From assembly GCA_965285935.1 (NCBI GenBank), contig OZ260663.1:92876001-92940000 (forward strand): 64,000 nt of DNA, given 5' to 3'. The first letter of the stretch is position 1. The number at the start of each line of letters is the position of its first letter. The notes below the pieces were generated by a model. The model was not told where the DNA came from. It did no database searches and saw nothing but the letters and a program-made list of their open reading frames with translations. This document shows, piece after piece, positions 1-64,000 of the stretch. A program made the translations under genes and the position numbers. Source of the stretch: Ophelia neglecta (taxonomy: Eukaryota).

Positions 1-953
1 TCTTGGTACCTTGACACAATACACACATCATGGATAAATTACAACTTTATTAATTCCGTTCCTCCAATAGGCAACAACGGATTTCAGAGGGGGAAAGTGG
101 TTAACATAGATTAACAGTATTGCTAATGCAACAGCGAAAATGCTGAGAGGCGATTCCTAGACATTTAGTCTGGAATCTGACCTTGATAACAATTGCGCCT
201 CGCGTGTTTATATGAAAAAGCTTTTACAAACCTTACCCATCGCAAATTGTGATTTCTTGTTTTGAGTTCTAGCGCGTCCCATCACAATACAAGCGCAATT
301 CTTTTCCGGTATTTGTACATCTACTGAAGTTTTGTCACCAGATTGCTAGGTAATGGTGCCCTCTGTGTTTTTTTTCAAATGAAAAATCAGAAATGCTTCT
401 GAGATACTTTTTGTCTTGTTTTGAATTCACTATTTTCGAAACAAAATCCTTTCTATCAAGTTATCCGTTAGGATGGTTTCGTTTTAATAAAGATACGAAA
501 GATAAAAACGAAACTTCGAGACAGATGTGGAGTATTGGACTGGGATAAACAGTTGTTTAATTTTATATGGCCTAATTTATAGTAATTACAATATATTTAT
601 TGCAAGAGCCATGGTTTGAATCAATACGTTTTTCTTGCTTACGCAAGAAAGATGGTTTGTGAATGGAAATCCAACTTATTAATCCCTAGCCGGTGCTTAG
701 GGTTCACAGAATAGACATTAGCATGGTCTCACTTCTACCGACATAAGCAATATGACCTCAATAGAAATAGTCCATTACATTCAACTGCGGCACAAGCGCA
801 CTATGCAGGAACAACTCGAATTTTTGGATTTAACAACATACTTTGTCTCAGGGCAGCATAGTCCCTGCATATTTAAGCATCAATACATTTGGTCCGTAGC
901 TGTACAAAGTGGCGTTCTTCTCACTAAAATAAATGGTCTAAGCAAGTACTTAC

Positions 954-1026
954 GCGAACTTCCTGCTGTTATCCACTGTTCAGTGATCTCTAAGCACATG
1001 ATGAAGTCAATCAGAGGGCTAGCCAT
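954..1026 (-). CDS. G0: exon 1 (signal-peptide exon) of a further paralog whose remaining exons lie left of the window
   Basis: 73-nt phase-1 exon ATG..TCG C|GTAAGT encoding MASPLIDFIMCLEITEQWITAGSS. Same length, phase and ending as exon 1 of G1-G6, with the family upstream box at 1167-1241. Confidence 0.8.
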
Positions 1027-1166
1027 AGTAACACCTTGTATTTATCCAAATGCTACATTGTCTCAGGATTGTAATCCTTGCTTTGTCATAATCACTGGTA
1101 TTCCTAATGTTATAAACCACAGGCCATTGGGTGCGTATCCAACATAGAATTCTGTGTGAAACTGTG

Positions 1167-1241
1167 AGTGTCAGTAATATCAAAAACTCGATGTGCACCA
1201 GACCATGCAATGGGTGGCAATGACAGCGCCGGCGCAGTGCG
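1167..1241 (-). promoter_or_regulatory. Conserved upstream box (G0, short variant)
   Basis: + strand AACTCGATGTGCAC..GCAATGGGTGGCAATGACAGCGCCGGCGCAGTGCG, ~140-215 nt upstream of the ATG; homologous in all 7 minus-strand copies. Confidence 0.75.
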
Positions 1242-1740
1242 TACGATCGGCTCCCTTAATTTATTTTGCACATGTTTCCATCTCATATAATTTAAAATGT
1301 CAAAATGGCAATAGACTGGGGTTTGAACTAACACAGACGTAGGCTGATACCTGATATCGTTGAAATTAAATCTATGTAGTTTTCCTAAATGAGGTGGAGA
1401 CGGACAAGCTTGCCATTAACACAGATGCTAGAAAATACATTAAAAGATCCGCTGTTTTCAACTCATATATGATAGCACCTTTTCCCAAGACAGCAAGTTA
1501 TTCATTAATATTACAATCTGTTAGGATAGTAATTAAAGATTATATGTTTTATATGCACCGTGGTATATTTCCGATAGATGTTGTTAAAATAGGCATAGGG
1601 ACGCTTTCATTCCGTTGTTGTAAGTTGCGCCTGAAGGGATGACATTAATGCGATTACGACCAAAGAGGAGACATGGCATACTATGTATGAATAGTCACAA
1701 GTATATTAATGGATTGCATACAAATTTCGTTAACAAAGCG

Positions 1741-1746
1741 TTTATT
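1741..1746 (-). terminator. Probable polyadenylation signal of G1
   Basis: AATAAA on the minus strand ~440 nt after the stop. ATTAAA occurs in the same local context in G2 (10233-10238), G3 (18584-18589) and G5 (38221-38226), 370-450 nt after their stops. Confidence 0.5.
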
Positions 1747-2182
1747 TATTATACAGAAACAGCAAAGTTCTTGATTAAACACAAAAATGGAATTATGAAT
1801 TAAATAATGTTAGTAGCAGCCGTACCACAGTCTGCCTCCCTCCAAATATACTTCACTATGTGTATATATAATTTTTACAAAAGCATTAAAGTGGCAACAA
1901 GAGTAATGTCTTTCCATGCTAAGTAATCCACAGATCAGCACCGCTATTGTTTGGCTTGCGATATTTATAAATCCATCTACTATACATATTTTTGTAGTTC
2001 CTTTTATTTGTCCGATTATAACGGTGAACAAGCCCGTTGAAATATCGCCACATATGATTAAAACTCTTTGGCAGATCATGACTTTCACAATTCTAAAATA
2101 ACGAGGTGTTCATCGTCAAATTTTCAAGCGCAAATACGGATGATGAATCTAACACGAACAGGGCCTAAACTTTTCTGTGCAG

Positions 2183-5100
2183 TCACTGTGGCTCAGTGTC
2201 AGATTCCATTTGTTCCTTTGGTGGTTCGCTGTCCAAATGGTCGTGCTCCGTGTCTAACTCGTGACAAAGCGGATCAGAGGTACCACTCTCACTGTGAGTA
2301 CGCCGTAAGAACGTCGGTGACTCATATTTATGTTCGGTGATAGGTGGTTTAAATATGGAACGGTTACCATGCTGTTGGTGGGTGCCGTGGACTATACGGT
2401 TCTCTGCGTCGGGGACTGACGTCGTGGGTGGAAAAGGGAGAGGTGAAAACCGTTCTCCTGGTGTCACGGCGGCCGGGCGCACAGCCATGTTTCTGTGAGC
2501 GGTCGTTGTATATTCCCGTCCGTGGGGATATTTCTGCGATCTTTCGTCGGAGACCAGCATGGGATCCAGCTCTTTAGCATAATATTGTGAAGGAGCCATG
2601 CCTTTTGCCGCCCCCATCTGCGGATCGGGCCTAGACGCGTTCACCATTTCATGTTTCCTATGATGAGAGAAAAGCAAAATATGTAATAACACTGTTATTT
2701 CATAGTAAAGTAAGATATTATATTAAAAAACATTAATAAATAACAAGTACATGGGTAGTACGCTGACACTTACCTTCGAAAACTTACAATACCAATCACA
2801 AGTATAGGAACTGCTATGATAGCGGCAGCGACTATAATCACCACAATCAGAATCCCTGAAATATGTTTCCATTGTAAAAATGTAACAGTATTTGAATTGA
2901 GCTAGGAATAATGAAAAAAAAATACCCAAATAAATATCACTAAATTGTAATATTTTCTCCTAATGGTAGGATATATTTATTAGTCAGTAAATAACGACTT
3001 CCCTATATGTGATATGAGCTACAATCCGCCACTCGCGTTGTTGCCTTCATCATTAATGGTGTTTCTGTTGAAATGGGTTTGTACTCGATTGCTTACATTG
3101 TGGTAGTTCCTGGGCACCATCCACCAAGTTACCGAAGGACATGGATGGTTCAACTGTAATAATACGGTACAGATTAATGTCGAATGACTTCTTTGGAACA
3201 TGTGATTCTTACTATTGTTAGTACAATATATTTTTTGACGCCATATAGCTCCTCAGAGAACTAAGCATCTTCGTCAAAAGCGCTTTTTGTATTCTTAATA
3301 GAAATATATTTGTTGGTTTGCTAAATATGAAAAGGCATGTTGAATTATTGTACAAACCTGACACGTTGCAATTCTTGACATCCCCTCCAGAGGTCCAGTG
3401 CATTCCATCGCATGATACTCGCCAGTTATTTCTGGTTTGGGTACATCTCACTAATATCTCAACCCCGTTTTGCTCGACAACAGCGCCCTCTGGTGGTATA
3501 TAAGCTGGGCATCCTATGCCTATGCCGTAGAGAATATATGTGAGATAGAACATATAGGATTCATTGTAAAGTGAAATGAAGTACTAGCAAGCCCAAATAT
3601 TTAATATATTTAATCAATATATGGATATAACATTCATAAATCATATATTAAACTCCAGTTACAACGAACGAGTTAAAAATGTAATTTACTCACTTTCATA
3701 ATGTAGAAGGAAATACGATGGACTTTGTGAGCGCATGGGGTCGGTCAAGGCGATTTGGAGGCGATCTGTCCCAGAGACGTACACTACATGCTTTCGTATC
3801 TCACCACCACAAATGGTGACTGTTCGTTCGCTGGATCCGGTGTGCCCTGTGTAATCATTGAATGGCTTTGATTTCTCCCAATTGATTGTTTTGTGTACTT
3901 TCTTAAGTATCATTTTTCATTGTACATGTATACCGTTCTAGCACGGCTAATATTTAAGTTACCTTCTGTGATCCTGGCATATATTTGACATACACCAGTC
4001 CTCTTTGGTAGTTGCATTCCAGACCCCGGACTTTCAGAACCCACCCCTTCAGGGATTAAAGGCGTCCAAACCCCGTAGTCATGTAAAGTGAGGCGGATCT
4101 TCTGTCCGGGGTAACCCTGGACCTCCCAGGGACAGCTGGTAGAACCTTGTCTAGTCTGGCCTGTGATGAAATTGGCCAGTAATCCACTTGTTTCGGGGAC
4201 TGATAGGAGGTTGTTTGTACAGGGCGTCGGTGATGTATAAACTGGAAGTAATTTCTCAATGAGTTTATATCAATTGTAGATATATCACTGTCAATGGCAG
4301 GAGTATCGTTAAAAGGTTTATATATGAGTAAAAAAAGTAAAGGCTGGCAGACCTGAAATAACTTAGGTGCAAAAACAAATTCGCATGGTTGGAATGAGAA
4401 CATGTGGTTTAGTTCAGAAAGAATATTTAAATGTTAATATTTGTTAACCTCACTTACCAGCTATGCAGTTGTATTGTAACTGTAGGTACGAATCCATACT
4501 CCTTAGGCAAGGGTTTTCTAGTCCGACGATCAGGTTTTGATCCGGGAGTGTCAGTTGACAGGTCTTTCTTCCAGAGCATACCGAGTCCATGTAGCTTAAA
4601 ACATCTACTTGGCATCTCGTGAAACCATTTCTATTCTGGCTTATACAGCTTCCTAATGATATCTGTCCGTAGTGCGCATTTTCCATCTGTATAACCTCGT
4701 TTTTTGCACAGCTAGCCGTAAAGGTTTTAAAGTTACAAACATCTTGTTTTTCTGCAAAATAAAATGTAAGCCCTTAATAGTGAAACATACCTGAGTTGGT
4801 AATAACTTTTGCTTTTCATTTCTTTATTTGCATTGCTAGTTTTTTTTACTGTTTGGGAGCTGTGGACTCGTGTGCGTGGGCTTGTGTATGCTGGTTCCGG
4901 GCTATTTCGGACCGATATAATGAACTAATCTTGGTTATTGATGATGATTGTCTACCGGGTATCAAATTACGTTTTCATATAGGATTTTCCTTTGTCTGCC
5001 GGGCATCCACTCTCATTATTTATTGATGATTTTCAGTTGTCTTCCTGGCATCCACATCCGTTTCGTAGAAGAAAAGTTCTACGCATCGCAATTTTACCAT

Positions 5101-8100
5101 TTAAAACAGTTAAATTTCCTTGACAACACTGTACATTAGTGTCAGTTTTTAGGGTTTTGGTAGAAATTCATTGCCCAGTTAAGCTGTTTAAAACTGTCCT
5201 CCATCGACATTGTTGGATTTTAGTAAAAAGTCTCGGGAAAAGGATGTTTATTTCTCCCTCGGCACTCCCTTGTCTTTTGAGCAGTAGGAAGCACTACAAA
5301 GTCCGATAAAAGCCAAGGAAGCTATTGTCAGGTTTTTCTCGAATTTTTCCCCACAGTTTAAAACTTCCCTTATAGCATGTAAGTCGATTTTCGAAACAAA
5401 CAGAAGCACCATTTCTAGTATGTTGTTCTTAAGCAATGTTTATCTAACTATCATTTGCTGGTAAAGATTTCACACGGAAACATTTGAGGAGAAAATACAT
5501 CCTATTTTTGGATACTGGATAATTAACTCGATACTCTTATTTCGCGAGAGTATTAATCATGATAGTTAGAGAGGGGGTGGGTGGTGTTTGACATATGAAC
5601 ATATTATCATGCAATTAACATTGCACTCATCCTGTTATCAATTGCTATCTATGCGTCGACTGTATTACATGCAGGGTAATTTACAGCAACTAACATTGGT
5701 AGTTGGTTCAATAGTGTGTTTTTGCTTGCGGGACAAAGTACATGCATCAGTCACTTGATACTCGGGAGCTTTAAACGCCGAGTTAAAGTTATGCTCTATG
5801 CGAGAGAGGCGGAAACGTTAATTTTAGGGTATCAAAAAATGTTGCGTCAACGGTCATTCCATCAAGGATGCATTTAAAATAAATACACACGTGTTATAAT
5901 TACGAGTAGCATTATTCTTGCAAAGCCCATATAGTGATGTTTAAGCGGTCCTTATAGACATATGCTATGACAATACGTCGCGCCTATGGGATCATGATCT
6001 GACTAGAAACTCGTGCTAATTGAGCATGGTTGATACTTGCAAATGATCTGTAGGAAAGTTGATTTAATAAGGCATTGAAATCGCAAAATGTGTCACCGCT
6101 CCGGCTTGAGTAGGGCAACCTGATATTCACCAACATAGCAAATATCATATGCTAACACCTACTTTGACATGGTTTAGCATGAGGTTAAACATTTAACCTA
6201 ATTTCATAGTCCTTTAGCAGTAAGGAACAAACCGGCTAGGATTATCAGCAGACTAATCAAAGTCTGTGATGAATGTATTACTTAAATTGGTGCTAAAAAC
6301 ACAAAGAAACCCGATGACTCATAGGACAAAACAGAAGTGCCAAGAATAAAAATAAGTTTGAACTAAATAAAATTTAAAATGACCTACTACGAAATGTAAA
6401 AATCGTTTTTTACAAAAATTTTAATTGAGATTTCTCCCGATTATATAAAAGTTAATGTTGCATTGTAGATGGGCTTTTGCCGGTGTATTGTAGTAATGCA
6501 ACCCGATTGAAATGTTGCACCTAGCCGGCTCTGAAGGAGAATACGGCTCCGCGCTACAGGGCGCTACACTACGCCGCGTTACGCCAAGGCGCCCCATGCG
6601 CAGAGGTGCCGGGCCGCGCTTCTCAATGACGGCAGTTGCCGTCAAGCCGACCATCTGAATTGGATGGCAGATAATGATGATGTTAGTATTTTACATATTG
6701 GATCCCTTTTTGATAATCGGATCAGCGCTTGTACAAAACCACCTTCTCACTGTGTCATATAAAAATGGACATTATGAAGTAAAAAAAATTAAACCTTTGT
6801 TGTGGCATCTTGTTTTGCTCAGTCAGGGGACCCTTCCCCTCCATGTTCTTTCCGGGTAAATTGTTAAATTTATGGCATTGACATCGCATGTTGCTTACCG
6901 CACATTGGGACATAATGTTAAATAATACAATTATGTTTCCGCCGAAATAACAAGTATGATGTGAAGCATTACCCACCAAGCGTTCTAGTACGTTAGCAGG
7001 ATCAGAATCCACACTCGTCAAATGGCTAATTAGTCTATTAATTACAAATCGTTTCTCTGCAAAATTATACTTTAACATATTAAAAAGTTAACAAATGTGC
7101 ACCGCAGAATTCCAATTAAAGGCAGTGCCGGGTTTTATAGGTTAAATACCATGCCACACATAGACAAATATTAACTTGTTCAATAATTCAGCCTTCTACA
7201 GGGGGCAGACACCCCTTTAGTTACAGAGTCGAAAGGATTAATCATTGATAACTACTCTGCATGTATGGGTTCAACATGCACTATTGCAGACAACTTCATA
7301 GAAATAAACTATTCTATAAATCCCTAATATCATTGAGACATAGTGGGACCAGTAACCCCAAAATTCTCCTGGTACATTTTGTCATATGCACGAGACTAAA
7401 AGGCACATCGATAATGCTCATCGGTGACAATTAATTTTCCCTTTGCATTATCCTAAGCAGTAAAATATAGAGTGACGAAGAGTAAGGACCAAAGGTCTGT
7501 AAGCAATACTTTGGATTAATAGTATCTTCCTTCTGTATCAGTATTAGCAGTTGCTCATCTCAGAAATGACACGAGGGGCTATTTAGCTAACAAATAAAAA
7601 CAGTTAACAAAAATGATACAAGAAATGATCAGTTAGCTTCAGAAACGGAAAACAGGATATATATCATACGCTTGATCCGAAATTACATTTGATGCCCTAT
7701 TCGCCACCGTAACACCTAAATTTATGATTGGTCTCACAGGCAATACCTTCTCATGCTATATATACGCCGTGTATGTCCGGAAGACAAACAAAAGACTGCG
7801 GATCAGGAATTTTCCAATTATCGGTCCTGGTTCATCCGAAATCACCGAAGATGGTATCAGAAGGCAAGATATGAAGGATGAATCACCATCAATGCCGAAG
7901 GTGATTAAATGTAAGGTTTTAATTTGAACAAGGTAAATGAAGATTTGTTAATCACCAAAATGCAATGGGATGTGGATTTTTCTTTGATACATTGTTGACA
8001 TCTTTTCGAATTGATTATCACGTTCAAGACTTTTTGGTTTTCTTTAAGTGATCATACAGTTGACTAATAACTGTGTTTAAAGCAATGTAATGTTATTATT

Positions 8101-9295
8101 CCTGATCATATAATTGTTTTATGTGCCGAGAATATTGTATTGTATTTTCCTTTATTATAGTGACTTGTCTTAGATACAAGGTCAGAATTCATCACACACA
8201 CACAAAAAAACAAAGAAAAGAGTAGACCCAGCCCTCTGGGCTTATAAGTCACTATTCACACTATTACAGGTATATAAACTGAGGCGGAAGGCAAAATACA
8301 CAATAATTCTAATTAAAATACAGAATAGCAGAATACAGATAATACACAGCACGAGGTCAAATGAATCCTAGAATTACTTATAATGTGAGGTACCATTTTT
8401 CTTTTCGCATGGAAAAGGCCCTATTTTGCTGTCTCTATTTGACAGCCTTTGAGATAAACAAACTTCTGAGTGACATCAGGGTTGTCAAACCCATCCATAA
8501 GACAGCAGGCATATGAATATATCAACCTGCGTTGATCCGAGAATAATCTTTTTACCGGGAAAGCCTGGAAGCCGAGCAATTATTTATATATTCCTTAGCC
8601 CCGTGTTTAGCAGAGCAAGTATATACGCTTAGCATCAAAAGGAATGTACGATAATAACCATACGTCTTTCCGGTCCAATCAGACAAACATTCCTTGACAA
8701 TTACGATATACAGAATTAAGATTTCATAACTTTCCCGCCATATTTAGTCCTTTATAAGATATAAATATGAGTGGGTAAAGGATGTAGGTGTGTGGGAGGG
8801 GGGGGGGGGGCATGGACAAATGCCATGGTATGCCACATAATTTAACATAATATGTATAGGATATCAGCAAATTAATTTTGATGGTGCCTGAAAGAATACA
8901 ACGTACGCGCTCACATAAATATGTCTGTTGAAAAAAGTTCTTACGTTAGCATAAGCATATCATAAATCATCATATAGAAAATACCCAAGGTGGAATTAAA
9001 GGCTCAGTAAATACCTTATTTCATTTCCAACAAAATAAATAATGCGACTTATTCAAGAATCTATGATGGATATAGTAAAACACATAGGAGCCTGTGTGTT
9101 GGCGGCGTCCTGTGAGCAATATTTAACACGTACTGTGTCTCTGACTCAGTAGGACTGGTAGAAGCCACGTATTATCGGTGCAAAATGGCGTAGTCAGCGA
9201 ATAATACATAAATAGCACTTACCCGATTCTCCAGCTTCTGTCCATGAAGCTATGGTCATTAGGGATAGAATAAATTCTTTCAGCAGAGCATCCAT
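2183..9295 (-). CDS. G1: SUEL-lectin/CUB-like/sushi-like single-pass membrane receptor, ~524 aa
   Basis: Exons 9295-9223 (MDALLKEFILSLMTIASWTEAGES), 4751-4458 (SUEL: C..C..AHYG..C..C..CSGR..C..PC..YL..C), 4241-3963 and 3846-3694 (CUB-like: CPWEVQGYPGQKIRLTLHDY, TICGG, FLLHYE), 3519-3358 (4-Cys sushi-like), 3153-3097 (stalk), 2855-2774 (TM), 2657-2183 (tail). All introns GT-AG, phases 1,1,1,1,1,1,2; total 1575 nt, open frame. Confidence 0.9.
6544..6619. promoter_or_regulatory. Conserved CpG-rich intron-1 element (G1)
   Basis: CGGCTCCGCGCTACAGGGCGCTACACTACGCCGCGTTACGCCAAGGCGCCCCATGCGCAGAGGTGCCGGGCCGCGC; homologs in intron 1 of G2-G6. Confidence 0.65.
9139..9222. promoter_or_regulatory. Conserved 5' intron-1 block with YY1-like (CAAAATGGCG) and AP-1-like (TGACTCA) motifs; G1 copy
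   Basis: CAAAATGGCG at 9181, 17392, 26312, 36486, 45927 (variant CAAAGTGGCG at 905). TGACTCA at 9142 and 17353, with one- or two-base variants in G3-G5. Confidence 0.55.
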
Positions 9296-9410
9296 TGTAA
9301 CACTTTTTAGTATATCCTAACGGTGCGTTTTCGCTTAATTCTCAGGATAATTAACATCGTATAATCCACAGCTAGTTTTGTGTGCATTTCACCTAGACTT
9401 CAGTCACAAA

Positions 9411-9507
9411 CTGGTAGTGTCAGTGTGAGAACTCGATGTGCACAGTACCGCGGCGCCGCGCAATGGGTGGTAAATACAGCGCCGGCGCAGCGCGCATCAC
9501 TCGCCGC
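9411..9507 (-). promoter_or_regulatory. Conserved upstream box (G1)
   Basis: + strand GTGTCAGTGTGAGAACTCGATGTGCACAGTACCGCGGCGCCGCGCAATGGGTGGTAAATACAGCGCCGGCGCAGCGCGCATCACTCGCCGC, ~115-210 nt upstream of the ATG. Confidence 0.8.
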
Positions 9508-10393
9508 TCATTCATTCAATTAGGCGATGATGGAAATTGTTCGATTAAGAATATATCATCATGGGTCAACTTGGGTTGGTTTGGTTTGTAAGGATCGTCA
9601 ATTTACACATAACTCTTTGGTTGTTAAAGCTTATTAAAATAGAATTAGTGATTTTATAAATTTAAGACGACTGCTTTTCAAACAGCGATCACTCTTTGTA
9701 CAAGTGTGGTAATCCTACTGTGCCTGTATATGCACTGCCATATTTGTTGTCTGACGATGGCTTTTTCGACTGCTTAAATACCGATTTGTGTTGGATGGGG
9801 ATAATCGGGAAAAGTATGCTTTTGTAGAAAAAAGCAAACGAATGCGAGTGGGGGAATAGGAAGTGAGAATCCCTGAAGTGTGTTCTCCTAATGGAAACAG
9901 TGAATCTTTATGAAGTGAAAGCCCGTATTATGGAAATAAGATCCCTACAAGGGTGCATTATAACCATAATCATCTGTTTTGATGAATTTGATGCGCTAAT
10001 AATGGAACTAATTTGAACTGAATATAACTGACTTGTGGGTTATATAACCATGCTAACTAATGCCAAGTGTCTTTAATGAAACTTTTGAAAATTTGAGCAT
10101 TTAACGAATTTTAAACGCCGTTATTACCGCAAAAATATACAGGAGCATTAGGACGTTTTATATGAAGGTTCACAATAATCAGTTGGGTTGTATTTTTGCT
10201 AAAACAACATCGTTTCATTAACTATACACGTGTTTAATATACTTATATATGAGCAGCAGGATTACAGTACAAGTACGAGTTAAGCAGCCAGTTCCTATCC
10301 GTGCTTAATTAGCCGTAAAACGTTTTTGTTCTTTTGAAATATTTTTGTAACGGCCCACCCACATTCCGAATGCAGGTATATACATATTGATAC

Positions 10394-10453
10394 GAAGCAA
10401 TTTAAGCCTTCGTGAAGCAATTAAAGCCTTCGTGAAGCAATGTAAGCCTTCAC
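10394..10453. repeat. 20-bp minisatellite, 3 copies, in the presumed G2 3' UTR
   Basis: GAAGCAATTTAAGCCTTCGT / GAAGCAATTAAAGCCTTCGT / GAAGCAATGTAAGCCTTCAC. Confidence 0.9.
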
Positions 10454-10639
10454 GAATAATCAAAATATCATAACTGCATTGATTGCGATGTTTATACTAT
10501 GCATCTACTTAAAAAAATTGTACAAAACTGCTTAAATCTATCCAAATATGCACATACGGCACATACTGTGCACAGTTCGTCTGCTGATTACGTATAACAC
10601 AATTCTTAACAAACAATATTTCCAAACGTTTGTGGCCAG

Positions 10640-13600
10640 TCACTGTGTCTCAATGTCAGATTCCGTTTGTTCACACGTTAGCTTCCTGTCAAATTGGGCG
10701 TGCTCCGTGTCTAACTCGAGACAAACCGGATCGGTAGTGTCACTCTCACTGCGCGTGCGCCTTAAGAATGTTGGTGACTCATATTTATGTTCGGTGACAG
10801 GTGGTTTAAATATGGTATGGTTACCACCCCGCGGGTATTGTCCGCGATTCATGGTCCCGTGGACTGCATGGTTCCCTGCGTAGGGGACGGATGCAGTTGG
10901 TGGAAGAGGCAATGGTGGGAACCGTTCCCCTTGTGTCAAGGGGTCCGGACGCACAGCCATGTTCCTCTGTGCTGTAGATGTATACTCCCGTCCTTTGGAA
11001 TATTTCTGTGATTTATCGTCGCATACCAGCATAGGATCAAGTTCTTTAGCATAATATTGCGGAGGAGACATGCATTTTGCCGGCCCCATCTGCGGATCAG
11101 CCCTGGACGCAATAATTGCGTCATGCTTTCTGTGAAGACAGAAATGTAAAATAACGCTTTTGTAAGATCATTTGTTTTGCCTCATACTTCGTGATCCTTT
11201 TATTGTTTTTTGGCAGTGCAAAACTCACAGGAGGATATAGTTATCTGATCATCAATCAAAAGTCTCAATATAAGTTAGTATTCTATGAAAACACATTGTT
11301 AATCAACTAGTGCATGGAAAAAAAACTGCCACTCACCTTCTAAAGCTTACAATGCCGATCACAAGTATAGGGACTGCTATGATAGCTGCAGCGGCTATGA
11401 TCACCACAATGAGAATCCCTGAAAGATATTCCCATGGTGGAAGAGTAAAACAGCATTTGAATTGAGTAATGAACAACGAGAAATTATATTACAAATAATA
11501 TTAATAAATAGTAAATATATTGATTCGAAATATTTTGTAAAACAAACAGGAATATGGTTTGCGTCATGTGTGTTGTTCGGTGTTTATCTTAAAATGTGTT
11601 TTCAAACGATGGCTTACATTGGGGTAAGGCCTGAGCACCATTCACCAGATTACCGAAGGACTCGGGCGGATCAACTGTAGTTATAAGACGTATATTACCG
11701 GCGAAGGACTGCTGTGCAACAAATTGACAGATAACTGTAATAATCTTAGTTTAATGTGAATATAATTGATACGACATAGATCCTGTGCAAACAGTTCATC
11801 GTCAACTATAGCGCATTTTGCATTCTGAATAAAAAAATATCTCCGCCGTTGTGAAGAATCGATTGTACAAACCTGACACGTTGCAGCTCTTGACCTGCCC
11901 ACTATAAGTCCAGCGCATTCCATCACATGACATTCGCCAGTCATTTCCTGTTTGGGGACATGTCACTAATATCTCATCCCCCTGATATTCGACAACTGCG
12001 CCTTCTGGCGGGATATAAGCTGGACACAATATGACTGTATCGAAGATAATGTAAATGAGGGTGAGAATGACATTGTAGATTAATTGATTTTTTTGTACCT
12101 TGAAGACAAGTACTAGCAACTTATATCGAAGAGCAATAAAATAGTCTGCGAACTTAATATGAAATCTACATTGTATATTTATATGCTTATGGTTATGTTA
12201 CATACAACGAGGAATTCAAAATGCAGTGTACTCACTCTCGTACTTTAGAAGAAAATACGCTGGATTTTGTGAGTTTTTAGGGTTGGTCAATGAGATCCGA
12301 ACGGTCTCTCTGCCAGATACGTATACTACATTTTCTCTAATCTCACCCCCGCAAATGGTAATGGTTCGTTCACTGGTATCAGAGAAGGGTCCTGCGCAAT
12401 CAATGTTTGAACGACTTTATTTCATCAAGTAAGCATGTTCTTAATACTTAAGTCTTAATCATTTGGAAAAAAAACTGTTTAATTGCGAATCTTTTAAACA
12501 TTGCTTCTTATCAAGTTACCTTCTGTGATCCTGGCATATATTTGACATATACCTGTCTTCTTTGGTTGTAGCATTGCATCTTCTTGACTATAAGAACTGT
12601 CCTCCTCGGGGTTAGAAGGATTCCACACACCGAAGTCATGTAATGTGAGGCGGACCTTCTGTCCAGGGTCTCCCTTAACCTCCCAGGGACACCTCGCAGA
12701 ACCTTGTCCAGTCTGCCCTGTGATGAAATTGGCCAGTAAGCCATTTGTACCATAGACCGATAGGAGGTTGTTAGTACATGGCGTCGGTGACGTATACACT
12801 GAAAATAATGGCAAGGTTTAAAACAATTACCGATAGGTATGCGGGTGTCAATAAAGAGACTGGATGAAAATAGAACCACCATTTAGACAGGGGGCCACCT
12901 ACCAGGCGTACAGTTGAATTGTAAATGTAGGTATGAATCAAGATTCTTTATGCAAGGCTGATTTCCAGCGACCAGGTTTTTATCCGGAAGTTCAAGCTCA
13001 CATGTCTGTCTTCCAGAGCAAACCGAGTCCAAATAGCTGAGCACATCTACTTGGCATCTTGTGAAACTATGTGTGCCCTGCTTTATACAACTTCCAACAG
13101 ACATCTGTCCGTAGTGCGCTTGTTCTATCTGTATAACCTCATTTTCTACACAGCTAGCCTGAAATTTTTTCCAGTTACAAACATCCTGCTTTTCTGCAAA
13201 AGCAAAAAGGAATCATGTAAGTTTAATATTGGAACGTTTAATTGGTCCTGATGATGTGTATGCATATTTGTTACTAACTTTAGACTTTACCGCCTGTGAG
13301 TTCCAAGTACATATAAATGAAAGAGTAACCGCAGTGTACATTTATATAGCACATAGGAGAACAGCAAAAAATTAATTTATATACTATAATACTCATTCCT
13401 GACTGTTTTAACATATTATTTATTTATTCAAATTATTCTGAAGCCTTATACTTTAGTATATAGTTCACAAATCTATTGAGTACGAGAACGAATTACATAA
13501 AACCTGGTTTTTTACCGAGCACGCCTTATAGACGGCATTTAATACTGAAGTAAATTCGTGCTCTAAAAGTATACAAATTGAACACATATCACTCCTATAT

Positions 13601-16600
13601 AATTTACAGGTTGCCTATTACAACTCCGTGCTCTACAAAGAGGTCATGATCTCGAGTTCCAAATAAAGTGAAAGCAAATCCCTCCGAGGTTTTTTATTAT
13701 CATTCCGATTTGCAGTCTAAAGCTTATTTGTGCAATGCTTTGAAGCTTTTGTTCATCCCCACCCTTTGATTTCCTTACACAGATTATACGTTAAAACGCA
13801 CATATTTACTATTTGTGGTCCAAGTTTCCCCTAGCATTATATATGACCGTTTGATATTACACTAAAGATTATCTGGTATTCATTGTGTACAAGGCAAACT
13901 AACTGTGCTAACCTTAAATACGGCCTTTAATGTAACCAAGATAAGTAAATCACATGACTTTGGGTACAAAGTATGAGGAATCCTCCTACCTGCTGCCGGT
14001 CGACTGTTAAACGCCGATGTTTTGAAGAACAGATCACTGGCACTTTATTACGTACGTGATAAATATAATCGAAAATATTTAACCCTGAATAACCTTAGGA
14101 AGGTCGTTCCACTCTAGCCTCAAGGGTCCGGCGACGTATGTTTACGTTTTGCATATGAACACATTATCGTGTAATTTGCAGGTCGAAAACATTTTCTGCT
14201 ATTTATGCTACAAATTATTACATACAGGGTAATGTACAGCTACGAACAGTGAAATATGGTCCAATAAATGTTTATGGCAATGGGAAAAAGTATAAGCATG
14301 AGTCACACTATTCTAGATCAGTTTAAACGCTAAGCTGTTCAGCTACCCGAGCCTTTAAAGCACATATTTCACAATATAAATGGTGTCAACGGTCATTCAA
14401 CCGCGGATATGCTTCAACTAGAATGCACTCGTTTGAGGTATAGGTGGTAGCTTTATTCTTGTATACCCATTTATTGATGTATTCCCAAAAGTCTTTATGG
14501 AATCACACTATGATCAGTGGTTCCTCTTGGGCAATGATATCACAAGGAAAACTTGCTATTTGAGCCTTGGCCAAGCTTGCAGGTTAATGTATGTCGTCAG
14601 CTGATTCACAAACGCATTAAAATTGGCAAAATAATGAGTCACCGCTGCGGAGTGAGTAATGGCGCCTGAAATTCACAGACATAGCAACGATCAGTAGCTA
14701 GCACTTAATTTGCGATGGTGTACTCCTCTACCATGTTTAACATTTAATTATGCACATTAAGACTGATGTAGTAATTCTTTAGACAAAGAGTTAGAATCAA
14801 ACGGTCAAGGCTAATCGGAAAAAGAAAATCTGAGATCAAGATTGTAAAATTGGTTTAAAATAAAATAGATAACGGGCAAGACTAAACGAATGTGCCATGA
14901 AATCAATAGGAATGTCATTAACATTTCTCCCAAATAATTTAAAATTAGTTGCATTGTCTTCCTAGTTTCTTTCCTTTTTTTTCTTTTCACATACTGTTGG
15001 TGTATTGTATGTATATGCAACACAATTGGAGTCTTGCATCAAGCTTGAAGATCCGGCTCCGCCCTACAGTGCGCTACGCTACGCCGCGTTACGCAAAGAC
15101 GCATCATGCGCCAAGCCGCGCCTCCCTCTCTCTGTGTTATAGAAGGGACACTTGAAGCAAAAGCATCGTTTTGTTTAGTCAGAATACATCCCCAATTTTT
15201 TGTACGTGTAAATTGTTGAATTTATGAAATTGAAGACTACATATTGATTAATACTTATTTCTACATACTGTTTATTTCAAGTACGTATTCACCCGAAGGA
15301 ACAATTATGATTACTGAAAACACCTTCTAGTACGTTAATACAAACAGAATATCGACTCGAATATATGAGAAATAGTTGGCGTGGATAACACATTATTGGT
15401 CGGCAAAAATAGTGTTGACGATAATACAAATACACAAATCTGAACAGTATGACTGCAATTAAAGGTTGTTCCAGGTTTTTGTTGATTAAATCCCACGATA
15501 CTCAGTTAATGATTGGCCGCCCCCTCCAAGTTGTAGTTATATATCTGTCTTGTAAGGTTATTTTTGCTGTTCTAAGCAATAAAAACCAATACAGTTTAAT
15601 GAGTCTGTGTATTTGAATAATGAAGAAAATATTAATTACTGATTTACTGCTCTGCATGTCTCAGTACACCATGCAATTGCAAACATTACTAACAACTTCA
15701 TAGGAATATTATATTCTATTGATCCTCGATCCTATTCAGTGGTTTTGTAAGCATAGTGGGACCATTGACTCCAAACCTTTGGTAAATTCGACCAATTTGG
15801 TACATCTTGTGTGATGCACAATATTAAAGTCGCATTCATATAACTTACTGGGGACATTACATAGTTTTCCTTCGCATTAATCTACGAGCGTTATGTATAA
15901 TAATGAAAGTTGCAATGCATTGTGTGTTATTTCTCATTCAAGGGGAGCGAGAAGCTTAAACCCTAATCCGAAAGCCTGGTCAGCAATTATTTGGCACAAC
16001 AGTACCTTAAGTCTTCATTAGAACATGTGGCTCATCCACCACAGCAAGACATCTGTTAATCAGTGGCATTATCGTGTTGTTGATAAAAATAAATGACAGG
16101 AGGCGATTCCCATCAAACAAAGCAATCTCAATTGTCAGAAATGATCAAATATATCGGCTACCTAGACAACAAGCGTCTCAAACCGAATATGTCATGTCCA
16201 ATAGTATACACTAGGCTTGTAACGAAATCACATGATGCCAATCAACTGCCGTAACCAATGAATGTATCATTGGGTCTTGGAGACTATGGCTTTCAGTGCT
16301 AAATATCGCGTGTGGATACCCGGCAGAGAAATAAAAATTAACTATCAGGAATATTTTTTGATTAGCGGTCCTTAGTCATCAGTAATTTTATCAGGAAGAA
16401 CTCTATCAGGATCAAACCACATCATTAACAAGGGCCATTATAAGCTAATTTATTTAGCTAAATGAAAACTTGGAAATCACCAGCAAGGTATATTGCATTA
16501 GACTTATATCTGTGAATCGATTGGCACCTAATTAAATTGATTTAACACTCTGGTTTAGTTTCGTCCCTACGATATTCACATTCACCAAATATTTGTATAC

Positions 16601-17506
16601 ATTAAGTGAACTTAGAGTTGACAGCTCCTGGATTTGAAGTAATTAAATGAAAGTATTCTTGAGCATTGATTTTGTTATGCTTGACAGGTGCCTGTGTGTT
16701 CAAGCTAAAAGCTTCACCGAGTAAGCCGGGAAACAATGCATTTGTTTGTTCACGCTAGGAACATTTTCAGCAGATAAGATATATATGCTTATGAACCGAT
16801 TGAATTTAAGATAAACGTAGTTCTTTTCCCGTCAAACACAATCCTAAATAATTACAATATTTATGTAGATTTCCCAAATTTTCTGGGATATTGATAGTCT
16901 TAGTTCATTCTGAGATATACCTTTAGTGCGGAACTTATTTGTTGTGGGTTGAAAAAGGACCGACTGGACAGAGCGGGAAGATACGGGAGGGGGGGTGGGG
17001 GGCGGGAGGCTAGGGGGGAGCATGCAATTATGTCAGGAAAGACCACGAAATATAAGATAAAGAGCAGATGGTAGCATTTAATTGTTTTCTAAGTGCATCA
17101 AAAAATGCAAATTAGGTGCTTATATAATTTTGTCTCTGTAGAAAATAATTCACGTTTTAGCATAAGCATATGTTCTTGTACACAAGATGACATGCATAAA
17201 TTTTACATGAAATACCCGTGGTAGTATTAACGGCTTCATAAATACTTTCCAACAAGGAGTTGTATAGAATATATTCTAGATTTATCCAAATGCATACGAT
17301 CATGTGGACTAGCGGCGTTCCCTGCGCAAAAGTTTAACTCGACCATTGGCTCTGACTCAGTAGGATGGCTTGATGCCACATAATCTCGGTTCAAAATGGC
17401 GTATTCAGTGAATAATACTTAAATATTACTTACTCGAGCCTCCAGCTTCTATCCACATAGGCATGGTCACTAATATTAGAACGACTTCTGTTTGTAGGGT
17501 ATCCAT
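10640..17506 (-). CDS. G2: SUEL-lectin/CUB-like/sushi-like single-pass membrane receptor, ~529 aa
   Basis: Exons 17506-17434, 13193-12903, 12798-12520, 12391-12236, 12034-11873, 11674-11618, 11418-11337, 11129-10640. GT-AG junctions at homologous positions; total 1590 nt, in frame. Confidence 0.9.
15054..15121. promoter_or_regulatory. Conserved CpG-rich intron-1 element (G2)
   Basis: GCGCT ACGCT ACGCC GCGTT ACGCA AAGAC GCATC ATGCG; pentamer-periodic and aligns with the G1 element. Confidence 0.65.
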
Positions 17507-17624
17507 TGTAACACTTTTTAGTATATCCTAACGGTACGTTCTCGCAATAATCCTTAGGCTAAAATAACAACCTTTTTATCCGCGGCTAATAGTGTGTGCA
17601 TCCCACCTAGACTGTTGTTTCCGA

Positions 17625-17721
17625 CTGGCAGTGTCAGTGTTAGAACTCGATGTGCACAGTACCGCGGCGCCGTGCAATGGGTGGTAAATACAGCGCGGGC
17701 GCAGTGCGCATTATGCTCCGC
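17625..17721 (-). promoter_or_regulatory. Conserved upstream box (G2)
   Basis: Near-identical to the G1 box at the same distance from the ATG. Confidence 0.8.
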
Positions 17722-18962
17722 TCATTCATGCAATTAGGCAATGATTGAAATGGTTCGACTTAGAATATAATTATCATCGGCAAACTTAGGTTGATTAGAC
17801 TTGCTTAGATGGTAAATTTTGAAATGGGTTATTTTATCAATCCAGAGCTTGAAAATCAAGAAGTTAAAACATAAGGCGACTGCTTTTCAAATAGGGCTAT
17901 CACTTTGTGTACCAAGTGTTGTTATTCTGTTGTGCGAGTATTTGCACTCCTATAATATATGCACTCCCATATGGGTCTATGAGCAAAAGCGGATGTGCGG
18001 GTGTTCCAAGATGGCGAAAGTCAAAGTGATGTGGTGTAAACTGTGAAATAATTTCAATTACGGTGTACATGCCAAAGAATCAGTAGTGCTTTGTTATTAT
18101 TCCTTCACATTGTTCATTATTATCTATTAAAGGTGATTTTTTCTTTCTCTGATGCAATGGCTGATCACTGCTATTTTGATAAGCATCGCGTTATCTACTA
18201 CAAGAGTGTGTTCCAGGTGTAACATCTATTTCACACAGTGCTTCTTTTACGGTCACGTCAAGCCTTCCATTATGACCGAAATGTACAACTGAATTGTGAT
18301 AGCTAAACGTGGATGATAAAAACCAGTAAAGTTATATGTATCGGATTCCTGTATTTAGGGAACACGTTATGAGCCGTTAAGATGAAGATAATGAAATAGA
18401 AGATATAGAAATAAAATGTTGATGAACTGAGAATAAAATAAATATGGGTAATCTAAGCTTGTTATCCAAGAGAGCTGGACGATTTAATGCTTTTCAATGA
18501 GAACTCCATCGCAGTGATCGAAAAAAAAGATGAAAAATAGTTCAAAAGTAAGAAGGGTCCAACACTTTTATACAATACATGTGTTTAATATTAATATATA
18601 AAAACAGCAAGTACAATTACGGTTTGAGCTGTCAAGCCCGCAAAGTGCTTGTAAGCATAAAACTTTCAAATCGAAATATTTTAGTAGTGGCAATCACGCA
18701 GTCCTAATATAAGCCTATTGGTATTTATAATTTCAAAAAAAAGCATTTTAACCTCTATGAATACGGGGCTTAAAAGCGGAACAATCTATGTGTCGGCAAT
18801 CCTTCTGTTAGAGATATTTATGCCACCCATCCGCTTGACAAAGGTACGGAATATTTGTCCTGTACAAAGATACCCATAGCATCACATAAAGTACACAATT
18901 CCTAGGCAGCTTATTTGCATCAAATATCTAAACCAACTATGTTTCCGAACGTTTGTGTTCTG

Positions 18963-21900
18963 TCACTGTGTCTTAGTGTCGCATTCCGTGTGCTCACGTG
19001 GTGGTTCGCTGTCCACATGGGCGTGGGTCGTGTCTAACTCGAGACAAAGCGGGTCAGTAGTGTCACTCTCAGTGCGCGTGCTCCGCACGAACGTTGGAGA
19101 CTCATATTTGTGTTCGGTCATAGGTGGTTTGAACATGGAACGGTTAGAATCCCGCTTGTAGCGGTCATGGCTTAGTGTCCCGTCTATTGTATGGTTACAA
19201 GCGTCAAGGAACGATGGTGACGGTGGTAAAGGCAGCGGCGGAAACCGTCCCTCTGGTGTCACGGCTTCCGGACGTACAGCCATCTGTCTGTGGGCGGTAG
19301 ATGTGTACTCCCTTCCTGTATGATATTTCGGAGGTCTACTTTCGCTGAACAGCATGGGATCAAGCTCTTTAGCATAATAGTGAGAAGGAGGCAAGTATTT
19401 TTCCGCCTCCATCTGAGGATTAGGCCTAGGCGTATTCATCGCGTCATGCTTCCTGATATAGAACAAGGTTGGCGTAATGTTATTTTACGTATTTATGTCA
19501 ATACTTCTTGAGCTTTGAAGCAGATCGGTCTATGTTTTTGAGTAGGATAGCTCGAAAAGGATCGAAATTAGTGTTATTGTTTGCTTAAGCATAGAATTAA
19601 GTATCATTACTAAGCATGGTGAATGTGTGTATATGATGCGTAAAAAAACTTGACACTGACCTTCGGAAACTAACAATACCAATCACAAGTATAGGGACTG
19701 CTATGATAGCGGCAGCGACTATTATAACCACAATCAGAATCCCTGAAATGTGTTTCCATTTTTTAAAAGGCACAATTGTTTAGCTATTTTATGGTAAACG
19801 AAAAAAAACGACACAACACTATGAAACAGCACTAATTTGTGCCTTTCTGCCTCGCCAATTGAAAAAAGAATTATGCGATGCAAACAGATTCACGGTTGGC
19901 ATTATGGTGACTTCATAGTGGTAAACTATATTTACAATCACTGACTTACATTGGGGTAGGGCCTGAGCATCATGTACCAGATTACCGAATGACATAGATG
20001 GTCCCACTGTAATAATAAGATGCATACTACAGACCAAGGAAGGCTTTGCTAAACATGAATCGATAACGTACATAGTCTTTATATAATAAGTCAGATTTTG
20101 ATGCAACATGACTAAAAAACATATGTTCGACATTTCTCTATGGAGGATTTATTTTATGAATATAGTTTTGGTGGTATATTGGCCACGTAGATTATCTAGA
20201 CTGATTGTGTAGACCTGACACGTTGCAGTTCTTGGTTTCCCCGCCAGAGGTCCAGCCCATACCATCACATGACATCCGCCATTCATTTCCCGTCTGGGGA
20301 CATCGCACTAATATCTCCTCCCCCTGCTTCTCGATAACTGTCCCTTCTGGTGGGGCAAATGTTGGACACCCTATGACTGTAACGTAGATAAAATATGTGA
20401 AAGTAAATGTGACCTTTTTGTTATTATTTTGTGATTATTAAATGAATGTTTTATAAATTGAATAAAGAGAATAATTGACAACTTATACTAGAACCAAAGC
20501 CGAATAAAACATTAAGTCAAACATACTTGTTATATTAATGAATGTTACGATGACTGATAATCTGCAATTATAATCTGCTCACCTTCGTACTGCAGTAGAA
20601 AATACGCTGGTTTTTGTGAACGGGTGGGGTCTGTCAAGGCGATCTGGACGCCTTCTGTCCCAGAGATGTATACGACATGTTCCCTTTTGTCACCCCCGCA
20701 AATGGTGATAGTTCTTTCACTTGCACCTGACAATTGATGCGCGCATGATCCGTTATTAAAGTAAACCACTACAACATTTAAAAGTGAGGTTCATACAAAG
20801 TAAATAATCTCATGTACCAGCCCTTGAAGCCTTCCGTACCGTACTATTCTTCTATATTACGCTATTCATGTATGTGTTGCTAATATTTCAGGCAGGACTC
20901 AGTATCAAATTACCTTCTGTAATCCTTGCGTATATTTGACATATACCAGTGGACTTTGGTGGCAGTATTTCAGTCTCCCGGTCACCGGGTTCGACCTCTT
21001 CTGGTCTCCATACCCCATAGTCACGTAGAGTGAGGCGGATTTTCTGTCCAGTGCCACCCCGTACCTCCCACGGACAGTCCTGGGAACCGTGTCGAGTCTT
21101 TCCGGTAATGACGTTAGAGAGTAAGCCTTTGGAACCAACGACCGGTAGCGGGTTTTTGGTACAGGGCGTTGGGGAAGTATAAACTGGAAATATCTACCGA
21201 AATGAGTATATTACAATTGATGACAGCCTCTTTTAATGGTGGGAGGGTTGTTAATATGCATGTACTTGGTGGATATATGTATACCTGAATAAATGGTATA
21301 CAGTGTAGAAAGAAAATGAATTTTTTTTTATTAATAATGTGTCTGTGAATAGTCACATTAAAAGATGGATATACGGCATATCGCCCCCTAAACCCCCCAC
21401 CCCACCCCCTCTCTAGCTTAAAACAAATTAAAGCTATAAAAAATTCAAAACTGATTGAAAACTTAAAATAATTTTGGATAAACAAAAATTAAGGGAATTA
21501 ATGTAAGGCATATAACTGAAATGTTCATTTTTTATTACTCCCTTGACACCGTCTGTTTTAGGTTCACCTACCAGTGAGGCAGTTGTATTCTAACTGAAGG
21601 TACGATTGCAAATTCTGCAAGCAAAGCCATTGATGTCCCGTGACGAGATTTTGATCCGGAAGTTGCAGTTGACATGTCTGCCTACCAGAACAAACCGAAT
21701 CCAAATAGCTTAAAACGTCTACTTGGCATCTTGTGACACCGTCTAAGCGCTTCTTTATACAGCTTCCTCCTGACATCAGCCCGTAGTGCGCTTGCTTCAT
21801 CTGTATTACCTCATTATCCGCACAGCTAGCCTCAAACAGTTTCCAGTTACAGACATCCTCTTTTACTGCCAAATTGCAAAAATAATTTATAAATGTATAA

Positions 21901-24900
21901 GTTCAAACTGAGGAAGGGATACCCAAGCTGGACAACATTTCTCTAGTATTAAAAATATTTCTTGTCTCTGTTGATATCAAAAAGAGTTCAAATCATAGTA
22001 TGTCGGTTTTCAATCGGAGTAATTTTCGAAACGTGGCAAGTCGTCTTTATTTCATCGGTGTTCGCTATGTTATGGATTACCTGGTCATGGGGTTATGTTT
22101 AATTTATGCGCGCTATCCGATTTAGGTTCATCTACCTACAAACGATGGCTGAAATATAGAACCATAACTTACCTGTAATATCCTTCAGGAATTTTACCTA
22201 TACATGTATATGTATATTATTAAACTGCGAACTTATTTTATCGCAAAGTTGCTACTGCCGTTTCATGCGTAAGGTGGCACTTTTTTCATCAGCTGAACTT
22301 ATTACCAAATTAGTATGTCAATACCTGCTTGTGTGTTAAATAGTAGATTCCTTAATGTTTCCTTTCGGCCAAACATTTTTTTTTATTGAATCTTTTGTCC
22401 CTTCCCTTCTTCTAATAGCTCTTTCTCAAAGTATTACAGTTATCATACATATTGCTACCATTGAAAAAAGTGCGGGCAGAGCAAAACTCGTGATTCATAA
22501 TAGCATGTATGTGTACTAAATCCGTGCGTTTTACAGTGTCAAATTCACGTGGAAAATCGTTAGGTCATCCGGCACTCACCTGCGTATCTAAACCATAAGT
22601 TGCCCTTCAAAGAATAAGGTTCGAAAAAAGCTATACTTTGCAAAACCAGGTTTCACGCCCCGCTAGATAATAGACTTATGCATTATGTTCAGAATTTTTT
22701 GTACCCCAATCGTTACAGGCCAGCAATTATGATATGGCTACAGACTACTACACTGTGGTGTTTCTAAATACGGCTAATAATTGTAACTGGGAAAATCAAT
22801 AACCACGACATAAGTGCCTTCCTTAAACCTCAGGAGGGTGATAAATCCCCCCCCCCCTCCCCCCGATCTTTCTCACATTAAACAGGGCAGTCTTCGAAGC
22901 GTAGATAAATGTCACTGTATTAGATACTGGATAAATGTACTATAAACTATTTAGCACTGGATACCGGATGCCATCGAAGCTTTAGGGGATCTGATAGTAA
23001 CTGTTGTCGTTTGACGTAGCATCATGTAATTTATAGAGCAATCATATTGTATCCTACTGTCAGTCACTCATTAAATGCAGATTAACAAACTGTGGAAGTC
23101 GTTACAATAAATGTGTTTCTGCTTGTCGTATAAAAAACATGTATAAACCACCCAATACTAATGTAATCTATATAAGGAAACGATATTGTATAACGTATTG
23201 TAAATGAGGGTCGACAACTTCGGTTTAACTTCTAATGTGCGTCAAGTAGACGGCACCTGTCTCAGATACTAGGTACATCATTTACCTAGCATATCCATAT
23301 ATCCATGTAATTAAGAGATGAACCGATCCTTGGGGAAATAAAATAAGCTAAGCCGTCCCTCTGGGAGGATGAGCTCACCAGGAAAACTTCCTATTTGAGC
23401 ATGGGCCAAGTTTCCATATAACAACGTCATCAGCTGATTCGCCAACGCATTAATAAAGGAAAAAGGGTAGGTCTTCGCTCTCGATTGAGTGTTAGTAGCT
23501 GTCATTCACTGGCATAGCAGCTATTATTTGCTGACGAGTTCCTCTCCACTATTAACTCTAATACCGATGCTTAGCACGAAAGTATACATGTTAAGATTTA
23601 TATTTTAATCTGTTAGATATTATAAGTAAGAACCAGACTGGGATCAATAATGATTTAAAGACTGTAATCATTACATTGGTTCAAAATCCCAAGAAACCAC
23701 AATATCAAGACCAGAACCCCAGTACCAAAACTAAAAAAAAATTTCAAATGTAAATTAGGACTGGGTAGCATGCTTTATAAGGAAATGATATCATTAGGCT
23801 TTACGAAGAATTAATAAACGGCTCCCGCGCCAATGTGCGCAATGCTACGCCGCGCTTCGCCGAGACGCGTCATGTGCGACGGTGCCGCAACGCGCCTATC
23901 AAGCAGATTTGTCAAAAAGGGTAATAAAGGGGAAACAATATGAGGATGGTAGGTTAGCTTAATGTCGTTAGGTTAAATGTGGCTTCTCAGTTCAATCGTC
24001 GGATTATTGTTTTCCTATTATGAATATAAATATCGCACTGTGATATAAAAATGTGGAATGTCGAAGCTAAAAGGTATCTTATGCAAACTTGTTTTGATGT
24101 TTGCCTATATATATGGTGACCTTAATATATAGGTTCACAGAAAATATTTGTTGTCCATGCAGAAGTAAGAAATTGTGGCAGTATTGAATAAGAATGATTA
24201 TTCTGGTCTAACTATCCAACAGTAGGAAAATATATAGTTGACGAATGAAATGTTTTTTCCTTGTTAAACTTTGTAAACCATTATACCACACATAGTATGC
24301 CCAAGGAAAAAATAAAAGGAGACACTTTATCCGATTATTTTATTTTGGCACAATCCTATCTAACCCTCTATAGCTGGGAATTGATGTTTGCGGATCTAAC
24401 CGATTTAACGGGCAATTAACGACCACAGAATTTAGATAGTCTGCCGGATATCCACACCTGTTCTTTTAATTCGTTCTTTTCATTAGTTTTTTTTAAAACA
24501 TGTGTTTACTATTTGAGAACTTCACGTCAATGTCGAAAACAAGTTTAAAAAAATATGGAAACATTATCGTGTGTATAGGTTAAGCGCTTTGTCATTTAAC
24601 TAAGGATGGAGACTGCATCCACTGTGGTTTCAATATATTTGGTTTACGATTGAAATTGCCAAACGATGAATCAAAGCTAAAACAACACAGTGTAGTTTGT
24701 TGATACATTTAATTTTACATAGTAGGAATGCTCTTAACTGAATAACACTTATCACACTTTCGTGTTCAACATTCACTACAAAAACATATTGGAGCCATTC
24801 ACCTCTAAACGTTAACAAATGTATTTTCAGTGCGTTGGTTTGATTGTAGATAAGTGTGTTATCTTAATTGCAAAAAAACAAAACAAATCATAATGAGCTT

Positions 24901-26424
24901 TAGGGTACTTTTTACGCGAGGGCTTATTCATAGACCACATGGTAGAAAATCAATCGATTATTGCATTGACCTACGGTGTGAAACATGTAGCTACGCATTT
25001 TAGTGCCTGTTGTATGACATAAGGATTGTATTCCATTTATGGATAGTGAGAAATGAAAACCAGAAATTGTTAGCAGTAGTTTGAATAAAAGTTTCTTATT
25101 TCTTCATTACCGCCTGCTTCATGCTCGACCACATATTATCAATACACAGGGACATTATGTGCTTAAATTTTCTTATATATCAAATAACATGATACTGTTA
25201 ACTCCCTTAAGAAATTGTCAACACCATGTTCCCTAAGACTTCTATTTGTGTGTTATCTTTTTAATTTAATGAGCATAGTCAAAGTTAATTTCGTACCGAT
25301 TCATATTTGAGAGCTTGTTGTTGAAGTTCTATATCCGAATTTTTATTATAAGCCTAGGTGTCAATTTATCAAGACAAGGATTTGCTTCTTACTCATTTAC
25401 AAAATCAACACCATTTGGCCTAATTCTAGTTTTTGCCTTTGACTTATTAATTTATTTCTAACATTTAAATATATTTTCGTAAGTTATTATGCGCCTAGCT
25501 TTTGTATAAACATATAAAGCAATGCTTCTAAATCACTTAAAGCATTGTCAGGCCATGTGACCCAAGACTTATCTCTGTGTTGACATCATATAAACTTAAT
25601 CATCGCATTCAATATTTGGTTTCTTACCTATTAAACGTTTACTGGCTAGTGGTATTGTACAAATCTATAGCTGACAGTTACTGTCTCTGAAACAGTTTTA
25701 TTAATTATTCCTGGTTACTGGTTTTGTTCCGTTTTCCGGTTATATCTCAGTATGTTTTTCTCTATACTGCAGAAGTATTTACAACTAAACGAGTATCAAA
25801 AGAAGGAATGAACAGACAATCATAGTTCTATATTTCCCAATAGACAAGCGTTCAATGATTATTATGAATTATATTCTATTTTCATATTTGTTCCGTTCGA
25901 TTTATGTAAATTTTCCCTTATCGTAGGAAAACCCTTCCGGCGGAAATCATTTAATACCAGTTGCACTTGATAAAGGGGAGGAAAAAACAGTTTATGAGAA
26001 TGGTAATATAATTGAATTTTACTTTATTGCTGCCTCCTCGACGAATATGTGCTTAAATACCATCTCCGTTGAAACTTGTGCACACGTAAGCATAATCATG
26101 AGTTATCATAGATCTATTGATATGAAATAGATCCGAGGCAACTTAATATCATGGAATACATGTTCCATTTATAACAAAATAAACCATGCGGTTTCGATAG
26201 AAATGGTAGGTATATAAAAGAGACTGAACATTCCGAACATATCAGCAATAGGATAATTCGTACAGTGGCTCTCACTTAGTAGGATTGCTCAATGCAACGT
26301 ATTTGATGGTTCAAAATGGCGTAGTCAGTGTAATACATAAATAGCACTTACTCGAGCCTCCTGTTTTTATCCACGTAGCCATGGTCACTAAGATTAGCAT
26401 AAATTCCTTCAGCACAGTATCCAT
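18963..26424 (-). CDS. G3: SUEL-lectin/CUB-like/sushi-like single-pass membrane receptor, ~523 aa
   Basis: Exons 26424-26352, 21865-21572, 21183-20914, 20726-20583, 20376-20215, 20006-19950, 19742-19661, 19452-18963. GT-AG; total 1572 nt, in frame. Confidence 0.9.
23819..23895. promoter_or_regulatory. Conserved CpG-rich intron-1 element (G3)
   Basis: GCGCA ATGCT ACGCC GCGCT TCGCC GAGAC GCGTC ATGTG CGACGGTGCCG; aligns with G1/G2. Confidence 0.65.
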
Positions 26425-26541
26425 TGTAACACTGTGTTTATATCCTAGCGTCACAGACTCCAATTAATCCTCAGGATATAATTAACATTGTTTAATACGC
26501 ATTTAAGTTTGCGTGCATTCCACACAGATTTCAGTCATAGA

Positions 26542-26638
26542 CTGAGAGTGTCAGCGTTAGAACTCGATGTGCACAGAACCGCGGCGCCGCGCAATGGGTG
26601 GCAAATACATTTCCGGCGCAGTGCGCATCACTTGCCGC
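26542..26638 (-). promoter_or_regulatory. Conserved upstream box (G3)
   Basis: Near-identical to the G1 box; CAGCGCC core changed to CATTTCC. Confidence 0.8.
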
Positions 26639-27336
26639 TCATTTATTCAATTGCACGTACATTGAAATGCGTTGGATTAGGAATAAATTATCACCAGTCA
26701 CCTTGCTTCGATTTAGTTTGTTATATCCGCTTCCAGTTTATTTGTCTCTAACGAAATCCTTTGCGACTGCTTCGGAAATGGGTTGCAGGAATTGAATGGG
26801 GTCGAGAAGTAAAGTTTTCAGAAGATAGTAATCGCGGGTGGCTGGAGGAACGAAGAGAGAGAAGTTTCTTTGACATAAATAAGTAATTATTGATCGATTG
26901 GAATATAAGGGCGGGCATGACAGGTTATGCGTAGCATTAATTTTGGTAAATGATTTACATTTATTACACTGGTAAATGTACATGTACTAAACCTTCATGG
27001 AAATTCCAAAAAGGTCAATGCTGGTTTTGTACATTGCAAGAAAAAAACATTTCGTGTTCACGTATTTAAAATACAAAAAGGAATAAGCTGATAATAAATG
27101 TCTAGTACGAAAAAGCATGACTTGCCGGAAACAGTTTGATTAACTTGCACAATGTTATAGGAGCCATCACACAGTCCAAATACTAATATAGGCCGTTGTA
27201 ATTGCAGGAAAGACATTTTACCGTTTATATAATACGGTGTTTCATAACGAACCAAATTGCACTAACGAGATTTTCGCTATCTTCTGTATATAAAAAATGG
27301 ACACGTTTTCGGTAGTGTGTAAAGGAGCGAATCCAA

Positions 27337-41600: not shown

Positions 41601-44600
41601 TCATTTTTACATACGAAATAATGTTTTTTCAGCTTCACTTACCAGATACACATTTGTATTGTAACTGTAGGTATGCTTGTAGACTCTGCAAACAAGGCTG
41701 ATTTTCAGTGACAAGGTTTTGATCCGGTAGTGTTATCTGACACGCCTGTCTTCCCGAGCAAATCGAGTCTAAATAGCTAAGCACGTCTACTTGGCATCTT
41801 GTAAAACTATGTACGTCTTGCTTTATACAGCTTCCTACTGACATCTGACCGAAGTGCGCTTGCTCCACCTGTATAACTTCATTCCTCGTACAGCTAGCCT
41901 TATAGGTTTTCCAGGTACAAACATCCTGTGTTACTGCAGGAAAAGCAATTAAAGTTAGAATATCATTATTATAGTCTCAAAAAGTGCATTTACCAATTAT
42001 GGATAGTAAACCAGAATTTATTAGTAGTGTACATCTATAATAACATTTTATATATAATCAGTATGCGCCTTCATTATAGCGCAACCTAACTTCGGATGCC
42101 CATTTTCACTCTGCTTTTCTTTCATTATTACATTTCGGTATATTTAAATATTAAGGCACACTAGTATTTCTCACTTTTAGCTAAAATAATAATCTGATTC
42201 TTCTTATACCGTAACCAATTCTAAAGATGCATTCTGGTATTTTTCAGAAAGATTTAGCAAACAGAAGAATGAATGTGATAATATGGCTTTTACTTCGTTT
42301 GATATGTGCTATGCTAAGCGTGTGTATAGATATTTGCGTATATTTCAGGTCATCTGTAATTGTTGGCGTTAGGGGGCTAACAGTAGGTTTTGCCTTGGAA
42401 CTTTAATTATTATTTAATCCACATTCATTTCCCGTGAGTAAAATGTGTTTTGATGCTTACTTCACCGACGTAATTCTAGAAACGTCAGGGGATTGTAACC
42501 ACCTACTGCCTTTCCGTAAAATATGTTATTTAGTCGCATATCCGTTGCCCTATTTTAATAGTGTTTTTTATTTCATTGCATAAATGTTAATGGAAGGGAG
42601 CAACATACAACGAAGGTAAAGTAAAGTCAGGGTAAAAAAAGTGAAACTAAATCTAATGGGAACAATAACGAATATGATTATTGATAATTCTAACGGAAAT
42701 ATCAGTATTTGGATTTGAGTGCAAATTTAATATATCTGCCTTTTCCAGGGGAATTTCGCGAGAAGAATGTTATAACCACGACCCGCACCTTTGTTTTTGA
42801 AAATGCCTAACAAAGGATAATGTTCGAGAAAGCATTATTTGCAATACTAAAGAACAAGATAATTTCCTCATGCGTCTTGTATATTTTTATGGTCAAAGAC
42901 TATATATATAGGTTATATATATGCCTCACTATACGCCCTTCCACCTCTCCCTTTCACATCTTTATTAAATAAATAAATTCCGGGTGTGAAACTTTTGCGA
43001 GTTTCCCATTAACGTGTAGCCTACCGTTTAGTTACTTTGATCCCTAATGATTTGCAGACGGCCAGTTTGAATATAGCTAAAGAACCATGGTGTCCTTAAA
43101 AGCAGCTTTTAGATCCAAGACAAATTAATTAACCCGACAAATCCATCTTCTGCAACTAAAGGGAGTTATAACCTCTTAGCCCCCGCCCTTCTCTGTCTGT
43201 ATATTGCTATGTTGGAAGCAGATTGTCCGGAAGAACGTGCGACTCTGGGCCACAGCGCTCAATACTATACAGCGCTAAGCCGCGACGCGCCATGCGCTAC
43301 GGTGCTGGGCGGCAACTACCAACCAGTTTGCTTTGTTTGAACAAAGACATCAGTCAGAAACAAATATTGCCTACATGTTAAATTCCAAGATCAGTACTTT
43401 TAGAATATAAAGAATATAAAACTCTCACTGTGCTAACAATAATAATGCTCTCGTTCTCGAAATGGAAATGTTGAGACCAAAACACGACCTATCGTGTTTT
43501 AAAGTACTGCTTTGCAATCTAAGTTGGCATCTCCGGAAGTAGATACATGATTATCTACAAACAAATAAATCGCCGGCCAAGAAATTAAGACGTAGAATTG
43601 GTGATTGCAAAATATACCCTATTTTATATATTTATCATTTTATTTAGACACAATCCTATTGAACATCTTGCCCCAAGAAAATTGATTCTCCCAGATCCAT
43701 ATCCGTCTAAACTAACTAAATAACAATGACCAATCTCGATCTCTGAGTTCTTAAAATAGGGAGTGTATACCCGTGGTCGACGCACAATCATTCATGAATA
43801 ATAGTCCAAAAAATCGGTTCAAAATCACCTTGAACCAGCAGTCGCCGTGTTTCTTATATCGTTCTCCAGCTCTCCTTTGATATAAGGACAGATTAGCGTT
43901 AAGATCTAAGCTCAAGTAAGTTATATGCACAAAAGGATTGAGTCCTTTAAATTGTTGCATATATGGCACCGAAGAATCGTAATATAGGGCGAACCATGCA
44001 ATGCGGCAATATATTAAATATATATTTATTCTTCAACTATTGAAACTACTCGTTTGCAAAAAAAACATGTACAAAACCTCGCATTCTAAAACTTTTATTT
44101 ATGTAGGTATTTGATGTATTTCTTTACTTATGACGTTAGTAGGAACATAATATGTACGGACCCAACTATATGCCGATTTTGATACGTGTGCTACATATTA
44201 CTGTTCAAAATATATATGTGTGAATATACAAAGGAAACGTTCACGGAAGAGTTCCAATTAGATGCAGCACCCTAGTTTTATTGTGGTTTTAAAGCCATCC
44301 CATTTATGCCCACTTATCCAAAGCAAAGACCCTTCCTCCAATTTGTATTTTGTATGAATTTGTTATATTATTAATATAGCCATACTCAAACGCTGCATAC
44401 AAGTTGAATACTATCGGTACTGTCTGGTTTATATATTATAATGGCAAAATAATCATTTGGATTTATGATACAATTTATGGTATTCACGAGAGCAAAGAAA
44501 TTGCAACTTCATAGAGTTGTATTACCTAGTGTATTATATATCATTAAAAGCGAGAAGCGAAAACCAGACCGAAGAATTCATAGCAATAGTCTGAATAACT

Positions 44601-46041
44601 GTATCCTACTCTTTTACTACATTCTGAAGGTCAATCCCTGCCGTTCAATAAATATGTACCTATTCTATAGGTATTTGTCACTATAATATTTTGATTAGTG
44701 TATATCGGAAAACAAACCAAACGCAGTTCACATGAATAATCTAGATAATCGAACCAACATCATAAGGAATCTTCAGGAGTAGACCCACACAATATAAAAC
44801 CCCGCCACTGTATTCTTGATATTAATTACCTGCCGTAACCACTGAATATAATGACTGGCGATTGAAGACAATGGCATCTTCAATAGGCCTAGTTATTTTC
44901 ATGTGACAAGCTTTGTTTTGTCGAAAAGTGCTACTTGTTCTTTTGTCTTTCAATCATGAATATGTTTAATGGTTTAATGTGTCAAAATTCAAAAGCAACC
45001 ATCCCCAAATTAAGCATGAACCACCAAATGCAGGCCCATTTATTATCAATCTCCTGGGAGATCATATGTTGATATTTTAATTGGTCAGGCCCAAAGAAAT
45101 GTCCAACTCACTTCCGATTACCAACAGACATGGTGGCCTATGACTTATCTTTGTTTTCATTTAGTTCCACATTAAATGTCAGTTCCTTACCTACTCACAT
45201 TTGAGAACTGGTTATCAATTAGTTGATAGCTACTATCTTTGAACCATTCTTAATCACATGTTTTTTTTATTTAACGGTATTTCTCAGGTTAAAATGAAAA
45301 GATTTCACCAGATAAGCAGGGAACAAATCATTTGTCCCTGTACTTTGACCATATTTACAGCTAAATAAATTACATATGTAAGAGAATGTACAAATAATCC
45401 TACGCCTGACTTTCCCGAGCAGACTGTCTTGTGTAATTAAGAAATCATTTTTTTACATTTCAAGTATTTTCTCAAAAATCGTTATATGTAGAATCATTAT
45501 GCGTATGAGTTGCATTGAAGTAGGACTGAATAAAGAGAAAATCGAACGTGGGAGGGGGGGGGGGGTGGCAATATAAAAGTCGATGTTTACTATTTAGTCT
45601 TATATAGTTTTATTGTGATTGCATTGCATTGTATTCGTTGGATGTAAGCTTTAGGAGCTTATATATTTTTATCTCTGGTAAATCTGAAAAACACCTTAGC
45701 ATAGGCATATGCTAAAGTAGACTGTGTGATGAATTAGATCCTATTTTACAAACCCAATACAACGTTAAATCTTGCAATACTGGTCCCATTTCTAATAAAT
45801 TGAAACAATGCGAAATCCATATAATTAGCAAATACACACTCAGTACTGTATTTTCTAGGAAAAAAAGGTCAGCAGTTTTATTGGCTCTCACTCAGTAGGA
45901 TTGCTAGGTACCACGTATTATTAGTTCAAAATGGCGTACTCATTGTATAATACATAAATAGCACTTACTCGAGCCTGCTGCTTTTGTCCTTATAGCCATG
46001 GTCACTACGATAAGAATGCATTCTTTCAGCGTGGTATCCAT
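38675..46041 (-). CDS. G5: SUEL-lectin/CUB-like/sushi-like single-pass membrane receptor, ~526 aa
   Basis: Exons 46041-45969, 41933-41643, 40804-40526, 40430-40287, 40160-39999, 39679-39623, 39414-39333, 39167-38675. GT-AG; total 1581 nt, in frame. Confidence 0.9.
43240..43313. promoter_or_regulatory. Conserved CpG-rich intron-1 element (G5)
   Basis: CAGCGCTAAGCCGCGACGCGCCATGCGCTACGGTGCTGGGC aligns with G1/G3. Confidence 0.6.
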
Positions 46042-46157
46042 ATTAAAACTTTGTTTTATCCGAACAATACGTTCTGGCATTAATCCTCGTGATACAATTA
46101 AAATCTTATAATCCGCAGTCAATGTTGTGTGCATTCCGCCTAGACTTCATTCTCAGA

Positions 46158-46253
46158 CTGGCAGTGTCAGTGTTAAACTCGATGTGCACAGTAGCGCGGC
46201 GCAATGCAATGGGTGGTAAATACAGCGCCGGCGCAGTGCGCATCACTCGCCGC
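46158..46253 (-). promoter_or_regulatory. Conserved upstream box (G5)
   Basis: Near-identical to the G1/G4 box at the same distance from the ATG. Confidence 0.8.
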
Positions 46254-47122
46254 TTAATCATTCTATTGGACGGTGATGGAATTAACTGAGAATAAATAAT
46301 TGTTGGTCTTCTTCTATAGATTTAGTTTTTAAGGATTGTGACTTGTGGTATTTAATAAATCCAGCACTTGATCGGAAATAATTAAAGAAATAAGAAATTA
46401 TACGAACAGATGATGTCATTTTCTCATACAGTAAGTAAAAATGCCATCGCTGTCTGTTGCTTGTGGATATCTATGTTTGACTAGTAGCAAATACTGACTT
46501 TTTTGTGCCAAACATGGATTTAAGACTCCTGAAGAGATGATTTATAGGGATTGGGAGGGTTGGCAAAGCACACAATTTATAGATTTGAAATGATTTAGAA
46601 GATAATTTGTTTGGACTTATATAGATTGCATGGTGTGATTTTATTCCTTATAGTCAACGGAGATAACATAGCTGCAGGTGTACATTCATATATGTATTTG
46701 CGGTGTAAGTTGGAAACATATCCCCGTTTTTTCATCAAAGTTCACGTAGTTAAACAAGAGCAAAAGCCAAGAATACCATTATTTCAAAGGAAGTAGTTGA
46801 ACATCCCAGTAAAAGCAGGTAAATGTACACGCATTTTTTTTCAGCTGTTTATCATTATTAGGTTTTGAAAATTTAATCTTTTTGATAAATGAATTTTCCC
46901 AAACGAACGCAGTCAACATCAATGGAATCCCATTCTTGCCCGATGCAAATGAAATTAACGCCAGTCGGGTAGCCACTCTCGTTGTTTTCTTCTATTTAAT
47001 CAGGCAGCTCATCATTATTATGCAACTCACATAATGAACTTAGGTATTTAAGAACTATGCACATAGCCTGAGAGTTTATAGTTAAACTTGTTAAGCCTCC
47101 TAAAGATGAGAGAGTGGCCACC

Positions 47123-48290
47123 TTATGAAGAGGTTGACACGAGTGGGTCACCGACCGCTATATCAAGATTCGATTCGTCCGGATCAAGAGCCGGGTTGGT
47201 ATCCAAATCGATGTTTTCCAGATCTAAGTCGTTGAAGGCGAGCTCATTGGTGTCACTCTCACTGCACATGCGCCGGATGAATTTTGGAGATTCATATTTA
47301 TGTTCGGTATGGGGTGCTCTGAATGTACCAGTGTTATGATTGTCTCTTGGGTACCGTTCATTATTTGATTTCCCGTGAAGGCTACACGTCCGGGCCTGTG
47401 GCATTGAAGACGTCGGCGGCATTGGTAGAGGCGGAAATCCTCCACCTGGTACCACGATCCCCGGACGTACAGCCATGTTCCTTTGTGCAGTGTTCACGTA
47501 CTCTCTTCCTCTAATGGGATTGTGTGATCCTTCGTTTTTAACCAGCATCGGGTCGTCCTCTTTTGTAGTAAGTCCCGGATGTGAAATGCACATTTCAGTG
47601 TCCATCCGGGAATTTGGCACGGACACTATCATCGGGTTATTCCACCTGATATAACGCAAGCATAGAACACATTAATTGAAAACACAATGCCATTCTTTTA
47701 TTATTATTTTTCACTCCATGAACACTAAATTAATACATTATTATTATTTAATGCATACTATTTTTTGCTGATCACCAAAACGTTATTAGATGATATGAGT
47801 ATATAAACTTCTCGAGAATATCCATTATACTTGTTTATTGCTTGTTATTACAGTTTGACCTCAATAATTGTCAATTTTCTATTTGTTATAAAACCCAGTG
47901 ATCAAGAAACTGACCTTCGAAAACATAAAATGCCGAACACAAGTAAAGGGACTGCTATGATGAGTGCAGCTACTATGATTATCGCAATGAGAATCCCTGA
48001 AAGTAAAATCATAGGCTTACAATGGGTAATTTCCAACGAATCATAACCCAGATTATCTAATTATAATGGCATGCAAGGGATGAGATAAGATACTAGGCTT
48101 TTATCCGGGTATAAACTGGGTGAATGTCAGAATCAACCACATTGCCTCAAAATAAAGATTAAAGGAATTCATTTTTCATACCCTTTCTGTTAAGCTTAAT
48201 TATCAGTTATTACTTAGCCTACTCACATTGCGGTAGGGTAAGAACACCTTCAAAAAGCCCTCCTATTGTCACAGGCGTTTGACCTGTAAT

Positions 48291-48323
<33 letters not shown>

Positions 48324-51300
48324 CTGGTGACATGTTTATATGTAGTTGTCAGGAACACATAATAGCCGAATAACTACCTATATTTGATTAAATGCCGATC
48401 TAAATTAATTTCACAATTCCGGCTGCGCGCTGCATTCTTCTCACTTTTTCATTGGTATAGATTATACACTGAAATTTGCCATCCTTGTATGCCGCTAATA
48501 CCAACCTGACCCGTAACATGCTATGATTTCAACATCCGAAGTCCATTGAGTCCCGTCACAGGAAACGCGCCATTCACTTCCGGTATCGGGACATCTGACA
48601 GAAATCTCCTTTGCGTGCTGTTCGGTAGTAGCACCTTCTGGAGGGGTATATTTTGGACACCCTATGACTGGAAAAGAAAAGTTTTTACATATAACTGTTC
48701 TCTATAAAGTATTGTTAGTGCTCTGCAATAGTAAATCTTCAATAGCAGAATTCCAAAAAAAGGAAAGGGAGTGAATCCCGGCAGAAAAAGCAGTTGAGTA
48801 GAGACCTCTCAACGCATTCTTTTTACCGTAAAGGGCACGGTTCAGATGAAATAGATCATAATTAGGTGTGTTTTTGTGGCATACATTTAAATCTAATATC
48901 GCGTTTGGTCCACAACAATTTCATAATGAAACAAATCATTTCAGGCTGCCTACTCACCTTCATATTGAAGAAGATAATACTGTGGTGTATGTGAAAGCTT
49001 GGGGTCCGTTATCGAGATCTGAACGCTCTCTGACCCAGAGCTGTAAACAATGTGTTCTCTCCGCTCACCACCACAAATGGTAATGGACCTTTCAGCGGAA
49101 CCTTGTCATGGATTATAATGCCATTGTTTTATTGAGTAAAACTATATATCCAATTGCAAAAGTTATCAGTGTATGTATGTATGGTTGTAACCCGCTAATA
49201 AGAAAACGAAGGTTCTTGCTACATGACATTATATAGTTGATGTGAGGCTTATAACAAGACCATATATCGCGGTTGAGTTGGTAATTTTACGTATATCGGA
49301 AAGTTGAAAGGTTTTCACAACTCCTTACTATGTGGCTACGTGAAATGTTAATATTATTGGCCTTATTTTAAATCTAGGTCAAACCCACACTATTTCAAAA
49401 GTTCATTCGATCTTCTCTTAATGCTCATAGTCAATCCGCAATACATTTGATCACATTATATCTTATGATGAGCATGTTTTATCCGACATTTTAGCTTCTG
49501 GATCTGTACAGGTCTTTCTGTTATTAACTAATAAGGTGATATACAGGCACATAATTTATATAATTTGAATAAATTATATTTATATGTCAAACGTTCCGAT
49601 TTGGTTATTTTACAGAAGCAAGAGCTCTTATTTAATGTCAAAGCCTTCCTACCGTCTATGATCCTGGCATATATGCGACATATATCTGAGACCTCTGGTT
49701 GTCCAAACTCGGGCTCCCGAATTTTAGATCCGTCGCCACTGGAGGTTGAAGGCGTCCATACCCCGTAGTCATGTAAAGTGAGGCGAATCGTCTGCCCAAG
49801 AGATCCAAGGACAGTCCATGGACAGTGCAGAGATCCCTGACCACTCCGACCTGTGACATAATTGGCCAATATACCCTTCTTTCCTCGGACGATTAGGGGA
49901 TGTCCGGTGCAGGGCTTTTGTGAAGTGTAAACTGTAAATTATTAATTATACTGAATGATCCTGAATATGAGGTACATATAAGGTCACGTTAATGGCTATT
50001 CTTAGAAAACTAGGGTAGTGTCCCAACACCCACATGCCTACTTAAAAATGAAGTGATTTCCTCATTGAACAAAATTACCTCTTGCAAATAAACACTTGGC
50101 TTTTCATGATTTCCGAATATCCTCAGGAAGTAAAACCGATTACAAATATCATCTCATGTGTGAAAAGACGACTCTTGCTATGTATATAGCGGAGCAGAAT
50201 GTCGAAAGCAGAACGCCTATTTATTTACATAAATGCAATCTTCCGGACAAACAAATTAGTATTTCAAGATGGGAGTGTTCCCAGGTCCCTTTAAAAAAAT
50301 AGCGGTTATAGCACACCAGGGGGTCCGATAGAGCTTAAACCAGCACCAACACTGACCCTGCGCTTAGTAAACGACGCACTATATTTACGTGATTTGGCTT
50401 TGTCTACCGGTTATCCACTCCCGCTTTTGTATGTGTATAACTCTTCTGTTTTACGGTTTGGAGGACATTTCATGATATACTTGCCATGCAGATTTAGTCG
50501 GAAATCGTTCGTTTTCATACAGTCGATGCAAATATTCACTCAAAGAGTTTAAATTCAATCCAACAAGGAAACTGAGAATTTATTGCAAAATTCTCCAGAG
50601 AAACTGGCATTTTGTGTTCAAAAACCTGTTTATAACTTTGATTTGTCCTGGTAATTACTATTAAATACCCTGCTGAGCTGAACATGTGAAGGTGTGCGTG
50701 ACTTACCAGCTACGCAGTTGTATTTTATCTTTAGGTATGACTCTAAACCACCCTCGCAAGCTTGGTGCCTAGCCGCCAAGTTTTTATCGGGAAGTTCCAG
50801 CTGACACGTCTGTCTTCCAGAGCAAACTGAATCTAAGTAGGTCAACACGTCTTGCTGACAACCTATGTAACCTAAGTCTTTCGGTATGCATCGTCCGACC
50901 GACATCCGTCCGTAATACGCATACTCCATCTGTATCACCTCATTCTCTGGGCAGGTGGCGTTGAATGTGTTCCAAAAACAAATGTCTTCTTCCCCTGGAA
51001 ACAAGAAAAGATGGAAACCCAATGTATTTGTTCTGTCCCACTCACTCGCACCCTTACAAAAAAAAAACTAGAAATAGGAAGGCCTTCTAAACTGGTAACA
51101 TAGATCGGCCACTTTGTAACTTGTAACTAATTGTTAGCTTAATACATTCGATACTTGTACCGAAAGGTAATCTCCCTAGTGTTAGGGCTGGAGAAGAGCC
51201 GGTAGAAAGTGTCTGCCTGAAGAGTGCCGATGCTCTTGCTTATGAAAATTTACTGTAACATGTAAAATATTGTACCGATGTTGTTTTGGCAAAACAAAAG

Positions 51301-54300
51301 TTATCTGCTTTCAGGAGTGCAGTCACAGTCACATTTTCGAAGAAGACGATCATGTGTCATTCCCTGAATTATGACTAAGAACAAATCGACTTTCTGCTAG
51401 GAAGTGATTATTAGTTTCAGAGAATGCCACCAAGAGGACTTCCAGCGACTTATTCTCAATAATAGATAGGCAAATAATGTATCCTAATACAATCCATTTA
51501 GGTTTTGCATATAAGTTCTTCAGATACGAATGATTTACTATTAATTAGGTGCAGTTATTCTTTGCAAGCTCTAATCAGGGAAGTTAGGTTTAGATTAGTG
51601 ATCCTGTTTCCTCTTTAACTTTCAAGGATGTTTTCCATCCCGCATTAGGCACATGTATATTCAGAAACATTCGTCTGTAGTCTCGCATTTTTGAGAGAAA
51701 TTCGGCAATCGTAGACTCTTTTCATGCATGTTTTATATTCAATCTATCTTGACCACTGGCGCGTTTGCTGTGTTGTATGCCTTAAATCACTAACACTAAT
51801 GTGGACTATGCCAACATGCAAGTGATATATGATGTAAGTTAATAAATTAGCCGGCTTCATCTCTTTACAAGCATATTTACCGTTATGGAACCAGTGGGAT
51901 ATAATTTGCGGGCCTGCAGCTGACGGCTCCTTATGATTTCGAACGATCTCATTGGAAAATTCTTGATTATATGATTTCATTTGTCTGCAGGGTATCTACA
52001 GTTTGACAGGTGAATGGATTTATGCGAGGACAATGCCGGTGCAAAATTAATGGAAGTCCTCTAGTCGGAAAGTTCTCCCAGTCAATTTTAACTTGTACTA
52101 ACCCAAAGCAGGGTGTCCCCGGTCTTTAAAGACTAGCATTCCCCGGTATTGAAACACAGGTCTACTTAGGATCCGTTCCCCAAATCAAGATTTATGGCTT
52201 CCCCCGTTCTTAAATTACTGGCATAGTGCGTCCGCAAGGGATTATTACCCCCAATAAAGGATGGTATAATAAGCATGATATATGTGGGAAGCTAATAGGT
52301 GTGTTTAGTAATGCCTTATAGTTTACATACTATACAGACCGGATACCGCTCCGAGTAGGTCGTGTATCTATTGTACGATCGTTGCAAGTTTTTGTAGTAG
52401 GTTAGGTGCAATTACAACGTAAGATATGGCAATGCTTTCTCTGTTTGTGCTCAGGGGCGAAATGTTAACCCCTTTTTCTATATTAATGCAAGTTTTCTAG
52501 AGAAAATAAGGAATTGTTAATTTGACTCAATCATGATAATTGACTGAACAAATTTATAAGTGGTTGAACAATCAGCAGTATATCTAATTTTATCGCACAT
52601 ACATCATTGTAATCCTGTCTCGGCGGATATATAGAGTAAACATACAAAGTAATATAGTTGCCACTGGCGTCATTCATAGAGGAAACATTTCGTGACAAAT
52701 CGCTTAATAATTTCATGACGCACACAATCGCCTTCATCTTGTTCACAACTTCCACCCCCTTTGGGTATTACTGGATGACTCATCATATGATAATAAACAT
52801 TTGAAACCACGAATAATATTGAGGTCATATGGTATTGTACATAAGCCGATTTACACACAAAAAATTGGATTTTGTCTGTGAGCAATTACATCTGCTAGGT
52901 CAAATGACAACAGAGTGTATCTATTCATGTTTGACATGGCTTCAGTTTGACATAAGCTCGGGTGGAAGCTGATTTTATTAATTAAATATGTAGCTGAAAC
53001 AAGTACTGAAATGGGAATTCATAGGCGGTAGCAATGTGGATAAAGTTCTAGCCAGTACCAACAATATTAAATGTGTAAATGAAGGAATGGGTCTGTTTTA
53101 ACAGTTGATACCAAATGCGGCCTGGCCATGTTGCAACAAAAATAACTATAGGTCAAAACTGATACCCTGGCACTCAGATTGTGCTGTCAGCATTGCCTTC
53201 GATTTAATCTATTTTATGACTTGGATGTGTCACGAGTAAATTCTTAGGAAATACCTTTTTGTACATAACATTTCCGAACAAGATTTGACACGGCCTCTAG
53301 AGACATTGCCACGAGACGCTTCACCATACAGCGCACAATGCAAAGCCTAGCCGCGCTACGGCTCTTCGCTCAACGCCGCGCCTGGCAAAGTCGTGCGTTC
53401 GCTCCAACAACGCTTCCGAGTAGACACTGTATGGGGCTACATGGAGTCCTACTAGTTCGTGTTGGCTAATTACAGTCCATCTATTCAACCATCGAAATAG
53501 CTCGCATGCTATATAATATGTGATGTGTTTCCATAAAATATAAAGATTGAAACAAAGTGCAATGTTACCACTTCGTTCAGACCAATTTTCAGGTGAAATG
53601 CTTTACGACACATACCAGGGGTATATCAGATACTTGTCACTTTATGGGCTGTTAAGAGCACTGACAGCAAAGTCAAACCTGATGATTGAAGAATCATAAT
53701 TTTGGAAATAGTTATAGGACTTTTTTACACCTCGAATCTGATTTATAATATGAACATGTTTAATGTACCCAGACATAATACATGTAGTTCCTATGGTATG
53801 AAAATAAGTATGCATGTAAAGTGCAGTTCGTATCAGCATATTAAGAAATACCAATGAACGTCTTAAAACGTTGAACGGTGTAGATGTCTATAGGTGAATA
53901 TGAAGGAATGTAAGTTAATGATGATTATAATTCCTTTAATCCAAGCATCGCATATTAGAAATTTGCATGGGAAAATGCTCAATATTGTTTGTTTGTCTTG
54001 ACTACCATACGTGTTCCGATTTGTTATGTCAAATATTTAAAACCAGTAGCGTGTAAAGTCCCACGCTCCAATTTCATTATAACTACAGCAGCGTTTAGTA
54101 CTTTGTAGAAACACTAAAATATTTTACAGATTAAACAGTTTATCGTGTTACTAATTAGATCTACTTCTGATCGTGACTATACAAAAGAATTGTCCCTTTT
54201 TACATTTAAAATGTGCAGACCAGTTGATTGGATTGGGTAATTGGGTGGATAACTGTGTGGGCCTTAGTGTGTCTTTAATTTGAATATACATTATATGTTG

Positions 54301-56012
54301 TTACCAGAACTATTTTAGATGTATATAAACATGGAGTCCTAGTACCAATAAAATGTTATTGAGCTCTATTGCGTTATAAACCTCTCTAGGTGGCTGGATC
54401 AGACCTCTTTGTTCTGACCAAAAAGCATAAGTAGAGGTTGATAAAAAGTTATTCGGTCTATAAATTGGTAATATGGTTTTTTAAACCTTCATATTGCAAA
54501 CATCGTGTCCATTCTTGGAACCTACTGCATTTTTGTAGTAGACCTCAAATATTGAAGGATTTAGTGTGGACATATCTTTCCAAGTTGTGAGGTTATGTTT
54601 TCAACATTTAATACCGTTTTCTAGTTTCGATGAAATGATAGAGCTCCAACAGAATATGTTGGATGGTGATCTGTCATTGGTAGGCGTCACAAAACAGTGG
54701 GTACTCTTTCTTTAGAAAGATAAAAGTGTCTAAAAAGCGCAAACGAGATATGATTAGTCGTCTAACCAGTTTAAATGATAGAACTCATATTTGTCGTAGG
54801 TCCAGGTATAGTCTAAATTTGACCAACCTATGCAAAAATGACGCATCAGGGGACGCCTGGCCAAACATTATAAATGACGTAGTTTGAAAAAGAAAAAGGA
54901 GACTGGAAATCGAAATTCGAATTAAGGACGGAACAGGATAAATATGTGTTTTTAACAAGCATGCATGTACCTAATAAATAAATAATCATGGGATAACACA
55001 TGATCTTGGAACCAATATGTTCAATATGGCCTACGTAAAATACAGAAAACACGTGTCAAATTTAAAACAATTAAATGGGATATTAGGAAAGGGGCATTGG
55101 GAAAGTTGGTCAAACATTTCATCCATTAATGCTACTATATACTTATCTGTGATTTTTAAGAATATATCCCTAAGCATTGGTGAATTATTCAATGGTTATT
55201 GAATTATCACTTCAATGGCTTACAGACGTAAAAATGGGGAATAACTTAATACCATAACGGACTAGGATATAAGATTTTCTTCTTCGACGGTATCATATTA
55301 CTAACGCACTTTAATGATTTCACCAAAGTAATCGGGAAGTAAAATAAAAGCTTACATAATGAATAATAATCTACTTTCAGTTGATAAAACTTGAAAACTG
55401 GACCATGATATTATTAGTATGATATCAAGTTATGTTTTTATTATTCATTAAACGCGCACCAATAAACATCCTTGAAAATAACATGAACATAAGTCACTGG
55501 ATGCTAGTACGGATTAAGTAGAAGAACATTGTTGAAGGGGGGGGGGGGGTGTTGCGATATTAGTCTATTTTAAAAAGTGACACATCAGAAGCTCTATGAA
55601 TTACATTTCTGCTGGAAATTATTTACAAAAATGCCAGTGTCACATGCAAATATACATACATTTGAATACACGTGTTTGCCTACATAATTACCGAAGGGGA
55701 ATGGACACGGCCATATTTCTTTAGCATTAACAATGTGGGCGCAATTGGGTTAGTATTTGCATACGATAAACTGCACAGTAAAGACGTTACATGAAATAGG
55801 AATAACTAGCAGTGCGGCCCATAATGGCATGATTGTTTTAATCGAAGTATATGCTGCATATTCAAAATATGGACGAGCTGGTAGATACTTGTACAAAAAA
55901 GCGTTCGTGCTCAGTAGGTAAAGACTAGGTGTTACTTACTGGAGCTGCCTGCTGCTATCCATATCGCCATGATTGCACAGCTCAAAAAGAGATCTTGCAG
56001 TAGCGTATCCAT
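47123..56012 (-). CDS. G6: divergent SUEL-lectin/CUB-like/sushi-like single-pass membrane receptor, ~535 aa
   Basis: Exons 56012-55940 (MDTLLQDLFLSCAIMAIWIAAGSS), 50994-50707, 49931-49653, 49101-48958, 48667-48506, 48283-48227, 47996-47915, 47645-47123. GT-AG; total 1608 nt, in frame. Retains the canonical SUEL YGR motif. Confidence 0.9.
48295..48322. repeat. (AT)n microsatellite next to the G6 stalk-exon acceptor
   Basis: About 14 AT units read directly from the sequence. Confidence 0.9.
53315..53382. promoter_or_regulatory. Divergent CpG-rich intron-1 element (G6)
   Basis: ATACAGCGCAC..GCCGCGCTACGG..CAACGCCGCGCC at the same distance (~2.55 kb) from exon 1. Confidence 0.45.
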
Positions 56013-56145
56013 TTAAACGAATATAATATAACAATTCTCACATACCAACTATCCAGGAATTTATTTTATAATAATATCCTCGTATTATTTTGTTGAAATT
56101 CCTAGTGCATAATGCTTGTGTTCCGCCTAGAAATCCCGCACACAG

Positions 56146-56226
56146 CGGTAGTGTCAGTATCAGAACTCGGTGTACACAGGCCAATGGGTGGTAAATACAG
56201 CGCCGGCGCAGCGCGCATCACTCGCG
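56146..56226 (-). promoter_or_regulatory. Conserved upstream box (G6, short variant; lies between divergently oriented G6 and G7)
   Basis: CAATGGGTGGTAAATACAGCGCCGGCGCAGCGCGCATCACTCGC is identical to G1 although the G6 protein is divergent; lacks the CGCGGCGC sub-block. Confidence 0.8.
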
Positions 56227-58247
56227 AAATGCACATGGACATAATCAGTGTTAATGTGGATGTAAATTCGTGGACTCACAATAGCAATAGTCACTAAGCT
56301 TTGGATGAGTCGAGGATAGTATTGGGAATGAAAACCCCTGTTCACTCTGTTATAAATGTAACTGAGAGGAGCTTCTCTCAGTGGGCAATTAAACATTTCT
56401 AAAATAGCACCGAGTACATGTATATAATTATTTTAAATTAAATGAGGTCACATTGCTTTTGTTCGTTTTTTCCTTATGTATATTGGAATCATCCTTAGTA
56501 GTTGAGCTCCCAATACGTTAGATCAGAATTATAAGCTATTTGATAGAATGTTATTGTCATTGTGTCTAAAGATTTTATTGTTTATAATCAGAAATGGGCA
56601 CCTATTTACTCTAGTTGTATCAGAGATGTAACGTGTTGGGCTCCTATTGGTAACAAAGTGGTAATCAACCGTATTGAGTTAGTATGTATATGCTAAACTA
56701 TATATGAATTTACGTTTTTGCCTAAATTTGTGCGACAATAGCACATATGTACACAACGGAAAAGATTCGGTTTTCTGCCAAAACAGTTGTCATCATTTAA
56801 CAGTAGTTGTCTTCTTGGCATGAAACAATGCATTTTGTAGAATCTGAAGATAATCTTAAATATGCATGGTCAGGGGCAATACTTTATTTATATAAAACAA
56901 ACACAATTGAACAGGAATAGTCCATAAATTCGGTCAAAAATCATCATGAACGATCAGCTGCAGGTCTACAACCACCAATCCTCACTATGTTCCAGTTAAA
57001 ATGGTCACAAGTATCTTTTTCTGTTTTCAATTGCTAAAAGTGATATGTTATATTGATGATTACTAATGATTTACAAAGTTAGGACTCAACTTGTTCTACC
57101 TAAATACACAAATTAACTAGGAGGTATGCATTGTACAGAGGGTGAGTGATGTTGTTTTGGATTATCATCTTATCTATTTTATTTTATTTACATTTTTTTT
57201 TTGTAGATAATTACCTTTTTACATGAAAATAGGGGACATTTTAAGTACCCAATCTGGTTGCTATGAATATATTTAATACTGTAAAATCTGATAGTTTAAT
57301 TTGAATTGTTCATAAATATCAGGCGGCACTCATGGACTACGAGTAATGGTCAGACAGTTTTGTAATCAGCCTTTTCTTTTCATACGCGTATATTTTTAAT
57401 CTATACTCAACTAGAGCTGCACTATAAATATTCAACTTATGTGTTACATTCAAGTCAACATTCGAAAACAACTGAAAATAAAACACGTTTCGGATGTGTT
57501 ACCAAGGGCATTCATTGTCAAGTATCATTCACAAACATTATAAAAAAGAAAGATTTGAAGAGTCAAATTACACACAGAACACGTCCCAAATCTGTACGCA
57601 TGTAGCTTGGTGCATATGGGCCGATTTTCTTTGCAATCCCCCATCTGTGAGGAAGAGAGATGTTTTCGTCCTAAGAAGTGCCTCAGCTTATAAATGTAAT
57701 AACAGGCCAATCAATTGAGATTTTCACATTTCATTGACGAGTTAAGAATCAAAAGTGATTCTAAACACCATATGGTCTAAATGCTACCCTGATATCCTTC
57801 TACGCCCAGATGCGTGGGAGGTATTATCATTGCCTAGAAATATCTGCAAAATCCTAATTGATTCCTGCGATATATTCTCCAACCCCGCAGAGGACAATGT
57901 TCCATTTATTAAGGCGCATGTAACAAAATGTAACAACATGGAATACCTCTGTTACTGTGTTCCGAACACATGATTGTCATAAGTAACTAGTTGGTTGTTG
58001 GAGATGAGCCATAACAGCTTTGTCAAACCGTTTTGTTCTGGTAAAGCCAGTGACGATGGTTTGGACTATGCCTGTAACAGAGGACGTATTGATACAATCA
58101 TACTTATTAGTCGTACCTAATAACCTGCGTTGCTAAAAAAATGGTTAGTTATTTGAACAATTAAAATAGAATAGTGTCCACTGAACCTCTGGAGCTTACA
58201 GTGGATAAGGGGATATCGATACCTTGCATTAAAACATATTCTGGACA

Positions 58248-61200
58248 ATGATATTACTGTCTGCAAGCTTTAACATCAAATTATTAGAAACATTTTCGCC
58301 TTTAACTGGTGAGTGGTAAACTATAAAACAATATGAATTTAGCCTGTATTAGTGTCCTCCACCTCAAATTTCTGAATTGAATGTGCTATTGCTTTCTCCG
58401 TTATGCCTACTACATACACTATGTCGTCTTTCTTGTTAGGGGAGCAGGATGTTTGTAATTGGACCACATTTAACGCCACCTGTGCACATAACGAAGTTAT
58501 TCAGATGGTGCATGCGCACTACGGAAGGATGTCGGTAGGACGCTGTTTACCACAGGGTTTAGGGTACATAGGCTGTAAACAAGATGTGTTGACCTATTTG
58601 GACGCTGTTTGCTCGGGGAGACAGACATGTCAGCTAGAGTTGCCCAACAAAAACCTAGCCGCCACACAGCAGGCCTGCCCACCAGGACTCGAGTATTACC
58701 TACAATTAGAATTCAATTGCATTTCTGGTGAGTTAAATGCATAATGCAATTAAGCAAATTATTTCTTTCAGATTTTCGCTATTTTATTTGTCAAAGACGG
58801 ACATACTTAACGCTTCACATAGAAAAAGCAGCATTTAGTAAGTGATCACCTCCTATTCATGGGTTTTGAAGTGTTGGTATACTATTTTGATCATATTGTT
58901 TTATAATATGATGTAACAGTCAGATCACGTACATTGTTGAATTGGCATATATCAAAAATCAAAAGCCTTGCGACGTTGTTAGTCCCCGATAAGTCCACCG
59001 ATACCAAGACCTTCCAATGTACTTTGCTTAAAACCATCCGACATTTATTAAAGTAGCTTCGACCACTCTACTCTGTTATGATGCATATTTTTCTTTGCAC
59101 CAAGCTTTAAGCTGCAGAAAGAGTCTCCTTTTCTATTGCTACCAGTTGGTGGACTTGATTATTGTGAGTTTGGACAATTATATAAGTGCATTAATCATTA
59201 CGTTAATTTCATTCAGTTCACGCCTCATCAACACCGTGTGGCCAAGACTCTCTGCCGGTCCTTGGAACACAAGGTTTGCTGGCCAACTACATCACGGGAA
59301 GTACTGGCCAGGGATCCCCGCGGTGTCCTTGGGAGGTTCACGGCTCCCCTGGACAGAAAATCCGCCTCACATTACACGACTTTGGAATTTGGAGGCCTTC
59401 CAATTATGCAGGGGGCGAAACTGGAAGTTTGAAACCCGGGACCAGGCTACCAACTGGGTCGGACGTATGTCATATATACGCCTGGGTAACGGAAGTCACG
59501 TCGAGCTATAGGAAACATCGTATGTTTATTATTTTCGTTGTAACGCAGACGTTTTGAGTTCCAATACACCTACTTAAATTTACATATGTTAACCAGCAGG
59601 TACAAATGAGAGTGAACATTGAAAATATTACCTGTCTCAATTCGATTTAGGTGATATCGGTAAATGTAATTTTCCATTTACTATTATCAATATTAAGCGG
59701 ACAAAATACACTGTAAGAGTTCTAAGTGTAGCCAATTTATTACATCTCTGCATTTAGAAGCGTCTATGAAGCGTTCTATTACCTTGTGTGGGGGAGAAAA
59801 GAGAGAGAAAGTAGTATACTTATCGGAGATGGAGGGCGTTCAAATTGCTATTTCGAACCCCGAACACTCCCGAAACTCGGCGTATTTTCTAATTGGTTAC
59901 GAAGGTAGGTAAATCGTTTTCATTTGATAATTTTTAAGCGTATGCACAAAATGCCTTCTTAAGTATTGAATATATAGAAAGAGAATATTTTCGCAAGAAT
60001 GTCTTCTAACCATTCTTATAACTTATTTTGCTATTCAAGTTATTCATACATCGAATGCATAATGATTTAAGTAATGAGTGGTGTTTTTATTACAAGTCAT
60101 AGGGTGCCCGACTTACATGCCTCCTGAAGGAGCTGTGATCACGCAACAAGAAGGGGAAATTATTGTCAAGTGTACCGACACCGGAAGGGAGTGGCGTGTG
60201 TCATGTGATGGAATACGCTGGACCTCAGTAGGAGAGAAAACGACCTGCATCGACCCAGGCATAGGTTTGTATAATAAAAAGATGTGATTATGCGATGACC
60301 CAAACATAACTTGTATAAAAATCGATACAACTAAGTTTGCAATTGAATGTTTATGACTTCTTTCGATTAGCTTTATGACTCGACTTTTATTTAACATATT
60401 CGCAATAATACATATCTATCTGTTTTAGGTGTGGAGTCTTTGTCCATCGGAAATGTGTTTAAGAGTGCTCTGACATTACCGCAATGTGAGTCTTTGTTTG
60501 TACATGTTCGTTCATTAATGTAATATTACATGTCGGGTGTTGGATTGATTACGTCATATAAGTACCTCTTGCCGTACATTCAACAATATACTTTTTAATT
60601 TAACCTTGCTCTTTGTTCATTATTTTTGGGATATTATTCATTAATTGTGCGACTTTCTTCAGGGATTCTGGTTGTGATAATAATAGCGGCTGCCGTTATC
60701 ATAGCTTTCCCTATAATTCTGATTGGTATTCTAAGTTTGAGACGGTCAGTGCATATTTTATCAAGCATTTAACTATCACATATACATAAGTTAATTTTAA
60801 AATGTCAAGTATAGCAATGCACACTGAAAATTACTCATATTTGCAAATGAGTGTTTGTCTCTCATTGCTTAATCAACAATGACTCGTCCGAGAAAATGAT
60901 ACCACAAAATAAATGTTATCAATCTTGCATGCATGTTATAATAGAACCGTGTTCATGACAGGAAACATGACGCGGTGATTGTGAGTGAACTAAATACCCA
61001 GGTGGACGCTGAGAAGCTCATGTTTCATCCCGCATCTGCTGTTGGAGAGCTCGATCCGATGCTTGCCAAAACCAAGAGATCACAGAATACTATCAGAGAC
61101 AGGGAGTACGCCTCCAATGAACAAAGAAACATGGCTGTGAATCCTGGCGCCATGGCATCTAGTGCAGAATTTCCACATCTGCCATCACCGCCCATTGCTC

Positions 61201-61514
61201 AAAAGGCTGGTCATTGTACCATTCACAGAAACCATAGTCACAAAAGAAATAAGAATGAACAATATCCGCAAGATGAAAATCATTCTATTTTGAAACAGTC
61301 ATGCATCGAACATAAGTATGAATCGCCACCGGTGCTTCAGGGCACTCGCAGTGCGAGAAACCCATTCTACCACGAGTTGGACCCAGAGCATAATGATATT
61401 CTTACTGGGACAATGCAGGAACCCCAGAAGTCTGCTGCCGTGACGCTTTGCTTGGATACAAACATGTCTTCAACGTCTTCTGTCTTTTTACCATTCTCGA
61501 GTCAAAGAGTCTGA
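58248..61514 (+). CDS. G7: inverted paralog of the same receptor family, ~552 aa (first exon and the exon-3 donor uncertain)
   Basis: Exons 58440-58727 (SUEL), 59217-59519? (CUB part 1; homologous donor at 59496 absent, in-phase GTATGT at 59520), 59758-59904, 60097-60264, 60429-60485, 60663-60744 (TM), 60962-61514 (tail). Candidate non-homologous phase-1 leader exon 58248-58308, MILLSASFNIKLLETFSPLT G|GTGAGT. Confidence 0.75.
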
Positions 61515-64000
61515 CAAATTGCAATCGTCAGAACCTCGTCAGATTTTAATGCTGTCGAATTGTTGTGGACAAACACGCTATTTTCGAACCATATGCGTTT
61601 CCAATGCAGATTTTTGATTTGATACTTGGTATACACTCTGGTTTACTCTTGATAATCTGCCACATACTTAACCTTTTCATTGTTTACCCAACGCTCATTT
61701 CAATATAACGTCCCAGCCGCCTAGCTAGAATGACCACGAGGATATATAGATGTATACATATAAAGTTTAAATTGTCTGTATATATATTCAAAGATATTTT
61801 TTGTAATTAATTATCTCATCGATTGTCGGACTGGGAATCAGTATTGGACTGTTCGGAGACCACAACTTGCGGAAGTGACCACTTATTTAGACCCCGTAAG
61901 TTCAATCTCAACATTTTATTCTCGAACTTTATTCATTCAAAGAATGGGAAGTGCTCCGACGTTGGATTTACTACTCATTGCATTGCGATGTATGCGAGGA
62001 GTTCTGATACTGACTATACCAGTTTGCTGAGGAACACCTAGTTGGAAAAATACACAATGTTATAACGGATACTCTGACGATAAGGTCAATATGGATAACA
62101 ACAGTAATTTCGAGTAAGTACTGTCTATCCATTATCAAATAAGTCTGTGCGACATTTTGTACATAAATCCACCGAATCTTCCTTTGTTCAAGCTTACTGA
62201 GAATTAGATACAATGTTAGAATTATGTTTTGCTTACACCTGGTCGCTAGTATACACCTAATCTTACGAAATGGAATATTGTTATTGAGGACAAGTTCTGT
62301 ATGGTGGAGTAAGGTAATTTTCTTCATACGTAAAGCTCTTAACAAAGCGTCATATGTCGTCTATTATTTTTTTTACGAATTAAATTAAATGTCCAAATTA
62401 TATGATTTAGTTATAGATTTAGGCAAAATGTAACAATGGCCATTTATAAAAGCCACAAGCGAACCCACTTATGAGGTATCAAATTGCTGTATTTTTGTAC
62501 TATCATTAAATGAACTTAAGTATGGATATTGCCTTCCGTGCCCCTTCGTTATCATTCCTATTAACACACATTTATGACCCACCACGGGCACTCTGAAGCT
62601 AAGACATTCTATCTTGAAAGCAATTGCTTAACAAAGTATTATTATTGCCACCAAACCTAGGCATTAGGACAAACTATCAAAATAATTGATGAAATACAAT
62701 ACATGCAGTTGGATATTATTTATTTTATTTGGGTCTTTATTTGTAGAAGATTATCATTTCACAAAGCCCATTTGGCAATTTCAATGGGTCATCAGGATGT
62801 TTTGAAAGTAAGGGACTGTAAGAATCACGAGATTTGCAAAGATTACTTTATTTTTACACCATAAGCAAATGGCATATTTGATTACTTGAATTCACTCTTC
62901 CATATCCATAAATATAATAACTGAAGGAATTTGAGTCATAGTTAAAAAGAAAAGTTAGGATGTATTCCGGGTTACATGCAACCCTGTTGCTTTATATTAT
63001 AACATTCACTTACAGTTTTACCATCGCTATTTTCATTCTCATTCACATTTAGTTTTTAATTGACACTTGTGGCTTTAGAGCGCACGGTTCTGGTTAATTT
63101 TTAGCCATGCCATGGCTAACTCCCGATTGACGATTGTGGACTGTCTGCTCAGTTTGCACTCCGTATATTTTATGCCAAGGTCCAACCTATTATTCGCAAC
63201 ACAAGCCTGTCCGCACACTTAGCGTATCCAGTAAGATATATTATATGGGACCATTCAGGTTAATGCACGGACAGACAGAACGCCGCCTAGATGGTAAGAA
63301 CGCAGAGAAAACGAAGTTCTTGAAGGATTTAATGCAAATCCATAACAAAGCGCATTGACTTATTTTGTCTGTGTGTAAAGTACATATACCTTGCCTCCAT
63401 ATGCAGCGCAATATATATTCAGCATTAAACGTGTATCATGTTTAAATCAACCCACGCGGGTGAGTCTACCTTCCATCTGAGTTAACATACGTCGTGCTGT
63501 AAGTGATTCCTATTCAAAGTCATAATTGGAAAATAGACTCATATTATCATACATTATGGAGGACATTTTATTGTTGCAAAACATTATTTTATACTTTTAC
63601 TATAAACATTCGAAGGATGCGCTATAATTCCTTTTTGTGATTCCACTTCTTTATAGCACCCAGGAATGGAACACGTTATAAAGAATAGACGATAGTTCAA
63701 TTTGGGTCAATTTTAAATATGAACGGCCCAAATGTGAATCATATATACATATATTAACATATCTGGAGTCTACGCGCCGCACGTAGAGCTGCAGTCTGGC
63801 GCTTCCTGACATCAGGCGGATTGCCATAGCGCAGCGCGCCACTAGGTTTCCAGAAATATTACAGTAGAAGTTTATCGTAGGAATTTGCGCTTTCGACCTT
63901 GTAACTGTAAATTACTCGATGTAGATGCCAACTATGCATAACATAAATGCCATGAAATCGATATAACACATTTAAGCGGAGCTTATTAAGTAAGCCTCAC

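Follow-up and report, generated by a model that had tools for sequence, protein, structure and literature searches.

The window (the whole stretch analysed, 64,000 nt of Ophelia neglecta, GCA_965285935.1 OZ260663.1:92876001-92940000) carries the SUEL, CUB, sushi-like and tail exons in seven complete sets, found when four exon translations of one copy were searched against it (tblastn, E 1e-17 to 1e-64). Six intact 8-exon genes (A to F, 523-535 aa) lie on the minus strand; G is an inverted gene body. A further minus-strand copy (copy 0) is represented by exon 1, its remaining exons lying beyond the left end of the window. Features are listed in Table 1. The minus-strand start codons (1026, 9295, 17506, 26424, 36600, 46041 and 56012) are spaced 8269, 8211, 8918, 10176, 9441 and 9971 nt apart. 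All six spacings of the original prediction are exactly reproduced, and its six intact copies, exon 1 of a seventh and one inverted copy are recovered; the tandem cluster that it described, coding for diversified membrane proteins of type I, is confirmed.

Table 1. Genes, exons and relics of the array, by position in the window; exons of minus-strand genes are given from 5′ to 3′.
Feature	Position	Strand	Exons	Remarks
Sushi-like pseudo-exon fragment	215-322	-		in-frame stop; within intron 1 of copy 0
Copy 0, exon 1	954-1026	-		signal peptide, 73 nt, donor GTAAGT
Copy 0, promoter core	1185-1243	-		1-2 mismatches vs consensus
Gene A	2183-9496	-	e1 9295-9223; e2 SUEL 4751-4458; e3 CUB-a 4241-3963; e4 CUB-b 3846-3694; e5 sushi 3519-3358; e6 stalk 3153-3097; e7 TM 2855-2774; e8 tail 2657-2183	524 aa; promoter core 9430-9496
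Gene B	10640-17710	-	e1 17506-17434; e2 13193-12903; e3 12798-12520; e4 12391-12236; e5 12034-11873; e6 11674-11618; e7 11418-11337; e8 11129-10640	529 aa; promoter core 17644-17710
Gene C	18963-26627	-	e1 26424-26352; e2 21865-21572; e3 21183-20914; e4 20726-20583; e5 20376-20215; e6 20006-19950; e7 19742-19661; e8 19452-18963	523 aa; promoter core 26561-26627
Gene D	27337-36803	-	e1 36600-36528; e2 31678-31388; e3 30254-29976; e4 29803-29648; e5 29434-29273; e6 28777-28721; e7 28508-28427; e8 27820-27337	527 aa; promoter core 36737-36803
Gene E	38675-46242	-	e1 46041-45969; e2 41933-41643; e3 40804-40526; e4 40442-40287; e5 40160-39999; e6 39679-39623; e7 39414-39333; e8 39167-38675	530 aa; promoter core 46176-46242
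Gene F	47123-56217	-	e1 56012-55940; e2 50994-50707; e3 49931-49653; e4 49101-48958; e5 48667-48506; e6 48283-48227; e7 47996-47915; e8 47645-47123	535 aa; promoter core 56164-56217, with 13-nt deletion
Weak, unrelated candidate exon 1 for G	58248-58308			near G
Gene body G, inverted	58440-61514	+	e2 58440-58727; e3 59217-59519; e4 59758-59904; e5 60097-60264; e6 60429-60485; e7 60663-60744; e8 60962-61514	exons 2-8 only
Decayed promoter/exon-1 module	61952-62255	+		438 nt downstream of G stop

Alignment of the seven gene bodies (MAFFT) gives eight exons per gene with identical boundaries. The common exon structure originally attributed to all copies applies to A to F and does not extend to G, which lacks exon 1. 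In A to F, AG/GT is found at every intron, exons contain no in-frame stop and the CDS sums (1575, 1590, 1572, 1584, 1593 and 1608 nt, respectively) are each divisible by 3; across these six copies all 42 introns are canonical and all frames open, despite a dS of 0.5-0.9. Each unit is 8-10 kb long and consists, in order, of a promoter core, a 5′UTR (presumably about 150 nt), a signal-peptide exon 1 (73 nt), an intron 1 that is uniformly long (4.0-4.9 kb) and whose initial ~97 nt are also conserved, seven short exons, a stop codon and polyadenylation signals. The encoded order is SUEL, CUB (over two exons), sushi/CCP-like module, 19-residue stalk, TM helix and ~160-residue tail; extracellular exons are all phase 1-1. 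Polyadenylation signals are found 120-400 nt past each stop and the next promoter core 709-1871 nt past it. With these elements, the 8-10 kb units each form a complete transcription unit; intactness and constraint are what suggest that any copy is transcribed. Tail exon, stop codon and polyadenylation signals are present separately in every gene, so that constant exons common to all units, of the protocadherin kind, do not occur. Variable-to-constant exon splicing, as at a clustered-protocadherin-type locus, is thus ruled out, and the protocadherin analogy of the original prediction fails on this defining point.

The frame of G is intact (1598 nt) and closes with a 73-nt exon 1; neither the promoter module nor a homologous exon 1 was found in its upstream region. 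G has also lost the conserved exon-3 donor, a GT 24 nt downstream preserving the frame. In the decayed module downstream of G, the aligned start position has no start codon. With the losses of G, this module and the pseudo-exon, some birth-and-death turnover in the array is real.

The promoter core is an 85-nt GC-rich sequence with a TATA-like TATTTA, found in each unit 175-191 nt (about 180) upstream of the ATG (7/7 minus-strand units). Seven matches are found in the window, all on the minus strand, vs 0 expected (100 shuffles). It is the most conserved sequence of the cluster: 91% identity in A-E and 87% across all seven, compared with 70-78% in domain exons, 88% in the TM exon, 43-53% in flanking DNA and about 50% at synonymous sites. 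Identity across the module is patchy (65-95%), which argues against the uniform tract that gene conversion would leave. A search of related loci (339 kb in all, of which 9.4 kb lie upstream of the gene in the sister species) gave no match to the core, and its function thus has no cross-species support. The claim that every copy has its own conserved cis-module stands for the intact copies, each with a promoter/exon-1 module, and falls for G. A shared element is as compatible with uniform co-expression as with stochastic choice.

The SUEL exons of D and G match Pfam PF02140 (36.0-36.1 bits; cutoff 31.4), as do the homologues L001 and L002 (32-38 bits). PDB profile search gives SUL-I (3.6e-17) and the C. 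elegans LAT-1 lectin domain (2.9e-10); CSL2 and latrophilins are also among the best solved relatives. The eight Cys columns are invariant (9/9 sequences). Eight conserved cysteines (four disulfides) are a trait of rhamnose-binding lectin (RBL) domains, and the DPC and KYL motifs are conserved in most RBL sugar-binding domains (PMC10817417). Both sugar-site motifs are absent from 9/9 family members examined: the DPC position reads N/Q/R-PC, TC, LC or AC and the KYL position S/A/Y-YL throughout. An intact YGR is limited to F, G and the outgroups L001 and L002, A-E reading YGQ, YGL, YGH or FGQ. Because DPC and KYL are absent, the SUEL domain may bind a protein, or else a glycan of an unusual kind.

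The CUB and sushi identities rest on cysteine patterns and on moderate fold-search scores of predicted models. CUB (PF00431) remains below the Pfam threshold for exon 3 alone (E 0.16-0.27, 12-13 bits; cutoff 21.4), and the single-exon homologue L001:5438-5941 gives no PF00431 match. Four Cys are conserved over exons 3 and 4, and the best three proteins in the PDB profile search are all CUB proteins (cubilin, 0.0036; enteropeptidase; PCPE-1). The AF2 model of the single-exon homologue (pLDDT 64.5) retrieves mostly CUB domains with Foldseek (E from 1.5e-3, for MASP-1 CUB2; TM 0.45-0.59), further matches including TSG-6, spermadhesin and Neto2. The CUB domain is considered, with moderate confidence, divergent but real; it contains an insertion of ~25 residues that varies between copies. 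Sushi (PF00084) gives no Pfam match at E<=1, and the PDB sequence-profile search gave spurious matches only. In this module C3, C25, C36, C50 and W41 are invariant; its AF2 model (pLDDT 86.5) has as best folds the MASP-1/2/3 CCPs, CR1 CCP16, Crry and factor H, with E of only 0.2-1.7 and a probability of 0.7-0.93 for the best (MASP-1/2/3 CCPs, CR1 CCP16). The three ectodomain modules initially proposed are thus retained: SUEL on Pfam and PDB profile matches; CUB, missed at the Pfam threshold, on four Cys, CUB-only profile matches and CUB folds heading the Foldseek list; and sushi, also missed by Pfam, tentatively as "sushi/CCP-like" on four Cys, the invariant Trp and CCP fold matches.

In the tail, Tyr motifs (EY-T/A-S/T-T and H-K/I-YESP) are invariant, and a Pro-rich motif (FPPLPxPP) is also present. 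The conservation initially reported for the TM segment and signalling motifs is seen in the alignment of the copies and, for the tail motifs, also across species. Tail exons give no FAM176/EVA1 match at E<=1 (Pfam), and no characterised family with this tail was found. Identical exon order is seen in other invertebrate-like contigs, together with the tail motifs in the homologues L001, L002 and L003; the order SUEL, CUB, sushi also occurs in metagenome contigs. In the tree, the seven copies of the window are monophyletic (support 100/99), with L001 as sister. As they form one clade, the expansion is lineage-specific, in line with the original prediction. The sister-species locus has one copy, with no neighbour copy in 9.4 kb upstream, and no tandem pair of full genes was found in the fetched contigs of related organisms. 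The domain combination had been reported as unrecognised; likewise, no named or characterised relative was found, nor this domain order and tail under any name, in searches that covered parts of the proteins and may have missed a full-length architecture match in annotated proteomes.

Identity between paralogues is 50-71%, and it is mainly the loops that differ; F is a divergent paralogue (~50% aa identity vs A-E). dS is 0.5-0.9 within A-E and saturated vs F and G. Introns are no longer alignable between copies; exons and promoter cores still are. On these values the copies are old. dN/dS is 0.16-0.35 in each domain exon, and the tail changes at the same pace as the ectodomain; by this measure all domains are under purifying selection. 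The sliding-window maximum (1.13) falls in one disordered CUB loop, and no other segment nears 1. That surface loops differ in every copy is correct as a description, but such ratios give no sign that they do so adaptively: the proposed check of dN/dS per domain yields no evidence of diversifying selection, all ectodomain exons being within this range and one loop near neutrality.

The locus is likely to be a tandem array, specific to its lineage, of independent paralogous genes for animal type I membrane receptors, whose family is uncharacterised. This family is real and probably functional. Repeated duplication of whole units, with some decay, would have built the array, and the same trans-acting factors would drive all intact copies. 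SUEL and CUB surfaces would bind extracellular ligands; in our own reading of CUB topology, the single hypervariable insertion would sit at the canonical ligand-binding loop. In many CUB domains, ligands are bound by way of a Ca2+-binding acidic triad. Judging by the tail motifs, signalling would use tyrosine phosphorylation and adaptors of the SH2 or proline-motif type. By analogy with other expanded invertebrate receptor or lectin families, the paralogues may be sub-specialised for related ligands. The most likely setting is innate immune or environmental recognition.

EVA-1 is a co-receptor for the secreted cue Slit. Accessory receptors of the EVA-1/EVA1C or Neto/SOL type, in which a SUEL and CUB ectodomain would act as a secreted-cue co-receptor or as an auxiliary subunit of another membrane protein and have been duplicated for tissue-specific use, are unlikely here. 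The architecture does combine SUEL with a single TM segment, the best SUEL matches include the lectin domains of latrophilin and LAT-1, and the fold matches include Neto2 CUB domains; the canonical sugar-site motifs are absent, as is possible in protein-binding latrophilin-type lectin domains, and the Tyr and Pro-rich tail motifs, which we take to be reminiscent of guidance-receptor tails, are counted on the same side. However, EVA-1 has two SUEL domains and is not known to have CUB or CCP, the tail has no FAM176/EVA1 match at E<=1, and a developmental co-receptor would not usually be expanded sevenfold in tandem. Quite unlikely is a protocadherin-like identity code, in which the shared promoter element would allow stochastic or combinatorial choice and the ectodomains homophilic or matching recognition (neuronal self-avoidance, allorecognition, symbionts). 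Constant exons are not shared, each unit being a complete gene; visible isoforms number only 6-8; the tail evolves no slower than the ectodomain, without a diversifying-selection signature; and the single copy seen at the sister-species locus (no neighbour within 9.4 kb upstream) and the lack of a tandem full-gene pair in fetched contigs also count against it. Exclusive choice is also no better prediction from identical promoters than co-regulation. A promoter core at a fixed ATG distance and conserved beyond the coding sequence, seven or more paralogues with loop-concentrated differences, and conserved TM and tail motifs that would suit a common output, speak for it. Overall, the "recognition code" reading gains little support from sequence.

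That the array is decaying or non-functional, made of unused duplicates whose apparent conservation reflects recent duplication or gene conversion, is very improbable. Such decay is seen in G (no promoter or exon 1, splice donor lost), in the module at 62 kb and in the pseudo-exon, whereas the six intact copies keep 42/42 canonical introns and open frames at a dS of 0.5-0.9, every exon has a dN/dS well under 1, alignment is still possible for exons and promoter cores but not for introns, and the module is patchily conserved, unlike a conversion tract.

The array of independent receptor genes can be compared with several known systems. It shares with SUEL/L-rhamnose-binding lectins (sea-urchin SUL-I, fish CSL, latrophilin/LAT-1) a PF02140 match above threshold and the eight cysteines; here the domain, without DPC and KYL and with YGR restricted as above, is the N-terminal module of a membrane receptor, vs a soluble lectin or GPCR. 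As in the CUB-CCP pairs of MASP/C1r/C1s and in the CUB-sushi membrane proteins SEZ6 and CSMD, a CUB fold is directly followed by a putative CCP-like module, encoded by phase 1-1 domain exons, and MASP-1 is the best fold match for both modules; in contrast, protease, EGF and repeated CUB/sushi arrays are absent, the CUB diverges too far for a Pfam match and includes the variable insertion, and neither the SUEL head nor the tail is related to those proteins. C. elegans EVA-1 and vertebrate EVA1C are likewise type I membrane proteins with an N-terminal SUEL-type domain; both have two SUEL domains and are not known to have CUB or CCP, whereas one SUEL exon per gene is found here, with no FAM176/EVA1 match in the tail at E<=1. 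Vertebrate clustered protocadherins resemble the array in their same-strand tandem units, each with its own promoter and a conserved element at a fixed start-codon distance; this is an analogy only, the element being unrelated in sequence to cadherin genes, neither cadherin repeats nor spliced constant exons occur here, and nothing in the sequence points to promoter choice. Invertebrate lineage-specific tandem expansions of mosaic lectin/receptor genes share with it a species-specific paralogue clade, birth-and-death relics and shuffled phase-1 domain exons; the array differs from them in a domain order and tail found under no name in the searches made and in a promoter core conserved beyond the coding sequence.

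A single gene family fills the window. The DNA is gap-free, has 32-41% G+C in 2-kb windows and is of eukaryotic, animal type. Four exon translations of one copy were searched against the window with tblastn. They identified seven complete sets of SUEL, CUB, sushi-like and tail exons (E 1e-17 to 1e-64), six on the minus strand (genes A to F) and one on the plus strand (gene body G). Self-comparison of the window gave a block of about 430 nt that is repeated seven times, each time about 4.4 kb upstream of a SUEL exon. Once aligned, this block comprises a very conserved upstream element, a 73-nt ATG-initiated frame and the conserved beginning of the next intron; the frame encodes a signal-peptide-like product and terminates at a GTAAGT donor. 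Alignment of the seven gene bodies gave eight exons with the same boundaries in all, and every extracellular exon is of phase 1-1. All 42 introns of genes A-F carry AG/GT, the exons contain no internal stop and the six CDS totals are all multiples of three (523-535 aa). Intron 1 measures 4.0-4.9 kb in six of six genes; the other introns are of 83-1133 nt. An AATAAA or ATTAAA is found within 120-400 nt past each stop, and 709-1871 nt separate the stop from the promoter core of the next gene. Each unit, having its own exons, stop, polyadenylation signals and separate promoter core, thus stands as a gene of its own. Nothing in the window pointed to any further gene: the nine ORFs outside exons have no Pfam match. 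All searches and fold predictions were run exon by exon. The start-codon spacings of the original prediction were reproduced exactly from the gene models.

Exons of the receptor genes and positions of the features discussed in the text (positions are those of the window unless a locus is named)
Feature	Position	Strand	Size	Content or remark
Exon 1			73 nt	signal peptide
Exon 2			288-294 nt	SUEL
Exons 3 + 4			270-303 + 144-156 nt	CUB in two pieces
Exon 5			162-168 nt	sushi-like
Exon 6			57 nt	stalk
Exon 7			82 nt	TM helix
Exon 8			475-553 nt	tail including stop codon
Sushi exon fragment	215-322	-		weak tblastn match, 47% identity over 36 residues
Exon 1 of the gene cut by the window edge	954-1026	-
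Intron 1, two examples	4752-9222; 31679-36527	-
Tail exon, example from A-F	27337-27820	-		third Tyr motif lost
Junction between F exon 1 and G	56400-58439
Candidate first exon of G	58248-58308			weak, unrelated
Gene body G	58440-61514	+		exons 2-8
Tail exon of G	60962-61514	+		third Tyr motif kept
Decayed promoter/exon-1 module	61952-62255	+		438 nt past the stop of G
CUB exon of locus L001	5507-5935			single exon
SUEL exons of locus L075	346-627; 1463-1729			one strand, 0.8 kb apart

The edges of the array are less regular. The inverted copy of the original prediction is present as a plus-strand gene body, but it consists of exons 2-8 only and has neither a promoter module nor a homologous exon 1. 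Its reading frame would close given a 73-nt first exon. No such exon or module was found in the 2.4 kb between G and F exon 1, nor elsewhere upstream on the plus strand (tblastn with the exon-1 peptides, nhmmer with the module), and a scan for ATG-to-donor segments gave a sole candidate. The conserved exon-3 donor is lost in G; a GT 24 nt downstream preserves the frame. The junction between F exon 1 and G contains no module, exon-1 homologue or Pfam-recognisable ORF and looks like an inversion breakpoint within the former first intron of G. The core motifs of the decayed module beyond G are mutated yet recognisable, and there is no ATG at the aligned position, which suggests that a plus-strand sub-array runs on past the window and is degenerating. 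At the other edge, a sushi exon fragment with a stop codon in place of the invariant Trp lies in intron 1 of the edge gene, of which the window contains exon 1 alone. The defects of G, the decayed module and this fragment thus indicate birth-and-death turnover at the array edges.

Only SUEL is detected by Pfam on exon translations; CUB and sushi were therefore tested by profile searches against PDB and by fold. The SUEL assignment is solid: PF02140 scores over the Pfam threshold, a profile of nine family members retrieves the sea-urchin lectin SUL-I (3.6e-17) and then the lectin domains of LAT-1 and latrophilin, and all eight cysteines are invariant in these nine members. The motifs YGR, DPC and KYL are reported to be characteristic of rhamnose-binding lectin domains (PMC10817417). 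Unlike in these domains, DPC and KYL are missing in all members here and YGR is kept only in F, G and the outgroups (relatives from outside the window), so canonical sugar binding is doubtful. For CUB, Pfam gives E-values of just 0.16-0.27. In the profile used instead, the single-exon CUB of L001 (a homologous locus in another genome) was the reference row and the window half-domains were aligned as separate fragments; the top three PDB proteins by score are all CUB proteins (best: cubilin, 0.0036). AlphaFold predicts this domain with moderate confidence (pLDDT 64.5), and the Foldseek list of the model is almost all CUB: MASP-1 CUB2, TSG-6, spermadhesin, Neto2, cubilin, PCPE-1, neuropilin. Together with four conserved cysteines, the profile and the Foldseek list led us to accept a divergent CUB. 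It carries an insertion of about 25 residues, modelled with low confidence (residues 72-85, pLDDT <50), which is the most variable stretch of the protein. The CUB is encoded by one exon in L001, is split by a phase-1 intron in all window copies and is split elsewhere in L002/L003 (two loci of another organism); intron positions within CUB have therefore shifted during the history of the family.

The module encoded by exon 5 is probably sushi-like. It has no Pfam or sequence-profile support; the 53-residue exon gives a confident fold (pLDDT 86.5) that is structurally closest to CCP modules of MASP-1/2/3, CR1, Crry and factor H; the E-values are weak, as is normal for a domain of this size. The module has four invariant Cys and one invariant Trp. 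The TM exon codes for a run of 23 hydrophobic residues with basic residues after it, hence a type I topology. Tail motifs kept across species are KE-x-Y/D-PML, an invariant Tyr in E/D-Y-T/A-x-T, a Pro-rich stretch and an invariant H-x-Y-E-S-P. A third Tyr motif, P-F-Y-H-E-L-D/E, is kept in G and all outgroups and lost in A-F, where A-E have Cys and F has Phe at the Tyr position. The expanded clade thus lacks one putative phosphorylation site.

Relatives were sought with the tail and the SUEL exon. A homology search with the tail exon among proteins, whose length window left out full-length kin, gave no match. A seven-tail profile searched against 1.84 billion representative proteins retrieved only nine short ORF fragments, none of them named. 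Three of their source contigs were read. L001 (extended as L084; ENA ERZ25069296) contains one gene with the order SUEL, CUB, sushi, stalk, TM, tail. L002 and L003 belong to one organism (GCA_013332715.1, ERZ23486763) and contain a version compacted to 3.5 kb, in which SUEL, CUB, sushi and tail exons are ordered as in the window; stalk and TM exons were undetected there. Another contig with a tail homologue (ENA ERZ25070167, P0003) carries, 2.5 kb downstream, a long retroelement ORF pair (RVT_1, RNase H, integrase), which fits the genome of a eukaryotic host, not a microbial contig. An alignment of three SUEL exons, used to scan JGI metagenome contigs, gave 183 related stretches, several of which are followed by CUB and then sushi exons, ordered as in the window; no tail of the fragment proteins was detected in these loci. 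Related contigs of this set come from the Ga00561xx, Ga00491xx, Ga0209xxx and Ga01263xx samples, and no contig retrieved in the analysis had a human appearance. The sample series is presumably host-associated, from gutless marine oligochaetes. One metagenome contig, L075, has two family-type SUEL exons, which could reflect either a relative with two SUEL domains or a closely spaced duplication. Literature searches on the SUEL/CUB/sushi combination found nothing relevant.

All seven window copies group together in the SUEL exon tree (100/99), L001 is sister to this clade, and the metagenome sequences fall into several paralogue groups of their own. The array is therefore a lineage-specific expansion, in which F and G branched off earliest and A-E afterwards. 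The A-E proteins are 65-71% identical to one another, and F and G are each about 50% identical to all others. At synonymous sites, divergence reaches 0.5-0.9 within A-E and is saturated in wider comparisons; introns are now unalignable save a few patches of about 70%. Within A-E, dN/dS per exon ranges from 0.16 to 0.35 (ectodomain, 0.19-0.29; tail, 0.35), with 0.04 for the TM exon. The tail is thus not under tighter constraint than the ectodomain. In 12-codon windows, the CUB insertion alone reaches about 1.1. The regime is one of purifying selection with relaxed loops; diversifying selection is not demonstrable from these sequences.

Conservation of the module (promoter core, 5'UTR, exon 1 and start of intron 1) is patchy. 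Identity among A-E, followed by that among all seven modules, is 91% and 87% for the 85-nt promoter core, 84% and 75% for the first ~97 nt of intron 1, 71% and 61% for the 5'UTR, 75% and 67% for exon 1, and 49-53% and 43-53% for flanking DNA. For comparison, SUEL, CUB, sushi, stalk and tail exons are 73-80% identical among A-E and 65-71% among the seven gene copies A-G (TM exon: 88% and 83%); synonymous sites are about 50% identical. Such patchiness points to selection at particular sites and speaks against a gene-conversion tract. Within the core are a TATA-like TATTTA and the perfect palindromes GCGCCGGCGC and TGTGCACA; the CCACCCATTG motif of the core precedes the ATG by 175-191 nt. In the conserved opening stretch of intron 1, GCCATTTTG occurs and, in A and B, also TGAGTCA. 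Scans of the window for Rfam families and tRNAs gave no hit; the module is therefore no known RNA gene. Assignment of the core to NRF1, ZNF143/SBS, CTCF, YY1 or AP-1 sites was dropped, the resemblance to these motifs, judged by eye, being partial. At E<=1, the promoter module had no match in L001/L084, where 9.4 kb upstream of the sister gene were covered, or in any of the 82 related loci.

The evidence best supports a tandem array of autonomous, apparently functional paralogues of an uncharacterised receptor family, which would be co-regulated via the conserved promoter. Any assignment of ligand type, signalling route or expression pattern would be inferential. Stochastic choice among paralogues is possible but unlikely. 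Its most specific form is given very little credence: the promoter core and conserved intron-1 start would act as a choice element and any given cell would switch on a single paralogue or a few of them, giving an invertebrate code for cell-surface identity or non-self recognition made of SUEL-CUB-CCP receptors, not of cadherins or Ig domains. Lineage-specific expansions of lectin-type receptor families are common in invertebrate genomes, and an ordinary co-expressed family of this kind would be one more. If the family is as it appears, animal cell-surface biology gains a receptor architecture not described before: SUEL lectin-like head, divergent CUB with a variable insertion, CCP module and conserved tail with invariant tyrosine motifs, found in several invertebrate-like genomes with independent expansions in different lineages.

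For the study of promoter evolution, the cluster further offers a small natural experiment. The 85-nt core is still about 90% identical in seven copies despite half-saturated synonymous sites and unalignable introns. It is a short, defined element with which to find the binding factor and to distinguish co-expression from exclusive choice. The analogy with clustered protocadherins made in the original prediction holds only in that both systems consist of tandem units, each with a conserved promoter element; it breaks down over the shared constant exons, which are absent here, and the selection analysis adds nothing to it.

What the first reader, a model, noticed from the sequence alone, without database searches (positions are those of the whole stretch)
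9411..56226. A ~95-bp CpG-rich upstream box is better conserved than the adjacent coding exon in every minus-strand copy
Seen: the box occurs once per unit (1167, 9411, 17625, 26542, 36718, 46158, 56146), ~115-215 nt upstream of the ATG. A 44-nt core is identical between G1 and the divergent G6 even though their signal-peptide exons differ extensively. It holds palindromes (TGTGCACA, CGCGGCGCCGCG, GCGCCGGCGC), a forkhead-like GTAAATA (TATTTA on the sense strand) and a CGCTG core. Known: clustered protocadherin promoters share a CGCT-containing, methylation-sensitive CTCF element. Inference: a shared promoter element enabling co-regulation or promoter competition. The match to the CTCF consensus is only partial, so the factor is unknown.
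Basis: partly seen in the sequence, partly recalled or inferred. Interest (0 to 1): 0.8.

Follow-up and report, generated by a model that had tools for sequence, protein, structure and literature searches.

The report
Shared promoter box of lectin-gene array
A ~95-base non-coding block just upstream of every gene in a tandem array of lectin-type membrane-protein genes really is better conserved than most of their coding sequence; it is most likely a shared proximal promoter module, which is a real but fairly ordinary kind of feature, and its binding factor is unknown.

Summary
The window carries seven minus-strand copies (G0-G6) of an 8-exon gene: signal peptide, SUEL lectin, CUB-like, sushi-like, TM, tail. 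Each copy has one ~95-nt box, in the same orientation, ending 121-141 nt before the ATG.

In a whole-unit alignment of G1-G6:
- The box is the second best conserved 95-nt window (83%); only the TM exon is higher.
- Its upstream half is the best conserved 40-nt window of the whole unit (91.5%).
- 72% of ungapped box columns are invariant, against 21% of four-fold sites (p 2.5e-7).
- The box beats the signal-peptide exon in all 21 pairs.
- Divergence is reduced evenly in every pair, which fits selection and not pairwise gene conversion.

A plus-strand copy with a broken exon 1 (61948-62027) has a decayed box.

I found no RNA structure, no peptide-level uORF signal, no match to a CTCF consensus and no copy outside the family context. 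The best reading is a composite proximal promoter module that keeps the paralogues under common control. The protocadherin/CTCF promoter-choice analogy is not supported. The TSS, the factor and promoter activity remain untested, and no orthologous locus could be retrieved.

The parts
1161..1251 (-). Box, copy G0 (most divergent; 8 nt shorter between CCACCCATTG and GTGCAC; no ATG at the uORF position)
   Evidence: E 1.9e-25
9410..9504 (-). Box, copy G1 (reference copy). Invariant cores in order on the sense strand: CTGCGCC, CCACCCATTG, GTGCACATCGAGTT, CTGACACT. An Inr-like CCAGTTT sits at its 3' edge.
17624..17718 (-). Box, copy G2
26541..26635 (-). Box, copy G3
36717..36811 (-). Box, copy G4
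46157..46250 (-). Box, copy G5 (1-nt deletion after GAGTT)
56144..56225 (-). Box, copy G6 (13 nt shorter in the middle; 44 nt identical to G1 in the upstream half)
61948..62027 (+). Degenerate box of a plus-strand copy (P2): 67-70% identical to G1/G5/G6, 4 CpG, GC 0.44. It is followed by a broken exon 1 (ATG 62057 then an in-frame TAA two codons later; internal deletion).
9223..9295 (-). Exon 1 CDS of G1 (signal peptide, 73 nt, donor GTAAGT at 9222). Equivalent exons: G0 954-1026, G2 17434-17506, G3 26352-26424, G4 36528-36600, G5 45969-46041, G6 55940-56012.
9296..9409 (-). Spacer between box and ATG in G1 (putative 5'UTR if the Inr-like CCAGT at 9412 is the start site). Moderately conserved: 0.58 mean over 21 pairs.
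9130..9222 (-). Conserved 5' end of intron 1 in G1, with ACGCCATTTTG. It is 78-87% identical among G1-G5 but only 55-61% to G6.
2179..4761 (-). Exons 2-8 of G1: E2 4761-4448 (SUEL lectin), E3 4245-3959 and E4 3839-3685 (CUB-like), E5 3544-3335 (sushi-like), E6 3187-3076, E7 2866-2765 (TM), E8 2664-2179 (tail). The same eight blocks recur in G2-G6.
58403..61514 (+). Plus-strand copy P1: exons 2-8 only. No box or exon 1 is detectable upstream (56400-58400).

Best explanation
The box is the proximal promoter module of each paralogue in a tandemly duplicated family of SUEL-lectin-domain, single-pass membrane-protein genes. It is double-stranded DNA read by sequence-specific factors.

Four invariant cores (CTGCGCC, CCACCCATTG, GTGCACATCGAGTT, CTGACACT) lie in the same order and orientation in all seven copies. 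In most copies an initiator-like CCAGTYT follows directly, about 117 nt before the ATG. Purifying selection on this dense set of sites has held it nearly constant while synonymous sites, introns and even the signal-peptide exon diverged. The likely consequence is that all paralogues respond to the same regulators, that is, co-regulation.

Shown: its existence, its one-per-gene position and orientation, the strength and evenness of the constraint, and its decay in a copy with a broken first exon. Inferred: that the constraint acts on DNA binding, that the start site lies at or near the 3' edge of the box, and that the outcome is co-regulation. The factor or factors are unknown. A run of about 40 almost invariant bases would suit either a multi-zinc-finger protein or tightly packed or overlapping sites.
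For: Constraint:
- The box is the 2nd best 95-nt window of the 8-10 kb unit, and its upstream half is the best 40-nt window.
- Invariant columns among G1-G6: box 58 of 81 ungapped (58 of 99 if gap columns count as variable), four-fold sites 18 of 86, Fisher p 2.5e-7. This is on a par with codon positions 1+2, at 52%.
- Pairwise identity at four-fold sites is 0.58 against 0.83 for the box.
- Box divergence is 0.23-0.66 times exon divergence in all 15 pairs and follows the same ranking, rho 0.70. The constraint is therefore uniform and not a conversion tract between particular pairs.
- Against the deep outgroup G6, flanks fall to 0.47-0.57 while the box stays at 0.79-0.90.

Linkage to the downstream gene:
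- CTGACACT to ATG is 121-124 nt in G1-G5, 138 in G6 and 141 in G0. Stop codon of the upstream gene to the box is 704-1866 nt.
- G6 keeps the box although no minus-strand gene lies upstream of it.

Loss where function is lost: the plus-strand copy with a broken exon 1 differs at 21 positions that are invariant in G1/G5/G6 and has lost most of its CpGs.

No support for RNA-level readings: folding z-scores are -0.3 to +0.7 and there are no compensatory pairs.

Not a dispersed repeat within reach: there are only the 7+1 family-linked copies in 64 kb, one chance 20-mer hit in JGI metagenomes and none in viral contigs.
Against: - There are no expression, accessibility or binding data, and the TSS is not placed.
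- If transcription starts upstream of the box, at a weak TATA-like ATnTATTCT about 50 nt 5' of it in G1-G5, the box would lie in the 5'UTR.
- No known factor consensus fits: CTCF gives no hit and canonical NRF1 hits only G2 at 2 mismatches.
- The initiator-like motif is perfect in only 3 of 7 copies and absent in G6.
- Spacing between the cores is not fixed in G0 and G6, which carry 8- and 13-nt differences.
- All the evidence comes from paralogues in one window. No orthologous locus could be obtained.
Confidence: 0.6

Rival explanations
1. The box is transcribed as part of the 5'UTR and works at the RNA level, as a short upstream ORF and/or a protein-binding RNA element that sets translation or stability of all paralogue mRNAs.
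For: - An ATG (in GTGATGCGC) opens a 23-25-codon ORF inside the box in G1-G4, and an ATG is present in 6 of 7 copies.
- A TATA-like ATnTATTCT lies about 50 nt upstream of the box in G1-G5.
- Further upstream ATGs occur in the spacer of several copies.
Against: - G0 lacks the ATG.
- The reading frame is shifted by a 1-nt deletion in G5 and by the 13-nt difference in G6.
- Substitutions in G1-G5 fall about equally on all three codon positions (read).
- Conservation begins before the ATG and continues past the stop codon.
- RNA folding is no better than shuffles (z -0.29 to +0.59 on the sense strand) and no predicted pair shows compensatory change.
- Rfam finds nothing in the window.
Confidence: 0.15
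2. This is a protocadherin-CSE-like element: a site for CTCF or another architectural zinc-finger protein that loops each promoter to a shared enhancer, giving stochastic or competitive choice of one paralogue per cell.
For: - The box has one copy per tandem unit at about 120-210 nt before the ATG, much like the CSE at about 200 bp (PMC4978886).
- It contains CGCT in 6 of 7 copies.
- It is CpG-dense, so it could be sensitive to methylation.
- A run of about 40 near-invariant bases would suit a multi-finger protein.
Against: - None of the seven boxes matches the CTCF core consensus (from memory) at up to 3 mismatches, while 32 other places in the window do, which is close to the chance level.
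- Units are complete genes, so no shared constant exons force a choice.
- No shared enhancer or boundary element was identified.
- CGCT is a 4-mer.
Confidence: 0.07
3. There is no function: the block is kept similar by repeated gene conversion between copies, or by a locally low mutation rate (for example a germline-unmethylated CpG cluster).
For: - The copies are tandem and close together, so conversion is possible.
- The TM exon also shows raised identity at synonymous sites, 0.73 against 0.58, which could hint at some homogenisation in the array.
- An unmethylated state would protect the CpGs.
Against: - The excess identity has the same sharp limits in all 21 pairs and scales with exon divergence.
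- The adjacent spacer and upstream DNA are not homogenised.
- Non-CpG cores (CCACCCATTG, CTGACACT) are the invariant ones.
- The copy with a broken exon 1 decayed although it sits in the same array.
Confidence: 0.06
4. The box is a fragment of a dispersed repeat or transposon that happened to sit in the ancestral unit.
For: None found. It cannot be excluded genome-wide, because only 64 kb of this genome is available.
Against: - Only family-linked copies occur in the window.
- There are no terminal repeats, no tRNA-like part and no Rfam family.
- The metagenome scan gave one chance match without flank similarity and the viral scan gave none.
- A passive fragment would not be the best conserved stretch of the unit.
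Confidence: 0.02

Closest known systems
W/SXY module of MHC class II (and class I) promoters
   Same: It is a composite proximal-promoter element made of several short boxes in a fixed order and orientation. It is shared by all paralogues of a clustered receptor family and imposes common regulation (PMC7866136). This is the best functional analogy for what the box probably does.
   Different: - There is no sequence relationship. An inverted CCAAT (ATTGG) appears only in G6.
- Spacing is fixed only in G1-G5.
- The factors are unknown.
- The genome is invertebrate-like in composition (CpG o/e 0.85).
- The genes encode SUEL-lectin membrane proteins.
Conserved sequence element (CSE) of clustered protocadherin promoters
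   Same: It has one copy per tandem unit, about 200 bp before the start codon, contains CGCT, and is better conserved than the surrounding promoter (PMC4978886).
   Different: - The CSE is a CTCF/cohesin site serving choice among variable first exons that share constant exons.
- Here the units are complete genes.
- No CTCF-consensus match was found.
- The element is about four times longer.
Family-wide promoter motifs of other multigene arrays (immunoglobulin V-gene octamer, histone-cluster promoter boxes, olfactory-receptor O/E plus homeodomain sites); named from general knowledge, not tested here
   Same: Short conserved promoter motifs are retained at a fixed distance from the start codon across many diverged paralogues.
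   Different: Those motifs are 8-15 nt islands. Here about 40 contiguous bases are nearly invariant, and the whole 95 nt is conserved at the level of non-synonymous codon positions.

Membership tests
Protocadherin CSE / CTCF promoter-choice element | One element per tandem unit, about 200 bp upstream of the start codon | tested here: met
   The box spans roughly -120 to -210 relative to the ATG in all seven copies. CSE position from PMC4978886.
Protocadherin CSE / CTCF promoter-choice element | CGCT box | tested here: met
   GGCGCTGT is present in 6 of 7 copies; G3 has GGAAATGT. A 4-mer carries very little information.
Protocadherin CSE / CTCF promoter-choice element | Sequence is a CTCF binding site | tested here: not met
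   The consensus CCASYAGRKGGCRSY (from memory) with up to 3 mismatches gives 32 hits in the window, none inside any box. Binding itself is not testable here.
Protocadherin CSE / CTCF promoter-choice element | Units are variable first exons spliced to shared constant exons | tested here: not met
   Each unit carries its own eight conserved exon blocks, including TM and tail.
Composite proximal promoter module shared by paralogues (SXY type) | Several sub-boxes in fixed order and orientation in every family member | tested here: met
   The four invariant cores are in the same order and on the same strand in 7 of 7 copies.
Composite proximal promoter module shared by paralogues (SXY type) | Fixed spacing between sub-boxes | tested here: inconclusive
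   CCACCCATTG to CTGACACT is 36-37 nt in G1-G5 but 33 in G0 and 24 in G6.
Composite proximal promoter module shared by paralogues (SXY type) | Lies in the proximal promoter (just upstream of the transcription start) and drives transcription | not testable with these tools
   Only the position relative to the ATG and an initiator-like CCAGTYT are available. There are no transcript data.
Composite proximal promoter module shared by paralogues (SXY type) | Under purifying selection relative to neutral sites | tested here: met
   72% invariant columns against 21% at four-fold sites, p 2.5e-7. The box has decayed in the copy with a broken exon 1.
Conserved upstream ORF / structured 5'UTR element | Start codon, frame and stop kept in all copies, with substitutions biased to third positions | tested here: not met
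   The ATG is absent in G0, the frame is shifted in G5 and G6, and there is no third-position bias.
Conserved upstream ORF / structured 5'UTR element | Stable RNA fold with compensatory changes | tested here: not met
   z-scores are -0.29 to +0.73, and 0 of 21 predicted pairs have compensatory changes. No Rfam hit.
Dispersed repeat / transposon fragment | Copies outside the gene-family context | tested here: not met
   None in the 64-kb window. There was one chance match in metagenomes and none in viral contigs.

The most novel reading that the evidence does not exclude
The box is the docking site of an architectural multi-zinc-finger protein, either a divergent CTCF or an unrelated one. This protein links each paralogue promoter to a shared enhancer so that individual cells express one or a few members of this lectin-receptor array. 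That would be an invertebrate-type system of receptor choice, independently evolved and analogous to clustered protocadherins, in a family with almost no relatives in public protein collections.
Probability: 0.07. Interest if true: 0.8.

Novelty: new member of a known kind. Interest (0 to 1): 0.35.

Why it matters
If the reading is right, about 95 bp carries most of the shared regulatory logic of a lineage-restricted family of lectin-type surface receptors. This gives a compact handle for three things: reporter constructs, finding the controlling factor by DNA-affinity methods, and asking whether the paralogues are co-expressed or mutually exclusive.

The degree of constraint is notable for paralogues this diverged. 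About 40 bases are 91.5% identical while four-fold sites are at 58%, and a 44-nt exact match spans the deepest split in the array. It argues for either a long-footprint factor or overlapping sites. In kind, though, a conserved proximal promoter module in a tandem gene family is expected biology.

Tried and rejected
- **RNA families.** An Rfam scan of the whole window gave nothing.
- **RNA structure.** Single-sequence and alignment folds showed no signal.
- **tRNA-like or tandem-repeat origin.** Nothing relevant was found.
- CTCF has no hit in the boxes. Canonical NRF1 hits only G2 at 2 mismatches; the boxes carry GCGCA-C-TGCGC, with one extra base. The forkhead core TRTTTRY occurs 229 times in the window, so it is uninformative. 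By eye there were also no convincing ZNF143, YY1, E2F or RSS-like matches inside the box.
- **Palindrome excess.** It is marginal in G1: 3 palindromes of at least 8 nt, matched by 5% of dinucleotide shuffles. The 12-mer is not conserved.
- **Plus-strand ORF across the box (9436-9591).** Rejected, because the indels among copies break it.
- **Orthologous loci.**
  - The tail-exon profile against 1.84 billion representatives gave only 8 weak hits, the best at 5e-12, all fragments.
  - The two long contigs carrying relatives (ERZ25070167) returned no DNA, and a Logan contig likewise.
  - L001 (GCA_022702875.1) shares only a tail motif and has no box. I had no reason to take it for human and dropped it.
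  - The exon-3 profile search found nothing.
- **Box DNA in public collections.** There was one chance hit in JGI metagenomes (L002) and none in viral contigs.
- **Other window ORFs against Pfam, for transposon clues.** Nothing was found.
- **Spliced protein model.** The joined model was not assembled or searched; all protein work was done exon by exon, by reference.
Full report
**What the window is**

The 64-kb window has 37.7% G+C, a CpG observed/expected ratio of 0.85 and no N. It looks like an animal genome with little CpG depletion, and nothing in it was taken for human.

It holds a tandem array of 8.2-10.2-kb units on the minus strand. A whole-unit alignment of six units shows eight conserved blocks per unit:
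- a 5' block with the box, a spacer and a 73-nt first coding exon encoding a signal peptide;
- seven further exons.

Exon 2 encodes a SUEL-type lectin domain. It scores 35-43 bits in five copies, above Pfam's cut-off of 31.4. Exons 3-4 look CUB-like, but support is weak (E 0.08). Exon 5 looks sushi-like by eye only. Exon 7 is a transmembrane segment and exon 8 a cytoplasmic tail. All exons of G1-G6 have open frames.

The joined protein model was not built or searched; all searches were done exon by exon.

**Checking the observation**

A profile search recovers the same seven, plus one weak plus-strand copy.

*Specific claims.*
- The 44-nt exact identity between G1 and G6 is real.
- The box ends 121-124 nt before the ATG in G1-G5, 138 nt in G6 and 141 nt in G0.
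- GCGCCGGCGC is present in 5 of 7 copies and TGTGCACA in 5 of 7.
- The 12-mer CGCGGCGCCGCG is only in G1 and G3, and that whole stretch is absent from G0 and G6.

*Is the box better conserved than its surroundings?* Yes.
- Among all 95-nt windows of the unit alignment, the one at G1 9410-9504 ranks second, at 83.2% mean pairwise identity with gaps as mismatches. Only the TM exon is higher (86.1%), and every other exon window is lower (77.6% or less).
- At 40 nt, the upstream half of the box (G1 9461-9500) is the single best window of the unit, at 91.5%.
- Over all seven copies the box averages 0.79 (0.85 ungapped). The 100 nt upstream average 0.46 and the spacer 0.58.
- The exon-1 CDS averages 0.67, and the box exceeds it in each of the 21 pairs.

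**Selection or something else**

Codon-aware comparison, done exon by exon, gives 0.58 pairwise identity at four-fold sites, 0.775 at codon positions 1+2 and 0.72 overall.

Across G1-G6:

| Site class | Invariant columns | Fraction |
|---|---|---|
| Box, ungapped columns | 58 of 81 | 72% |
| Four-fold sites | 18 of 86 | 21% |
| Codon positions 1+2 | 572 of 1090 | 52% |

The box differs from four-fold sites with Fisher p 2.5e-7, counting gap columns as variable (58 of 99). It is not distinguishable from codon positions 1+2.

- The box's divergence is 0.23-0.66 times the exon divergence in every one of 15 pairs and follows the same ranking (rho 0.70).
- Against the deep outlier G6, the flanks drop to 0.47-0.57 while the box stays at 0.79-0.90.
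- Excess identity with the same sharp limits in all pairs is what purifying selection gives. It is not what pair-specific gene conversion gives.

An internal control exists. The plus-strand copy at 61948-62027 sits before an exon 1 that is broken: the ATG is followed two codons later by TAA, and part of the exon is deleted. Its box is only 67-70% identical to G1/G5/G6. It differs at 21 positions invariant in those three, and it has 4 CpG where the others have 7-12.

**Which gene does the box belong to**

The distance from the box to the downstream ATG is nearly fixed. The distance from the upstream neighbour's stop codon varies from 704 to 1866 nt, with polyadenylation hexamers hundreds of bases before the box. 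G6 keeps the box although the DNA upstream of it holds an inverted, plus-strand copy. The box therefore belongs to the 5' region of the downstream gene.

**DNA or RNA**

*RNA-level readings are not supported.*
- Sense-strand folds are no more stable than shuffles (z -0.29 to +0.59), and none of 21 consensus pairs shows a compensatory change.
- Rfam finds nothing.
- An ATG inside the box opens a 23-25-codon ORF in G1-G4. But the ATG is missing in G0, the frame is shifted in G5 and G6, substitutions are spread over all codon positions, and conservation runs past both ends of the ORF.
- The uORF and 5'UTR reading is therefore kept only as a rival.

*Features on the DNA side.*
- Four invariant cores lie in fixed order and orientation.
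- TATTTA is present in 6 of 7 copies.
- An initiator-like CCAGTYT sits at the 3' edge. Against the YYANWYY rule, recalled from memory, it is perfect in 3 copies, off by one base in 3, and absent in G6.

*No known factor fits.*
- CTCF: no hit in the boxes at up to 3 mismatches.
- Canonical NRF1: only G2 at 2 mismatches. The boxes have GCGCA-C-TGCGC, with one base too many.
- The forkhead core class is too common to mean anything.

**Related sequences elsewhere**

The family is almost absent from the searchable collections.
- The tail profile found 8 weak fragments among 1.84 billion representatives.
- The exon-3 profile found nothing.
- The contigs that might have carried an orthologous promoter gave no DNA.
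- A 20-mer of the box has one chance match in JGI metagenomes, with no flank similarity, and none in viral contigs.

All inference therefore rests on paralogues in this window.

**Interpretation**

The best-supported reading is a composite proximal promoter module kept by selection in every functional paralogue (confidence about 0.6).

It works like the SXY module of MHC genes, with several boxes in fixed order and orientation shared by a clustered receptor family (PMC7866136). There is no sequence relationship to it.

It fails on the two features that define that system: a CTCF site, and variable first exons competing for shared constant exons.

Promoter choice by some other architectural protein is not excluded (about 0.07). 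It would be the interesting outcome.

**Verdict**

The feature is real and strongly constrained, but it is a new example of a known kind, not a new kind.

Noticed in passing
window 58403-61514 (+) and 61948-62230 (+): The array changes orientation after G6. A plus-strand copy (P1) has exons 2-8, closest to G6, but no detectable box or exon 1 in the 2 kb upstream. It is followed by a second plus-strand promoter region (P2) with a degenerate box and a broken exon 1. This looks like an inverted partial duplication whose members may be pseudogenes.
   Followed up: partly
window 9130-9222 (-) and the equivalent in G2-G5: The first ~93 nt of intron 1 are 78-87% identical among G1-G5, higher than the exons (74-79%), but only 55-61% identical to G6. 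They contain an invariant ACGCCATTTTG in 6 of 7 copies, which resembles a YY1 site (recalled from memory). This may be a second regulatory block downstream of the start site.
   Followed up: partly
window 2765-2866 (-) and equivalents (exon 7, TM segment): The TM exon is the best conserved 95-nt stretch of the unit. It also has raised identity at four-fold sites, 0.73 against 0.58 for all exons, so something beyond the protein sequence (splicing signals, conversion) may constrain it.
   Followed up: no
window 56144-56225 and 55900-56150 (G6) compared with G1-G5: G1-G5 carry 13 extra bases in the middle of the box (the CpG palindrome stretch) and lack 13 bases in the spacer that G0 and G6 have. 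As a result the distance from CCACCCATTG to the ATG stays at 166-170 nt in G1-G6. This could be a spacing constraint or a coincidence.
   Followed up: partly
window 56160-56175 (-), G6 box: Where G1-G5 have the palindrome TGTGCACA, G6 has two substitutions that create a different 8-nt palindrome, GTGTACAC, shifted by one base. This is a hint that palindromy itself may matter, but it is a single case.
   Followed up: no
window 37785-37879 (-): A TM-exon-like fragment, 67% identical to exon 7, lies in the unusually long (1866 nt) gap between the G5 stop codon and the G4 box. It is probably a relic of a partial duplication.
   Followed up: no
The equivalent exon-5 sites of G2, G3, G4 and G6 match at 3 mismatches. 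It is probably incidental to the protein code.
   Followed up: no
window 6482-6601 and 14999-15111: A CpG-rich piece of intron 1 is shared at 78% identity by G1 and G2 only. Similar CpG-dense patches at about 23700-23950 and 53200-53400 have no copies elsewhere in the window.
   Followed up: partly
whole gene family (exon 8 and exon 3 profiles): The family has almost no relatives in very large public protein collections. There were 8 weak fragment hits to the tail, sharing an EHxYESPxF-type motif, and none to exon 3. It therefore appears lineage-restricted, or comes from a genome that is not yet annotated publicly.
   Followed up: yes
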